Positions 1-64,000 of a stretch of 64,000 nt of DNA are shown one piece after another. The notes under the pieces are model-generated. The model saw nothing but the letters and a program-made list of their open reading frames with translations, had not been told where the DNA came from and did not search any database. The stretch is from an uncultured Acidimicrobiia bacterium. GTDB lineage: Bacteria > Actinomycetota > Acidimicrobiia > Spongiisociales > UBA5794. The DNA lies in contig CAWBVU010000005.1 in assembly GCA_963792405.1 (NCBI GenBank), positions 288,815 to 352,814 of the forward strand, given 5' to 3'. How positions within the stretch are numbered: the stretch's first letter is position 1; each line of letters begins with the position of its first letter. The position numbers and the translations under genes were made by a program.

Positions 1-1
1 T

Positions 2-262
2 ATCTCATCTCCGCCGTACCGATGGCCGTGCTTCTATGGCATGGACACCGGCGACCGATCGACCCTGCTGGCCGCGGACCGGACCGTGGACGAGATCACC
101 GAGCACCTGGGTGTCGATTCGCTCGTCTACCTCGACCTCGAGAATCTCATCAAGGCGACGGGGGCGGACGCCGACGCCTTCTGCACGGCGTGCCTTTCGG
201 GGGACTACCCCACCGACGTCCCCCTCGCCGACGGCAAGTTCCTCCTCGAACGGACATCATGA
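2..262 (+). CDS. purF: amidophosphoribosyltransferase, C-terminal part (5' truncated by window)
   Basis: Frame from nt 2 reads ISSPPYRWPCFYGMDT...LGVDSLVYLDLE...FCTACLSGDYP, the typical PurF C-terminus with Fe-S cysteines; ATGA overlap with purM. Confidence 0.95.
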   Translation: MSSPPYRWPCFYGMDTGDRSTLLAADRTVDEITEHLGVDSLVYLDLENLIKATGADADAFCTACLSGDYPTDVPLADGKFLLERTS

Positions 263-1275
263 CGAGCTACGAGAAGGCAGGCGTCAACCTCGACGCGGCA
301 GACGAGCTGGTCGAACGGATCGGCTGGCGGGTGACCTCCACGTGGACCGAGGACGTCGTGGGCGGTTTCGGCGGCTTCGCCGCCGGCCTCCAGATCCCCG
401 CCGGCTTCGAGATCCCCGTGCTGATGATGTCCACCGACGGCGTGGGGACCAAGGCGGAACTGGCGCGGCAGACCAGGATCGTCAGCGGGCTGGGCTACGA
501 CCTCGTCGCGATGGTGGCGGACGATCTCGCAGCCGCGGGTGCCCAGCCGATCGCGATGACCGACTACATCTCCATGGGGCGGCTCCACGTCGACCTCGTC
601 GAGGCGCTCATCGAGTCGATCACGGACGCGTGCACCGAATCGGACATCGCCCTGCTCGGTGGTGAGACCGCAGAGCATCCGGGGGTGATGGCCCCGGACC
701 AGTTCGACCTGTCCGCCACCGCCCTCGGCATCGTCGAGATGGGGGACGAGGTCGACCCGGGGAAGGTGGGGCCCGGCGACGTGATCGTCGGGGTGAAGAG
801 CCCCAACCTCCGCTCGAACGGGTATTCGCTCGTACGCGCCATCGTGGCCACGCACCTCCCGCTCGACACCGACTTCCCCGACACGTCCACCCCCACGGCC
901 GAGATCCTGATGGAGCCGAGCATCGTGTACTCGTCTGCCGTGGTCAACATGCTCGCCCGTGTCCGCCCGCACGGTCTGGCCCACGTCACCGGAGGCGGCC
1001 TCCCGGGGAACGTCATCCGCGTCCTGCCCGAGGGCTCGCGGGCCGTGATCGAGCGCTCCCGGTGGGAGGTGCCGCACGTCTTCCGTGTCCTCCAGCGTGT
1101 TGGCGGCATCCCCACCGGCGACATGTTCCGCACCTTCAACATGGGCATCGGGTTCACCGCCGTCGTGGACGAGGACGATGTGGACGCGACGCTCAGGGCG
1201 TTCGAGATCAGCGAGCTCGAGGCCGATGTCATCGGACGCGTCGTCGACGGCGACCGCGGCGTCGAGATCCGCTGA
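259..1275 (+). CDS. purM: phosphoribosylformylglycinamidine cyclo-ligase (AIR synthase)
   Basis: SYEKAGVN, GGFGGFA, STDGVGTK, GGETAEHPG, AHVTGGG, TFNMGIGF motifs; ATG 259 overlaps purF stop. Confidence 0.97.
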   Translation: MTSYEKAGVNLDAADELVERIGWRVTSTWTEDVVGGFGGFAAGLQIPAGFEIPVLMMSTDGVGTKAELARQTRIVSGLGYDLVAMVADDLAAAGAQPIAMTDYISMGRLHVDLVEALIESITDACTESDIALLGGETAEHPGVMAPDQFDLSATALGIVEMGDEVDPGKVGPGDVIVGVKSPNLRSNGYSLVRAIVATHLPLDTDFPDTSTPTAEILMEPSIVYSSAVVNMLARVRPHGLAHVTGGGLPGNVIRVLPEGSRAVIERSRWEVPHVFRVLQRVGGIPTGDMFRTFNMGIGFTAVVDEDDVDATLRAFEISELEADVIGRVVDGDRGVEIR

Positions 1276-1403
1276 CGCCTGACGGTCCCTGCGTCACGGC
1301 GCAGGGTGCCCCCACATCCACGCGAGAATCGGGAGGGCATGCAGAAGCGACGGGCCGTGTGGGAGACTCGGGGTAGGCATCGCCGACCAGGATCGGGGTG
1401 GAG

Positions 1404-2027
1404 ATGAGCGTGCAGAGCGGATATCCCGTCGATTTCGTGGTTCCGGTCGACAGCGAGGACCGTAGCCGGGCACTCGCCGCGCTGGGTGCGCTGCTGTTCG
1501 CGAAGACGATCCTCATCATCCCCCACCTGTTCCTCCTGCTGCTCTATGGCTTCGTGGTCCAGGTCGTCGTGTGGATCGGCTACTGGTACATCCTCATCCA
1601 GGGAGGCAAGCCGTTCTGGGTGGAGAACCTCGAGCTGATCTTCCTCGAGTGGACGAGCCGCGTCTTCGCCTGGTGGACCAGCACCACCGACGTGTATCCC
1701 ACGTTCGGCACCGACGAGCACCACCCCGCACAGGTGCTCGTCGAGGAGGCGCCCGAACCCCAGAGCCGCTGGCTCGCCCTCGCCGGCATTCTCCTGATCC
1801 GTGCGGCGCTGGCACTGCCCCACCTGTTCATCCTCGCCTGGCTCACGCTCGGCACGATCGTCCTCGCCTGGTACGGCTATGCGGTGATCCTCGTCACCGG
1901 CCAGCTGCCGCTCTACCTGCATTGGTACTTCGTCGGGTTCCACCAGTGGTGGGCCAGGACCTGGGCGTGGATCGCGGGCATCACCGACATCTACCCACCG
2001 TTCACGCTGATGCCCGACCGGGACTGA
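1404..2027 (+). CDS. DUF4389-type membrane protein (two tandem domains)
   Basis: Two copies of the SR..A...ILLIPH....TD.YP.F pattern with hydrophobic helices. Confidence 0.75.
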   Translation: MSVQSGYPVDFVVPVDSEDRSRALAALGALLFAKTILIIPHLFLLLLYGFVVQVVVWIGYWYILIQGGKPFWVENLELIFLEWTSRVFAWWTSTTDVYPTFGTDEHHPAQVLVEEAPEPQSRWLALAGILLIRAALALPHLFILAWLTLGTIVLAWYGYAVILVTGQLPLYLHWYFVGFHQWWARTWAWIAGITDIYPPFTLMPDRD

Positions 2028-2032
2028 GCGGA

Positions 2033-3010
2033 TCAGCCCTCCGCCGACGCAGCGGGAACGTCGGCGTGCCGGCGTGACCCCCTCAGGAACAGCCGGAACA
2101 CGAGGTAGGCGAAGAGCACGAGGATGCCGATCGGGATCGCGACCGCGGCAGCCACGATGAGGAACGACACCGTCGCGAGCAACACCTCACCTGCCTGGTC
2201 GAAGGCCTGCGAGATCATGCCGGGCTCACCCGGCTCGACCACCGGCATGGGACCGTCGGAGGGCACCTCGGTGATGCCGACGGTGAGGGTGGCGAAGTCG
2301 GTGCGTGCGTCGAGGTAGCGCAGCCTCCCCTCGATCTGCTCGATGTTCAGCAATACGTCCTGCATGCGGGTCTGGAGGGTGACGAGGTCCTCGATCGTCG
2401 TGGCCTCCTGCATGAGCCTCGTGTAGAACGCCTCCTGCTCGCGCCAGTAGTCGAGGCGCCCCTCGAGGTCGACGTACTCCTCGGTCACGTCCTGGCTCGA
2501 CAGGGAGGACGACACCCTCTCGCCGAGCTGCTCGATGCGGTCGACGGCATCGTCGAATCGGTCGGTGGGGATCCTCAGCGTGAACCAGCCGAGGGCGTAC
2601 CGTGAATCGTCGTACTCCTCGATCCGGGACTCGCCAGACGACACGTACCCGCCGAGGTCCGCGGCGATCGCCCTCAACTGGGCAGCGGAGGTGTCGAAGG
2701 TGCCGGGATCGATCCGGAGGTCGACGCTGCCGTCCCTGATGACCTTGGCGTCGTACCCCGGGCCTGCGACGGGCTGGAACACGACGGCACCATCCTCCGA
2801 GGTGACCTGGTAGGTGTCCCCTCCGCCGAGGGCGCGTGCGGCCTCGCCTTCGGTGGCCTGGGCGGCGATGGTCGTCTGGGGACTCACCTCGCCCGTCACG
2901 GCATCGTCGCCCCGATCCGACGAACAGGCGGCGACGATCATCGAGACGATGGCGACGAGGACGAGGCCACTGGCCCATCGTCCTGTCGGGATCAGCTTCG
3001 CTCGGTTCAT
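2033..3010 (-). CDS. DUF4349-type lipoprotein
   Basis: GGAGAG RBS before ATG 3010; lipobox IVAAC; LGGYV, LRIP, SQDVTEEYVDLEGRL, IEQIEGRLRYL; C-terminal TM helix. Confidence 0.85.
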   Translation of the reverse strand: MNRAKLIPTGRWASGLVLVAIVSMIVAACSSDRGDDAVTGEVSPQTTIAAQATEGEAARALGGGDTYQVTSEDGAVVFQPVAGPGYDAKVIRDGSVDLRIDPGTFDTSAAQLRAIAADLGGYVSSGESRIEEYDDSRYALGWFTLRIPTDRFDDAVDRIEQLGERVSSSLSSQDVTEEYVDLEGRLDYWREQEAFYTRLMQEATTIEDLVTLQTRMQDVLLNIEQIEGRLRYLDARTDFATLTVGITEVPSDGPMPVVEPGEPGMISQAFDQAGEVLLATVSFLIVAAAVAIPIGILVLFAYLVFRLFLRGSRRHADVPAASAEG

Positions 3011-3184
3011 GGCTCTCTCCCACTTCCGTTGCGCTGACACGTGGACCGGCGATGCGCGCTCCCCATGACCGGCCATCGGTAGGACGGCCCCGAAGGGCGA
3101 TCGGGTTCCCCCCTGCACGAAGGGGAGGAGCCGAGGCGGCCCCCGACCACCCCCCAGCACTGGGGTAGCTGATACCTTGTGGCC

Positions 3185-4042
3185 ATGACCCGTGCATCGC
3201 TCCCCTCCTCAGATGTCCTCTCCGTCGAGTTCGATGGCCATGTCGCCGTCGTATGGCTCGACCGCCCCGACGCACGCAACGCCTTCGCACCCGACTTCTG
3301 GCGGGACTTCCCCGAGATGATGGACGCGCTCAGCGACGATCCCGGGACCAGGGCCGTGGTGATCGCCGCGCGGGGGCCGTCGTTCACCGTCGGGATCGAT
3401 CTGAAGGCGTTCGGCCCCGCGCTCGTCTCGGGAGGTATCGACCCCGCCTCGATCGACCCGTCGGCGTCCGAGGTGACGAGGCGCATGGCGCTCTACCGAT
3501 CGATCAAAGACTTGCAGCGCACCTTCAGCTCGATCGCCGACTGCGCGAAGCCCGTGATCGCAGCCGTCCACGGCCACTGCATCGGCGCGGGCGTGGACCT
3601 CATCACCGCGTGTGACATCCGGTACGCGTCGGAGGACGCGACCTTCTCCGTGCGCGAGACGCGGCTCGCGATGGTCGCCGACGTCGGGACCCTCCAGCGA
3701 CTCCCGAGGATCGTCGACCCGGGCCGCGTTGCGGAGATCGTCTACACGGGCCGAGACTTCGACGCGGCAGAGGCGCTCGCGATGGGACTCGTCACGAGGA
3801 CCGCGCCCTCCCCGGACGCCGTCCTCGCGCTCGCACGTGAGATGGCACAGCACATCGCGGCGAATTCGCCCCTCGCCGTGCAGGGAGCAAAGGCCGTCCT
3901 CAAAGCGGGTGAGGACCTGTCCATCCAGCAGCACCTCGACTACGTCGCCCTGTGGAACAGCTCGTTCCTGACGTCACGAGACCTGACCGAAGCCGCGATG
4001 GCCTTCATCGAGAAGCGCGATCCTGACTTCGCCGGGCAGTGA
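3185..4042 (+). CDS. crotonase/enoyl-CoA hydratase family protein (dienoyl-CoA isomerase-like)
   Basis: LDRPDARNA, FTVGIDL, KPVIAAVHGHCIGAGVDLITACDIRYA, ADVGTLQRLP; TACCTT -10 six nt before ATG. Confidence 0.92.
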   Translation: MTRASLPSSDVLSVEFDGHVAVVWLDRPDARNAFAPDFWRDFPEMMDALSDDPGTRAVVIAARGPSFTVGIDLKAFGPALVSGGIDPASIDPSASEVTRRMALYRSIKDLQRTFSSIADCAKPVIAAVHGHCIGAGVDLITACDIRYASEDATFSVRETRLAMVADVGTLQRLPRIVDPGRVAEIVYTGRDFDAAEALAMGLVTRTAPSPDAVLALAREMAQHIAANSPLAVQGAKAVLKAGEDLSIQQHLDYVALWNSSFLTSRDLTEAAMAFIEKRDPDFAGQ

Positions 4043-4093
4043 CGCGAACGAGGTCGACCCTCGCAGCCCCTGCGGCCTCGGTACCATCGGAGT

Positions 4094-4144
4094 ATGCAGC
4101 GCATGCCCCGTGATCATCGTCGTCACCTCTTCGCCGCTCCGTAG
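4094..4144 (+). CDS. putative leaderless leader peptide MQRMPRDHRRHLFAAP
   Basis: TACCAT -10 at 4082-4087, six nt before ATG; its 3' end contains CTCCGT, complementary to the downstream gene's SD ACGGAG. Confidence 0.5.
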   Translation: MQRMPRDHRRHLFAAP

Positions 4145-4197
4145 GGGCAGGGACGACACGCTTCCGACCCACCGCACGCGACCGAACGGAGACACCA

Positions 4198-5466
4198 TTG
4201 ACCGACCTCACGACACGCTTCCGCAAGATCATCGCCCCTGTCATCGCCTACGACAACGAGATCGAGATCATCGAGGGCAAGGGCAGCTGGGTCACGGACG
4301 CCACGGGCAAGCAGTACCTCGACTTCGCCTGCGGCATCGCCACCACCAACCTCGGTCACCGTCCTGACGACGTGGTCGCCGCCGCCCAGGCCCAGCTCAA
4401 CAAGCTGTGGCACGCGGGCGGCGCGTTCATGTACGAACCGATCGTGGACGCCGCGGAAGCCATCGTGAGCGTTGCTCCGGACGGCATCGAGAAGATCTTC
4501 TTCATGAACTCGGGGGCAGAGGCCGTCGAGGCGTCCGTGAAGCTGGCTCGGAAGGTGTCGGGCCGCCAGGGCGTCATCACCTTCCGAGGTGGGTTCCACG
4601 GCCGCACCATGGGGTCCGTGACCTACACGACGTCGAAGGCGAAGTATCGGCAGGGCTACCACCCGCTGCTGCCCTCGACGTTCGTGGTGCCCTTCCCGCA
4701 TCCCTTCGGATGGGGCATGACCCAGGAGGAGGCGAACGAGTACGCCCTCCGGGAACTCGCGATGAAGTTCCGCTACGAGGTCACGCCGGGTGAGATCGCC
4801 GCATTCCTCATCGAGCCCATGCAGGGTGAAGGCGGCTACTACCCGGCGAGCAGCGCGTTCCTCCACGCCATCAGGGACATCGCCGACCAGCACGGCATCC
4901 TCCTGATCGTCGACGAGGTCCAGACCGGTTTCGGTCGCACGGGTGACTGGTTCACGTCCCAGGTGTACGACGTCCGCCCCGACATCATGGTGATGGGCAA
5001 GGCGATCGCCAATGGGCTCCCCCTCTCGGCGGTGGCCTCCTCGGCAGCCGTGATGGACAAGTGGCTCCCCGGGTCGCACGGGACCACATTCGGCGGGAAC
5101 CCCGTCTCGTGCGCGGCCTCGGCGGCGACCGTCGCAGGTCTTCGGGACGTCATCCCCGGTGTCGCGGCGCGGTCCGACCACGCATTCTCACGCTGGAATC
5201 ACCTCAAGCATGCCCACCCTGCGATCGGCGACGTCAGGGGCCTCGGGCTGATGATCGGCATCGAGCTGGTGAAGGACGATGGGACCCCGGATCCCGACGC
5301 CTTCGCCACGATCTCGAGGCACGCGCTCGATGCGGGGATGTTCATCCTCAACTGCGGGCCAGATGGCAACGTGATTCGCTTCATCCCACCGCTCAACGTC
5401 TCATTCGAGGATCTCGACCAGGGCATCGACATCCTCGCTGACGGCATCGCCGCCCACGAGGGCTGA
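4198..5466 (+). CDS. gabT: class III PLP aminotransferase, 4-aminobutyrate aminotransferase-like
   Basis: YLDFACGIA, NSGAEAVE, FHGRT, EPMQGEGGY, DEVQTGFGRTG, GKAIANGLPL, HGTTFGGNP; TTG start after ACGGAG SD. Confidence 0.8.
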   Translation: MTDLTTRFRKIIAPVIAYDNEIEIIEGKGSWVTDATGKQYLDFACGIATTNLGHRPDDVVAAAQAQLNKLWHAGGAFMYEPIVDAAEAIVSVAPDGIEKIFFMNSGAEAVEASVKLARKVSGRQGVITFRGGFHGRTMGSVTYTTSKAKYRQGYHPLLPSTFVVPFPHPFGWGMTQEEANEYALRELAMKFRYEVTPGEIAAFLIEPMQGEGGYYPASSAFLHAIRDIADQHGILLIVDEVQTGFGRTGDWFTSQVYDVRPDIMVMGKAIANGLPLSAVASSAAVMDKWLPGSHGTTFGGNPVSCAASAATVAGLRDVIPGVAARSDHAFSRWNHLKHAHPAIGDVRGLGLMIGIELVKDDGTPDPDAFATISRHALDAGMFILNCGPDGNVIRFIPPLNVSFEDLDQGIDILADGIAAHEG

Positions 5467-5487
5467 CGCGATCGGCGACCGCGCGCA

Positions 5488-5514
5488 TGAGCCCCGGCTC
5501 TCCGCCGGGGCTCA
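5488..5514. terminator. GC-rich hairpin between convergent genes
   Basis: 11-bp perfect inverted repeat TGAGCCCCGGC/GCCGGGGCTCA with 5-nt loop. Confidence 0.7.
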
Positions 5515-5571
5515 CCGTGTCGGCGTCGCATTGCCGCTCCGGCGCCCGGTCGCTGCCGGGCGATGCGGAGG

Positions 5572-5760
5572 CTATTCGTCCGTGAGGACGCCGCGGAGGC
5601 GGGGATACCTCACCGGTCGGTGCGTGTGGCAGAACTCGGCCCTGTTGTAGCGGGACAGGAGCGTCGTGCAGTCGGTGTGTGCGCAGGTGCGCTCCTCGTC
5701 GTACGTCTTGGGCCGGCGGGAACGCCCCTTGGGCCGCGAGGCCTTGAGGATGTCGGACAT
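5572..5760 (-). CDS. small basic Cys/His protein (62 aa), putative zinc binder
   Basis: AGAAAGG RBS before ATG 5760; C-x4-C...C-x2-H; own TAGAAT -10 near 5852-5857. Confidence 0.7.
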   Translation of the reverse strand: MSDILKASRPKGRSRRPKTYDEERTCAHTDCTTLLSRYNRAEFCHTHRPVRYPRLRGVLTDE

Positions 5761-5858
5761 TGGTAGCTGTGCCTTTCTTCTGCCTTCAGCAGGCACCGCC
5801 ACACGCGTCGGACCGCGCGCAGCCGCGCCCGGGAGATCTCGGGTGGGCGGGATTCTAC

Positions 5859-7370
5859 TTACGCGGTCCCTGAAGGTGCAAAACCAGAGGATGAACCCCG
5901 TTCGCCCACGGTGTCGGCTCCCCGGGTCCCCGGGGCGATGATGCCGAAGGCACCCAGTGCCATGGCGAGGAAAGCGAGCCAGTCCCCGAGCCGAACCCAC
6001 AGGGTCGGTGGGTTCGCACTGAACCTGAGCGAACCGTAGAGGACGGTCTCGACCAACTGGTCCGTGGTCTCGCCCACCTCGCCTCCCCCCGTGATGAAGG
6101 TCGACTTCCCCGTGATCGACGCGTATGCGGTGTCGAGGCCGATCGCTGCAGCGTTGACCTTGACCATGGCGATCGCCTGATCGGTCGCGGGCGACCTCCC
6201 GTACGACGACGTGTTGGTCGTGACCACCATCGCGTTGGCCCCTGCCCTCGTGGTCGAGCGCATGGACCGCGCAAACGAGCCCTCGAACGAGATGACCGAT
6301 CCGAGGTTGCCGACCTCGGTGGGGAAGACGACGGGATCCACTCCCCTGATCATGTCCCTCGGTACGCGGTCGAGCTGGGGCACGAAATCGAACAGGCCAC
6401 GGAGGGGGACGAACTCGCCGAAGGGCACGGGGTGGCGCTTCTGGTATTCCCCCACCTTGACGCCGTCCGGCGAGTAGAGGATGTTCACGTTGTAGAAGAA
6501 GTCGTCGCCCTCGACCCTGGTGCCGGAGACGAGGATGTAGGCATCGAGCCTCCTTGCCTGCTCAATGATCTGGTTGCGCACCGCCTCATTGCCCTCGGGC
6601 TCGAATGGGCTCCCTGTGGAGTTCTCCGGCCAGATCACCAGCTCGACTGAGCCCTCGGGGATGGACTGGGTCAACTCGAGATGGCGTGCGAAGATGCGTT
6701 CGTTCTCGTTCTGACAGCGCGTCTGCGGGCAAGGGGAACCACCCTGGACGATGGCGGTGCGCCACACCTGCGCACTCGGTGCAGGGGCGAAGAAGGCGCC
6801 TCCCACCATGAGGAGCAGGATCACGCTCCCCGCGTCCACGACCATGCGCCAATCGCGATGGTGCTCGATGACGAGGGCCGCACCCGCGGCGAACGCGACC
6901 ACGAGGACGGTCCAGCCTGCGGGCCCGACCCATTGGACGGACCCGATCGCACCCGGGAGGCCCGCCGCGGGATAGCCGATGTCCCCCCAGGGGAAGCCCC
7001 CGAAGGGGAAGCGCCCCCTGAGGAACTCCATCACGACCCATCCCCCCGTGGCGATCAGCCACCAGCGCCACGCAGGCCAGAGTCGGAAGACCCAGATCAA
7101 GAACGCGTAGGAGGCGGTGAACGCGCCCATCACGATCGAGAGGGGGAACCAGGCCACGAAGCCGAGCACCATGAGCCAGTTCAGGAGCAACCCGAAGAAC
7201 GCCGCCCCCCAGATCCATCCGAGTGCGGTCGCCACGAGTGGACGTTCCACGGATCGGATGGCGAGGAAGAACGGCACCGGAGCGACGAACGCCAACGGTC
7301 CGAATCCGATCGGGGGAAACGCCGCCCACATGAGCACGGAGCTCGCTGCGACGAGCGCGAGGGGCACCAT
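5859..7370 (-). CDS. lnt: apolipoprotein N-acyltransferase
   Basis: Multi-TM N-terminus with PFGGFPW; nitrilase domain IWPENS, YQKRHPVPFGEFVP, VISFE (Ser at the usual Cys nucleophile position). Confidence 0.93.
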   Translation of the reverse strand: MVPLALVAASSVLMWAAFPPIGFGPLAFVAPVPFFLAIRSVERPLVATALGWIWGAAFFGLLLNWLMVLGFVAWFPLSIVMGAFTASYAFLIWVFRLWPAWRWWLIATGGWVVMEFLRGRFPFGGFPWGDIGYPAAGLPGAIGSVQWVGPAGWTVLVVAFAAGAALVIEHHRDWRMVVDAGSVILLLMVGGAFFAPAPSAQVWRTAIVQGGSPCPQTRCQNENERIFARHLELTQSIPEGSVELVIWPENSTGSPFEPEGNEAVRNQIIEQARRLDAYILVSGTRVEGDDFFYNVNILYSPDGVKVGEYQKRHPVPFGEFVPLRGLFDFVPQLDRVPRDMIRGVDPVVFPTEVGNLGSVISFEGSFARSMRSTTRAGANAMVVTTNTSSYGRSPATDQAIAMVKVNAAAIGLDTAYASITGKSTFITGGGEVGETTDQLVETVLYGSLRFSANPPTLWVRLGDWLAFLAMALGAFGIIAPGTRGADTVGERGSSSGFAPSGTA

Positions 7371-7435
7371 GGGTTGGAAGGATAGGAGTGGGGTCGGCTT
7401 CGTGCTGGCGCGCCTTTGTGCGTAGCATCGCCTTC

Positions 7436-8227
7436 ATGGACGATCTCCACGTCGCGATCGAGGCCGCACACGCCGGTGGAACGATCGTCAAGCGATTCTT
7501 CGGGGCCCCGGCCGATCCGAGCTACAAGGGCAGGTTCGATCCGGTCACCGCGGTCGACCGCGCATCCGAGGAGGCCATCGTCGGCCTGATCCGCGCCGAG
7601 CGACCGGACGATGGGATGCTCGCCGAGGAGGCGGGAGGGGCCACGTCGGAGGGCCGCCACTGGATCGTCGACCCGCTCGACGGCACGGTCAACTTCGTCC
7701 ACGGCATCCCCCAGGTGTCCATCTCGGTCGCCCTGTACGAGGGGAACCGACCGATCGTCGGCGTCGTGTACGACCCCTTGCGCGACGAGCTGTTCACCGC
7801 CGTGGCGGGTGAGGGCGCACGACTCAACGGCCACATGATCTCCGTGTCGGCGGAGGCCGATCTGGCCCGGTCCGTGGTCGCGACCGGCTTCCCCTATGAC
7901 CACGACGAGCACGCGGACGATCTCAGCGTCGTGCTCCGGGAGGTCCTCCGCAGGGTGAACGGGATCCGACGCCTCGGGTCTGCGGCCCTCGACCTCGCGT
8001 GGGTGGCGGCGGGGCGGTACGAGGGGTACTGGGAACTCGGTATCGCGCCATGGGACGGCGCGGCGGGCATGGTGCTCGTCCGCGAGGCGGGCGGAAGGGT
8101 CACGGATCCCCTCGGACGGGACTCGACGCCCCACATGGGCATCGTCGTGGCGACCAATGGCCACGTCCACGAGGAGTTGCGGACGATCGTCGAATCGTGG
8201 ATGCCGATGCGCCTGGTGGATCCTTGA
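7436..8227 (+). CDS. suhB: inositol monophosphatase family protein
   Basis: DPVTAVDRASE, WIVDPLDGTVNF, RRLGSAALDLAWVA, PWDGAAG; leaderless TAGCAT -10. Confidence 0.9.
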   Translation: MDDLHVAIEAAHAGGTIVKRFFGAPADPSYKGRFDPVTAVDRASEEAIVGLIRAERPDDGMLAEEAGGATSEGRHWIVDPLDGTVNFVHGIPQVSISVALYEGNRPIVGVVYDPLRDELFTAVAGEGARLNGHMISVSAEADLARSVVATGFPYDHDEHADDLSVVLREVLRRVNGIRRLGSAALDLAWVAAGRYEGYWELGIAPWDGAAGMVLVREAGGRVTDPLGRDSTPHMGIVVATNGHVHEELRTIVESWMPMRLVDP

Positions 8228-9792
8228 CCACGTTGATCTCGGCCGAGGCGGTCGTCACCGCCCACGGCACGGTCGGGAACGCCGTACTGGTTGAGGGGGG
8301 GCGCGTCGTCGCGGTGGGGGACCATGCCGACCTCGCCGGGCCTCACGTCGTCGAGGAGCGCTACCCGGGCGCCTACCTCACGCCGGGGTTCCGCGATGCG
8401 CACCTCCACGCCGCTCCCTATGCCTCGCTCCTCGCAGGATGCTCGCTCAAGGCCGCGCGCTCGATGGACGATCTCGTCGCGCGCCTGTCCGAGCATGCGG
8501 CCTCCGTCCCCGCGGGTGCACCGGTCATCGCCACGAGATTCGACGACGAGCACCTCGCCGAGCGAAGGCTTCCGACGCGGGCCGACCTCGATCGCGCCGT
8601 CCCGGACCGCCCTGCGGTGATCTACCGGTATTGCGGCCACATCGCGGTGGCGAACTCCGCCGCCCTGGAGGCGTCAGGTGTGGGAGCGGGCACACCCGAC
8701 CCCGATGGTGGGTCGATCGACAGGGACGATGACGGTGTGCCGAACGGGATACTGCGCGAGACGGCGTCGGGCCTGATCGCCCCTGCCCTGTCACGCGGCG
8801 GCGCCCTCGACCCCGGCCAGCTGATCTCGGGACTCGAACGACTGGCGTCCCTCGGCCTCACGTCGATCGGGACCATGATCGGATACGGCGAGCGCCCCTC
8901 CGAGATGCTCGAGGCGGAGGTGGAGCTGTGGGCGGAGATCGGGAGGCAGCTCCCGATCCGGGTCCACGGCATCGTGATCACCGATCACGCCGACCAACTC
9001 ACATGGGCAGCGCGGACGCTCTCGATGGCAGGGCCGAGGATGCGCTGGCTCGGGGTGAAGCGGTTCGCGGACGGCAGCCTCGGCGGCCACACGGCGGCGA
9101 TGCATGAGCCCTTCGCCGACCTCGGCACGCGGGGGACCTATCGCCTCACCGATGCCGACGAGGCCATCGCGCGAAGGTCGCTCGACCTCGGGGGGATGGT
9201 CGCCATCCATGCCATCGGTGACCGGGCCGTTGGCGGCGTCCTCGACCTGTATCGCCGCCTCCTCGAAGACGGCGCAGACCCCGGCGCGCTTCGCATGGAG
9301 CACGTGTCGGTGATCGATCCCGTCCAGGTCACCACGTTTGCCGACCTCGGCATCACGGCATGCATCCAGCCCGCGTTCCTCGCCTCCGAGTCCGACTGGC
9401 TCGTGGCGAGGGTCGGTACCGAACGCGAGCCCTGGGTCTACCCGTTCCGGTCGATGTGGGATGCGGGGATCCCGCTCGCGGGCTCGTCGGACTGCCCCGT
9501 CGAGCCGCCGCACCCCCTCTGGGGCATGGCAGCGGCGGTGGACCGGCACGGCATCTCGCCATCGGAGGCCCTCGCACCGTGGGAAGCCCTCCACCTCTTC
9601 ACCGACGGAGCCGCCCGCGCCCTGCGTGAGCCCATGCCACTCGCCGTGGGATCGCCCGCCGACCTGGTCGTCATCGACACCGAACTGACCCGCGCCGATG
9701 CCCGTGGGATCAGGGATGCAACGGTGATCGACACGTACGTCGAAGGTGAGCCGCTGGTGCTGGACCGCTCGACCCCGGTGTGGGTGGACTGA
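8224..9792 (+). CDS. amidohydrolase family protein (YtcJ-like)
   Basis: PGFRDAHLH, GHIAVANSAAL, KRFADGSLGGHTA, IHAIGDRA, RMEH, GSSDCPV; TTG start overlaps suhB stop. Confidence 0.88.
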   Translation: MTTLISAEAVVTAHGTVGNAVLVEGGRVVAVGDHADLAGPHVVEERYPGAYLTPGFRDAHLHAAPYASLLAGCSLKAARSMDDLVARLSEHAASVPAGAPVIATRFDDEHLAERRLPTRADLDRAVPDRPAVIYRYCGHIAVANSAALEASGVGAGTPDPDGGSIDRDDDGVPNGILRETASGLIAPALSRGGALDPGQLISGLERLASLGLTSIGTMIGYGERPSEMLEAEVELWAEIGRQLPIRVHGIVITDHADQLTWAARTLSMAGPRMRWLGVKRFADGSLGGHTAAMHEPFADLGTRGTYRLTDADEAIARRSLDLGGMVAIHAIGDRAVGGVLDLYRRLLEDGADPGALRMEHVSVIDPVQVTTFADLGITACIQPAFLASESDWLVARVGTEREPWVYPFRSMWDAGIPLAGSSDCPVEPPHPLWGMAAAVDRHGISPSEALAPWEALHLFTDGAARALREPMPLAVGSPADLVVIDTELTRADARGIRDATVIDTYVEGEPLVLDRSTPVWVD

Positions 9793-9849
9793 CGGTCGCA
9801 GCGCTGAGAAGGCGCCGTCGCACACGGACCGAACGGATCCGCCCCGGTC

Positions 9850-11425
9850 TCAGGAGGCTTCCGCCGAGACGCCGGCCATCATGAGTCCGACCGCCTCCTC
9901 GGGTGGTCTGATCGGGGTCCACGATGCCCATGATGCGGCCCTCGTACATCACGGCGATGCGATCGGACAGGCCGAAGACCTCGTCGAGGTCTTCCGAGAT
10001 CATGAGGATCGCCGTGCACGCCTGTCGGTGCTCGAGCAGCTTCTGCTGGATGAACTCGGCATCGGTGAGGACGTTGCGCTTGTCGATGATGCGTCGGTGG
10101 ATGTACTCGGCAGCGCCGATGTCCACCCCACGCGTGGGCTGGGATGCCACGATCACGGTCGGCGATGCGGAGAGTTCCCTCGCGAGGATGAGCTTCTGGA
10201 TGTTGCCGCCCGACAGCGAACGACAGGCCGTCTCGATGGTCGGTGTGCGAACGTCGAAGTCCTTCACCAACTGCTCCGAATGCTCGCGGATCGCAGTGAA
10301 GTCGAAGAGGCCGCGCTTGAGGTAGTCCGCGCTGCGATGATCGATCAGGAGCAGGTTCTCCCACACCGTGAACTCACCGATGGTGCCTTCACGCATCCGC
10401 TCCTCCGGGATGTAGGCGAGGCCCGCCTGCCTCACCGCCTTCGGCTGTGCGTTCGTGACGTCCTGACCCTCGATCTTGATCGTGCCGCTCTCGACCCGCC
10501 GGATGCCGGCGATGGACTCGGCGAGCTCTCGTTGGCCGTTTCCGGAAACGCCCGCGATGCCCAGGATCTCTCCCTTGCGAACGTCGAGGTCGACACCGTC
10601 GATGGCGAGAAGGCCACGGTCACCCATCACGGTGAGGCCGCGGATCTCGAGGGCGACATCACCGGGTTCAGCGGGGAGCTTCTCCGGGCGGAGGGTCACG
10701 GCACGACCGACCATCATGTTCGCGAGGCTCTCGCGGGTGGCCGTCTTGGGATCGGACTGGCCGACCACCGCACCGTGTCGCAACACGGTGATGCGATCAC
10801 TCAGCGCAAGGACTTCATGGAGCTTGTGCGAGATGAAGATGAGACCTCGTCCGCCTGCGGTCAGCTGCCGGAGCGTTCCGAACAGCTGGTCGACCTCCTG
10901 CGGGGTCAGCACGGCTGTCGGTTCGTCCAGGATCAGCAGTCTGGCCTCCCGGTACAGCGCCTTGATGATCTCGACCCGCTGCCGCTCGCCAACCGACAGC
11001 TGCCAGATGAGCGCTGACGGATCGATGCCCAGTCCGTACTCGCCTGCGAGCTCGTCGATCCGTTCCGACACGACTCCGAGGTCGGTGAGCACGCCACGGC
11101 TCGACTTCAAGCCAAGGGCGACGTTCTCGGCGACGGTGAGCGTCGGAACGAGCATGAAGTGCTGGTGGATCATCCCCACGCCGTGCTCGATCGCCGCTGC
11201 CGGGCTGTCGATGTGCACCTGCTCGCCGTTGAGGAAGATCTCTCCTTCGTCAGCGTGGTACAGGCCGTAGAGCACCTTCATCAACGTGCTCTTGCCGGCT
11301 CCGTTCTCCCCGAGCAGGGTGTGGACCTCGCCGGCCTCGACGTCGAAGTCGACGTCGACGTTCGCGACCACGCCAGGGAACCGCTTGGTGATTCCGGTCA
11401 TCTGCAGCATGGGTGGTGTGGTCAC
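9850..11425 (-). CDS. nucleoside/sugar ABC transporter ATP-binding protein (two NBDs), frameshift near 9900
   Basis: GENGAGKS, LSVGERQRVEI, LSGGNIQK, QPTRGVDIGA; the canonical tail EAVGLMMAGVSAEAS-stop lies in another frame after ~9900. Confidence 0.92.
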
Positions 11426-11443
11426 ACGATGCTCCCGGGTTGG

Positions 11444-11471
11444 TGTCGGGGAGCCCTCGGGCTCCCCGACA
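11444..11471 (-). promoter_or_regulatory. intercistronic stem-loop after the substrate-binding protein gene
   Basis: 13-bp perfect inverted repeat TGTCGGGGAGCCC/GGGCTCCCCGACA between BMP and ATPase genes. Confidence 0.7.
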
Positions 11472-11483
11472 TCAGCATTGTCG

Positions 11484-12456
11484 CTATCCCTCGTCCTTGA
11501 ACGCCTCGACGGCATCCTCGCCGAGCTTCTTCACGTCGTCGGGGAGGTCGAAGGCATCGTTGTACTCGATGACCAGACCATCGTTGGCGAACGTGATCTC
11601 GTATGTCGTGCCACCGAGGGTGCCATCGACGATGCTGTTGACGATCTCTTCGAGGATGTGCTCCCAGTGGTACACCTGGGACGCAACGACGATGTCCGGG
11701 GCGAGGCTCGTCTGGTTCGACTGCGTTCCGAACCACAACACGCCATCCGTCTTTGCGACGCCGACAGCGCCCACGGTCATCTGCGCCGTGCCGGACATCA
11801 CGTCGGCACCGTTGCCGATGAGCGATTGCGCCGCTTCGGCTGCAAGTGCAACATCGCTGAACGAGTCGATGTAGTTGACATTGACTGTTGCACCCGGATT
11901 CTGCTTGAGCACGCCAGCCTTGAACCCGTCGACGTACAGCTTGGCGTCGCCGACCTCGACCGGGCCGACGATGCCGACGTTGTTGCTTGCCGACAGCGCT
12001 GCGGCCATGATGCCCATGACCTCACCGCCCTGATCCGAGGCCGCCTCGTACGCGTACACGTTCGGAAGACCGAAGGTGTCCGCCGCCGTGCCCCATGCGA
12101 ACGACGTTTCAGGGAAGTCCGGGGCGATCTCCTGCAGTGAACCGCCGTACTGCGATCCGTGGGCGATGACGAGGTCGATACCCGTCATTCGCATAGCCAC
12201 GAATGGCGACAGCCGCGTCATCGACGACGAAGGTGCCATCGGTGATGGCGACCTCACCGATCACGCCATCTTCGACGAGCCTGTTCGCGGCGTCGACGAT
12301 CGACTGCGTGAACGCAAGGTCGTTCGATGCCGACGGCGCCACGATGGCGACCCGGAAGTCCTCGCCGCCTCCACTGTCGCTGCTGCATGCAGCCCCAATG
12401 AGTGCCAGAACGGCCACCAGGGTGACGATGACCACAGTCCTCTTTCTCGATCTCAC
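11484..12456 (-). CDS. BMP family (nucleoside/purine) ABC substrate-binding lipoprotein, frameshift near 12180
   Basis: Lipobox IGAAC in ORF 12109..12456 joins ORF 11484..12257 at GY/DLVIAHGSQYG by removing one base (~323 aa). Confidence 0.88.
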
Positions 12457-12489
12457 GTTCTTCCTCCGTTTCCGAGGCTCGCGCCCCTC

Positions 12490-13422
12490 TCAGTCTGCAC
12501 GTATGAATGGCTTGGTCAACGCCGACGGCGCCCGGAAGCGACGTGCGACGAAGACGAGGGCCAGGATGGTGATGATCGCCGGGAGCATCGCAGCGAGGTT
12601 CGACAGCTCCCTGGGAATGACCTCGAGTGTCTTGAGCTCGAGGACGACGGCATTCACGAACCCGAAGAGCAATGCTCCGAGCATGACACCCAGGGGCCGC
12701 CATGCTCCGAAGTAGACGAGGGCGATGGCGATGAATCCAGCGGCGTTCGTGAGGTTCTGTTGGAAGATGCCGAGCGAAATGGCGAGGACTCCTCCGGCGA
12801 GTCCCGCAAGGGTGCCCCCGATCATCTGGGTCACATACCGCACGCCGTTCACGCTCACGCCCAGCGTGTCCGCGGCCTCGGGATACTCGCCGACGGCGCG
12901 CACGTTCATGCCGAACGTCGTCCGGTTGATGACGAAGGTCGCCAGGGGCACGGCGAGGAACGCCAAGTAGACAGGGATGCTGTGCTCGAAGAACATCTCA
13001 CCGATCCACGGGATGCCGGAGAGCACTGGGATCTCGACGGTGGGGAACGTCTCGATCGGGATCGGCGTGCCGACGAGCTTCTGGAACAGCAGGTCACTCA
13101 TGCCCAGACCGAACAGGTAGATGCCGATGCCGCTGATCCCCTGCTCGGCCTGCAACGTGACGGCGATCACGGCCGAGATGACGCCGAACACGAGACCCAC
13201 GACGCCCGCTGCGAGCAGCCCGATCCACGGATTGCCGGTCTTGAGCACTGCGTAGTACCCGGCGAACGCTCCGAGCAGCATGATGCCGTCGACGCCGAGG
13301 TTGAGGACTCCGCTTCGCTGGCCGAATGTCTCCCCCAACGCTGCGAGGAGCAGCGGCACTGCCAAACGGATCGCCGAGGCAATGACCCCGATGAATACTG
13401 CGAGGGTGAAGAAGTCACTCAC
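12490..13422 (-). CDS. nucleoside ABC transporter permease
   Basis: LAALGETFGQRSGVLNLGVDG, RAVGEYPEAADTLGVSV, GFIAIALV, APSALTKPF. Confidence 0.93.
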   Translation of the reverse strand: MSDFFTLAVFIGVIASAIRLAVPLLLAALGETFGQRSGVLNLGVDGIMLLGAFAGYYAVLKTGNPWIGLLAAGVVGLVFGVISAVIAVTLQAEQGISGIGIYLFGLGMSDLLFQKLVGTPIPIETFPTVEIPVLSGIPWIGEMFFEHSIPVYLAFLAVPLATFVINRTTFGMNVRAVGEYPEAADTLGVSVNGVRYVTQMIGGTLAGLAGGVLAISLGIFQQNLTNAAGFIAIALVYFGAWRPLGVMLGALLFGFVNAVVLELKTLEVIPRELSNLAAMLPAIITILALVFVARRFRAPSALTKPFIRAD

Positions 13423-14603
13423 GACGAGTCCTCCGGGTCGAACGAGTGCGTCAACTCCGGAGGGGCATCACGGGTCGACCCCATGAGCGCCTCCTCGTCC
13501 GGATCTCCCGCTACGTCCTCGTCGGTGCGATCGTGCGAGAGCAGCCTCGACCGATACCTGTCCGCAGCTACCACGAACACGACGACGAGGCCGTTGAGGG
13601 CGATGATCAGGGCAGACGGAACCTGAACGGCTCGTTGGAGCGCCTGGCCACCGACGATCAACCCCCCGAAGAGGAACGACGCGGGGATCGTCCACAACGG
13701 GTGTAGCCCACCGAAGAGGGCTGCGACGATGCCGTTGAAGCCCGCGCTGCCAGTGAACCCGATCGTCGACCCATCGGTCACCATGCGATGGCTCTCCGAT
13801 CCGAAGACCAGTATGGCGCCCGCCAGGCCTGCCAGGGAGCCGGACAGTGTGAGGGCCAGGGTGATCGTCCGCTTCACCTTGATGCCGGCGTAGTTCGCCG
13901 AGTGCTCGGACAGCCCGACGGCTCGGAGTTCGTAGCCCAGGGGCGTTCGCCACAGCAGGTAGTAGCAGGCAATCGCAGCGAGGACCGCGATGATCGGGCC
14001 GATGTGGAAACGATCGCCGTAGATGATCGGAAGGTCAGCGGCTTCCGGGAGCCTGGCGGTCTGGGGGATCCGGGTGCCGAGCTCGACCTCACGGGGATCG
14101 ATGAGTGGGCCGCGCAGCAGATAGTTCATCAACTGCACCGCGACGATGTTGAGCATGATCGTCGAGAGGATCTCGTTCACGCGGTACTGGGCCTTGAGGA
14201 TGCCGGGTATGAAACCCCAGGCCGCCCCGCCGAGAAGGCCGGCACACATCACGAGCGGGATCATGACGACCGCAGGCATCGAAGGCAGGTAGAGGGCTGC
14301 GATCGTGGCGACCAGGCCTCCGAGCACCATCTGACCTTCGGCACCGATGTTGATGACGTTCGCCCGGAATGCGATGACGATGCCGACACCGACGAGCAGC
14401 AATGGTGTCGCCTTGAGGATCGTCGCAATCAGTGCATCGCCCGAGCCGAATGCACCGACGAACATCTCGACATACCCCTCGATCGGGTCGGCGCCGAGGA
14501 GGACGAGCATGACCGCCCCGAACAGGAGTGCGGCCACGACTGCGAAGACAGGAATGGAGTACGCGAGGAGACGACGCTGTCGATGCGTGAGGTCGATCGT
14601 CAT
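13419..14603 (-). CDS. nucleoside ABC transporter permease
   Basis: ATPLLLVG, NIGAEGQ, VNEILSTIMLN, GYELRAVG, GFNGIVAALFG. Confidence 0.93.
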   Translation of the reverse strand: MTIDLTHRQRRLLAYSIPVFAVVAALLFGAVMLVLLGADPIEGYVEMFVGAFGSGDALIATILKATPLLLVGVGIVIAFRANVINIGAEGQMVLGGLVATIAALYLPSMPAVVMIPLVMCAGLLGGAAWGFIPGILKAQYRVNEILSTIMLNIVAVQLMNYLLRGPLIDPREVELGTRIPQTARLPEAADLPIIYGDRFHIGPIIAVLAAIACYYLLWRTPLGYELRAVGLSEHSANYAGIKVKRTITLALTLSGSLAGLAGAILVFGSESHRMVTDGSTIGFTGSAGFNGIVAALFGGLHPLWTIPASFLFGGLIVGGQALQRAVQVPSALIIALNGLVVVFVVAADRYRSRLLSHDRTDEDVAGDPDEEALMGSTRDAPPELTHSFDPEDSS

Positions 14604-14668
14604 CGCGGACCCATCTCAGACTCACACCAGACTCAGGAACCCGAATTACCTAGAAGCCTGCTATGTAA

Positions 14669-14683
14669 TTAACGAAATGTCAA
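14669..14683 (-). promoter_or_regulatory. operator-like imperfect palindrome overlapping a TTGACA -35 of the ABC operon
   Basis: TTAACGAAATGTCAA matches the 15353-15367 palindrome at 13/15; AT-rich patch in a GC-rich genome. Confidence 0.7.
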
Positions 14684-14687
14684 ACCG

Positions 14688-15053
14688 CTACGTCCGGATC
14701 GCGTTCAGGTAGTTGTAGATCGTGATGCGGCTCACTTGCATCAGATCGGCCACCTCCTCGATCGACTTCCTCAGCTGGAAGGCTCCCCGCTCGTCGAGCA
14801 TCCGAATCGCGGACTGCTTGCCGGACCGGTCGAGGTCCGGGAGGGATGCCCCGAGCTCATCCTCGATCCGCGAGATCAGCGTGTCGAGCGCCTCGGAGAG
14901 GGATCCGATGCGCACGTATGCGATGGCCTCTCCGTCCCATACGACCGCAACGTCCATCCGGTCCGCGTCCTCGACCGCGACGAGCAAGCTTCCTGTCGCT
15001 TCCACTACCGGGCGAATCGCCTCGATGACGTCGTTCGTGGTTGCGGTCGCCAT
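14688..15053 (-). CDS. helix-turn-helix regulator (HTH_22/DauR-like C-terminal domain)
   Basis: KQSAIRMLDERGAFQLRKSIEEVADLMQVSRITIYNYL. Confidence 0.85.
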   Translation of the reverse strand: MATATTNDVIEAIRPVVEATGSLLVAVEDADRMDVAVVWDGEAIAYVRIGSLSEALDTLISRIEDELGASLPDLDRSGKQSAIRMLDERGAFQLRKSIEEVADLMQVSRITIYNYLNAIRT

Positions 15054-15298
15054 CACGAATCGGTCCGCTCGACCACCTGGAGCGACACGCGGGTTGCGCC
15101 GGCTCCCAGGGCAGCGGTCACCAGGGCGGACACGGCCCGAGCGATGGTTGAAGCATCCCCGACGACCGTTGTCCCGAAGGCGCCGACATCGGGGGCCAAT
15201 CCCATCGAACGGACCGCTTCGATGCCCGCTTGCACCGATGGACCGGGCGAGCCCTCCGTGAACGGTTCGATGAAGAACTCGGCCAGGTACTCCGCCAC
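15053..15298 (-). CDS. small thiamine-binding-protein-like (ferredoxin-fold) protein
   Basis: AEFFIEPF...DVGAFGTTVVG...ATRVSLQV; AAGGAG RBS; TGATG coupling to HTH gene. Confidence 0.7.
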   Translation of the reverse strand: MAEYLAEFFIEPFTEGSPGPSVQAGIEAVRSMGLAPDVGAFGTTVVGDASTIARAVSALVTAALGAGATRVSLQVVERTDS

Positions 15299-15352
15299 GG
15301 CGTCTCCTTGCTCGACAGCGCCATCGTAGCCGCGAGTTCCTTAGCCGAGCAG

Positions 15353-15367
15353 TTGACAAAATGTCAA
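15353..15367. promoter_or_regulatory. perfect palindrome TTGACA-AAA-TGTCAA in the divergent promoter region
   Basis: Seen directly; provides a consensus -35 in both directions between the regulator pair and xdh. Confidence 0.8.
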
Positions 15368-15408
15368 TGGAGAGGACAAGATGAGGACGCCGATCAGGAG
15401 GTCCGGCG

Positions 15409-17973
15409 ATGGAAACCATCTCGTTCACCGTCAATGGACAGCCCGGCGTGGTGCGAGCCGACCATCCCCACCTGTTGTCCGCACTTCGCGAGGAGCTCGG
15501 GATCACGAGCCCGAAGGACGGATGCTCACCATCGGGCCAGTGCGGCGCCTGCACCGTGCTGCTCGATGGCAAGGCGATCCAGAGCTGTCTCGTGTCGATG
15601 GAGAAGGCCTCCGGCAGGGACGTCATCACGCTCGAGGGGTTCGATGTTGCTGAACGGGAGCGTCTCGCGCACGCGTTTGCGAGCGCCGGGGCGCTCCAGT
15701 GCGGCTTCTGCACACCGGGGATCCTGGTACGAACGAAGTCCCTGCTCGATGCGAAGGGATCGGACCTCGACCTGCCGACGATCAAGAGCCGCCTGGGTGC
15801 ACACCTGTGCCGATGCACCGGATACACGAAGATCCTCGACGCCATCGACCTCCTGGTCGAGGGCACGGTCCCGCTGCCTCGTACACCGTCGATGGTCGGT
15901 GATGGTGGCGCCAAGTACGAGGGGATCGAGCTCGCCCTCGGCGATCGGGGCTACGTGGACGACCTGCGTCCGGACGGACTCCTCCACGCAGTCCTGAAGC
16001 TGACGGACCACGCGCGTGCCGACATCGACGGCATTGACACCTCCGCGGCGGAATCGGCGCCCGGCGTCGTGGCCGTGTTCACGGGAGCCGACGTTCCCGG
16101 CCAGCTCAAGGTGGGCATCATCCACGAGGATTGGCCCGTGTTCATCCCAGAGGGCGGACGAACATCGTTCTACGGGGACGTGCTGGCCATCGTGGTGGCG
16201 GGTACGAAGGCCGAAGCAACGGCTGCGGCCGACCTCATCGAGGTCGCCTACACGGTCCATCCGCCGTTCGCCGATCCGCTGAGCGCGCTCGAGTCCGACG
16301 AGGACGCAGTATGGGGCCTCGAGGGCAACCTCCTCTCCCGATCGACGTACACGAGGGGCGACGTCGACGTCGCTCTGGAAACGGCGACACACACCATCCA
16401 CGAGACCTTCCTGACCCAACGCGTCGAGCACGCGTTCCTCGAGCCCGAGTCGACACTCGCCGTCCCGACCGACGACGGTCTCCACGTCTATTCGGGCGGG
16501 CAGGGCGTGTGGGACGACCGCGACCAGATCGCCAAGATCCTCGACGTCGAGCCGCAGACGGTCATCGTGGAACTGGTCTCCAACGGCGGCGCCTTCGGCG
16601 GCAAGGAGGACTTGTCCAACCAGGGCCAGACAGCCCTCGCCGCCCACCTTCTCGGCCGGCCGGTCGCCTGCACCCTCACCAGGGAGCAGTCCTTCCGCAT
16701 CCATGCCAAGCGCCACCCCATACGCATCGAGGTCTGGGCGGGGTGCGACGCGGAGGGCAGGCTGACGGCATTGCGTTCACGGATGATCGGGGACTCCGGG
16801 CCGTACGCATCCGTCGGCATGAAGGTGCTCGAGAGGGCAGCGGGTCACATGAGCGGCCCCTACACCATTCCGAACATCGACGTCGAAGCGTTGGCGGTGC
16901 GAACGAACAACCCCGTTGGTGGAGCGTTCCGGGGATTCGGTGCGAACCAGGCACAGTTCGCCATGGAGGGCATCATGGACCGCCTGGCCGACGCCGCCGG
17001 ACTCAGTGGCTGGGAGATCCGATCCCGCAACATCGTCACACCTGGCGCCGAGTGGGGCCCCGGTCAGATCATGGACGACGGGTCGCGTGGCATCCGCGAG
17101 TGTCTCGATGCCATCCGGGCGCAGTACGACGAGGCACGATCGGCTGGCAAGGCCGTCGGCCTCGGCCTCGCGATCAAGAACTCCGGTCTCGGGAACGGAT
17201 TCGTCGAGATCTCCAAGGCCGTCGTCCGATTCCGCGATGACGGCCGGGTCGAGGTTCGCCACTGCTGGACGGAGATGGGCCAGGGCGTCCACAATGTCGC
17301 CCTCCAGGTCGCCGCCCAAGAGCTCTCCATCGACCCGAACCGCATCGATGTCATCGTCGACACCACCCTCGAGCTCGGCGCAGGGCAGACCACGGGATCG
17401 CGTGGCACCATCATGGCTGCGGGAGGAGTCGCCCGGGCGTGTGAGAGCGCGTTGGCAGGAGGGTGCCAGGTCGGTATCGACTATGAGGGTGAGTACCGCG
17501 TCGATTGGACGAACTCACTCGAGGAAGGCCTCGAGCATCCCGTCATCCACTCGGCATTCGGCTACGCAGCGCAACTCGTGATCGCCGATCCACAGACCGG
17601 CGACATCGAGAAGGTGGTCGCCGCCCACGACGTCGGGAGGGCGGTGAATCCAACCCTCGTCGAGGGCCAGATCGAAGGTGCGGTCCACATGGGTCTCGGG
17701 TACGCACTCACCGAGGAGTTCCCCACCGACGAGGAAGCTCGCCCAACCAAGAAGAACCTCCGTTCACTCGGAATCATCCGCCCCAAGGACATGCCCGAGA
17801 TAGAAACGATCATCGTCGAGGTACCACAGCCCGGCGCCCCCTACGGGGTCAAGGGCGTGGGCGAGATCGGACTGGTCCCGACGGCCGGTGCGGTGGCCGC
17901 TGCGCTCCACGAGGTCGATGGCGTGTGGAGGACACGGACACCGATGGGGGTCCATCAACCCGTCGAGCGATGA
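15409..17973 (+). CDS. xdh: fused [2Fe-2S]/molybdopterin xanthine dehydrogenase, selenium-dependent XDH-like
   Basis: KDGCSPSGQCGACTVL, QCGFCTPG, CRCTGY, HAFLEPES, GGAFGGKED, GAFRGFG, KGVGE; 854 aa, no FAD domain. Confidence 0.88.
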   Translation: METISFTVNGQPGVVRADHPHLLSALREELGITSPKDGCSPSGQCGACTVLLDGKAIQSCLVSMEKASGRDVITLEGFDVAERERLAHAFASAGALQCGFCTPGILVRTKSLLDAKGSDLDLPTIKSRLGAHLCRCTGYTKILDAIDLLVEGTVPLPRTPSMVGDGGAKYEGIELALGDRGYVDDLRPDGLLHAVLKLTDHARADIDGIDTSAAESAPGVVAVFTGADVPGQLKVGIIHEDWPVFIPEGGRTSFYGDVLAIVVAGTKAEATAAADLIEVAYTVHPPFADPLSALESDEDAVWGLEGNLLSRSTYTRGDVDVALETATHTIHETFLTQRVEHAFLEPESTLAVPTDDGLHVYSGGQGVWDDRDQIAKILDVEPQTVIVELVSNGGAFGGKEDLSNQGQTALAAHLLGRPVACTLTREQSFRIHAKRHPIRIEVWAGCDAEGRLTALRSRMIGDSGPYASVGMKVLERAAGHMSGPYTIPNIDVEALAVRTNNPVGGAFRGFGANQAQFAMEGIMDRLADAAGLSGWEIRSRNIVTPGAEWGPGQIMDDGSRGIRECLDAIRAQYDEARSAGKAVGLGLAIKNSGLGNGFVEISKAVVRFRDDGRVEVRHCWTEMGQGVHNVALQVAAQELSIDPNRIDVIVDTTLELGAGQTTGSRGTIMAAGGVARACESALAGGCQVGIDYEGEYRVDWTNSLEEGLEHPVIHSAFGYAAQLVIADPQTGDIEKVVAAHDVGRAVNPTLVEGQIEGAVHMGLGYALTEEFPTDEEARPTKKNLRSLGIIRPKDMPEIETIIVEVPQPGAPYGVKGVGEIGLVPTAGAVAAALHEVDGVWRTRTPMGVHQPVER

Positions 17974-18077
17974 TCGACGCGGAACCAGGGACGCTCACCA
18001 CGGCGCCAACGACCATGGGGCGGCGCGGAACCCCCGTTCGAAGGAGGCGGTGGTCCTGGCGAGGTGGTACGTCCCGC

Positions 18078-18268
18078 TCAGGACGGGCGGCGTCGGCTCC
18101 ACACGACGAGGCCTGTGCCGCCACCTGCAGTCGCCAGCCCGATCACCACCCGTGCCCCGCTTCCGGTCACGAAGTTCTGCGGCGCGAACTCGGAGTCGAC
18201 GCCTTGGAGGGCCATGAGACGCCCATCGCCATCATGAGGATGCCGAGCACGATTCCCACGGTGCGCAT
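18078..18268 (-). CDS. small two-TM membrane protein, frameshift near 18212
   Basis: MRTVGIVLGILMMAMGVSW joins (A)LQGVDSEFAPQNFVTGSG...VVWSRRRPS if one base is restored. Confidence 0.6.
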
Positions 18269-18306
18269 GCGCCAAGCGTCGGGAGCGGACCCCGCCAGTC
18301 GCACAC

Positions 18307-18498
18307 CTAGCCGTTGCGCTCCGCGACCCAGCAAGGACTGCAGTACGCGCCCCATTCCCCGTGGCGCGGATCCTCGGTGAGGGGCTGGTCGCAATGCGTG
18401 CACCGAGACCGGACGAAGTCGTCCGCGACGCGACCGAACGGCCCGTCGGACGACAACAAGTCGGAGATGAGGATCGCGTTCGAGCTTCCGGAGGTCAC
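18307..18498 (-). CDS. small zinc-finger-like protein (CxxC...CxxC)
   Basis: CTHC and CSPC motifs; TACCTT -10 seven nt before GTG 18498. Confidence 0.55.
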   Translation of the reverse strand: MTSGSSNAILISDLLSSDGPFGRVADDFVRSRCTHCDQPLTEDPRHGEWGAYCSPCWVAERNG

Positions 18499-18554
18499 CA
18501 CCGGAAAGGTACGCCGAGGTACCGGTTATCGGATCGAGCGACGACCGCAGGACG

Positions 18555-18812
18555 TCAGGAGCCCTGCCCGGTCGCCGTGGGGATGATCTCGTCGAGCGAC
18601 GCGATCACCTCCTCGATGGTGGCATGACGCCCGAGTTCCTTCTTCGAGAAGACGAGCTGGTCGTCCACCATCACCTCGAACACGCCACCACGCGATGGGA
18701 TCACCGTGATGTCGTCGATGTAGTGCTCGTATTTGCCGAGGATCGCCTGCACCATGCTCACGGCACGGTCGGTATAGCCTCAAGCGGCGCAGTACTCGAG
18801 TGACAGGTTCAT
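18555..18812 (-). CDS. Rdx (SelW/SelT/SelH-like) selenoprotein with CxxU motif, 85 aa
   Basis: ATG 18812 gives [21 protein letters not shown]...IPSRGGVFEVMVDDQLVFSKKELGRH; TGA at 18780-18782 occupies the second redox position. Confidence 0.92.
18751..18769 (-). promoter_or_regulatory. putative bacterial SECIS hairpin
   Basis: ACCGUGC-CGUGA-GCAUGGU (7-bp stem with one G-U pair, G-containing loop) starting 10 nt after the UGA. Confidence 0.7.
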
Positions 18813-19578
18813 GCGCCGCATCCTACCGACCATCCTCGTCGTAGCCGTCGGCTTGGCGGGATGCGCATCGACACCTCCGAGTGCCCTCGACGTGCTTCCC
18901 GACGATGTGCGCATGCTCGCCCTCGGCGACTCCTACGCGGCAGGTACGGCCATCGGGGTCGACGAGGCGTGGCCCGCGCAGCTGGCGGTGGCACTGACGG
19001 CGGAACGCAGGGTCGAGCGCTCCGTCGTTGCGGGCGATGGGTGGAACACCAAGCGGCTGAGTCGTGAGATCGCTCGTGCAGGGCTCGCTGCGCCATTCGA
19101 CCTCATCGTCCTCGAGATCGGGGCGAACGACGTGGTCCTCGACTTCGGCGAGGAGAACTTCAGGGAGGGGCTCGACCTTCTGGCCCTCGACATCGATGCC
19201 CTCGCCGCAGCCGATGCCGTCGTCGTGGTGCTGTCGATCCCCGATTTCCGCGTGTCGCCGTGGGGCAGGGAACGCCTCGACCGGGGCTACGACATCGAAG
19301 GGTTCAACGCGATCCTGTCGTCGTTCGCCTCCGGCATCGGTGCGTCGTACGTGGACATCACCGCTGCGTGCGCAGAGGCCCTGGACGATCCCTCGCTGAT
19401 CGCCCCCGACGAGCTCCACTTCGCCCCAGCCATGCATGCGACGTGGGTCGAGCGAGTGCTGGACGCCTCCGCTCCCTCAGCGGACGGATCAGTCGAGCAC
19501 CGCTCCCGACTCGGCGGAGCCGACGAGCTTCGCGTACTTGCCGAGGGCACCGGTCGGGTACCTGGCAGGGATCGGTGA
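18811..19578 (+). CDS. SGNH/GDSL hydrolase family lipoprotein
   Basis: Lipobox LAGC; [20 protein letters not shown]. Confidence 0.88.
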
Positions 19579-21156
19579 CCATCCTGCACGCCGTGCCGCC
19601 AGGACATCATCGTCGACGAGGAGGTCCATCCTCCGGTTCGGGATGTCCACACGCACCCGGTCCCGGTCCTCGGCGAGCGCGATCGGCCCGCCCATGGCCG
19701 CCTCGGGTGCGACGTGCCCGATGCACAGGCCCGTCGTCCCGCCCGAGAAGCGACCGTCGGTGATGAGCAGGACCGACTTGCCGAGGCCCGCACCCTTGAT
19801 CGCCGCGGTGATCGCGAGCATCTCACGCATCCCGGGACCGCCCTTCGGCCCCTCGTAGCGGATGATCACCACGTCGCCGGGCCTCAGCTCGTGGTTCCAC
19901 AGCGCCTCGAGGGCGTGTTGCTCGTCGTCGAAGACCCGCGCCTCGCCCTCGAAGACGTCGAGCTCGACACCCGCGATCTTCACGACGGCCCCTCCGGGGG
20001 AGAGGGTGCCCCGGAGGATGGCGATGCCGCCCTGGGGTGCGAGGGGCTCGTTGATGGGGCGCACGACGTCCTGATCGGTGGGCATCACGACGTCGGCGAG
20101 GTTCTCTGCCATCGTCCTGCCGGTGACCGTCACGACGTCGCCATGGAGGAGGCCCGCATCGAGGAGCTCCTTGAGCACGACGGGGACGCCGCCGATGCGA
20201 TCGAGGTCGACCATGTGGTACCTCCCGAACGGCTTCATGTCGCCGATGTGCGGGGTCCGACGCGAGATCACGTCGAAGTCCTCCAGGGACAGGTCCACAC
20301 CTGCCTCGTGGGCGATCGCCATGAGGTGGAGGACGGCGTTGGTCGAACCACCGAGGGCCATCACCGTGGTGATCGCGTTCTCGAACGCCTCACGGGTCAT
20401 GATGTCCCTCGGCCTGATGTCCGCCTCCAGGAGGGCCACGACAGCCTCGCCGGATCGTCGTGCGTAGTCGTCGAGCCTCGCGTCCACGGCGGGGACGGAG
20501 GCCGATCCGGGGAGGGACATGCCGATGGCCTCACCAACCGACGCCATGGTGTTGGCGGTGAACATGCCCGCACACGAGCCGGCTCCCGGACAGGCGTGGC
20601 GTTCGATCTCGAGGAGTCGCGCGTCGTCGATGGCGCCCTCCGAGTGGGCGCCGATGCCCTCGAAGACGTCGACGATGGAGATGTCCCTCCCGTCGAGCCT
20701 CCCGGGAAGGCTGGAGCCTCCGTAGAGGAACACCGATGGGAGGTTGTGGCGGGCCGCCGCCATGAGCATGCCGGGCAGCGACTTGTCGCAGCCTGCGATC
20801 GAGACCATCCCGTCGAAGCGCTCCGCGTGCATCACCAGCTCGACGGAGTCTGCGATCACCTCTCTCGAGACGAGGGAGGCTCGCATGCCCTCGTGGCCCA
20901 TCGAGATACCGTCGGACACGGCGATCGTGGCGAACTCGAGTCCGACGGCGCCAGCCTCACGGACACCGATCTTGGCGAATCCCGCCAGCTTGGGGCCGGT
21001 GACGTTGCACGGGGTCACCTCGTTGCCTGCGGAGACGACGCCGATCTGGGACTTCGAGAAGTCGTCCTCGCCGAGTCCGACGGCGCGGAGCATCGCCCGC
21101 GCGCCCGCCCTGGTAGGGCCGATGGTGACGTCCTGGGAGTGGATCTTGGTGGGCAT
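19489..21156 (-). CDS. ilvD: dihydroxy-acid dehydratase
   Basis: [62 protein letters not shown]; leaderless TACGCT -10. Confidence 0.97.
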
Positions 21157-21235
21157 CGGCGCAGCGTACAACCTCGCGAGAATCCTCCGAAGTCCGAGCG
21201 CCGCTACCGGGAGTCGATGCGTAACCTCCCTGATC

Positions 21236-22288
21236 ATGTCCTCCGTCACCGAGACCTTTCCAGAGATCCCGCGCGTCGAGCCTCCCCCTCCCCCGCAACC
21301 GCCGGGCAAGCGTCGTCGCTGGAGTCGTGTCCAGAAGTTCGTGCTCTTCCTCCTCGGCCTCATGGTCGTCGTGGTGTTCGCCGGCTACGGGTTCCTCCGG
21401 TATACGGAGGGCAAGATCGACCGCATCGCGGCGAGCGACCTCACCTCGCTCGAGTCCGTTGCGCCGGCATCGGGCGAACCCCTCAATTTCCTCCTCGTCG
21501 GTGTGGACGATCGGTCGACGCTTCCGGACGACTGGGAGGACCACTTCGGGGAGTTCGCCGGTCGACGCACCGACGTGATCATGCTCGCCCATCTCGTGCC
21601 CGGACAGTCGATCCAGCTCCTGTCGATCCCACGAGACTGGAAGGCCGACATCCCGGGCGGCGGCACCAACCGCATCAACGCCGCCTACGTGATCGGTGGT
21701 CCCGACCTCCTCGTCAAGACGGTGCAGGCGGAAACCGGTGTCCCCGTGCACCACTACGTGGAAATCGACTTCGCGGGCGTCGGCGCCGTCGTGGACTCCC
21801 TCGGCGGCGTCACGATGGACTTCCCCTACCCGGGGCGCGACCAGACGTCCGGGTTCCAGACCGAGGCAGGCACGCAGACGCTCGACGGGGAGATGGCCGT
21901 CGCCTATGCGAGGTCGCGCCACTACGAGGAACTGCGGGACGGGTCGTGGACGAGCACGAACGGCGGTGACATCGCCCGCACGGGTCGCCAGCAGCAGATC
22001 CTCCTCGCGCTCTTCAGCCAGGCCACCTCACCGTCGAGCGCGTTCAACCTGGCCAGCTTCCTCCCGACGTTCGCGGATCAGATCACTGCGGATGAGGGGC
22101 TCGACCTCGCCACGATGGCCTCGCTCGGCAAGGGCGCCCTCACGCTCGACTCGCGCAACATCGACGCGGCGACCCTCCCCGTGAAGAACAGCAAGGGTGA
22201 CGACGGCAGGGCCTACGTCGTACCCGTCGACGCGACGCAGTCGTACATCGACGCCTTCATCGTGGGCCAACCCTTCCCCGCGGGCTGA
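21236..22288 (+). CDS. LytR-CpsA-Psr (LCP) family glycopolymer ligase
   Basis: N-terminal TM; [43 protein letters not shown]. Confidence 0.93.
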
Positions 22289-22331
22289 CGTCACACCGAT
22301 TCGGCAATCGAGAGGTGGCGGCTCCGGCCGC

Positions 22332-23513
22332 TCAGGGTGATGTCAGCGCATCGACCAGCTCGGCGATCTCGTCCTCGGTGTTGAAGGCGTGGAAGGATGC
22401 CCGTACGAGGTCGTCGAGGTCCCTGCCGTGCATGTCGATCGGCGCGGACAGCCTGGTCGATGCCGATACGTTGATACCCCTGCCGCGCAGTGACGCCACG
22501 ACGTCGTCCGATCGCCTGCCCTCGACGGCGAACGACACAATGCCTCCCTTGACCGAGCCCTTGTCGTGCACGGTGACCCACGGCAGGTCGGCGAGGGACA
22601 ACCTCGCGAGGGCGGCGAGGTGCTGGATGCGATGCCAGATGCGGTCCATGCCGAGGTCACGTGCGTATGCGGCAGCCGCGCCCATGCCGACGACCCCCGC
22701 GAAGTTCTTCTCCCACGTCTCGTAGCGCTTGGCGTCGTCGCGCACCTCGATCCGCTCGGGGAGCACGGTCGTCGTGTTGTGCAGCTCGACGAACACCGGT
22801 GGGAGGCGGTCGATGAAGTCCGACCGAACGAAGAGGAACCCCTCACCCCTCGGGCCACGGAGGAACTTCCGCGAGGTGGCCGACATCATGTCGCACCCGA
22901 TCTCCGCGACGTCGATCGGGAGGTGGCCGACCGACTGGCACGCATCGAGGAGGAGGGGCACGCCGTGGCGCCGTGCGATGCGCCCCACCTCGGCGGCGGG
23001 GTTGACGACCGCCGAGTGTGTGGGCACGTGGTTGATGGAGACGAGCTTCACCGATCCGTCGATCGCGGATTCGAGCGCTTCGAGGTCGATGTCCCCCGCC
23101 GGCGTGTCGGGGACCACCTCGACGACGACGCCCCTCGTGTCGCGTGCATGCAGGTACGCGGCCCAGTTCGACACGTACTCGGTGGTGGTCGTGAGGATGC
23201 GGTCACCCTCCCCCATCTCGAGTCCGTAGAAGGCCATGTCCCACGCCCTCGTCGCGCAGTCGGAGATGGCGATCTCGGATGGTGCGGCGTTGACCAGGGT
23301 CGCGATCGATCGGTACACGTCCTCGATGTCAGATGCGAGCTCGGTGGCCGTCGCGTAGCCGCCGTTGAAGATCTCGTAGTCGAGGTAGCGCTGCATCGCA
23401 TTGATGACGATCTCGGGCATCAGGGACGACCCCGCATTGTCGAGGTGGGTCACGACTTCGGTCCCCGGCGTGACCGCCCGCAGGTGTGCGATCTCGAGTT
23501 CTGTGAAGCTCAC
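22332..23513 (-). CDS. class V PLP enzyme (EgtE-like C-S lyase family)
   Basis: HLDNAGSS, LDACQSVG, ATSRKFLRGPRG, VRASFHAFNT; lacks the C-terminal catalytic Cys of desulfurases; GTG overlaps SDR stop. Confidence 0.82.
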   Translation of the reverse strand: MSFTELEIAHLRAVTPGTEVVTHLDNAGSSLMPEIVINAMQRYLDYEIFNGGYATATELASDIEDVYRSIATLVNAAPSEIAISDCATRAWDMAFYGLEMGEGDRILTTTTEYVSNWAAYLHARDTRGVVVEVVPDTPAGDIDLEALESAIDGSVKLVSINHVPTHSAVVNPAAEVGRIARRHGVPLLLDACQSVGHLPIDVAEIGCDMMSATSRKFLRGPRGEGFLFVRSDFIDRLPPVFVELHNTTTVLPERIEVRDDAKRYETWEKNFAGVVGMGAAAAYARDLGMDRIWHRIQHLAALARLSLADLPWVTVHDKGSVKGGIVSFAVEGRRSDDVVASLRGRGINVSASTRLSAPIDMHGRDLDDLVRASFHAFNTEDEIAELVDALTSP

Positions 23514-24280
23514 GGGATCAGCCTTCCCTCCATGCCGCCTGCCACCGTGACCACCTGTCCCGTGACGTGGGCGCTCACACGGTCCGATGCCAGGACCACG
23601 ATCTGCCGCGCGACGTCGTCGGGGGTCGCGAGGCGCTTGCGCGCCATCGTCGCGGTCGCCCTTTCCACCTGGGAGGGATCGACGCCGGCAGCCTCGCGGG
23701 CAGGGGTGACGGTCCATCCTGGTGCCACGGCGTTGACGCGCACCCGATCGCCGATACGCGCGGCCTCGTTCTTGAGTGACAGGACGAACCCCGACGCAAG
23801 GGCACCCTTGGCCGCCGCATAGTCCGCGTGGCCGGCCTCGCCGAAGAGGCCTGCGGTCGAGGCCACCAGCACCAGCGAGCCGTGGCCCACGCGGGCCGCA
23901 TGGCCGAGGAACGCTCGTGCGGTGAGGAAGGTCGTCGTGAGGTTGCGATCGATGACCTCCCTCCACCGATCGAGCCCGAGCTCCCACACGGGTACGTCGT
24001 CCTGCGGGTACCACCCGGCGTTCGCGACGCACACGTCGAGGCTTCCGAGGACCTCCTCGGCCGCATCGAACATGGCGGTGACCTGATGCTCGTCGGTGAG
24101 GTCGGCGTACACGGCGATGCCCCCGATCTCCTCGGCCAGGGCTGCCGCCGCTTCGGCGTTCGTCAGATGATGCACAGCCACGCGAGCGCCTTCGTCGGCG
24201 AAGGCACGGCAGATCGCTGCGCCGATGCCGCCTGCCCCTCCGGTCACGAGGACGGTGACGCCGTCGAGTCCTGTGTCCAT
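23510..24280 (-). CDS. short-chain dehydrogenase/reductase
   Basis: TGGAGGIG, ANAG, YAAAK, RVNAVAPG; leaderless TAGCCT -10. Confidence 0.92.
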   Translation of the reverse strand: MDTGLDGVTVLVTGGAGGIGAAICRAFADEGARVAVHHLTNAEAAAALAEEIGGIAVYADLTDEHQVTAMFDAAEEVLGSLDVCVANAGWYPQDDVPVWELGLDRWREVIDRNLTTTFLTARAFLGHAARVGHGSLVLVASTAGLFGEAGHADYAAAKGALASGFVLSLKNEAARIGDRVRVNAVAPGWTVTPAREAAGVDPSQVERATATMARKRLATPDDVARQIVVLASDRVSAHVTGQVVTVAGGMEGRLIP

Positions 24281-24349
24281 AGTGCGAGGCTAGGCCGTCG
24301 GAACGGCCGTGCGGGACTACCGTTCGCTTCCGCGAACGGAGGCTCACGA

Positions 24350-24739
24350 GTGGAACTCCCCGAACCCGTGAGGGCTGCTCTCGACGACAAGGTGTTCGTC
24401 CACCTCGCGACGTCCATGCCCGACGGTTCCCCCCAGGTGTCGGTGATCTGGGTGGGCAGGGACGGCGACACCGTGCTGTTCTCCACGGCGGAGGGCAGGA
24501 TCAAGACCGAGAACATACGGCGCGACAACCGGGTCGCCCTGTCGTTCACGACCGTCGGCGACGACTACGTCAACTACGTCATGCGAGGGAGGGTGACGCG
24601 GTTCGAAGCCGACGGGTGGTGGCTCATCGACGAACTGGCACGCAAGTACACCGACGCGGACGAGTACCCGTGGAAGACCCCCGGTCAGGTGCGCGTGAAC
24701 GGCGAGATCGAGATCGACACACTCGGGGTGAACCGCTGA
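24350..24739 (+). CDS. PPOX-class F420-dependent oxidoreductase
   Basis: HLATSMPDGSPQVSVIW, KTENIRRDNRVALS, IDELARKY; GGAGG RBS. Confidence 0.85.
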   Translation: MELPEPVRAALDDKVFVHLATSMPDGSPQVSVIWVGRDGDTVLFSTAEGRIKTENIRRDNRVALSFTTVGDDYVNYVMRGRVTRFEADGWWLIDELARKYTDADEYPWKTPGQVRVNGEIEIDTLGVNR

Positions 24740-25173
24740 TGCACATCACCGCCGACGACCTCGTCGACGTCCTCCGTGCCGGTGACCTTCGGATCACCGA
24801 GCCCCGCAGGCTGGTCTGTGACGTGATCGCGACCAGGCACGGCGAGCACCTCACCGCCGCCGCCATCTACGACGCCGTCCAGTCGGGCGTCGGGGGTGAC
24901 CTCGATCGGGCGACGGTGTACCGAACCCTCGACGCCCTCGAGGAGGCGGGAGCGATCAAGCACGGCCACATCGGCCACGGACCGACCGTGTATCACCTCG
25001 CGGACGAGGTGCCGCATCAGCACATGGTGTGCAGCCGATGCGAGCGCACGGTCACGATCGAGGTGGGTGCCGTCCAGCCGTTCCTCGACGAGATCCTCAC
25101 ACGCACCGGGTTCGTCGTGGACGTCGAGCACTTCGCCCTCTCCGGCCTCTGCGAGGACTGCGCACGCCGCTGA
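24739..25173 (+). CDS. nur: Fur-family regulator, Nur (nickel uptake regulator)-like
   Basis: ATVYRTL, HGHIGHG, HQHMVCSRC, EHFALSGLCEDC; His pattern matches the Ni site of Streptomyces Nur; precedes a Ni/Co ECF transporter. Confidence 0.75.
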   Translation: MHITADDLVDVLRAGDLRITEPRRLVCDVIATRHGEHLTAAAIYDAVQSGVGGDLDRATVYRTLDALEEAGAIKHGHIGHGPTVYHLADEVPHQHMVCSRCERTVTIEVGAVQPFLDEILTRTGFVVDVEHFALSGLCEDCARR

Positions 25174-25220
25174 CCGACCTCCGACCGCCACGGCGATGAT
25201 GTGGCGAACCGTGACGCTAT

Positions 25221-25247
25221 CCTTGTTGCGACAGCGTCGCAACAAGG
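25221..25247. promoter_or_regulatory. 12-bp perfect inverted repeat, Nur-box-like operator
   Basis: CCTTGTTGCGAC-AGC-GTCGCAACAAGG overlapping TATCCT -10 and AAGGAG RBS. Confidence 0.75.
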
Positions 25248-25254
25248 AGCACGT

Positions 25255-25935
25255 GTGCACATCCCCGACGGGTTCATCAACGCCGGTGCGTCGGCGGTGG
25301 CGGGCGTCGGTGCCGCGGGGGGCTTCGCATACTCCGTCCGCCGGGTCCGCGGTTACCTGACCGAACGGCTCGTCCCCCTCGCAGCGCTCGTCGCCGCCTT
25401 CGTCTTCGCAGCGCAGCTCGTGAACTTCCCCGTTCTCCCGGGCATGAGCGGGCACCTCATCGGCGGCGTTCTCGCTGCGGTGCTCGTGGGCCCATCGGCG
25501 GCCTTCCTCGTCATGTCGATCGTCCTGACCGTGCAGGCCTTCCTCTTCGCCGATGGTGGACTCTCGGCGCTCGGGCTGAACATCGTCAACCTGGGTGCCG
25601 TGGCGGCCGTGGCGGGCTACTTCGTCTATCTCTCCGTCGTCCGCCTGACCTCGAGGAGCCACCGCGCGGTGGCCCTGTCCGCGGGGGTCGCCGCGTTCGC
25701 TTCGGTCCCGCTCGCGGCTCTCGCGTTCGCCGCTGAGTTCGCGCTCGGAGGTACGGCGACGTCGGTGTCACTCACGTCGGTCCTGTGGGCGATGGTCACG
25801 ACGCATCTCCTGATCGGTATCGGGGAAGGCATCATCACGTTCTTCGTCGTCCTCGCCGTCGTGGACGCGCGATCGGATCTCGTCTACGGCGCCCCCGAGT
25901 ACCTCGGAGACCGAACCGAGGCCTACGCCGAATGA
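25255..25935 (+). CDS. nikM: Ni/Co ECF transporter substrate-binding membrane component
   Basis: GTG start gives MHIPDGF (NikM-type N-terminus); SGHLIGG, QAFLFADGG, IGEGIIT. Confidence 0.85.
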   Translation: MHIPDGFINAGASAVAGVGAAGGFAYSVRRVRGYLTERLVPLAALVAAFVFAAQLVNFPVLPGMSGHLIGGVLAAVLVGPSAAFLVMSIVLTVQAFLFADGGLSALGLNIVNLGAVAAVAGYFVYLSVVRLTSRSHRAVALSAGVAAFASVPLAALAFAAEFALGGTATSVSLTSVLWAMVTTHLLIGIGEGIITFFVVLAVVDARSDLVYGAPEYLGDRTEAYAE

Positions 25936-26246
25936 ACCGGAACGTCGTCTTCGCCACGGTCGCCGTCGTCGTGATCATCGCGATCGGCGTCGTGCTCAGC
26001 CAGTTCGCCTCGAGTGAGCCCGACGGCCTCGAGTACGTCGCCCAACAGGAGGGCTTCGGCGACACCGCACAGGAGCATGACCTCGCCGACACGCCACTCG
26101 CCGACTACGGCGACAACCTCGACGCGGACCCCGTGGTGGGCACGGCGGTCGCCGCTGTGGTCGGACTCTCCGTGACCGCGGTCATCACCCTCGGCCTGTT
26201 CTGGCTGGCCCGCAGCCGGAAGCAGGAACCCTCGGCGAGGCCGTAG
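25932..26246 (+). CDS. nikN: PDGLE-domain ECF auxiliary component (NikN-like)
   Basis: ASSEPDGLE motif between two TM helices; ATGA overlap. Confidence 0.85.
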   Translation: MNRNVVFATVAVVVIIAIGVVLSQFASSEPDGLEYVAQQEGFGDTAQEHDLADTPLADYGDNLDADPVVGTAVAAVVGLSVTAVITLGLFWLARSRKQEPSARP

Positions 26247-27010
26247 TGGCAACGGCACACGTGCATGCGCTGTACCTGCACGGAGCCACACCGGTGCACC
26301 GCGTCGCGCCCCAGGTGAAGATCGCGATTGCGTTCGGCTCCCTCCTTGCGATCGTGTCCACCCCTCGGGAGGCGATCTGGGCCTTCGCCCTCTACGCCGT
26401 CCTCGTCGCCGGCATCACCGCCCTCGCGGGGATCACACCGGCCTTCGCCGCACGGCGCCTCACCGTCGAGATCCCCTTCCTGATCCTCGCCGCACTCCTC
26501 CCGGTGTTCGGGAGCGGCCCGACCACCGCGGTCCTCGGGATCGACCTGTCGATCGCGGGCCTGTGGGATGCCTGGAACATCGTGGCCAAGGCCACACTCG
26601 GCCTGTTGATCGCGACGATTCTCGCCGCCACCACGGACGTCACCGAGTTCCTCGCGGGCATGGACGGCCTCCGCGTGCCGTCCGTGGTGACGGCCATCGC
26701 AGGGTTCATGGTCCGCTACGTGGACGTGGTCGCGGGCGACTGGTCGAGGATGCGGATCGCCATGGCGTCGCGGGGACACGACCCCCGATGGTTCACCCAG
26801 ATCGGACCGTATGCGCGAACCGTCGGCGCGGTGTTCGTCAGGACCTTCGAACGGGGTGAGCGCATCTACCTCGCCATGGCATCCCGGGGCTACACCGGCA
26901 CCATGCCCACCTCGGTGCAGCCGGCAACACCTGCACCGCAGTGGTGGGCAGGGTCCGCGATCGTGGGAACCTTCTGGGTCGTCGCCATCACGGCATGGAT
27001 CGTGCGATGA
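26246..27010 (+). CDS. nikQ: ECF transporter T component (CbiQ/NikQ)
   Basis: PVHRVAPQVK, RYVDV, AMASRG twice, FERGERIY. Confidence 0.9.
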   Translation: MATAHVHALYLHGATPVHRVAPQVKIAIAFGSLLAIVSTPREAIWAFALYAVLVAGITALAGITPAFAARRLTVEIPFLILAALLPVFGSGPTTAVLGIDLSIAGLWDAWNIVAKATLGLLIATILAATTDVTEFLAGMDGLRVPSVVTAIAGFMVRYVDVVAGDWSRMRIAMASRGHDPRWFTQIGPYARTVGAVFVRTFERGERIYLAMASRGYTGTMPTSVQPATPAPQWWAGSAIVGTFWVVAITAWIVR

Positions 27011-27738
27011 GCACACCCGTCATCTCCGTCGAGCATCTCTCGTATCGGTACCCCGACGGCACCGAGGCACTCGATGACGTCTCACTGCACATCCATGCCG
27101 GCGAGCGCGTCGCCCTCCTCGGACCGAACGGTGCGGGGAAGACCACGCTCGTCCTCCATCTCAACGGCATCCACATGCCGCAATCCGGCACCGTGACGGT
27201 GTCAGGGCTCCCCCTCACCAAGGCGGAGGTGATGGAGATCCGACGCCGGGTCGGCATCGTCTTCCAGGACCCGGACGACCAGCTGTTCATGCCGTCCGTA
27301 CGGGAGGACGTGGCCTTCGGTCCACGCAACCTCGGCATCGAGGGCGACGAGCTCGACGCGAGGGTCAGCCACGCCCTCGAGGCCGTCGACATCGCGGATC
27401 TGGCGGATCGATCGCCGAACCATCTGTCGTTCGGGCAGAAGCGTCGCGCAGCGATCGCCGGAGTCCTTGCGATGCTGCCTGACATCATCGTCCTCGACGA
27501 GCCGACGGCGAACCTCGACCCTGCCGCCCGACGAGAGCTCAGCGACGTCCTCACCGCGCTGGAGGAGACCCAGCTGATCGTCACCCACGACCTCCTCTAC
27601 GCGCTGGAGCTGTGTGAACGGTCGGTCATCATCGACGGAGGGAGCATCGTCGCCGATGGGCAGACCCGCGAACTCCTGGCGGACGCGGCTCTCCTCGCCC
27701 GGCACCGCCTCACCCTTCCGTACGGGGTGTCGCTCTAG
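27007..27738 (+). CDS. nikO: ECF transporter ATPase (CbiO/NikO)
   Basis: GPNGAGKTT, FQDPDDQLF, LSFGQKRR, LDEPTANLDP. Confidence 0.92.
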   Translation: MSTPVISVEHLSYRYPDGTEALDDVSLHIHAGERVALLGPNGAGKTTLVLHLNGIHMPQSGTVTVSGLPLTKAEVMEIRRRVGIVFQDPDDQLFMPSVREDVAFGPRNLGIEGDELDARVSHALEAVDIADLADRSPNHLSFGQKRRAAIAGVLAMLPDIIVLDEPTANLDPAARRELSDVLTALEETQLIVTHDLLYALELCERSVIIDGGSIVADGQTRELLADAALLARHRLTLPYGVSL

Positions 27739-28757
27739 AGGTCCAGGGTCTCTGCGGCATCCCTCGCCTTCTGCGCCGATGCGGCATCCCTGCGCAACGC
27801 GGCCTGGCGATCGCGTGCCTCGGCACGCTCGCTGGCCGTCTCCTGTTCGTCGACGAAGTGCAGGTATGCCCGCCATCGTTCCTCCGACACGTCGCCGGCC
27901 TCGACCGCTCCGCGCACGGCGCACCCCGGTTCGCTGCGGTGGGAACAGTCACGGAACCGGCAGGAGAGGCCGAGCTCCTCGATGTCGGAGAAGGTGCTCT
28001 CGACGCCCTCCCCATCAGCGGCGAGGCCCAGTGCCCGCACCCCGGGGTTGTCGATGACGAGACCCCCACCGGGGAGCTTGTGGAGCTCCCTGTGGCTGGT
28101 GGTGTGCCGTCCTTTCGCGTCGCGCTCCCGCACGTCCCCCACCCAGGCCACCTCCTCCTCCATGAGGGCGTTGACGAGGGACGACTTGCCCGCGCCGGAC
28201 TCGCCGATGAAGGTGCCGGTCCTTCCCGCGAGTTCTGCAACGACGTCGTCGATGCCCTCACCGGTCTCGATCGACGTGAGCAACACCTCGACACCGGGGA
28301 CCCATGCCGCAACGGTGTCCCTGAGGGCGCGGGGGTCCTCGACGAGGTCGGTCTTGGTGATCACGAGCACGGGGGTCGCCCCGATGTCGGCGGCGAAGGC
28401 GACGAACCTCATGACCTTGCGTTGCCGGAGTGGACGATCGGCCCCGAAGAGGACGAACACGAGGTCGACGTTCGCCGCGATGACCTGCGTTCCCGCGTCC
28501 ATCTGGTCGCGTTCGAGGACGTTCGTCCGCTCGAGCCTGGCTTCCACCGTCTCGTTGGTGATCGTGACCCAGTCCCCCACGGCCAACGACATGCGCTTCG
28601 GGAACGTGACCTGGCCCACGGCATACGGCGTGGCGACGAGGACCTTGACGGCGTCGTGGCGGATCACCCTGGCCGGCTCTCCGATCGTCGACGATGCACG
28701 CCGCTTTGCCTCCCACGCCTCGTTCCAGCCGAGTGCGTAGAGCTTCGGGTCGATCAA
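27735..28757 (-). CDS. rsgA: ribosome small subunit-dependent GTPase A
   Basis: AANVD, TKTDL, GESGAGKSSLVN, GRHTT, DNPG, CRFRDCSHRSEPGCAV zinc finger; start uncertain. Confidence 0.93.
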   Translation of the reverse strand: MIDPKLYALGWNEAWEAKRRASSTIGEPARVIRHDAVKVLVATPYAVGQVTFPKRMSLAVGDWVTITNETVEARLERTNVLERDQMDAGTQVIAANVDLVFVLFGADRPLRQRKVMRFVAFAADIGATPVLVITKTDLVEDPRALRDTVAAWVPGVEVLLTSIETGEGIDDVVAELAGRTGTFIGESGAGKSSLVNALMEEEVAWVGDVRERDAKGRHTTSHRELHKLPGGGLVIDNPGVRALGLAADGEGVESTFSDIEELGLSCRFRDCSHRSEPGCAVRGAVEAGDVSEERWRAYLHFVDEQETASERAEARDRQAALRRDAASAQKARDAAETLDL

Positions 28758-28799
28758 CCGCCGGATCCGTCTCGCATGCCGTCAGCGTAGACGTGGCGG

Positions 28800-29954
28800 T
28801 CAGCCGAGGGCCTGGTCGAGATCGGAGATGAGGTCGTCGACGTGCTCGATGCCGACGCTCAGCCGCACGAGGTCCGGGGGCACCTCGAGGTCGGTGCCCT
28901 CGACCGACAGGTGTGTCATCGCCGCGGGGACCTCGATGAGCGATTCGACGCCGCCGAGGCTCTCCGCCAGGAAGAAGAGGCGGGTCGAAGTGACCACACT
29001 GTTCGCCGCCTCGACGCCACCTGCCGGTGTGAACGACACCATCCCGCCGAAGGCGGCCATCTGCCTCGAGGCCACGCCGTGGCCGGGGTCCGAGGCCAGC
29101 CCGGGGTACCAGACCCGATCGACACGTGGGTCGTCCGCGAGGAAGTTGGCGATCATCATGGCGTTCTCACAATGCCGCTGCATGCGCACGCCGAGGGTCT
29201 TGATCCCTCGAAGCACCAGGTAGCAGTCGAAGGGCCCTGGCACGGGCCCCGTCGCGTTCTGCAGGTAGCGCAGTCGTTCGAGGAGGTCCCCGTCATCGGT
29301 GACGATGACGCCGCCGATGGTGTCCGAGTGCCCACCGAGGTACTTGGTCGATGAGTGCACGACCATGTCCGCGCCGAGCTCCAGCGGCTGCTGGAGGAAC
29401 GGGGTGGCGAAGGTGTTGTCGACCGCGACCAGGGCGTCGACGCCGGCGGCGGCAGCAGCCACCGAAGCGATGTCGACGATCCGCAGCATCGGGTTGGTCG
29501 GCGTTTCGACCCAGACGAGGCGCGTGGTGTCCCTGAGCGCGGCATCCAGGGACTCGGCCGACGTCATGTCGGCCACCGACCATTCGATCCCGTGCTCGGA
29601 GAGGACCTTGGCGACCAGTCGGAAGGTGCCGCCGTACGCGTCATCGGGGAGGACGATGTGGTCACCGGGCGCGAGGAGGTAGCCGATCAGGCCGATCGCT
29701 GCGAGGCCCGATGCCGTCGCAACGGCGCCGCCCTCATCGCCGGGGAGGACGCCTTCGAGGGCGGCGACCTGCGCCTGGAGCGCGGTGCGGGTCGGATTGT
29801 CCGTCCGGGAGTACTCGTAGCCCTTGTGGACGCCCGGCGCCTGCTGTACGTACGTCGACGTGGCGTAGATCGGCACGACCGCCGCCCCGGTCGCAGGATC
29901 CGGGTCCTGCCCCGCGTGGATCGCAAGGGTCTCGAGCCTGTCCTCGCGGTTCAT
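28800..29954 (-). CDS. metB: cystathionine gamma-synthase/gamma-lyase
   Basis: YEYSRTDNPT, WVETPTNP, DNTFATP, HSSTKYLGGHSD, AESLGGVESL, RLSVGIE. Confidence 0.9.
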   Translation of the reverse strand: MNREDRLETLAIHAGQDPDPATGAAVVPIYATSTYVQQAPGVHKGYEYSRTDNPTRTALQAQVAALEGVLPGDEGGAVATASGLAAIGLIGYLLAPGDHIVLPDDAYGGTFRLVAKVLSEHGIEWSVADMTSAESLDAALRDTTRLVWVETPTNPMLRIVDIASVAAAAAGVDALVAVDNTFATPFLQQPLELGADMVVHSSTKYLGGHSDTIGGVIVTDDGDLLERLRYLQNATGPVPGPFDCYLVLRGIKTLGVRMQRHCENAMMIANFLADDPRVDRVWYPGLASDPGHGVASRQMAAFGGMVSFTPAGGVEAANSVVTSTRLFFLAESLGGVESLIEVPAAMTHLSVEGTDLEVPPDLVRLSVGIEHVDDLISDLDQALG

Positions 29955-29976
29955 CCCTCCTCCTTCTCGTCAGGCA

Positions 29977-30927
29977 TCAGACCTCGAAACCGTTCGCACG
30001 CATCCACTCGTCGTTGAAGATCTTGGAGAGGTAGTTGCGGCCCGAGTCGGGGAGGACCACGACGACGAGCTTGCCCGTGTCCTCCTCGGCGACCCTGAGG
30101 GCACCGGCGACGGCCATGCCGCACGACCCTCCCACGAGGAGCCCTTCCTCGATGGCGAGGCGCCTGGTCATGGCGAACGCCTCGGCGTCGTCGACCATCT
30201 CGTACCGATCGGTCAGGTCGGGGTCGTATGTCGACGGCCAGAAGTCCTCACCGACGCCCTCGATCAGGTAGGTGGCGACATCCTCGTCGGAGTCCGCCGT
30301 GTAGATCGAGCCCTCGGGGTCGACGCCCACCACCACGATCCCGGGGTTCATCGATTTGAGGTACCGGGCGGTCCCCGAGATGGTGCCACCGGTGCCGACG
30401 CCCGCGACGAACACGTCGATCGTCCCATCGGTCTGGCGCCAGATCTCGGGACCTGTCGACTCGACGTGGGCCTGGGGATTGGCAGGGTTCGAGTACTGGT
30501 CGGGCCGGTAGTGGCCCGGACGCTGGGCGAGCTCGTTCGCAACGGAGTAGTACGACCGGGGATCATCCGGTGCGACGTCCGTCGGGCACAGGACCACCTC
30601 GGCACCGTACGCCTTCAGGAGGTCCTGCTTCTCCTTGGACTGCTTGTCCTGCATCACGCAGATGAGCTTGTACCCGCGAATGGCGGCGATCATCGCGAGG
30701 CCGACACCGGTGTTGCCGGAGGTCGGCTCGACGATCGTGTCACCGGGCGCGAGCCATCCGTTCGCCTCGGCGCGTTCGATCATGCCGAGGCCGATGCGGT
30801 CCTTGATCGATCCACCGGGATTCATGTACTCGACCTTCGCCACGAGGTTCCCCGGCGGGTGGAGGCGTGACAGGCGAACGAGGGGCGTGTCCCCGATCGC
30901 TTCGACGATGTTCTCGCGGATGTCCAT
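29977..30927 (-). CDS. cbs: cystathionine beta-synthase-like PLP enzyme without CBS domains
   Basis: NPGGSIKDR, EPTSGNTG, DQYSNPANP, GVGTGGT, YLSKIFNDEWM; co-oriented with metB. Confidence 0.8.
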   Translation of the reverse strand: MDIRENIVEAIGDTPLVRLSRLHPPGNLVAKVEYMNPGGSIKDRIGLGMIERAEANGWLAPGDTIVEPTSGNTGVGLAMIAAIRGYKLICVMQDKQSKEKQDLLKAYGAEVVLCPTDVAPDDPRSYYSVANELAQRPGHYRPDQYSNPANPQAHVESTGPEIWRQTDGTIDVFVAGVGTGGTISGTARYLKSMNPGIVVVGVDPEGSIYTADSDEDVATYLIEGVGEDFWPSTYDPDLTDRYEMVDDAEAFAMTRRLAIEEGLLVGGSCGMAVAGALRVAEEDTGKLVVVVLPDSGRNYLSKIFNDEWMRANGFEV

Positions 30928-31017
30928 GGGGCGAGGCTAGGAGCCCTGTCGTCCGTGCGTCGGCGGACGTCGGACCAGGGAGATTCCGTCATGCCCCACC
31001 GGTATCGTTCCCGCCTG

Positions 31018-31943
<926 letters not shown>

Positions 31944-31944
<1 letters not shown>

Positions 31945-32720
31945 TGGCGACGCCGCTGTCCCTCCGCGTGTTCGAAGCAGAGGCGAGGGTCTATCGCCGC
32001 ACCTGGCGCGGATCCGTGTTCTCCAGCTTCCTCAACCCCGTCCTCTACCTGCTGGCAATGGGGGTGGGGCTCGGGTCGCTGGTCAACGCGAACGCCCCCA
32101 CGGACCTCGAAGGGGTGACCTACCTCACGTTCCTCGCACCGGGCCTGCTCGTCGGCACCGCGATGCAGACGGGTGCGGGGGAGGGCTCGTGGAAGGTGAT
32201 GGTGGGCATCAAGTGGCAGCAGTCATGGAAGGCGAGGTTGGCGACACCGATCGACGTGCCGGGCCTGCTCTACGGCCACCTGCTCTGGTCCTCCTTCAGG
32301 GTGCTGCTGGTGTCCGTGATCTTCGCTGCCGTGATGTCGGCGTTCCGCGTGGCGCCCGTGCTCGAGTCGCTCCTGGCCGTCGGGCCCGCACTGCTGGTCG
32401 GTATGGCGATGGCGTCGGTGACGACGGCGTTCACGGTCCACCTCGAGGAAGCCACGGGACTTCCCCTCTTCTTCCGGTTCGTCGTGATCCCCATGTTCCT
32501 GTTCTCGGGTGCCTTCTTCCCCATCACCCAGCTGCCGGGTTGGCTCCAGCCGGTCGCCCTCGTCACGCCCATGTACCACGGGGTCGAGATGGCGAGGGCC
32601 ATCGTCGTCGGCACGGAACCCGCCGTCGCCCCTTGGGTGTCGATCACCTACCTCATCTCGTGGGTGGCGGTCGGCATCGTCATCGCCCTGCGACCGATGC
32701 GAAAGCGCATGAAGCCATGA
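31944..32720 (+). CDS. ABC-2 exporter permease
   Basis: YLTFLAPG, PMFLFSGAFFP, six TM helices. Confidence 0.9.
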
Positions 32721-33520
32721 CGTCGGGCACACTCACGACCAGGGTCGTGCCCCCGCTGCGTCGCAGGTGGCGGGGCCAGTACCTCCTCGAGCGCAACGCC
32801 CGTGCCACGAAGTCGTTCTGGCCGGTCCTGCTGTCCGGCTTCTTCGAACCCGTCTTCTACCTGTTCGCCATCGGCGTGGGCGTGGGCGAGCTCGTCGGTG
32901 ACGTCACGGTCGCGGGCGTCACGGTGACCTACACGGCGTTCGTCGCTCCTGCGATGCTCGCATCGTCCGCGATGAACGGGGCCGTGTTCGAGTCCACGAA
33001 CATCTTCTTCAAGCTCAAGTACGGCAAGATCTACGACAACGCCCTCGCCACACCCGTCGAGCCGATCGACGTGGCGTCGGGGGAGATCGGATGGACGCTG
33101 GCGAGGGGCGCCGCCTACTCGCTCGCCTTCCTGCTCGTGATGGCGGTCATGGGGCTCGTCGAGTCCTGGTGGGGGATCCTGGCGTTCCCCGCGACGATCC
33201 TGATCGGGTTCGCCTTCGGTGCGGTGGCAACCGCTGGCGTGACGTACATGCGCACGTGGCAGGACCTCGACCTCGTCTCGCTCATCACCCTGCCGATGTT
33301 CCTGTTCTCCGCCACCCTGTATCCGCTCGACGTGTATCCACCGTTCTTCCAGGCCGTGACGTGGTTCTCACCGCTGTACCAGAGTGTGGTGCTCGTCCGC
33401 GGCCTCACCCTCGGCGTGCTCGGCTGGGAGATGCTCGTGGCGGTCGTGTACCTCGTGGCGATGGGAGCGATCGGCTCGTGGATCACGGCACGCAGGATCG
33501 GCCAACTCCTCCGTACCTGA
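32717..33520 (+). CDS. ABC-2 exporter permease
   Basis: SGFFEPVFYL, YTAFVAPAM, PMFLFSATLYP. Confidence 0.9.
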   Translation: MTSGTLTTRVVPPLRRRWRGQYLLERNARATKSFWPVLLSGFFEPVFYLFAIGVGVGELVGDVTVAGVTVTYTAFVAPAMLASSAMNGAVFESTNIFFKLKYGKIYDNALATPVEPIDVASGEIGWTLARGAAYSLAFLLVMAVMGLVESWWGILAFPATILIGFAFGAVATAGVTYMRTWQDLDLVSLITLPMFLFSATLYPLDVYPPFFQAVTWFSPLYQSVVLVRGLTLGVLGWEMLVAVVYLVAMGAIGSWITARRIGQLLRT

Positions 33521-33568
33521 GGCAGGCACGACGTCGTGTGGGGCCAGCTTCGGGTGTGCGAGAAACTC

Positions 33569-33598
33569 GTACCCTCCCCCCCGGGGGTGGGGTATACT
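33569..33598 (+). promoter_or_regulatory. CsoR-type C-tract/G-tract operator overlapping a TATACT -10
   Basis: GTACCCTCCCCCCCGGGGGTGGGGTATACT immediately upstream of leaderless csoR. Confidence 0.8.
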
Positions 33599-33605
33599 CC
33601 CAGCC

Positions 33606-33887
33606 ATGAAGCCCGAGCACAAGACCTCCGCCCTCAACCGGTTGAAGACCGTCCGGGGCCACATGGATGCCGTCATCCGGATGGTGGAGGAGGAGCAGTA
33701 CTGCCCCGACATCATGAAGCAGGTCTCCGCATTGGAGGGCTCGCTCGAAGGGGTCAATCGAGTCCTCCTCCAGAACCACATCGAGACGTGCGTCCTCGAG
33801 CACGTCAAGGAGGGCCGGTCCGAGCAGGTGGTGGATGAGTTGATGGAGACCCTGCGGTACACCCCCGCGACGAAAGGACGATCATGA
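33606..33887 (+). CDS. csoR: CsoR-family copper-sensing repressor
   Basis: RLKTVRGH, YCPDIMKQ, HIETCV (Cys-His-Cys ligands). Confidence 0.9.
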   Translation: MKPEHKTSALNRLKTVRGHMDAVIRMVEEEQYCPDIMKQVSALEGSLEGVNRVLLQNHIETCVLEHVKEGRSEQVVDELMETLRYTPATKGRS

Positions 33888-34096
33888 CGACGAATGTGAA
33901 GCTCTCCGTACCCGACATCTCGTGCGGGCATTGCAAGTCCTCGATCGAGGGCGCCGTGGCCCCGATGGAGGGAGTGGCCTCCGCCGAGGTCACGATCGAC
34001 GACCGCACCGTGGATGTCGCTTTCGATGAGGCCGTCGTCGACCTCGACGCCATCATCACGGCGATCGAGGACCAGGGCTACGACGTCGCCCGCTGA
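33884..34096 (+). CDS. copZ: copper chaperone
   Basis: DISCGHC HMA motif, IEDQGYDV. Confidence 0.92.
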   Translation: MTTNVKLSVPDISCGHCKSSIEGAVAPMEGVASAEVTIDDRTVDVAFDEAVVDLDAIITAIEDQGYDVAR

Positions 34097-34165
34097 CCCG
34101 ATGCGTTCCTGCGTACGCGGGTTCCTCCACGGGGAACCGAGCCAGGCAGGCATGGAAGGACGCTG

Positions 34166-36358
34166 ATGACCGACACCATCCGATTCGATGTCGAGGGCAT
34201 GACGTGTGCGTCGTGCGCCGTGAGAATCGAGCGCGTCCTCGGCAAGCAGGACGGCGTCGAGTCCGCCGTCGTGAACTTCGCGGGCCAGGAGGCCAGGGCC
34301 ACCGTCGGCACGACCGCCGACATCGAGGCGCTGCGCGCCGCGGTCGAGAAGATCGGCTACCACATCTCGGTGATCGATCCCGACGACGACCGAAGGTCCA
34401 TCACCGAGCGGTACGACGCCGAGGCCCGCTCCCAGCTGAGGCTGGTGATCGGCGCCGCGGCGCTGTCGATCCCCGTGATGATCCTCGCCATGGTCGGACC
34501 GGACACGATGTGGAACCCATGGGTCCAATTCGCCCTCACCACGATCGTCGTGTGGGTCTTCGGCTGGCAGTTCCAGGCTGCCGCGTGGAAGCAGATCACG
34601 TCGCGCTCCCCCGCCATGGACACGCTCATCTCGGTCGGCACGGTGACCGCGTGGGGCTACTCGACCTGGGTGCTCGTGGCGGAGGGGTCCGCAGCGATCA
34701 TGGGCTCGGGTCACTCCGACTCGTCAGGCACCTTCATCTTCTTCGAGAGCGCCGCGATGATCATCACGCTGATCCTCCTCGGCAGGTACTTCGAGGCGAG
34801 GGCGAAGGGGCAGGCGAGCAACGCCATCGCGAAGCTCGCGGAGCTCGGCGCCAAGCAGGCCCGCGTCGTCCGCGACGGCGTCGAGATCCTCGTGGACCCC
34901 ATGGAGTTGGCACCGGGCAACACCGTCATCGTGCTGCCAGGTGAGAAGATCCCTGCGGACGGCACGGTGACATCGGGGCGCTCGAACGTCGACGAGTCGA
35001 TGCTCACCGGTGAGAGCGCACCTGTGGACAAGGACCCGGGGTCCCGGGTGTTCGCTGCCACCGTCAACCAGCAGGGGCGACTGGAGATCGAGGTCGAGTT
35101 CGTCGGGCCCAACACGGCACTGAGCCAGATCATGCGCCTCGTCGAGGAGGCCCAGGCGACCAAGGCCCCAATCCAGAAGCTCGCCGACCGGGTGTCGGGA
35201 GTCTTCGTACCTGCGGTCATCGTCGTCGCAACGCTCGTATTCGCCGGATGGGCCATCCTCGGAGGGGACGCCGGCGCAGCGGTCCGCAATGCGGTTGCGG
35301 TGCTCATCATCGCGTGCCCGTGCGCCCTCGGCCTCGCCACACCCACGGCCATCATGGTGGGATCGGGCAGGGGCGCCGAGCTCGGGATCCTCTTCAAGAA
35401 CGCAGAGGTGTTCGAGCGGGCGAACGACATCGACACGGTGATGTTCGACAAGACCGGGACCCTCACCCGAGGAGCGATGACCCTCGTCGCCGCCGACACC
35501 GACGGCGATGAGGAGCACCTCCTGCGGATGGTCGCATCGCTGGAGTCCGGTTCCGAGCACCCGATCGCACGGGCGGTCGTCCTCGGCGCGGAAGAGCGCG
35601 ACATCGACCTCCTCCCTGTCACGGACTTCCGAGCGGTCGAGGGCAAGGGAGGCACCGGGGAGGTCGACGGCCACGTGGTCGTCGCGGGCCGTCCTGCGCT
35701 GTTCGCAGAGCTCGGCATGGATCTCGATGGATGGATGGACCGCTTCGAGACCGCAGCTGCGGCGGGGCACACCACGTTCCTCGTCGGATGGGACGGCCGA
35801 GCCCAGGGCGTCGTCAGCGTCGCCGACTCGGTGCGCCCGTCGTCCGCCGGGGCCGTCGCGGCCCTGCGGAGCAGGGGCATCTCGACGGCGATGGTCACGG
35901 GCGACTCCCGCAGGAGTGCCGAGAGGATCGCTGCCGAGACGGGCATCGACACCGTGACCGCCGAGGTCCTCCCCGGCGAGAAGTCCGCCGCGGTCGAGGA
36001 GCTCCAACGTGAGGGCAGGGTCGTGGCCTTCGTCGGGGACGGCATCAACGACGCACCCGCCCTCACCGTCGCGGACCTCGGCATGGCGGTGGGGTCGGGA
36101 ACCGACGTGGCCATCGAGGCAGGCGACGTGGTCCTCATGACCGGCGACCCGATGACCGCGGTCACCGCCGTCACCCTGGCGAGGCGCACCTTCCACATCA
36201 TCCGCCAGAACCTCGGCTGGGCGTTCGGCTACAACACCGCCGCGATCCCGCTTGCCGCACTCGGATTCCTGAACCCCATGATCGCCGCCGCCGCCATGGC
36301 CTTCTCCTCCGTCAGCGTCGTCACCAACTCGCTGCGCCTGCGCCGATTCGAGCCCTGA
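34166..36358 (+). CDS. copA: Cu(I)-translocating P1B-type ATPase
   Basis: GMTCASC, TGES, CPC, DKTGT, SEHP, GDGIND, YN and MAFSS motifs. Confidence 0.95.
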
Positions 36359-36410
36359 CGCACCCCCGTCCGTTCGGCTGGCCCGGCGGCGACCGGATAC
36401 ACTGCCGCGC

Positions 36411-37058
36411 ATGCAAGGAGACATCATCCTCGTCGGCGAGGAGCACGAGCGAGCCGCCGAGCGCATCATCGAACGGATCCTCCCGACCATCCGAGAGACG
36501 CCTCGCCGCTACACGATCACCGTGGCGGGCGAGTCGGGGAGCGGAAAGTCAGAGACGGGACAGGCACTGGCCGAGGCACTCGAGCGACGCGGCGTCCGTG
36601 CCGTGGTGCTCCAGCAGGACGACTACTACGTCCTCCCGCCCCGCTTCAACGACGCCGCCCGCAGGGCGAACTTCTCATGGGTCGGCACGACCGAGGTGCG
36701 CCTCGACCTCCTCGACGGGCACCTCGCCGCAGCCCAGCGCGGGGACGCTGCGATCATCAAGCCGCTCGTCATCTACGCCGACAACCGGATCGACGAGGAG
36801 ACCGTGTCCCTCGAGGGTGCTGACGTCGTCATCGCCGAGGGCGTGTACACCTCCCTGTGTGACCACGTCGACTGCAGGGTCTTCATCGACCGCAACCGCC
36901 TCGAGACCCTCGAGCACCGGATGAAGCGCGGGCGGGAGGAGTTCGATCCCTTCATCGAGGAGGTCCTCACCGCCGAGCACGAGATCATCCGCCAACATCG
37001 GCCCCGCGCCGACGTGATCATCACCCGGGAGTACGACGTCGAGTTCGTGTCGGTGTGA
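36411..37058 (+). CDS. P-loop kinase of the uridine kinase/PRK family, substrate unknown
   Basis: TVAGESGSGKS, QDDYY, VIAEG, RADVII; leaderless TACACT -10. Confidence 0.8.
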   Translation: MQGDIILVGEEHERAAERIIERILPTIRETPRRYTITVAGESGSGKSETGQALAEALERRGVRAVVLQQDDYYVLPPRFNDAARRANFSWVGTTEVRLDLLDGHLAAAQRGDAAIIKPLVIYADNRIDEETVSLEGADVVIAEGVYTSLCDHVDCRVFIDRNRLETLEHRMKRGREEFDPFIEEVLTAEHEIIRQHRPRADVIITREYDVEFVSV

Positions 37059-39128
37059 ACGGCGACGGCATCCCCGGCATCGACGCCTACACGTCAGGTG
37101 CCGCCTCGTTCCTCGTCGGACTGAGGCCACAGGATGCCCTCGAGCTCCCACTGCCGACCGTCCTCGACATCCTGCGACGACGGTTCGGCGCCGCCATCGA
37201 CGTCGCGATGTCGGACGAGGCGACCGACCTCTCACGGCCCCTGTCGGAACTCCCCACGGCCGTGCGGTCACCGAGGGCGCACGAGCCGGACTCGAGCTGG
37301 ATGCGGCGCACCAACATGGTCGGGGTCAACGTCCGTACCGTCGGCGACTACGCGGGTGTCGTCAAGTATGCCCTGACCCTGCCGTCGTCGACGGACTCGC
37401 TCCAGCTCCTCCCGATATGGGAGCCCGGTGTCGTCGAGAGCCTCTACGGGATCGCGGGGTGGAACCTCAACACCGAGTACTTCTCCGACGAGATGTACGA
37501 GGAGGCGCCGCATCTGGACTCGGTGGGGCGCCAGCTCCGCGCCGTGTCGAATCTGCTCGCACGCGATGGGCAGGACGATCGGGATGGACGTCATCCCCCA
37601 CACCGACCGGTTCTCGGAGGCAGCGCTGGGGATGCCGGACCTGTTCGAGTGGATGCGGGTCGTCGGTCGTGAGATCGTCGACCAGTCGCCGTCGCTGACG
37701 ACCGTCGTGGAGCGCACCATCCACGAGTGGCTGATGCGGCGCGGCCCCGCCATGGCGGGACGGCCGGTTCCCGCCACACCCGCCCAGCTCTTCTCGATGC
37801 CCGAACCCGCACGCATCGCCGTGCTCTTCGGCGATCCGGGGGACCTGCACGGTCGCATCGCCCGCCGGATCGACCTCATCAAGCGACTCAAGCACGACGG
37901 TCTCGAGCCCGTCCCCGCCACGATGGGCGTGCCGTTCCGGGGCCTCGCCGTGGATCCGGATCCGACCCACACCGTCACCGACGAGCACGGGTTGTCGTGG
38001 CCAGACTTCGTGATCACGCGTCCGGAGTCCATGTCGAGGGTGTTCTCGCCGCTCGCCAGGTTCAAGCTGTACGAACGCCTGAACGACAACGCCGAGTGGG
38101 AGATCGACTTCGATCGCCCGCGCCGCCACGTGTGGGACTACGTGTGCCGCCACTACGCCGAGACCCGCCACATCGGGAACTTCGACTTCATGCGGGGCGA
38201 CATGTCCCACGTGCAGATGCGGCCGGACGGCGTCCCACCCGTCGTCGACGAGTTCTACGACATCCTCGCCGCGGTGAAGCTCCATATCCAGAGGACGGCG
38301 GATGCGCCGTGGTTCGCCTACTTCGCAGAGACGTTCCTCCCGGCGAGGGACGTCTTCCAATACGGTGAGGAGCTCGACCACCTCGAGGCATCGCTCGCGG
38401 ATGCGACCCTCGGAGACCTCCAGTCGACGGTCGTGGGCAGCCCCGAGTACCTGCAGCGATTCCGCCGCTACCTCGACGACCTCGCCACCCGCCGCGTGGC
38501 GCCGACCTACACGATGATGACCGCCGACAAGGACGACCCGAGATTCGACGGCTTCTACCGCGTCGGGAACGAGGCCAGGGTGTTCACGGGGCTGTTCCTC
38601 CCCGACATGCCGTCGTACATGGGCCTCGGATTCGAGATCCGCGACGTCCATGACGAAGCGGTGGAGAACGAGCGCTACACGAAGCTCTTCGTCTTCCGAG
38701 AGCGCGGTGACTCCAACGTGTATCCATCCAAGGCCAGGTTCGGCGAGCGGTACATCTGGGGCGAGAACGACGAGCTGCACACTCGCCTCACGGCCCTGTG
38801 GGTGTATGCAGGGGAGGTGCTGCCCTCGATCGTCGGGAGCGCCACCCGGTGGCTGCTCCCGCCCGATGCCACCGGCCTGCGGGGCACCGCTGCGTGGACC
38901 CAGGCAGGACCGGATCCCTCGTTCGTGTTCGTCGTCAACTACGACGGCGACGAGGGCTCCGGCTACTTCGGCATCCCGGACCTCTCCCCCGACGTCAACC
39001 TCGAATGGACGTACTCGACCCTCCTCGGCCCGGTCGGGGACCAGCCGCCGATCTCCTCCAACGGCTTCTTCCACCGCATCGAGGGCCTCGACCCCGGGGA
39101 GGGCAGGGTCTACGCGATCGGCCGGTAG
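37055..39128 (+). CDS. divergent GH13 (alpha-amylase)-like protein, ~690 aa, frameshift near 37560
   Basis: Joined frames give LLPIWEPG, MDVIPHT, FDFMRGDMSH, YFAETF, TADKDD, resembling GH13 conserved regions; GTGA overlap with kinase. Confidence 0.65.
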
Positions 39129-39137
39129 GGTGCCCAC

Positions 39138-39323
39138 ATGGCTGGAGGCAACGAGGATCGTACGACCATCGCGATCGGTGCCGGGGTCGCGATCGGTGCC
39201 GGGGTCGGGGCAGCGATGATGGCCGCGACGGGTGGCGCCTGGTGGATCGGCGTTGGCGTCGCGGTCGGGGCGGCCATCGGCGCAGGCATCGGGCAATCCC
39301 GAGGCAGGGACGACGAGGACTGA
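39138..39323 (+). CDS. small glycine-zipper membrane protein (61 aa)
   Basis: Two GxxxG-rich helices; 18-nt tandem repeat encoding AIGAGV; TAGGGT -10 six nt before ATG. Confidence 0.7.
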   Translation: MAGGNEDRTTIAIGAGVAIGAGVGAAMMAATGGAWWIGVGVAVGAAIGAGIGQSRGRDDED

Positions 39324-39350
39324 GGCGGCGACCCGGGCACGGAGCCGATG

Positions 39351-40010
39351 TCAGCCCTCCGGTGCGATCCCGAGCTCGTCCAGGAGGCCTCTGACCCGCG
39401 CGCCGATGTCGTCACGGATCGGTCGTACCTCGTCGAGGGGCCTTCCCGCGGGGTCCTCCAGCTCCCAGTCGACGTACCGCTTCCCAGGAAAGACGGGGCA
39501 GGCGTCCCCGCACCCCATGGTGACCACCACGTCGGCGGCCCTGATGATCTCGTCCGACCACGGCTGGGGGAGCTCGCCCGAGATGTCGATGCCGAGCTCC
39601 TCCATGGCGGCAACGGCAGCCGCGTTCACCTTCTCGGCCGGTTCGGATCCGCCCGAGTAGACGTCGACGGCGCCTCCGGAGAGGTGGCGCATCCACCCTG
39701 CCGCCATCTGCGACCGGCCCGCGTTGTGCACGCACAGGAACAGGACGCTGGGTGCGAGGTCGACGGCACTGCTCTCGATGCGCAGCAGCGCCCGGAGCCG
39801 ATCACGGGCGAAGCGCTCGGCCAGGAGCACCACCCACTCCCTCGTGCGTGCCCTCGCGAGGATCGTGTCCATGGAGTCGTTCATGAGCCGTTCGACGGTC
39901 TCGGCGTTGACACGGCCCTCGAACTCGCGCTGGAGCCTCACGGACGCCTGGTTGATCCGGAGCCTCTCCTCCGTCGTGAGTTCGGCGGTCGGCGTTGTCG
40001 GTGTGGTCAT
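39351..40010 (-). CDS. arsC: arsenate reductase (LMW-PTP fold) with N-terminal helical dimerisation domain
   Basis: FLCVHNAGRSQMA and MGCGDACP; ~85-aa helical N-terminal extension as in actinobacterial thioredoxin-linked ArsC1'. Confidence 0.9.
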   Translation of the reverse strand: MTTPTTPTAELTTEERLRINQASVRLQREFEGRVNAETVERLMNDSMDTILARARTREWVVLLAERFARDRLRALLRIESSAVDLAPSVLFLCVHNAGRSQMAAGWMRHLSGGAVDVYSGGSEPAEKVNAAAVAAMEELGIDISGELPQPWSDEIIRAADVVVTMGCGDACPVFPGKRYVDWELEDPAGRPLDEVRPIRDDIGARVRGLLDELGIAPEG

Positions 40011-40738
40011 GGGGCTGCCTCCTCGGCTGGCTCGTGGATGCGTGCGGGAACCGCTCGGTGGGTGTGGCTGCCGGTGGTGGTCGGCCTCGGGAACAGGAAC
40101 GAAGCCGCGTAGGCGGCGGCAACACCTGCCCCGAGCTGGGCGACGAGGAAACCTGCAGCAGACCCCGGGGCAATGCCGGTGTACGTGTCCGTCACCGTCC
40201 TCGCCAGCGTGACGGCGGGGTTGGCGAATCCCGTCGAGACCGTGGCGAACACGATCGCCGTCACCCATGCACCGACGACGGGAGCCACGGCCGCGCTGCG
40301 CCGGCTCCTCACGAGCCCCAGGATGAGCAGGACGAGGACGAAGGTCGCGACGAACTCGGCGGCGAGCTGCCCAGCTCCTGCGCGCTCTGTCATCGACACG
40401 GCGAGGATCGGATTGCCGAACGTGGCATGGGCGAGGCCCACGCCGACGACCGCTCCCGCGACCTGGGCTCCCGCATAGGTCAGTGCCGTCACGACGCCCA
40501 CGGATCCGTCGAGGGCGAAGCCCAGGCTCACGGAGGGGTTGAAGTGGGCCCCGGACACGGGAGCCAGGAACGCGATGAGGGCTGCGAGCCCTGCGCCGAC
40601 GACGACGGCGTGCGCAAACAGCGCGAGCACGCCATCGCCCTGGGCGCCATCGGCCACGATGCCGCTGCCCACGATGATGAAGAGCAGCAACCCCGTGCCG
40701 AGGGACTCGGCGAAGAGGGCTCGTGGTTCGATGGTCAC
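40007..40738 (-). CDS. aquaporin/MIP family channel (probable arsenite channel)
   Basis: SGAHFNPSV and FANPAVTLAR loops; located inside the ars operon. Confidence 0.9.
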   Translation of the reverse strand: MTIEPRALFAESLGTGLLLFIIVGSGIVADGAQGDGVLALFAHAVVVGAGLAALIAFLAPVSGAHFNPSVSLGFALDGSVGVVTALTYAGAQVAGAVVGVGLAHATFGNPILAVSMTERAGAGQLAAEFVATFVLVLLILGLVRSRRSAAVAPVVGAWVTAIVFATVSTGFANPAVTLARTVTDTYTGIAPGSAAGFLVAQLGAGVAAAYAASFLFPRPTTTGSHTHRAVPARIHEPAEEAAP

Positions 40739-41388
40739 CCCACCGCCTCCACGAGCCACTGGATGCGCGAGGCGATCTCGTCGAATGCGGCGTCGAACGC
40801 GCCCGCATCGCCCGCGGCCACCGGGTCGGGGATCGACCAGTGCAGATGACGGGCCGGGAAGCGATCGGGCGTCTCAGCGGCGCGATCACACACGGAGATC
40901 ACGACGTCCGGCTGTGCGACGACGTCCGCGTACCCGTGTGGCACTTCGTGGGACAGGTCGATGCCGAATCGAGCGGCGGAGGCGACGGCGAGCGGATGCA
41001 CGGTTGCCGCGGGATCGGTGCCCGCGCTCTCCGTGGCGAGGCCCGTCCGTGCTCGCCACATGGCCGCGGCGAACTGGGATCGAGCGGAGTTGTGTGTGCA
41101 GACGAACAGTGGAGTGGTCGATGCCAGGGAGACGGGTGCGACGACGACGTGGGCGCGAGGGGTGAGCGTCACGTAGCGGCGTCGTCGATCGCCCTCAGAG
41201 GCTCGGCGCTCGATCAGCCCTGCGCGCTGCAGGACGTCGAGGTGATGCGCGAGGAGGTTGCCCGGGGTACCGAGCGCATCAGCGATGTCGGCAACGGTGA
41301 GGTCGCCGGGCACGAGGAGATCGAGGAGTCGAAGCCGCATCGGCTCCCCGAGGGCTGCGTGCATACGGGCGCGATCGTCGATGTCCAC
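40735..41388 (-). CDS. ArsR-type HTH fused to LMW-PTP/ArsC domain
   Basis: AALGEPMRLRLL...LAHHLDVL HTH followed by FVCTHNSARSQFA and HWSIPDP. Confidence 0.88.
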   Translation of the reverse strand: MDIDDRARMHAALGEPMRLRLLDLLVPGDLTVADIADALGTPGNLLAHHLDVLQRAGLIERRASEGDRRRRYVTLTPRAHVVVAPVSLASTTPLFVCTHNSARSQFAAAMWRARTGLATESAGTDPAATVHPLAVASAARFGIDLSHEVPHGYADVVAQPDVVISVCDRAAETPDRFPARHLHWSIPDPVAAGDAGAFDAAFDEIASRIQWLVEAVG

Positions 41389-41394
41389 CGAGCC

Positions 41395-41423
41395 ACAATA
41401 TACCTCAACCCTTGTTGAGTCAA
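41395..41423 (-). promoter_or_regulatory. leaderless promoter TTGACT-17-TATTGT with operator palindrome CTCAAC-N4-GTTGAG
   Basis: -35 at 41423-41418, -10 at 41400-41395, GTG six nt later; inverted repeat 41404-41419. Confidence 0.8.
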
Positions 41424-41438
41424 ATTATCTCGACGGAT

Positions 41439-41633
41439 TCAGTCCTTCTCGAGCTTGTCGACCGCGCCCTTGGCCATGTCGGCACCCTTGTCGATGTGGT
41501 CAGCGGCGCTGCCGGCCTTGTCCTTGGCCATGTCGGCACCCTTGTCGATGGCGCCCTTGATCGAGTCCTTGTGGTCGGCGGCCGTGTCCTGCGCCTTGTC
41601 CGCCATGTCCTTGGCCTTGTCCAGGAAGCTCAT
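41439..41633 (-). CDS. small hydrophilic helical-repeat protein (Rv0909/MT0933-like), 64 aa
   Basis: MSFLDKAKD...IDKGADMAK twice; GAGGAGGG RBS. Confidence 0.75.
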   Translation of the reverse strand: MSFLDKAKDMADKAQDTAADHKDSIKGAIDKGADMAKDKAGSAADHIDKGADMAKGAVDKLEKD

Positions 41634-41701
41634 GTGGTGTTCCCTCCTCTGTGAACGATGCGTCACGACCCATGATGCCAGACGGCCGACCCCATCGGCC
41701 C

Positions 41702-41783
41702 TTCTGTGGGCCCCAGTGCACCGATCGGTGCACCCGTACCCAGGGTTCCAGTGCACGGTTTCCGTGCACTGGGGCCCACAGAA
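41702..41783. repeat. 82-bp element with 20-bp perfect terminal inverted repeats and nested palindromes
   Basis: TTCTGTGGGCCCCAGTGCAC / GTGCACTGGGGCCCACAGAA; GTGCAC occurs four times. Confidence 0.85.
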
Positions 41784-41796
41784 CGGTGCCGCGCGG

Positions 41797-42276
41797 TCAG
41801 GCGGTGACGACGCCTGACCAGCGGGACAGCTCCGAGGCGAGGTCGAGGCGCTCGACGATGGCCTCGTGCTCGTAGTCGCCCCATGCCTCGCGCGGGAGGA
41901 GCCACATCACCTCGAACTCGTTGCCGTCGGGATCGATGCCGTACACGCTCTTCGTCGCGCCGTGGGACGACTCCCCCGTGATCGCTTCGTGGTCGATGAG
42001 GATCGACCGCATCTCGGCGAGATCGTCGATCGTCGGGACCTGCCACGCCAGGTGATAGAGCCCGACCGCTCCACGCTGCTTCGGCTGGGCGGAGCCTCCA
42101 AGGCCGAAGAGGCCGAGGTCGTGATGGTTGTCCGAACCGCGCAGACGCAGGAACGCCGCATTGGCCCGGGGTTCGGTCGCGATCACCTCGAATCCCATGA
42201 CATTCTCGTAGAACGCAACCGAGCGACCGAGGTCGCTCACGAACAGCACGGCATGGTTCAGCCTCGAGATGCCCAC
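41797..42276 (-). CDS. VOC/glyoxalase family protein
   Basis: RLNHAVLFVSD, NHHDLGLF, GLYHLAW, HGATKSVYGIDPDGNEFE; GGAAAGG RBS. Confidence 0.88.
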   Translation of the reverse strand: MGISRLNHAVLFVSDLGRSVAFYENVMGFEVIATEPRANAAFLRLRGSDNHHDLGLFGLGGSAQPKQRGAVGLYHLAWQVPTIDDLAEMRSILIDHEAITGESSHGATKSVYGIDPDGNEFEVMWLLPREAWGDYEHEAIVERLDLASELSRWSGVVTA

Positions 42277-42337
42277 GATCGCCTTTCCACGGGTCGGCGA
42301 ATCGTACGCCTCGTAGGAGCTGCGTGTGACGGTTGGC

Positions 42338-43147
42338 TCAGCCCTCAACGCGGTAGACGAGGCCCTCGTTCCCCATCGAGGTGAGCGTGAGCACACCGCC
42401 GTCGACCGACGGGGTGAATCCGTCGCCGAGGACATTGACCACGATGCCGTCCTGGACGGCGAGGTCCGCGTTGCATCGGCCATCGGCAGAGAGCTCGGGG
42501 AGGAACACCTGCCCATTGGCGAGCGTCCACGAACCGTCGAGGCTCCGGCATCCCGTCGACCCGGACAGCGACCCGTCGTCGTTCAGGATCAGGGTCGCGG
42601 GATCGCCCACGGCGGAGAAGGCCTCATCGCCCTCGATGACCGTCTCGAGCACCCAGACGGTGCCCACGAGCTCGGATATCGGTACCTCCGGTGCGCGCTC
42701 GAAGACAAGGGGTTCCGGAGGCCCGAGGAGTTCGAGGCGGTCGTCGGTGATCCTCCACGCCGTGACAGCGGCGAGCGCCCGGAGATAGGCCGACTCCGAG
42801 TCCATCACCGCCTCCTCACACCCCATGGCGGTCATGCCCATGTCCTCGATGGTGAGGGAGGCGCCGTCGATGCCTGCCGTGCCCCCATAGAGGTTGCATG
42901 CGGATCGACCGCTGAACTCGTTCCCCGTGACGGACAGCGAGATGGGATAGCCGGCGACCGTGGGCACACCCTCGATGATGATCCAGTCGCCCTCGATCTG
43001 TCCCGTCACCGTCGACGATTCATCCACGGAGGTCGTCGTGGGCGGATCGTCCCCCGGGGCGTTCGTCGTCGGCCCACCTGCGCCACTCGCACATGCACCG
43101 GCGAGTGATGCCCATACCACGGCGACGACGAAGGACCTCGATCTCAT
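42338..43147 (-). CDS. lipoprotein with two META domains
   Basis: Lipobox AGAC; SGRSACN...TAMGC and SGSTGCR...RC. Confidence 0.85.
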   Translation of the reverse strand: MRSRSFVVAVVWASLAGACASGAGGPTTNAPGDDPPTTTSVDESSTVTGQIEGDWIIIEGVPTVAGYPISLSVTGNEFSGRSACNLYGGTAGIDGASLTIEDMGMTAMGCEEAVMDSESAYLRALAAVTAWRITDDRLELLGPPEPLVFERAPEVPISELVGTVWVLETVIEGDEAFSAVGDPATLILNDDGSLSGSTGCRSLDGSWTLANGQVFLPELSADGRCNADLAVQDGIVVNVLGDGFTPSVDGGVLTLTSMGNEGLVYRVEG

Positions 43148-43195
43148 GCCGGCGACCTCACGCAGATGCGACGTTCGGATGCCAGGTCGGGTTCC

Positions 43196-43564
43196 TCACT
43201 CTCGGATGTAGAACTCGGTGAAGTCGGTGCAGCGACCGTCGTGGTCGAATTCGATCAGGAAGCAGTTGTGATAGAGCTTCTCCGGCTGGGAGGCAGTGGC
43301 GAAGTACCTGGTCCATCCCGTGGCGACGACGCGATCGCCGTCGACCGCCCAAGGGACGTATCGGGCCTCCCAGCTGTCGGGGGCATCGAGCTCCTCGAAC
43401 CAGGAGCTGAGGAGGCCTTCCCTGCCATCTTCGATCGCGTCGTCGAACGGGTGGTACCGGTACCGGACGTCCTCGGCGAAGAGATCGGCGACCTCGTCGG
43501 GATCGTTGCTCCTCCACGCCGCCAGGTATCGATCGAGCCAGCGTTGCGCCCCGACGTGATCCAT
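43196..43564 (-). CDS. NTF2/SnoaL-like protein
   Basis: WLDRYLAAWRSNDP, LFAED, DGRCTDFTEFY; GAAGGA RBS. Confidence 0.85.
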   Translation of the reverse strand: MDHVGAQRWLDRYLAAWRSNDPDEVADLFAEDVRYRYHPFDDAIEDGREGLLSSWFEELDAPDSWEARYVPWAVDGDRVVATGWTRYFATASQPEKLYHNCFLIEFDHDGRCTDFTEFYIRE

Positions 43565-43926
43565 TCGTTCCTTCCGTCGTGCCCATTGTCGCGCCTGATC
43601 GATGCAATGGTGCGGCCGGACGGCGCGACGCGTATGGGGGAGATCCCCTATGGCGCGACGGGGCGGAAGCACCCACCATGACACACAGTGAGGTGGTCGA
43701 GGCGCCCCCCGCGGGCGTTGCATCGTGACCTGACTGTCGCCAGCTGAGTTGCGGGGGCCGTGCGAGTGCGCGGTCCCCGTTTCGCGTCTGCCGTCCTCCA
43801 CATGGTCGCCACCCGGCCCGGGCGAGGCTCCCGCGACCATCCGCGCCGTCGATCGGTACCGTTGAGGCGAAGCCGATCGAACGAGCACGCTGGGTACGCA
43901 CACCATCGAAGTCAGCGGAGGTCGAC

Positions 43927-44535
43927 ATGCACATCGCCATCATCGGCGCCGGGAACGTCGGCGCCACCCTTGGCCGAAGGTTCACCGAGGCTGGGCACAC
44001 CGTGTCCTTCGGGGTGAGGGACCCGTCGGGGGACAAGGCCGTGTCGGCCGCTGAGGCGGCCGGCGCCAGCGCCCACACGGTCGCCGAAGCGATCGACGGC
44101 GCCGACGTCGTCCTGGTCGCGGTGCCCGCGGCGAGCGTGCCTGACGTGGCCGCTGCGCTGCAGGGCACGTCCGCCGACACCGTGATCGATGCCACCAACG
44201 TGGTCGGCCCCACCTCGAGCCTCCCGTTCTCGTCATCGGCGACCTACCTGGCGGACCATCTCCCCTCAGCCTCGGTGGCCAAGGCGTTCAACACCGTGGG
44301 ATTCGAGGTGATGGCCGATCCGGTGTTCGGGGACCGCAGGGCCGTGTTGTTCATCGCCGGCGACGAGCGTGCCAGGACCGTCGCGGCGACCCTGGGGTCG
44401 GAGATCGGATTCGACGTCGTCGCCCTCGGCGGCCGCGAGTCGATCCCCCTCGTCGAGGCGCAGGCGATCACCTGGATACGGATGATGAGCTCGGGCGCAG
44501 GACGCCGATTCGCCTTCGCACGCATCTCGAGGTAG
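43927..44535 (+). CDS. NADPH-dependent F420 reductase-like Rossmann protein
   Basis: [25 protein letters not shown]. Confidence 0.85.
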
Positions 44536-44578
44536 GCCGCGCGTCACCGACCGGGGCCGCCACCGGTACCGTCCCGGG

Positions 44579-46594
<2,016 letters not shown>

Positions 46595-46644
46595 CGGTCC
46601 AACGGTGCGCTCGGCGGCCGTTGTATCGCCCTCCGAGGACGGGC

Positions 46645-47643
46645 CTAGATGTCGCGGTTGATCTGTCGACGCTCCTTGATCCGACGGCGGAGATCCGACG
46701 TCGCCTTCCTACGGGCACGCCACTCGCGATATGCGACGACCGGGCTCATGCCCGCGACCCACGTGCCGAAGCTCGACCCGCGTCGCTTCTGCATCCCTGC
46801 GACACGGCGGACCTCGGCTCGCTGGCGCATGGACACGACGAACACCGGCGCCGCGGAGCCCGGTCCGCGGCGCCGCGCCGCGAGGAACAGGAGCATGGCA
46901 GCGGCTGCGATGGCGCCCACTGCGGCGATGGCCACGGTGGGCGATATGCCGCCGCCCTCCGCCGGGGGAGGCGGCTCCAGGGCCGACGGCGGCAGGAGGG
47001 TCGTCGTGGTCGTGGGGAGCTCTGTGGTCGTCGTGGCGAGGGTGGTCGTCGTCGCCACCGTCGTGGTGGTCGCCACGGTGGAGTCCGTCGGCGCCTCCGT
47101 TGTCGTGGTCGGCGCCTCCGTCGTCGTGGTGGTCGCGGGCGCCCTGGTGGTCGTCGTGGTGGGCCGCGTCGTGGTCGTGGTGGTCGGCCGCGTCGTGGTC
47201 GTGGTGGTCGGCGCCGCCGTCGTCGTGGTGGTGGCAGGGGCCTCGACCGTGAGGCTGAACCCGGCCGAGTCGCCCCCGGGGAGGTCGGTGAAGGTGAAGC
47301 CGTACGTACCAGGTGTCGCCTCGGAGTAGACCTGGAACGTGAACGTGAAGGTGGGTGCCGCACCGGTGCGACCAACCACGACGCCCGGCGCGCTCCCTGA
47401 CACACCGACACTCTGCTGGTCGGTGGTCACGGACACCGAGAAGCTGGATCCGGGAGGCACCGTGCGACTTCCGGGGCTCACGGACGAGATGACGGCCGAC
47501 GCGGGCGCGGAGGTCACGAGCGCGAGCAACGCCGCGAACGCGACGAGCACCGACCAGGAGCCCGACGCGCCCAAGCGTGTCTGCCTGATTCGGCCTGGCC
47601 TCACAGTGTCCCCCTCAGCAGAGTGTTCCCTGAGAATACGCAT
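46645..47643 (-). CDS. secreted/membrane-anchored protein with Ig-like N-terminus and Thr/Pro stalk (start uncertain)
   Basis: Signal-like hydrophobic segment, beta-rich domain, TTTTTT repeats, C-terminal TM and basic tail. Confidence 0.7.
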   Translation of the reverse strand: MRILREHSAEGDTVRPGRIRQTRLGASGSWSVLVAFAALLALVTSAPASAVISSVSPGSRTVPPGSSFSVSVTTDQQSVGVSGSAPGVVVGRTGAAPTFTFTFQVYSEATPGTYGFTFTDLPGGDSAGFSLTVEAPATTTTTAAPTTTTTTRPTTTTTTRPTTTTTRAPATTTTTEAPTTTTEAPTDSTVATTTTVATTTTLATTTTELPTTTTTLLPPSALEPPPPAEGGGISPTVAIAAVGAIAAAAMLLFLAARRRGPGSAAPVFVVSMRQRAEVRRVAGMQKRRGSSFGTWVAGMSPVVAYREWRARRKATSDLRRRIKERRQINRDI

Positions 47644-47717
47644 GTCCGCACGATGGGGACACTGGATCGACCATCGACGTGCACTCCCGCGTCCCCGGGG
47701 CGTACTTCCCGATTGCC

Positions 47718-49565
47718 CTACTCGGTGCGGGGCCCGACCCGGAACTCGCCGAGCGTATCCGCCATCGACCCGGCGGAGGCCGACATCTCGGGGCGGAGGG
47801 GGGCCAGGTTGTAGACGTAGCCGACGACACCGATGCCAACCAGGTCGAGCTGGCTGCGGAGCTCCTCGACGCTCTGGATGTCCTCACCATGGGCCACGAC
47901 CACCATCACCCTGTCCGCGAGCCACGCCAGGGAGGTCGCATAGGCGACCCTCAGCAGCGGCGGTGCGTCGATGATCACGAGGTCGTACGTGTCAGAGATG
48001 TGCTTGAAGAGTTTCGCCGTCACCGGTGAGGCGAAGAAGTCGGGAGCCTTCACCGGGGCGCCGCCTCGCGCCAGCAGCTCGATCGATCCGGATCCGCTGT
48101 GCTCGATCGGCACCACGGCCTTGGGAAGCGTGGTCGTGCCCGCCACGACGTCGGTCATACCGAGGGTCGGCGTCTCGTTTCCGATCAGCAACTGGGTCAG
48201 CTGCTGGTTCCCGAAGTCGGCGTCGACCACGAGCACCTTCTTCCCTTCCCTGGCAGCTGCGAGGGCGGTGTTCGCCGACACGGTGGTCTTGCCCTCCGAC
48301 AGGCCAGCGGAGAGCGACACGACGGACCCAAAGTTGCGCTCCTCGTTCTCGCTGAGGGGATAGAACTGCTGCAGGGAGAGGCTCGCCGCGATGAAGCGGA
48401 AGGCTTCAGCCGACACAGAGGCCGGGGCGTCGACAACGGGCAGGGCGGACTTGAGACGCTCCTCCCTGAAGTTCGGGACATCGGCGAGCAATCGCGTGCC
48501 GAGGATCGCTTCCGGTTCGGTCCGGCTCGTCAGCGTCTGGCGGCGTCCCGACAGGAGCATCGCCACACCGGCGCCGATGACGAGACCGGCGAGGAACCCG
48601 AGGGCGATGTAGGTGACCGAGCTGCTCGGCTTGGCCGTCTCGGCGAGCGAAGCGAAGACCACACCGTTGCCCGCCAGGTCCGAGTCGACGCTCAGCTGGT
48701 CCTTGCGTGCCTGGAGGTCGGTGAGGCGAAGCTGGTTCTCTGCTTGCGAGGACTCGAGTGCGATGCGCTGGGGATCGTTCGCCTCGAGCAGCAACGTGGC
48801 GTCACGGTCGGCTGCGAGCTGCTCGGACAGGGTCGAGATCTGGAGGGTGAGCACGTCGAGATCAGCGTTGAACTGGTTGAACCGCCCATCCGATGCCGAT
48901 GACGCCGGCGCCTCGAGCGCGTCGAGGGTCGTCCGGAGCTCGAGGAGGCGCGCCTGCTGGGCGACACGATCGGGATCGGTCGCCAGCTGGTTGAGGACCG
49001 CCTGCTGCCGTGCGCTCAATTGGGCTTCGAGGGCGACCTGGTCCGTCTTCAGCTGCTCGATCTGGCGGTCCAGTTCCTGTGTCGCCTCGGCGAAGCCGAG
49101 CGCCGCCGACTGGCGCCCGATGTCCTGATAAGCCGAGGTGACGGCATTCACGACCCCGATGGCCTCGCGCGCCGTGGGCGCCGTATACGAGAGATTCACG
49201 ATGTCACTGGTCGGTGACGCGCTGACGCTCAAGTTCTCCTCGATGTCATCCACCGTGACGACGATCGGAGGCTGCTGGTCCGCGGCGATCTCGACGGCCC
49301 GCCGCGCGACGGCACGGGACTCGAGGATGGCGATCTGGGCTTCGACGTATCGCTCGGGGTTGTCCGTGACGGCCTGGTCGAAGAGGTTCGACGTCCGGGG
49401 GTCCTGCACCGCGATCGTGGCCTCGGCCGTGAAGCTCTCGATGCTGTTGGCATAGAGCCAGCCGAGCCCCGCGAACCCGAGTGCCATCAGCATCACGAGC
49501 CACTTGTAGCGCCATACGGCATCGAGGACCGTGGGGTCGCTGCGTGTCGTTGTCTGTGTTGCCAT
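47718..49565 (-). CDS. wzc: Wzc-like polysaccharide co-polymerase / BY-kinase
   Basis: Two TM helices flanking a coiled coil; AEAFR, SAGLSEGKTT, VLVVDADF, LVIIDAPP. Confidence 0.85.
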   Translation of the reverse strand: MATQTTTRSDPTVLDAVWRYKWLVMLMALGFAGLGWLYANSIESFTAEATIAVQDPRTSNLFDQAVTDNPERYVEAQIAILESRAVARRAVEIAADQQPPIVVTVDDIEENLSVSASPTSDIVNLSYTAPTAREAIGVVNAVTSAYQDIGRQSAALGFAEATQELDRQIEQLKTDQVALEAQLSARQQAVLNQLATDPDRVAQQARLLELRTTLDALEAPASSASDGRFNQFNADLDVLTLQISTLSEQLAADRDATLLLEANDPQRIALESSQAENQLRLTDLQARKDQLSVDSDLAGNGVVFASLAETAKPSSSVTYIALGFLAGLVIGAGVAMLLSGRRQTLTSRTEPEAILGTRLLADVPNFREERLKSALPVVDAPASVSAEAFRFIAASLSLQQFYPLSENEERNFGSVVSLSAGLSEGKTTVSANTALAAAREGKKVLVVDADFGNQQLTQLLIGNETPTLGMTDVVAGTTTLPKAVVPIEHSGSGSIELLARGGAPVKAPDFFASPVTAKLFKHISDTYDLVIIDAPPLLRVAYATSLAWLADRVMVVVAHGEDIQSVEELRSQLDLVGIGVVGYVYNLAPLRPEMSASAGSMADTLGEFRVGPRTE

Positions 49566-49657
49566 GCCCTGGATGCCCTATCGCCCGGTGGAAGCGTACG
49601 CGCCGCGCCCACATACCGGCCAGCGTAGCCCGTGCCATCGTTCCGTGACCCGTCGCA

Positions 49658-50788
49658 TCAGCGCCCCGCCATCGCTCTCACGACGGCGACCACGGCCTCC
49701 TGCTGGTCCTCGCGCAGGTTCGCACTCGAGGGCAGGCAGACGCCTTCGCTGAACAGCCGCTCCGACACGCCTGACAGGGTGCTGTGGGCACCTGCGAAGA
49801 CCGGCTGCATGTGCATCGGCTTCCAGAGGGGACGGGACTCGATGTTCTCCTCCGCGAGGGCCGCCATGAGCTCGTCGTTCGTGGCACCGAACAGCTCCGC
49901 GTCGATCAGGAGTGCGGTCAGCCAGCGGTTCGCGACCCCGTAGTCGGCCTCTGGCATGAAGGTGATGCCGGGGAGGTCACCGAGTGCGTCGGCATACCGG
50001 TCGAAGATCGCCCGGCGCCGTGCAACCTTGTCGGGGAGTGCCTCGAGCTGCGCCAATCCGAATGCGGCGAGCAGGCTCGACATCCGGTAGTTGTAGCCGG
50101 TCTCGGAGTGCTCGTAGTGGGGGGCCGGATCCCTCGCCTGCGTGGCGAGGAAGAAGGCGCGGTCGACGTACGCATCGACATCCGACAGCAGCGCCCCTCC
50201 TGTGGAGGTGGTCATGATCTTGTTGCCGTTGAACGAGAGAATCGCGACGTCGCCGAAGCTCCCCGCTGGTCGTCCTCGGTAGGTGGCGCCGAGCGCCTCC
50301 GCCGCGTCCTCGATGATGGGGATCCCCTCCGCGTCGCAGATCGCCCGAATCGGGTCGTAGTCCGCGCACTGCCCCACGATGTCCACGACGATCACGGCCT
50401 TCGGCATCCTGCCCTTGCGTCGCGCCTGTGCGATCGCCCGCTCGAGCAGCTCGGGGTCCATGTTCCATGACGCCAGGTCGGAATCGACGAACCACGGTTC
50501 GGCGCCAACGGTCCGGAGCGGAGCCACGGAGCCGACGAAGGTGAACGTCGAGGCCATGACGAGGTCGCCGCGCTCGACCCCGAGCACGTCCAGGGCCAGG
50601 TGGATCGCCGACGTCCCCGATGAGAGACCGAGGACCCTGCGCACACCGGTCACCCCTGCGAGCTCGGACTCGAAACGCTCGACGAAGGGACCGAGCGGCC
50701 CGATCCAGTTGTCGTCGATCGCCTGCGCGATGTACTCGATCTCACGTCCGGACACGTCCGGCGCGGACAGGAACACCCGCTCGCCCAT
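49658..50788 (-). CDS. DegT/DnrJ/EryC1/StrS sugar aminotransferase (PglE/EpsN-like)
   Basis: SSGTSAIHLAL, IEDAAEALG, SFNGNKIMTTSTGG, GYNYRMS, SRPLWKPMH. Confidence 0.92.
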   Translation of the reverse strand: MGERVFLSAPDVSGREIEYIAQAIDDNWIGPLGPFVERFESELAGVTGVRRVLGLSSGTSAIHLALDVLGVERGDLVMASTFTFVGSVAPLRTVGAEPWFVDSDLASWNMDPELLERAIAQARRKGRMPKAVIVVDIVGQCADYDPIRAICDAEGIPIIEDAAEALGATYRGRPAGSFGDVAILSFNGNKIMTTSTGGALLSDVDAYVDRAFFLATQARDPAPHYEHSETGYNYRMSSLLAAFGLAQLEALPDKVARRRAIFDRYADALGDLPGITFMPEADYGVANRWLTALLIDAELFGATNDELMAALAEENIESRPLWKPMHMQPVFAGAHSTLSGVSERLFSEGVCLPSSANLREDQQEAVVAVVRAMAGR

Positions 50789-50961
50789 GTGGCCCTCCTC
50801 CACCTTCCCCGATTGGAGACCCCCGCGATGCCCACCGTCGGGGAGATGGCGGTCATCCTACCACGCACGGGCGTCGAGGGCTAACCCTGAGTGGCGGCTT
50901 TGCCACACTGTGTGTGGTGCTGGTAGTCTCCGCGCGAAGGGCGGACAGGAGTGTAGGAACG

Positions 50962-52563
50962 ATGATCGTCGACGGACGTGGCGTGCCGAACGCGTCACAG
51001 ATCGATACCGATATCTGCGTGATCGGCGCGGGTCCCGCTGGCCTGAGTCTCGCCTTGGAGTTCGCCTCGGCGGCCTCCACCAACGTGGTGATCATCGAGA
51101 CGGGTGCGATGGAGTTCGACCCGTCCGAGCAGGATCTCGCGACGGCAGAGGTGGTGGGCCACACGTACTTCCCCGTCCACGAGACCCGCATCCGCATGTT
51201 CGGCGGATCCACGATCTCGTGGGGAGGGATCGTGGCGCCGCTCGATCCCATCGACTTCGAGAAGCGGAGCTGGGTGCCCCACAGCGGCTGGCCCATCAGC
51301 CGCACCGACCTCGATCCGCACTACGCGCGGGCCTTCGCCCTCTGCGAGGTCGACCCGGAGGGGTCCGATTCGTCGACCGCCGACCTCGACGAGGCGGACG
51401 AGATGCACCCCACCTCCGACACCGTGTGGGATGCGATCTGGTTCTCCGCACCCGCCCGATTCGGGAAGATGTACGAGGGTGCGATCCGCGCCTCTCGCAA
51501 CGTGACGACGTACCTGCACTCGACGGCCCTGAAGCTCCACGTGAACGACGGCGGCAACCACATCGAGTCGCTCGAAGTGGGGACGAGAGGAGCTCACCGC
51601 TTCCACGTGCGTGCACGCCGGTTCGTGCTCGCGGGAGGGGGCATCGAGAACGCCCGGCTGCTGATGACGTCCAACGACGTGATCCCCGAGGGCATCGGCA
51701 ACCAGCACGATCTCGTCGGCCGGTTCTTCCAGGAACACCCTCGCGTGTTCAACCGGTACGCCCTCGATGGCGATTCGACGGGCCTCGCGCACTTCGTGAC
51801 GGGCGCTGCGGGCACGCTGCGGTTCTCGAGGCTCGGCCTGAGCGAAGGGGTCCAGCGGCGTGAGGAGCTCCTGAACTTCATCACGAACCTCTCATTCGGG
51901 TATGCGGGCCAGGAGACGCCACAGTTCGAGGCGATCCGTCGCGTCGTCAACGCGAGCCGCAAGCCGTGGTCGGACAGTCCCTACTACCAGGACACGGGTG
52001 GCGGGCCGAACAGGGTCCGATGGGAGGACGTGAAGATCTCCATGGTGAAGCCGCATCGCACGGTCCAGAGCCTCATCGGCGCGGCATTGCGACCCGCTGG
52101 CATGCGGCGGTGGCTGTCGATCGGATGCAGCGTCGAGCAGCCTCCCCGTCCCGACAACCGCATCGTGCTGTCCGGTGACAAGGACCGGTTCGGCATCCCG
52201 AAGGCGGAGCTCCGCTGGACGCTGAGTGAAGCCGAGGAGCGGACCTACCGTCGCGGCATGGAGATCGTCCTCAATGCCATCGAGACGTACGACCCCGGCA
52301 TCGCCTCGCGGCGATACGACGATCCCGATCCGTGGCCGAGCAAGGCCATTGGCACATGGCATCACGCGGGGACGACGAGGATGTCCTCCTCCCCAACCGA
52401 GGGTGTCGTCGACGAGGACCTGCGGGTCCACGGGGTGGACAACCTCTTCATCACGGGCTCGTCGGTGTTCCCCGCGAGTGGGGCCACGGCGCCCACCCTC
52501 ACGACCATCGCCCTTTCGGTCCGCCTCGCCGACCACCTGAAGAAGATCGAGAGCCTCGCGTGA
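50962..52563 (+). CDS. GMC-family FAD oxidoreductase
   Basis: IGAGPAG, FGGSTISWGG, GGIENARLL, VGRFFQEHP, HHAGTTRM, GSSVFP. Confidence 0.9.
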   Translation: MIVDGRGVPNASQIDTDICVIGAGPAGLSLALEFASAASTNVVIIETGAMEFDPSEQDLATAEVVGHTYFPVHETRIRMFGGSTISWGGIVAPLDPIDFEKRSWVPHSGWPISRTDLDPHYARAFALCEVDPEGSDSSTADLDEADEMHPTSDTVWDAIWFSAPARFGKMYEGAIRASRNVTTYLHSTALKLHVNDGGNHIESLEVGTRGAHRFHVRARRFVLAGGGIENARLLMTSNDVIPEGIGNQHDLVGRFFQEHPRVFNRYALDGDSTGLAHFVTGAAGTLRFSRLGLSEGVQRREELLNFITNLSFGYAGQETPQFEAIRRVVNASRKPWSDSPYYQDTGGGPNRVRWEDVKISMVKPHRTVQSLIGAALRPAGMRRWLSIGCSVEQPPRPDNRIVLSGDKDRFGIPKAELRWTLSEAEERTYRRGMEIVLNAIETYDPGIASRRYDDPDPWPSKAIGTWHHAGTTRMSSSPTEGVVDEDLRVHGVDNLFITGSSVFPASGATAPTLTTIALSVRLADHLKKIESLA

Positions 52564-52651
52564 TGGAGCGAGGCGGGATGCGTCGACGTCTCGGTCGTAT
52601 TGCAGTCGTGCCACCATTGACGAGTCAGACACACCGGGGGGACCCACGCAC

Positions 52652-53677
52652 ATGAAGCTCCTGATCCTTGGCGCTGGTGGATTCATTGGATCCAACCTCG
52701 TCGAACACCTCATCGCCGAGGGCGTCCACGACGTGACGGGTGTCGACGTCGACCACGAGAAGCTCGAAGGGATCACCGGTCCGAACTTCACGTTCATGCC
52801 GTTGGACATCGTCTCCGACGCGGCGTCCGTCGAGGGGCTCATCGCCGAGACCGACGTGGTCGTGGACCTCGTCGCCTACGCCAATCCGAGCCTCTACATC
52901 TCGGCGCCGCTGGACGTCATCCGGCTCAACTTCATGGTCAACGTCGACACGGTCGAACACTGCGTGAAGCACGGCAAGCGACTGTTCCAGTACTCGACGT
53001 CCGAGGTCTACGGCAAGCCGTCCGGTCCCACCTACAAGGAGGACGAGTCCGACCTCGTCGTGGGGCCCGTCGCGAAGCAGCGGTGGGTCTACTCGGTGTC
53101 CAAGCAACTCCTCGAGAGGGTGATCCAGGCCCACGGGCTGCGCGGCGACCTCGACTACACCGTGGTGCGCCCGTTCAACTTCATCGGGCCGCGCTTCGAC
53201 TACCTCGTGCCCGCCGGCACCATGGGCGGCCCGAGAGCGCTGTCCCACTTCATGTCGGCCCTGTTGACCGGGGGGCCGATCTTCCTCGTCGACGGAGGGC
53301 ACCAACGGCGGTCCTTCACCCACATCGACGACGCGAATCGGGCGTTCTCCACGCTGCTCGACCACCAGGGGGCGAGGAACGAGGTCTTCAACATCGGCAA
53401 CCCCGCCAACGACACCTCGATCAAGGAGGTGGTCGCGCTGATGATGGAGCTCTACGAGGAGCTGACCGGCGTGCACCCGACGAACGAGATCGTCGAGGTC
53501 ACCGGTGAGGAGTTCTATGGCGTCGGCTACGAGGACTCACATCGCGTCGTGCCCGACATCGGGAAGCTGGAGGCACTCGGTTGGTCACCCGAGTACGACC
53601 TGAGGGAGACGTTCCGGGCGACGATGGAATCGTATCTCGACTCCGGGGCGCTCATCGCAGGAGGAACCGCACCGTGA
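52652..53677 (+). CDS. UDP-glucuronate decarboxylating SDR, UDP-apiose/xylose synthase- or ArnA-like
   Basis: GAGGFIGS, STSEVYGK, KQRWVYSVSKQL, VRPFNFIGPR, LVDGG, FNIGNP, EFYGVGYEDS. Confidence 0.8.
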   Translation: MKLLILGAGGFIGSNLVEHLIAEGVHDVTGVDVDHEKLEGITGPNFTFMPLDIVSDAASVEGLIAETDVVVDLVAYANPSLYISAPLDVIRLNFMVNVDTVEHCVKHGKRLFQYSTSEVYGKPSGPTYKEDESDLVVGPVAKQRWVYSVSKQLLERVIQAHGLRGDLDYTVVRPFNFIGPRFDYLVPAGTMGGPRALSHFMSALLTGGPIFLVDGGHQRRSFTHIDDANRAFSTLLDHQGARNEVFNIGNPANDTSIKEVVALMMELYEELTGVHPTNEIVEVTGEEFYGVGYEDSHRVVPDIGKLEALGWSPEYDLRETFRATMESYLDSGALIAGGTAP

Positions 53678-55911
53678 TGTCCGCAACGATCCGGCGCCTC
53701 GCCATGCCCGCCGCCGTCCTTGCGATGCTCGCATCCATGGTCGTCGTCGCCCCGATCTCGGTCGCGGGACAGGAGGATCCTCCCATCGAGGGAACGGTGC
53801 TGGTCGTCGCTCCGCATCCCGACGACGACGTGATCACGGCAGCAGGCATCACCTACAACCGGGCGAACACCTACATCGCCTACATGACCCATGGCGACTC
53901 CCACACCGAGGATCGGCAGGGGACCGTGACGGCCGTCACGACCACGACTCGGTTCTCGGACTCGTCAGCGGACTTCTCCGACGTCCCGACCGGGGTCAGC
54001 ATCACGATCACGAAGGGCGCCGTGAACTACGTGCGCGACGATCACCCAGGTGGTGAACGGCACCACGATCGAGATCGATGCACCGTTGCCGGCACCCGGC
54101 CTCGCCGTGGGGGACACCTACGACACCGTCGCGTTCATCCCGATCGGGATCGCCGAGACCCGGCAGGCCGAAGCCGTGTCCGCACAGGCCATCCTCGGGA
54201 GGGTGGAGAACGACCTGATCTTCCTCGGCTACCCGGATTTCAAGCTGACCGATGTGTGGAACACCACTTCCGGAGCAGTCATCGGGGGAACCGGGCGAAC
54301 GGCGACGTACGCGTCGAGGGGTCTCGGTCGGACCGACTGGCACGACTACCGGATGGGAGCCGGCACCCAACATGCCCCCTACAACCGGGAGGCGATGTTC
54401 GCCGACGTCCTCGCCCTCATCACGACACTCGAGCCCGATCACATCTTCACGACGTCGCCCGAGGACGGCACGGCGGACCACCGCACGACCTACACCGTCG
54501 TGAAGGCCGCACTCGAGCAGGCCCACGAGGACGATCCCAGCTACGGCGCCGTGCTGCACCGCACCGTGGTGTGGCAGAAGCCCTTCAGCACCTGTCTCAA
54601 CAACTCTGGCCGCTCGATTACCCGGGCTCGGGTGAGCCCCGGGCATACACCGATCCCAGCGCCATCGACCGCGTCGGGCTCTGCGGCATCTCCGAGCCAT
54701 TCGCCCCCGACTGGGACGATCGCGATGTGCACAACGTCCCGCCTGCCCTGATGAATCCCAACCCCGGATCCAACCCCAAGTACCGGGCGATCGACACGCA
54801 CGCCAGCCAGGGCGGCATGAGCTATGGCTCCTACATCGCACGGTTCTTCCACAGCGACGAGTTCTTCTGGGCGGAGGCCATCCCCGCGTCGTCCGCGGTG
54901 AACGACGGTCCCTACACCGTCGACCAGGGCAAGCAACTCGCCGTCAACGGGGTGCTCGAGAACGACACGGGGCTCGGGATCACTGCAGAGCTCGTCACGG
55001 GGCCTTCACACGCTGCGTCGTTCGCGCTGTATGCGAACGGCTCGTTCGCCTACACGCATGACGGATCGGCGACGACCTCCGACTCCTTCACCTACCGTGC
55101 CGTCGATGCGGCAGGGAACGGGACGACGGCCACGGTGACGATCACCGTCATCCCCGACATCATCCCTCCGCCCCCTCCCCCACCTCCGGGTGGGCCAGTG
55201 CACTCGATCGTGCTCATCGATCCGAGCCAGGGACTGTGGCATCTGTACGACCGCAACGGCGTGGAGAAGACGTCGTTCTTCTTCGGGAACCCGGGCGACT
55301 ATCCCATCTACGGGGACTGGAACTGTGACGGCATCGAGACGCCCGGCATGTACCGCCAGTCCGACGGATACGTCTACCTCCGCAACACCAACACCCAGGG
55401 ACCGGGCGACATCCGGTTCTTCTTCGGGAACCCCGGCGACATCCCCCTGGCAGGCGACTTCAACGGTGACGGATGCGACACCGTGTCGATCTACCGGCCC
55501 TCGGAGGCCAGGGCGTTCATCATCAACAAGCTCGGCCAGAACGATGGTGGCCTCGGCGCAGCGGACGTGACCTACTTCTTCGGCAATCCCGGTGACAAGC
55601 CGTTCGTCGGTGACTTCGACGGCAACGGCACGGAGACCGTTGGCCTGCACCGCGAATCGACGGGTTTCGTGTACTTCCGCAACTCCCACACCCAGGGCGT
55701 CGCGGACACCACGTTCTTCTTCGGAGACCCCGGTGACCGACTCGTGGCAGGCGACTGGAACAACAACGGGGCGTTCTCACCGGCGCTGTTCCGCCCCTCG
55801 AACACGACGATGTACTTCCGCTACACCAACACCCAGGGCAACGCCGACGCGTCGTGGATCGGCGGCCAGTCCGGGTGGCTGCCGGTCTCGGGCTACAACG
55901 CCCTCGGCTGA
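53677..55911 (+). CDS. secreted PIG-L deacetylase + Ig-like domain + GDW-repeat module; compensating frameshifts near 54037 and ~54600
   Basis: Signal peptide; APHPDDD, THGD, then LIFLGYPD and ADHRTT in the shifted frame (ORF 54050..54751); NGSFAYTHDG Ig-like domain; four GDW/GDF repeats. Confidence 0.8.
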   Translation: MSATIRRLAMPAAVLAMLASMVVVAPISVAGQEDPPIEGTVLVVAPHPDDDVITAAGITYNRANTYIAYMTHGDSHTEDRQGTVTAVTTTTRFSDSSADFSDVPTGVSITITKGAVNYVRDDHPGGERHHDRDRCTVAGTRPRRGGHLRHRRVHPDRDRRDPAGRSRVRTGHPREGGERPDLPRLPGFQADRCVEHHFRSSHRGNRANGDVRVEGSRSDRLARLPDGSRHPTCPLQPGGDVRRRPRPHHDTRARSHLHDVARGRHGGPPHDLHRREGRTRAGPRGRSQLRRRAAPHRGVAEALQHLSQQLWPLDYPGSGEPRAYTDPSAIDRVGLCGISEPFAPDWDDRDVHNVPPALMNPNPGSNPKYRAIDTHASQGGMSYGSYIARFFHSDEFFWAEAIPASSAVNDGPYTVDQGKQLAVNGVLENDTGLGITAELVTGPSHAASFALYANGSFAYTHDGSATTSDSFTYRAVDAAGNGTTATVTITVIPDIIPPPPPPPPGGPVHSIVLIDPSQGLWHLYDRNGVEKTSFFFGNPGDYPIYGDWNCDGIETPGMYRQSDGYVYLRNTNTQGPGDIRFFFGNPGDIPLAGDFNGDGCDTVSIYRPSEARAFIINKLGQNDGGLGAADVTYFFGNPGDKPFVGDFDGNGTETVGLHRESTGFVYFRNSHTQGVADTTFFFGDPGDRLVAGDWNNNGAFSPALFRPSNTTMYFRYTNTQGNADASWIGGQSGWLPVSGYNALG

Positions 55912-56063
55912 TCACCACGCCGAGGAGCCGGGCAACCACTGCGGGAGTTCTTTTCGACACCCTCAGTAGTTGATGGTAGAGTTCGCCCCGGACCGGCGAT
56001 CGATCGCCGGCGCCCGTCGGGTGTCCCACGCGGCGGGCCAGGGGCTTACGGCTAGGAGATGCG

Positions 56064-58563
56064 ATGGTTGGCTCTCGTAATTCACGGGCGAGCGCATTGG
56101 TGCTCGCCCTCTTCCTGTTGATCTCCCTCCTCGTGGTGATCACCGCAACACCCGGACCGGCCGACGCGTCCGCGCCGGGCACGAACGGCAAGATCGTCTT
56201 CGAGCAGGGCGGCGGTATCTACTCGATGAACGCCGACGGTTCGGGCATCACCCCGTTGTGGGTCGAGTCCGGCGTCAAGAACTACTCGCCGGCCTGACTC
56301 CCCCGACGGGACGAAGATCGCGCTGTCCTCCGACAAGACCGGTACAACGACCGGGACCAACATCTGGGTGATGAACATCGGACGGCACGCGGAGGACCCA
56401 GAGGACCTTCCTCAATGACGAGGACCACGTTCCAGCCGACGTGGTCCCCCGATGGGCAGTACATCGCCTATGAGCAACTCGACACGTTCGAGGTCCAGGG
56501 CACGACGACCGCAGGCACCACGACCACCATCCTCGAGGACACGACCAAGAACTTCACGACACTTGGCGTCGCGGTCGGCATGACCGTGGACGTCGCCGGC
56601 GCGTGGGGACGGTCGCCACGGTCGGCACCACGACGGTCACGCTGTCGGCTGCCATCCCCGCGATGACCACGGCCAGGCGTACACCATCCTGAGGGACCGC
56701 TATCGCATCTACCTCACGACGGCGACTGGTGGGACCACCGCACCGAAGAACCTGTCCGCTTCGATCGTGGAGTTCGCCCCGAAGGTCTACACCGACTACG
56801 CACCATCGTGGTCGCCGAATGGCGCCAAGCTCGCCTTCACGACGGGCCGCAACGGCCCCGAGGACATCTACATGGCGACGATCGACCCTGGGCCGGAACG
56901 CTGACGGGCATGACGAACCACACGCCGGATCCCGGGTGGCCGACGCGGTCGTGGGAGCCCGAGTGGTCCCCGGACGGCGACGAAGATCGCATTCCAGTCG
57001 CCGGACACGGGCTTCGAGAACATCTGGACGATGCCGGCGACGAGCACCACAGGCGGCAGATCCAGCTGACCGACCAGCGGGACCACGCTCGACCGTAGTG
57101 CGACGTGGTCCCCCGATGGCACGAACATCGTGTTCCACCGCGACGGCGGCGTGCCGTACGTCGATGACAACGAGGAGCTGATCAGGGTCCCGTCCGGCGG
57201 TGGTGCCGAGGTGAATCTCACCAATTCGACTGGCACGTTCGAGAAGCAGCCGAGCTACCAGCGGCTGAACGTCGCGACGGACGACACCTATGCCATCACG
57301 GTCGGTGGGTCGATCAACTCGGCGGCTCCGGGCGTGATGGGCAACGACGTCGGCCTCGGCGGCAACCCGCTCGCAACGGCGACCGTCGTTGCCGGACCCA
57401 CGCATGCCGTGGGGGGCTCGTTCGTGTTCAACCCCAACGGGTCGTTCACCTACACGCACGACGGAACCGCCAACGATGATGCGTTCACCTACCGGGTGAC
57501 GACGCCGGGCGGCAACCTGTCGAACATCGCGACCGTCGCGATCACGATCCCCGGCAACCCGCCAGTCGCGAACCCCGACGCGTATGACGTGGACAAGGGC
57601 GGAACGTTGACGGTTCCGGCGCCGGGAGTGCTGGGGAACGACACCGACAGCGAGGACGGGAAGCCCACAGGCGCCGTCCTCAAGACCGCCCCGGCGCATG
57701 CGGCATCGTTCACGCTCAACGCCAACGGGTCGTTCACGTACGTGCATGACGGATCGGCTGGGACGTCCGACACCTTCACCTACCAGGCGAAGGACTCGGG
57801 CAACAAGCTGTCGAACGTCGCGACCGTGACGATCACCATCACCTCGGACATCCACACGGTGGTCCTCGTGGACCCATCCCAGGGCATGTGGCATCTCTAT
57901 GACGCCGCAGGTGTGGAGAAGACGTCGTTCTTCTTCGGGAACCCGGGTGACTACCCGATCTATGGCGACTGGAACTGTGACGGGATCGAAACACCCGGCA
58001 TGTACCGCCAGTCCGACGGGTACGTGTACCTGAGGAACACGAATACCCAGGGAGCAGGTGACATCAGGTTCTTCTTCGGGAACCCCGGTGATGTGCCGAT
58101 CGCAGGTGACTTCAACGGCAACGGCTGTGACACGGTGTCGATCTACCGTCCGTCGAACCAGACGTTCTACATCATCAACGTGCTCGGCCAGAACGATGGC
58201 GGGCTCGGTGCGGCAGAGTTCTCCTACGTCTTCGGAGACCCGGGGGACAAGCCGTTCGTCGGTGACTTCGATGGGAACGGGACCGAGACGGTCGGGCTGC
58301 ATCGCGAGTCGACCGGGCTGGTGTACTTCCGCAACTCCCACACGCAGGGCAACGCGGACAACCAGTTCATCTACGGCGACCCGGGTGACCGGCTCGTGGC
58401 AGGCGACTGGAACGGCAACGGTGTCTTCTCACCGGCACTGTTCCGCCCGTCCAACACCACGATGTACTTCCGGTACACCAACAGCCAGGGCAACGCAGAC
58501 GCCCAGTGGACCGCAGGCAGCACGGCATGGCTGCCCGTGTCCGGCAACAACGGACTCGGCTGA
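56064..58563 (+). CDS. secreted TolB-like (PD40) propeller + two Ig-like domains + GDW-repeat module; many indels at 56290-57080
   Basis: Signal peptide, PGTNGKIVF, repeated WSP(D/N)G blades in shifting frames, intact C-terminal ORF from 57130. Confidence 0.75.
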
Positions 58564-58588
58564 CCCGCCGGGACAGCTGGACGAAACG

Positions 58589-58619
58589 CAGTGGCGGCGC
58601 CCATCGGGCGCCGCCACTG
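58589..58619. terminator. probable bidirectional terminator
   Basis: 14-bp perfect inverted repeat CAGTGGCGGCGCCC/GGGCGCCGCCACTG between convergent genes. Confidence 0.8.
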
Positions 58620-58682
58620 GTGTTTCCGTGACCATGCTGCCGGTGGCTCGGTTCCACCGCAGCGCATGACCGACCGTGCGAC

Positions 58683-60203
58683 TCACTCCCAGGTGCCGTC
58701 GACGTCCTGCCCCAGGGCGATCCAGCCATCTCTGTCGTACTCGGCACCGTCCCACGCATACGCGCGCCGGCCACCAACGGCGATGTAGCGGTTGGAAGTG
58801 AAGCGAATGTCACGCTCCTCGATCACGAACACGCCGCCCACGTCGTGCACGATGCCGATGGTCCCCGACGGCTGGCGGACCTCGTTGTCGTGCACATGGA
58901 TGCGAGCGAGCCATCGGACGCCGAGGGGACCTTCTCCACGCTCCTGCTGGATCCCCACGATGCCATCGGCGTTGTCGTACACCCTGTTGTCAGCGACCTC
59001 GACGTCGAAGGATGCGGCGACGAGGATGCCCCCTCCCCATGCCCACTCGCTCTTGCCGAAGCCGTTGCCCGTGACCTCGTTGCCGCGGATGACGGCGGAC
59101 CCCGAGATCTCATGGAAGATGCCGGGCCCGAGGTTGTCGGTGACCGTGTTGCCCTCATACGTCGTGTCGACGGCGTCGATGTCCGTCCACAGCCCCGGAC
59201 CGAGATTGTCGTGGGAGAAGGTGCGTTGCACGACGAGACCGTCGGTACGCGTGAACTTCCCGCCACCTCCCTCCCACTCCCAGAAGTAGCCACGGGTGTT
59301 GTTGTGGTCGAATTCCGAGTCGGTGATCACGACGCCGCTGCCGCCCGACACGGCGATGCCGAGCTGGCCGTTGTGGTGTGAGTGGACGCGGGAGACGACG
59401 GTGCGCTCGCCCGTCTTGATGCCGACCGCGTGGTTGAGGCGCACCTCGACGTCCTCGATCGTCCAGTCCCGACCGTGTTCACCGTTGCCGGGGCCTTCGG
59501 CCTGGATCGCACCCTCCTGCGATGGTGTGGCGTACTTCTCGACGATCAGGTCCCGGATGGTCACACCCGAGGCCGAGCCGATGAACGCATAGGGCTCGAT
59601 GCTCACCTCGATGAGCCGGCTGGTTGGGTCGTCGGCGATCACGATCCTGCCGTCACCGCCCCACCAGCTTCCCGGCTCGACTTCCTCGAGCGTGTCGGAT
59701 CGCCAGAGCATGACGCCGTCGATGTACACGTCGTTCGGCAGGCCGCACGAGTCGTACCCGGGGATGCACTCACCCCACGCCTCCGTCGACAGCGGCACGC
59801 CCTCGACGCTCCAACGGTTCCCGTCGGGCGTGAATCCGTCGAGAACCACCGCACCCGACATGACCGCACCGGACATACCCGCGAAGGTCATGCCGTCCTT
59901 CGGCACGACGGTCGGCGCCCGGTGGGTGCCGGCGGTGAGGAGGAAGGCCGTCCCCGGCTCGGAGGACTCGACGAGGGCGGCGAGGTCATCCGAGGGTGAC
60001 ACGAGCACCTGGCCGTCCTCGGTGGTCGTCGGCGGCGTCGTGGAGGTGGTCGTGGACGTGCTGGTCGTTGCAGGTGGCAACGTCACCGAGGTCAGTGGGT
60101 AGCGGTCAGCGCCGTCGCCGGAACAGGATGCCACGACCAGTCCGAGCGCCACGCCGATGACGGTCATGCCGATGCGACGGCGAGCGCTCGCTTCAGCGGC
60201 CAC
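58683..60203 (-). CDS. right-handed parallel beta-helix lipoprotein
   Basis: Lipobox VASC, Thr linker, Asn-ladder repeats (HHNGQLGI, HDNLGPGLWTD, GIFHEIS). Confidence 0.85.
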   Translation of the reverse strand: MAAEASARRRIGMTVIGVALGLVVASCSGDGADRYPLTSVTLPPATTSTSTTTSTTPPTTTEDGQVLVSPSDDLAALVESSEPGTAFLLTAGTHRAPTVVPKDGMTFAGMSGAVMSGAVVLDGFTPDGNRWSVEGVPLSTEAWGECIPGYDSCGLPNDVYIDGVMLWRSDTLEEVEPGSWWGGDGRIVIADDPTSRLIEVSIEPYAFIGSASGVTIRDLIVEKYATPSQEGAIQAEGPGNGEHGRDWTIEDVEVRLNHAVGIKTGERTVVSRVHSHHNGQLGIAVSGGSGVVITDSEFDHNNTRGYFWEWEGGGGKFTRTDGLVVQRTFSHDNLGPGLWTDIDAVDTTYEGNTVTDNLGPGIFHEISGSAVIRGNEVTGNGFGKSEWAWGGGILVAASFDVEVADNRVYDNADGIVGIQQERGEGPLGVRWLARIHVHDNEVRQPSGTIGIVHDVGGVFVIEERDIRFTSNRYIAVGGRRAYAWDGAEYDRDGWIALGQDVDGTWE

Positions 60204-60323
60204 GGCCGTCCTCCCCTCCGTCGTCCGCGCACATCGCGGGAGCGATGCAGTGGGGCCCTGATCGTACCAGCGCCGGGAGGGTCACCTCCCGGCGCTGGTC
60301 AGTGCCTGTGATCGAAGAACGGC

Positions 60324-61985
60324 CTAGAAGATGCCCGGTCCGATCGGTGCGTTCCAGTCGTTGTCGTGGATCCATGCATCACAGCCGCCACCGTCGTAGA
60401 AGCCGTTGCTGTACCCACCTGCGGCACGCCAGTTCACCTGGTTGCCGACGACCTCCACCGAGCCACATCCGCCGTACTGGTCCCAGACGTACATGCCGAC
60501 GTTGGACCAATCCAGGGCGTCGGAGTAGATCCGGTTCCCGCGAACCACGATGTCGCTGCCCGACGACACGCCGATACCGACCTGGCCCGGGTTGACGAGG
60601 ACGTTGCCCTCGACGAGCTGATGGGCGCCCTGGCCGTCACCGAGCATGATGCCCGAACCGGAACCGGAGGGCCCTCCGTTGCGGAGGTGGTTGCCCACGA
60701 TCCGGATCGGCGACGACGCCGTACCCGACGAGGAGAACAGCGAGATCATGTCCTCGACATCCGAGTTCCCGAGCTCGTTCTGCCCGCGGTTGCCAGAGAT
60801 CGAGGATCCCGCACCATTGACCTTGTCGAACTGGACGAGGTTCCGTCCCGCGTTCACGAAGGCGTTGCTGTCGACCCGTACCGAGTCGGAGCGATGCACC
60901 AGGACGCCATTGTTCGTGCCCGTGATGTAGTTCCCGGTCACCGAGGCGTTCGTGACGTCGGACAGGTAGACCGCATCGTCGCCGCATGGTCCGATCGTCG
61001 AGTTCCGAATCGTCACGTTCGAGCCACCGATCACCGACACGCATGTGCCGCCGGGGTTCGAGATGTGGAGGTTCTCGATGACGACGTTCGAGTCGCCCGA
61101 GATCCTCACCGGGCCCGAGGGTGTGCGGGGCGGCGGGGCGTCGAAGCCGGGGACCGAGACGGTCGTGCCGGCATTCGCGACCGTGCCGATGCCCGAGGCG
61201 GGGATCGCAATGCGGTTCCGCGGGCCTGCGAACGTGTAGGAGGCCGCACCCGACGCGTTGGCGTTGGAGATGTACAGCACACCCGTGGCGGGTCGATACA
61301 CGGCCACCGTGTCGTCGCCATCACCATCCCAGTCGCCAGCGATCACGCGATCATTCGGATCACCGAAGTAGAACACCCGATCCGGCACACCCGCGGAGTT
61401 GCGGTCCCGCAACGCCACCAGCCCGGTCGTGGAGCGGAACACGCCGATCGAATCGACTCCGTCACCGTTCCAGTCCCCCACGATCGGGGAATCGCCATGG
61501 TCCCCGAAGTAGAAGACACGATCGGCAACCACATTGCCCAACCGATCCGACAGGTAGAACTTCGCCTCCGACGGGCGATAGATCGCCAGCGTGTCACACC
61601 CGTCCCCGTCGAAGTCACCGACCAACGGCACGTCGCCCGGACTCCCGAAGTAGAACGACTTCTCGGCAACACCCTGCGAGTTGGAGTTGCGGAGATACAC
61701 CGACCCGGTCGAACGTCGGTACATGCCGGGGGTCTGCTCCCCGTCACAGTCCCAGTCACCCATCAGCGGCTCATCAGCCGGGTTCCCGAAATAGAACGAC
61801 CCGACGGGCGTGCCGGGCACGAGGTCCTGGTAGAGCGAGTAGACGGCCTGGTTGTCGACGAAGGCGACCGTGTCGCACTCGTCGCCGGTGCAGACCTCTG
61901 CGGCGTCGGCCGGACGTGGCGCTGCGAACAGCATGGCCGCCGCTGCGAAGAAGGCGAAGAGGACGGCAAGCGTCCTGCGTCTCAT
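60324..61985 (-). CDS. secreted protein: N-terminal GDW-repeat module + C-terminal beta-helix
   Basis: Signal MRRRTLAVL...ADA; four GDW/GDF repeats; IENLHISNP...NSTIGPCG...GSGIMLGDG beta-helix. Confidence 0.88.
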   Translation of the reverse strand: MRRRTLAVLFAFFAAAAMLFAAPRPADAAEVCTGDECDTVAFVDNQAVYSLYQDLVPGTPVGSFYFGNPADEPLMGDWDCDGEQTPGMYRRSTGSVYLRNSNSQGVAEKSFYFGSPGDVPLVGDFDGDGCDTLAIYRPSEAKFYLSDRLGNVVADRVFYFGDHGDSPIVGDWNGDGVDSIGVFRSTTGLVALRDRNSAGVPDRVFYFGDPNDRVIAGDWDGDGDDTVAVYRPATGVLYISNANASGAASYTFAGPRNRIAIPASGIGTVANAGTTVSVPGFDAPPPRTPSGPVRISGDSNVVIENLHISNPGGTCVSVIGGSNVTIRNSTIGPCGDDAVYLSDVTNASVTGNYITGTNNGVLVHRSDSVRVDSNAFVNAGRNLVQFDKVNGAGSSISGNRGQNELGNSDVEDMISLFSSSGTASSPIRIVGNHLRNGGPSGSGSGIMLGDGQGAHQLVEGNVLVNPGQVGIGVSSGSDIVVRGNRIYSDALDWSNVGMYVWDQYGGCGSVEVVGNQVNWRAAGGYSNGFYDGGGCDAWIHDNDWNAPIGPGIF

Positions 61986-62406
61986 GCCGTGGCGATTCCG
62001 ATCGGTGGTGTGGCCCGTGTGGTGGAGAATCATGTGAATCAGCGTGTCCTTGATCGTGTGCGCGCACTGAAGGGTTTCAGTGGCGTCATCGAGTCCCGGT
62101 GGGTTTCAGAGGCGCCAGCGCGGTGCCTGCCCAGACCTGGATGCACCGTGGTCCACGATGTACATCGCTTGTCGGTGACCATCGGGGCTGATCGACTGTG
62201 TGTTTGCGTGTGCCTGGTCGCCAGCGCGGTGACTAGCGCGTTCGGAGCCTCGTCGATGGTCCTCGGGCAGCGTATCAGCACGATTCGAAAACCGCACACC
62301 GAAATCGGCCAACTGCGCACCGATGCGATGTGCGAAGCGCCCGGCACCTCCGAAGGGGAGTGTGCCGGGCGCCGCCTCGGAGATCCGAGAGGTCGCACGA
62401 GGGGAC

Positions 62407-64000
62407 TCAGAAGATCCCCGGTCCGATCGGTGCGTTCCAGTCGTTGTCGTGGATGTTGGCGTCGCAGCCGCCTCCGTTGTAGAAGCCGTTGCTGTACCCG
62501 CCCGCAGCGGTCCAGTTCACCTGGTTGCCGGTGATCTCGACCGATCCGCAGCCACCGTACTGGTCCCACACGTAGAGCCCCACGTTCGACCAGGCAACCG
62601 GATCGGAGTAGATGCGGTTGTTGCGCACGATGATGCCGCTGCCCGATGCCACGCCGATGCCGACCTGTCCCGGATTGACGAGGACGTTGCCCTCGACGAT
62701 CTGGTTCGTGCCCTGGCCGTCACCGAGCATGATGCCCGAACCGGAACCGGACGGCCCACCGTTGCGCAGGTGGTTGCCGGCGATGCGGATGGGGGAGGAC
62801 GCCGTGCCGGAGGAGGCGAACAGCGAGATCATGTCCTCGGCGTTCGAGCCCCCGAGCGCGTTCTGGCCACGGTTGCCCGAGATCGATGATCCCGCACCGT
62901 TCACCTTGTCGAACTGGACGAAGTTCCGCCCGGCGTTGACGAAGGCGTTGTTGTCGACCCGGACCGAGTTCGACCGGTGGATGAGCACGCCGTTGCCCGT
63001 GCCCGTGATGTAGTTCCCCGTCACCGTGACGTTCGTCACGTCGGACATGTACACGGCTTCGTCGCCGCACGGGCCGATCGTGGAGTTCCTGACGGTGACG
63101 TTCGCTCCGCCGAACACCTCGACGCAGATCCCTCCCGGGTTGGAGATGTGGAGGTTCTCGATCACCACGTCCGAGTCACCCGAGATCCTGATCGGACCCG
63201 ATGCGGCTCGGGACGGCGGGGCGTCGAAGCCCGGCACCGGTCCGACCTCGGTCGCAGGAGGTGGCGGTGTCGTCGAGCCACCGGAGTTCCCGCCCGACGT
63301 TCCGCCGGAGGCAGGCGCCGGAGTCGCCGGCGGGGGTGGGACATAGGTCATCTGCGGCACGGAGGCGGGATCGATGCCGGAAGCGGGAACCACCCGCTGG
63401 CCGCGCCCGACCTCGATCCACGTGTCGGCGACGCCCGTACGGTTGGCGTTCGAGATGTAGAGGATCCCATTCGACGGTCGGTAGACGGCCACGGTGTCAT
63501 CGCCATCGCCATCCCAGTCGCCCGCGATCACACGATCGTTGGGATCGCCGAAGGTGAACACTCGATCCGGGGTCCCCGCCGAGTTGCCGTCACGCAGGGC
63601 GACCAGACCGGTGTTCGGACGGAACACGCCGATCGTGTCGACGCCGTCACCGTTCCAGTCCCCGGCGATCGGGGAGTCGCCGTAGTCGCCGAAGTAGAAG
63701 ACACGCTCGGCGACCACGCCACCGAGGCGATTCGAGAGGTAGAAGCGTGCTTCCGAGGGACGGTAGATCGCCAGCGTGTCGCAGCCGTCGCCATCGAAGT
63801 CGCCGACCAGCGGCACGTCGCCCGGGCTCCCGAAGTAGAACGTCCGGTCAGCGACACCCTGCGAGTTCGAGTCCCGCAGGTACACCGATCCGGTCGACCG
63901 GCGGTACGTGCCGGGCGTCTGCTCCCCGTCGCAGTTCCAGTCTCCCATCAGGGGCTCGTCTGCGGGGTTGCCGAACCAGAAGGATCCTACGGCTGCCTCG
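62407..64000 (-). CDS. tandem paralog of 60324..61985 (5' end outside window)
   Basis: Same architecture, same C-terminus IHDNDWNAPIGPGIF, longer Pro/Gly linker. Confidence 0.88.
   Translation of the reverse strand, partial: EAAVGSFWFGNPADEPLMGDWNCDGEQTPGTYRRSTGSVYLRDSNSQGVADRTFYFGSPGDVPLVGDFDGDGCDTLAIYRPSEARFYLSNRLGGVVAERVFYFGDYGDSPIAGDWNGDGVDTIGVFRPNTGLVALRDGNSAGTPDRVFTFGDPNDRVIAGDWDGDGDDTVAVYRPSNGILYISNANRTGVADTWIEVGRGQRVVPASGIDPASVPQMTYVPPPPATPAPASGGTSGGNSGGSTTPPPPATEVGPVPGFDAPPSRAASGPIRISGDSDVVIENLHISNPGGICVEVFGGANVTVRNSTIGPCGDEAVYMSDVTNVTVTGNYITGTGNGVLIHRSNSVRVDNNAFVNAGRNFVQFDKVNGAGSSISGNRGQNALGGSNAEDMISLFASSGTASSPIRIAGNHLRNGGPSGSGSGIMLGDGQGTNQIVEGNVLVNPGQVGIGVASGSGIIVRNNRIYSDPVAWSNVGLYVWDQYGGCGSVEITGNQVNWTAAGGYSNGFYNGGGCDANIHDNDWNAPIGPGIF

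Follow-up and report, generated by a model that had tools for sequence, protein, structure and literature searches.

Display of proteins at the surface of Gram-positive bacteria is known from Firmicutes and a few Actinomycetes, in which it relies on sortase, SLH, CWB2 and LysM domains or choline-binding repeats. The Acidimicrobiia are abundant in sediments and waters and almost uncultured, and their envelope is, to our knowledge, essentially unknown. For CWB2, 29 Cwps are reported in C. difficile (PMC5817068); the terms 'propeller' and 'VCBS' are absent from that review of SLH and CWB2. Several beta-propellers bind glycans. Tachylectin-2 holds sugars between its blades, as stated in the accessible part of PMC4735018. 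In the propeller of UmbA4, pockets that lie both between the blades and on them receive teichuronic acid, and the UmbA lectins, which aim umbrella toxins, have diversified into 41 families (accessible sections of PMC13274773). Pereira and Lupas (2021) described 'VCBS actinolectins', along with bacterial tachylectin-like propellers, as propellers of the VCBS supercluster that are found only in actinobacteria, possess signal sequences, and stand alone or follow a TIM barrel, none of them characterised (PMC8023676, as far as its available text goes). VCBS propellers serve both carbohydrate and protein recognition, according to the available extract of PMC9218822.

The module described here was found in DNA of an uncultured Acidimicrobiia bacterium with a genome of 2.9 Mb (assembly GCA_963792405.1, contig CAWBVU010000005.1, positions 288,815-352,814 of the forward strand); this stretch of 64,000 nucleotides is the window referred to below. 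The literature searched contained no description of an anchor role for the module.

Polysaccharide locus and module carriers

The locus (Table 1) is, judged from its genes, a Wzx/Wzy-type polysaccharide cluster that includes a UDP-glucuronate pathway. It extends about 15.5 kb beyond the window end and includes a fifth module carrier, a Calx-beta protein, just outside that end. The first-pass annotation had placed wzc, DegT, GMC and UDP-glucuronate decarboxylase genes beside four secreted proteins sharing one module. These neighbours are supported by Pfam and NCBIfam, and the coordinates of the module hold, an HMM made from the four window copies recovering each of them at E 1e-122 to 1e-128. 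The Wzc-like protein matches NCBIfam eps/tyrosine-autokinase families, every one below its cut-off. The DegT protein matches a LegC-family model at 1.6e-105 (below its cut-off) and the ArnB type at 1.5e-50 in NCBIfam. The short-chain dehydrogenase (SDR) scores 297.6 bits with NF008872 (UDP-4-keto-pentose/UDP-xylose synthase) against a cut-off of 294, and resembles the C-domain (decarboxylase domain) of ArnA. The Thr-rich protein at the flank matches no family in Pfam or NCBIfam.

Table 1. Features of the glycan locus and module copies within the window (positions in the window).
Feature	Position	Strand	Basis or remark
Thr-rich single-pass membrane or surface protein, 332 aa	46645..47643	-	ORF translation; flanks glycan locus
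Wzc-like chain-length determinant / tyrosine autokinase	47718..49565	-	Pfam Wzz 2.1e-7, AAA_31 2.7e-12
DegT-family sugar aminotransferase	49658..50803	-	Pfam DegT_DnrJ_EryC1 7.5e-95
GMC-family FAD oxidoreductase	50959..52563	+	Pfam GMC_oxred_C 1.2e-23, FAD-binding N-terminus; start inferred at MIVDG
UDP-glucuronate decarboxylase type SDR	52652..53677	+	NCBIfam NF008872, ArnA 2.7e-80, Pfam Epimerase 2.9e-44
Secreted PIG-L/LmbE-type deacetylase with Big_9 Ig domain and C-terminal propeller module	53677..55911	+	
Module copy, C-terminal on PIG-L	55198..55905	+	hmmsearch E 5e-128
Secreted PD40 (TolB-like) propeller with two Big_9/cadherin-like domains and C-terminal module	56064..58563	+	
Module copy, C-terminal on PD40; sequence used for model	57850..58560	+	hmmsearch E 2.6e-128
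Right-handed beta-helix protein without module	58683..60203	-	Pfam Beta_helix 1.5e-20, translation
Protein I: signal peptide, N-terminal module and polysaccharide-lyase-like beta-helix	60324..62033	-	Pfam Beta_helix 4.8e-17
Module copy, N-terminal on protein I	61185..61877	-	hmmsearch E 1.3e-127
Protein J: module and beta-helix, paralogue of I	62407..64000	-	377 bases more beyond window end
Module copy of protein J, cut by window end	63370..64000	-	hmmsearch E 5.2e-122 (whole ORF C5:351224-353191)

The ATG of the PIG-L gene overlaps the TGA of the decarboxylase gene upstream (TGATG). As assembled, the reading frame of PIG-L is broken twice (near 54037 and near 54605), and that of PD40 six or more times in the interval from about 56290 to 57080. 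An intact 743-aa homologue (P0031) aligns with PIG-L in frames 1, 2, 1, and intact relatives of the PD40 protein are an 839-aa homologue (P0032) and an 840-aa orthologue in G427, a genome of another genus. Near-identical environmental contigs from four other metagenome runs, which cover the stretch piecewise with no single contig spanning it, show single-base indels relative to the assembly at the covered breaks: 1-base indels at 54037 and 54605 in PIG-L, and indels at 56670, 56975/56979 and 57045-57079 in PD40. Neither PIG-L site is a homopolymer run, so a simple homopolymer error model fails to explain these breaks and was ruled out. A Thr/Val-rich insert of about 65 aa, seen by eye as common to PIG-L and PD40, was dropped after BLASTP of the respective segments of the intact homologues gave no alignment at E up to 10.

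Protein J is 84% identical to protein I in the helix part; its signal-like N-terminus lies in the bases past the window end, and the window coordinates of its module were derived from the whole-ORF match. An AF2 model of the helix part of protein I (pLDDT 87.4) has alginate lyase 6kfn as its best Foldseek match (E 1.2e-5, TMq 0.61), and on this basis the beta-helix passengers look like polysaccharide lyases. The module-free beta-helix protein begins in the manner of a lipoprotein (…VVASC; lipobox assigned by eye) and contains a Thr-rich linker. With phmmer, neither this lipoprotein nor the protein I helix nor the intact homologue of PIG-L matched any PDB sequence at E ≤0.01.

Fold of the module

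The module is about 235 aa long. The four repeats noticed at first pass stand at the level of sequence; in the AF2 model (pLDDT 95.5, pTM 0.89) they are joined by N- and C-terminal strands to give five blades, with 20 strands in five four-stranded blades and a 3+1 closure. According to this model the module forms a closed beta-propeller that is complete in itself with its five blades and belongs to the VCBS/FG-GAP (DxDxDG-loop) supercluster (Pfam PF13517 FG-GAP_3, PF01839); the propeller type to which the first-pass annotation had pointed is thereby supported, with a lectin-type fold. The loop G-D-(W/F)-(D/N)-x-D-G is found in four of the five blades and is invariant or nearly so over 22 paralogues, whose mean column identity is 65% on unrelated passengers. 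The Cys pair previously pointed out is real and covaries: among 140 full-length modules from the top representatives, both Cys are present in 111, neither in 28 and a single one in 1.

With VIA-align the best structural match is tachylectin-2 (1tl2; Z 13.5, rmsd 3.1, 200 residues aligned, 235-residue chain), followed by UmbA4 (9oee; Z 12.5, 227 aligned), the phage phi11 receptor-binding protein (5efv; Z 11.0), the Psathyrella lectin (2bwm; Z 10.0) and the FG-GAP propeller of integrin alpha (9.5). Foldseek ranks 9oee first (E 4e-8), and in a profile search of PDB sequences it is the only entry under E 0.01 (E 6.4e-7); the module and 9oee align in the blade signature P-x-x-G-D-F-(N/D)-G-D-G. A dedicated family for the module was not found in Pfam or NCBIfam (0 NCBIfam families on the module). 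Pfam FG-GAP_3 scores 21.1 and 18 bits in window proteins, below its gathering cut-off of 26.9; two paralogues exceed this value (30.7 and 28.4 bits), yet no single stretch passes. Related clusters in the ESM Atlas all bear the name 'hypothetical protein'; 12-35% of their members have FG-GAP families, and their value for recognition is low. The Pfam models SLH, LysM and PG_binding_1 match neither the module nor its carriers, which places the module outside these families.

Distribution of the module and of neighbouring genes

The genome contains 27 genes with the module, five in the glycan locus and 22 elsewhere. In all 27 it is located at one end of the protein (N-terminal in 14, C-terminal in 13), on unrelated passengers, which agrees with the portability suggested at first pass. 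A signal-like hydrophobic N-terminus was likewise recognised in all 27, by hydropathy and by eye (a heuristic, not SignalP), in accordance with the claim that the carriers are secreted. The passengers are M15_4, M23, YkuD, SpoIID, VanW, LCP, GH16, GH26, GH114, S8, CAP, GSDH, 5'-nucleotidase, fasciclin, Calx-beta, PIG-L, PD40 and beta-helix; peptidoglycan enzymes, an LCP ligase, glycosidases and proteases are among them. Other anchors encoded by the same genome comprise two sortase genes, two LysM ORFs and four PG_binding_1 ORFs; Pfam SLH is found 0 times.

Among the class genomes sampled, the module is confined to one order, in which it is multi-copy. Its family is large, with 8,185 cluster representatives found at E ≤1e-30. 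The names under which relatives are recorded include 'hypothetical protein', 'VCBS repeat-containing protein' and 'Ig-like domain-containing protein'; others are named after the passenger, for example 'LmbE family N-acetylglucosaminyl deacetylase'. Of 148 domain hits, 129 are terminal (87 at the C-terminus, 42 at the N-terminus) and 19 are internal. A signal-like N-terminus is present in 113 of the top 150 representatives, and most of the other 37 look N-terminally cut. Further passengers in metagenomic proteins include trypsin, Amidase_2, NHL and LRR domains; no carrier of the present genome (0/27) has a trypsin domain. One metagenomic carrier, a Bmp-type ABC substrate-binding protein, possesses a signal peptide and lacks the lipobox Cys.

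The arrangement of the locus is repeated in G427, including a counterpart of the lipoprotein beta-helix. A homologue of its Wzy-type polymerase occurs in 7 of 12 module-positive and in none of 20 module-negative genomes of the order, a contrast that includes one pair inside a single genus (g177), is partly trivial through physical linkage and involves related, hence non-independent, genomes. A neighbouring gene of 437 aa is less specific (7/12 versus 4/20). The GMC gene was considered as a further companion of the module and rejected, a match at E ≤1e-10 being present in 6 of 12 positive and 4 of 20 negative genomes. Close GMC orthologues (at least 53% identity) occur in 3/12 module-positive and 0/20 module-negative genomes, and the best match in a genome of the same genus reaches 34%; the module is thus not tied to this particular polymer. 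Of five module-negative relatives, one (G387) has an orthologue of the 5'-nucleotidase (59% identity), which ends after the catalytic domains and bears no replacement anchor, so the tag is dispensable for that enzyme; with regard to a replacement of one anchor by another, this result is neutral.

Role of the module and comparison with known systems

It is judged moderately probable, by analogy with SLH and CWB2 domains, that the module works as a non-covalent anchor that binds an envelope glycan. The carriers would be exported by means of their N-terminal signal peptides, and the module would fold once it is across the membrane. As motif and covariation suggest, the loops of blades 1-4 would take up as many as four Ca2+ ions, and a disulfide (Cys43-Cys93) would link the loops of blades 1 and 2. 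The module would then make multivalent contact with a sugar structure that recurs in the cell's own envelope, in the manner of propeller lectins, and the fused passenger would be held non-covalently at the surface. The module would serve this one order of Acidimicrobiia as a general display tag, and the carriers of the locus (PIG-L, PD40, the two helices and Calx-beta) would act on the polymer at the cell surface by trimming or modifying it. What the module binds may be the polymer of this locus or a more conserved wall glycan, peptidoglycan included; the 65% identity on unrelated passengers was counted toward a common ligand. The first-pass annotation had proposed docking on the polysaccharide made by the adjacent genes. 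The synteny in G427 and the distribution of the Wzy homologue agree with this, but most carriers are encoded outside the locus and 5 of the 12 module-positive genomes lack the Wzy homologue, so the proposal is only partly supported. The view that the module is special to enzymes serving this locus was given up, since 22 of the 27 carriers are encoded elsewhere, six of them acting on peptidoglycan or in wall-polymer ligation.

A lectin-like fold alone does not establish function, and many passengers (M23, amidase, proteases, glycosidases) would suit enzymes aimed at other cells too. The module could be a carbohydrate-binding module by which enzymes, once released, are directed to glycans outside the cell (on particles or in the walls of algae or fungi) or to competing bacteria and their walls. 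The closest solved relative, UmbA4, recognises the teichuronic acid of another species, trypsin-module proteins from metagenomes are similar in layout to UmbA, and lytic or degradative passengers are numerous (M23, Amidase_2, trypsin, S8, GH16, GH26, GH114, the lyase-like helices). However, the LCP ligase, L,D-transpeptidase, SpoIID, VanW and ABC substrate-binding protein must serve the producer's own envelope, the paralogous modules are conserved (65%) whereas UmbA lectins have diversified, and the carriers are embedded in a biosynthetic rather than a catabolic glycan locus. Targeting of foreign glycans is for these reasons considered unlikely. Docking onto a proteinaceous scaffold (an S-layer, a stalk protein or a cohesin-like partner) is held to be quite improbable: beta-propellers commonly mediate protein contacts, and the terminal position and high conservation would suit one conserved partner, but the proteins closest to the module in structure and in sequence are lectins, its co-occurrence with a polymerase of Wzy type speaks for a glycan, and no candidate partner gene was identified. 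An aid to folding, solubility or protease resistance, or an export-competence domain that is later removed, in either case with no part in targeting, is very improbable. The four DxDxDG-type loops and the disulfide do suggest folding only outside the cell, and C-terminal extensions of secreted proteases often are processing domains. Against such a role stand the N-terminal position of the module in 14 of the 27 carriers of this genome and in 42 of 148 domain hits elsewhere, its fusion to non-enzymes (fasciclin, Calx-beta stalks, LRR proteins) and the cost of a lectin-fold domain of 235 aa.

If the module is a surface anchor, a propeller lectin fold that elsewhere aims Streptomyces toxins at foreign walls would here hold the cell's own proteins. 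A tag that is easy to recognise and is carried by about 1% of all genes would provide a ready list of the surface proteome and a handle for finding the wall polymer bound, and might be of use as a display tag in biotechnology.

Among the described systems, UmbA4 of Streptomyces coelicolor (9oee) shares the blade signature and the Ca2+-type loops, and is an actinobacterial, secreted binder of a wall glycopolymer. It differs in having six blades and 18% identity and in belonging to a toxin particle directed against other species, whereas the module is five-bladed, highly conserved and fused to housekeeping envelope enzymes. Tachylectin-2 (1tl2), a GlcNAc/GalNAc lectin, shares the 235 aa, the five blades of about 47 residues and the velcro closure; at 9% identity this likeness is structural only, and the protein is a stand-alone eukaryotic immune lectin. 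The lectin of Psathyrella velutina (2bwm), which binds GlcNAc, and integrin alpha have the FG-GAP/DxDxDG Ca2+ loops in common with the module, but their propellers are seven-bladed and eukaryotic. The 'VCBS actinolectins', compared by description only, are likewise actinobacterial and have signal sequences; the wide fusion repertoire and the idea of an anchor do not appear in the available portion of that description (PMC8023676).

With SLH and CWB2 the module shares the presence of one domain at either end of about two dozen unrelated exported proteins, including wall hydrolases (27 carriers here). Fold and sequence are unrelated, and wall binding is proven in those systems, whereas we infer it for the module. 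A further reading, tentative and on the whole doubtful, is that the Ca2+-dependent propeller lectin and a Wzy-dependent wall polymer fed by UDP-glucuronate form a matched pair, with tagged tailoring enzymes (deacetylase, lyases) encoded in the locus, as a surface-display system of the order's own. Such a pair would have its parallels in SLH with pyruvylated SCWP and in CWB2 with PSII, but would be built on an unrelated lectin fold.

Gene content of the locus

Four proteins of the window carry a common module of about 235 aa, as the first-pass annotation had described, at the C-terminus of a PIG-L deacetylase and a PD40 propeller protein and at the N-terminus of two beta-helix proteins.

Genes and module copies of the glycan locus within the window
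Feature	Position	Strand	Remarks
Thr-rich membrane protein, 332 aa	46645-47643	-	signal-like start, long Thr/Pro-rich stretch, one membrane span, basic tail
Wzc-like chain-length regulator/autokinase	within 46645-64000	-	
DegT aminotransferase	within 46645-64000	-	
GMC oxidoreductase	within 46645-64000	+	
SDR, UDP-4-keto-pentose/UDP-xylose synthase type	within 46645-64000	+	NCBIfam 297.6 bits (cut-off 294); ArnA decarboxylase domain match
PIG-L deacetylase	within 46645-64000	+	C-terminal module 55198-55905
PD40 propeller protein	within 46645-64000	+	C-terminal module 57850-58560
Three right-handed beta-helix proteins, after PD40 gene	within 46645-64000	-	
N-terminal modules of two helix proteins	61185-61877; 63370 to beyond window end	-	

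The Thr-rich protein has no family match in Pfam or NCBIfam. The third beta-helix protein (58683-60203) lacks the module and has a lipoprotein-type N-terminus (lipobox assigned by eye) and a Thr-rich linker; the locus would therefore use two means of surface retention for similar proteins, the module and a lipoprotein-type N-terminus. At 53675-53679 the ATG of the PIG-L gene and the TGA that ends the UDP-glucuronate decarboxylase gene overlap (TGATG), with AGGAGG 11 bases upstream, which indicates that the two genes are probably co-translated, so that a secreted deacetylase would be translationally coupled to a cytoplasmic nucleotide-sugar enzyme. Beyond the window end the locus holds genes for a 437-aa protein, a Wzy_C polymerase-type protein, a sugar nucleotidyltransferase, a GT4, a module-bearing (carrier) Calx-beta protein, a UDP-glucose dehydrogenase (UGDH) and a polyprenyl-phosphate sugar transferase, which places five carriers in all within a Wzx/Wzy-type cluster that has a UDP-glucuronate branch. 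A module-less LCP (LytR_cpsA_psr) wall-polymer ligase is encoded 25 kb upstream, at 20726-22285; another LCP, whose module is N-terminal, is found at C5:380131-382273 of the window's own genome (G000; C5 and C6 are its contigs).

The PIG-L gene aligns with an intact 743-aa homologue (P0031) in frames 1, 2 and 1, with breaks near 54037 and 54605. The PD40 gene, compared with an intact 839-aa homologue (P0032), shifts frame six times or more in the stretch from about 56290 to 57080. No homopolymer runs were found at the two PIG-L break sites. Contigs from four other public metagenome runs were compared with this stretch; some pieces have 0 to 10 differences from the window over 160-650 bases, others more. 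One base fewer is present at 54037 in contigs of two runs and one base more after 54605 in contigs of two runs, and the PD40 break region has indels at 56670, 56975/56979 and 57045-57079. The single-base indels in these matching contigs coincide with the break sites covered. Close relatives thus have both genes intact, and the breaks reflect consensus errors or else private mutations.

Predicted fold of the module

AlphaFold2, run on an alignment of 22 paralogous copies from the window's genome (mean column identity 65%), gave a model of 20 strands (pLDDT 95.5, pTM 0.89), by which the module is a closed five-bladed propeller. The four repeats first described form blades 1-4; to these the model adds a fifth blade, to which the N-terminus contributes three strands and the C-terminus its last one. 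Blades 1-4 each contain G-D-(W/F)-(D/N)-x-D-G, in keeping with the DxDxDG-type loops initially reported and their putative Ca2+ role; the DxDxDG cation-binding motif defines the VCBS supercluster (PMC9218822). The Cys pair, located in loops of blades 1 and 2, is confirmed and covaries: among 140 full-length modules from the best 150 representatives of a public profile search, both Cys are present in 111, neither in 28 and one in a single case. This covariation fits a disulfide between the two, which would imply an extracytoplasmic life of the module.

In a structure search against representatives, tachylectin-2 ranked first (1tl2, Z 13.5, rmsd 3.1, with 200 residues of a 235-residue chain aligned) and UmbA4 second (9oee, Z 12.5, rmsd 4.2, 227 aligned), followed lower down by the wall-teichoic-acid-binding receptor protein of phage phi11 (Z 11.0) and a Psathyrella lectin (Z 10.0). 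The top Foldseek match was 9oee (E 4e-8), which was also the sole match below E 0.01 in a profile search of all PDB sequences (E 6.4e-7). Pfam gave FG-GAP_3 alone on the window proteins, below threshold, and NCBIfam gave no match to the module. In the sources, relatives go by such names as 'hypothetical protein', 'VCBS repeat-containing protein' and 'Ig-like domain-containing protein', or by names derived from the passenger, the remainder of the carrier.

Carriers and distribution

An HMM built from the four module copies was searched against 30,573 six-frame ORFs of the window's genome (2.89 Mb, 96% complete) and matched 29 ORF pieces, merged to 27 genes (two genes lie in two pieces each). 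The expectation of a portable module on secreted proteins held: the module is N-terminal in 14 carriers and C-terminal in 13, the passengers are unrelated, and all 27 have a hydrophobic signal-like N-terminus as judged by hydropathy and eye rather than SignalP (deeper in the stop-to-stop frame for two carriers, in another frame piece for PD40). Passengers include enzymes of peptidoglycan or wall polymers (M15_4, M23, YkuD, SpoIID, VanW, and an LCP ligase that is one gene broken near L002:8500 by its GC3 profile), glycosidases (GH16, GH26, GH114), beta-helices, S8 protease, CAP, GSDH, 5'-nucleotidase, fasciclin, Calx-beta, an Rv1352-like domain, PIG-L and PD40; 11 of 25 carrier ORF pieces scanned have no Pfam family. 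Other anchors in this genome are two sortase genes, two LysM ORFs and four PG_binding_1 ORFs; SLH was not found there.

A second carrier hotspot, unrelated to the glycan locus, has seven carriers in 14.5 kb (C6:374457-388947, stretch L005), mostly wall enzymes (GH26, CAP, S8, M23, YkuD, SpoIID, VanW). The GH26, CAP, S8 and M23 genes are consecutive (C6:374457-381685, L005:4173-9685), each with a C-terminal module; these four modules share 90-94% DNA identity and identical runs of up to 593 bases, and all four have lost both Cys, a pattern that suggests gene conversion or a very recent copying of the module. Two near-identical, inverted module genes, each in two frame pieces, lie at C6:346162-349270 (L004:10162-13270), their passengers having no family match.

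Among 1.84 billion cluster representatives, the profile matched 32,705 with an E value of 1e-3 or better; of these, 8,185 reached 1e-30 or better. The best 150 contain 148 domain hits, of which 87 are C-terminal, 42 N-terminal and 19 internal. A passenger family was recognized in 41 of 65 of the best representatives scanned with Pfam, including Calx-beta, PKD, trypsin, S8, NHL, LRR, PD40, PIG-L, Amidase_2, beta-helix and DUF1996. At E 1e-60 or better the module occurs in 13 of 201 genomes sampled from the class (the window's own included), all 13 in the window's order and none in the other orders sampled; by family the positives are f1 6/9, f2 3/20, f3 1/8, f4 1/6 and f65 1/1, with 1 to at least 14 scored copies per positive genome. 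In the phylum sample 20 of 251 genomes have a match at E 1e-20 or better, those outside the order being weak and partial. Of the best 80 loci in species genomes, most belong to MAGs under the labels Acidimicrobiia, Acidimicrobiaceae, Actinomycetota or Actinomycetes; several carry the label Acidobacteriota, and one Kiloniellaceae.

Role of the module and known relatives

Judged from sequence and model, the data agree with a lectin-type tag that would retain proteins non-covalently at the surface. This reading draws on the occurrence only on exported proteins, the terminal position, the attachment of one conserved module to some two dozen unrelated passengers, among them enzymes acting of necessity on the producer's own wall, and a lectin fold, the closest relative of which has a glycopolymer of the wall as its ligand. 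[quoted passage not shown] Set against it are the wall enzymes and a Bmp-type ABC substrate-binding carrier (one representative; signal peptide without lipobox Cys), which has to remain at the producer cell. A protein docking domain is the next rival, to be weighed against the lectin fold, and a folding aid the last, to be weighed against the N-terminal position in 14 of the 27 carriers and against non-enzyme passengers such as fasciclin and Calx-beta.

It had also been proposed that the module serves to dock modifying enzymes on the polysaccharide that the adjacent genes produce. In favour, the locus arrangement recurs in a genome from a different genus of the family (G427), with an intact PD40+Big_9+module gene, GMC, GT4, Wzy, a CE4 deacetylase, Calx-beta, UGDH and the same helix trio, one without and two with N-terminal modules. 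Where the window fuses the module to PIG-L, G427 has CE4, a different deacetylase family, in the same place; its CE4 polysaccharide deacetylase ORF follows a 348-aa module ORF by three bases (C4 L096:5482-7758). The helix part of one tagged protein (60324..62033) was modelled with AlphaFold from only five aligned sequences (pLDDT 87.4) and best matches alginate lyase 6kfn (E 1.2e-5, TMq 0.61), then RbmB, a polysaccharide lyase of Vibrio, and tailspike depolymerases of phages; both tagged helix proteins therefore probably depolymerise an acidic polymer. Co-occurrence with glycan genes was compared in 12 genomes of the order that have the module and 20 of those that lack it. A Wzy-type homologue is present in 7/12 versus 0/20, including a positive/negative pair within genus g177, but the homologue of the 437-aa neighbour occurs in 7/12 versus 4/20, and a close GMC orthologue in 3/12 versus 0/20 and not even in a same-genus genome. 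The association is thus real but incomplete, and it is partly trivial because the locus itself contains carriers and genomes that are related do not count as independent. Docking on the neighbouring polysaccharide is less likely than not, since 22 of the 27 carriers lie elsewhere and a Wzy homologue is absent from 5 of the 12 module-bearing genomes; for the proposed retention tag, peptidoglycan or a conserved glycan of the wall is an equally possible ligand.

Neither the fold nor the supercluster is new. Pereira and Lupas (2021; PMC8023676) named bacterial tachylectin-like propellers and uncharacterised, secreted, actinobacteria-only 'VCBS actinolectins', groups to which the module may belong. 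Neither a propeller as a genome-wide tag on secreted Acidimicrobiia proteins nor an anchor hypothesis for such a propeller was found in Creative Commons PMC papers and bioRxiv. The available part of a 2018 review of wall-binding domains (PMC5817068) gives the number of Cwps in C. difficile as 29, and neither 'propeller' nor 'VCBS' occurs in it. The proposed retention tag follows the same logic as SLH and CWB2 proteins.
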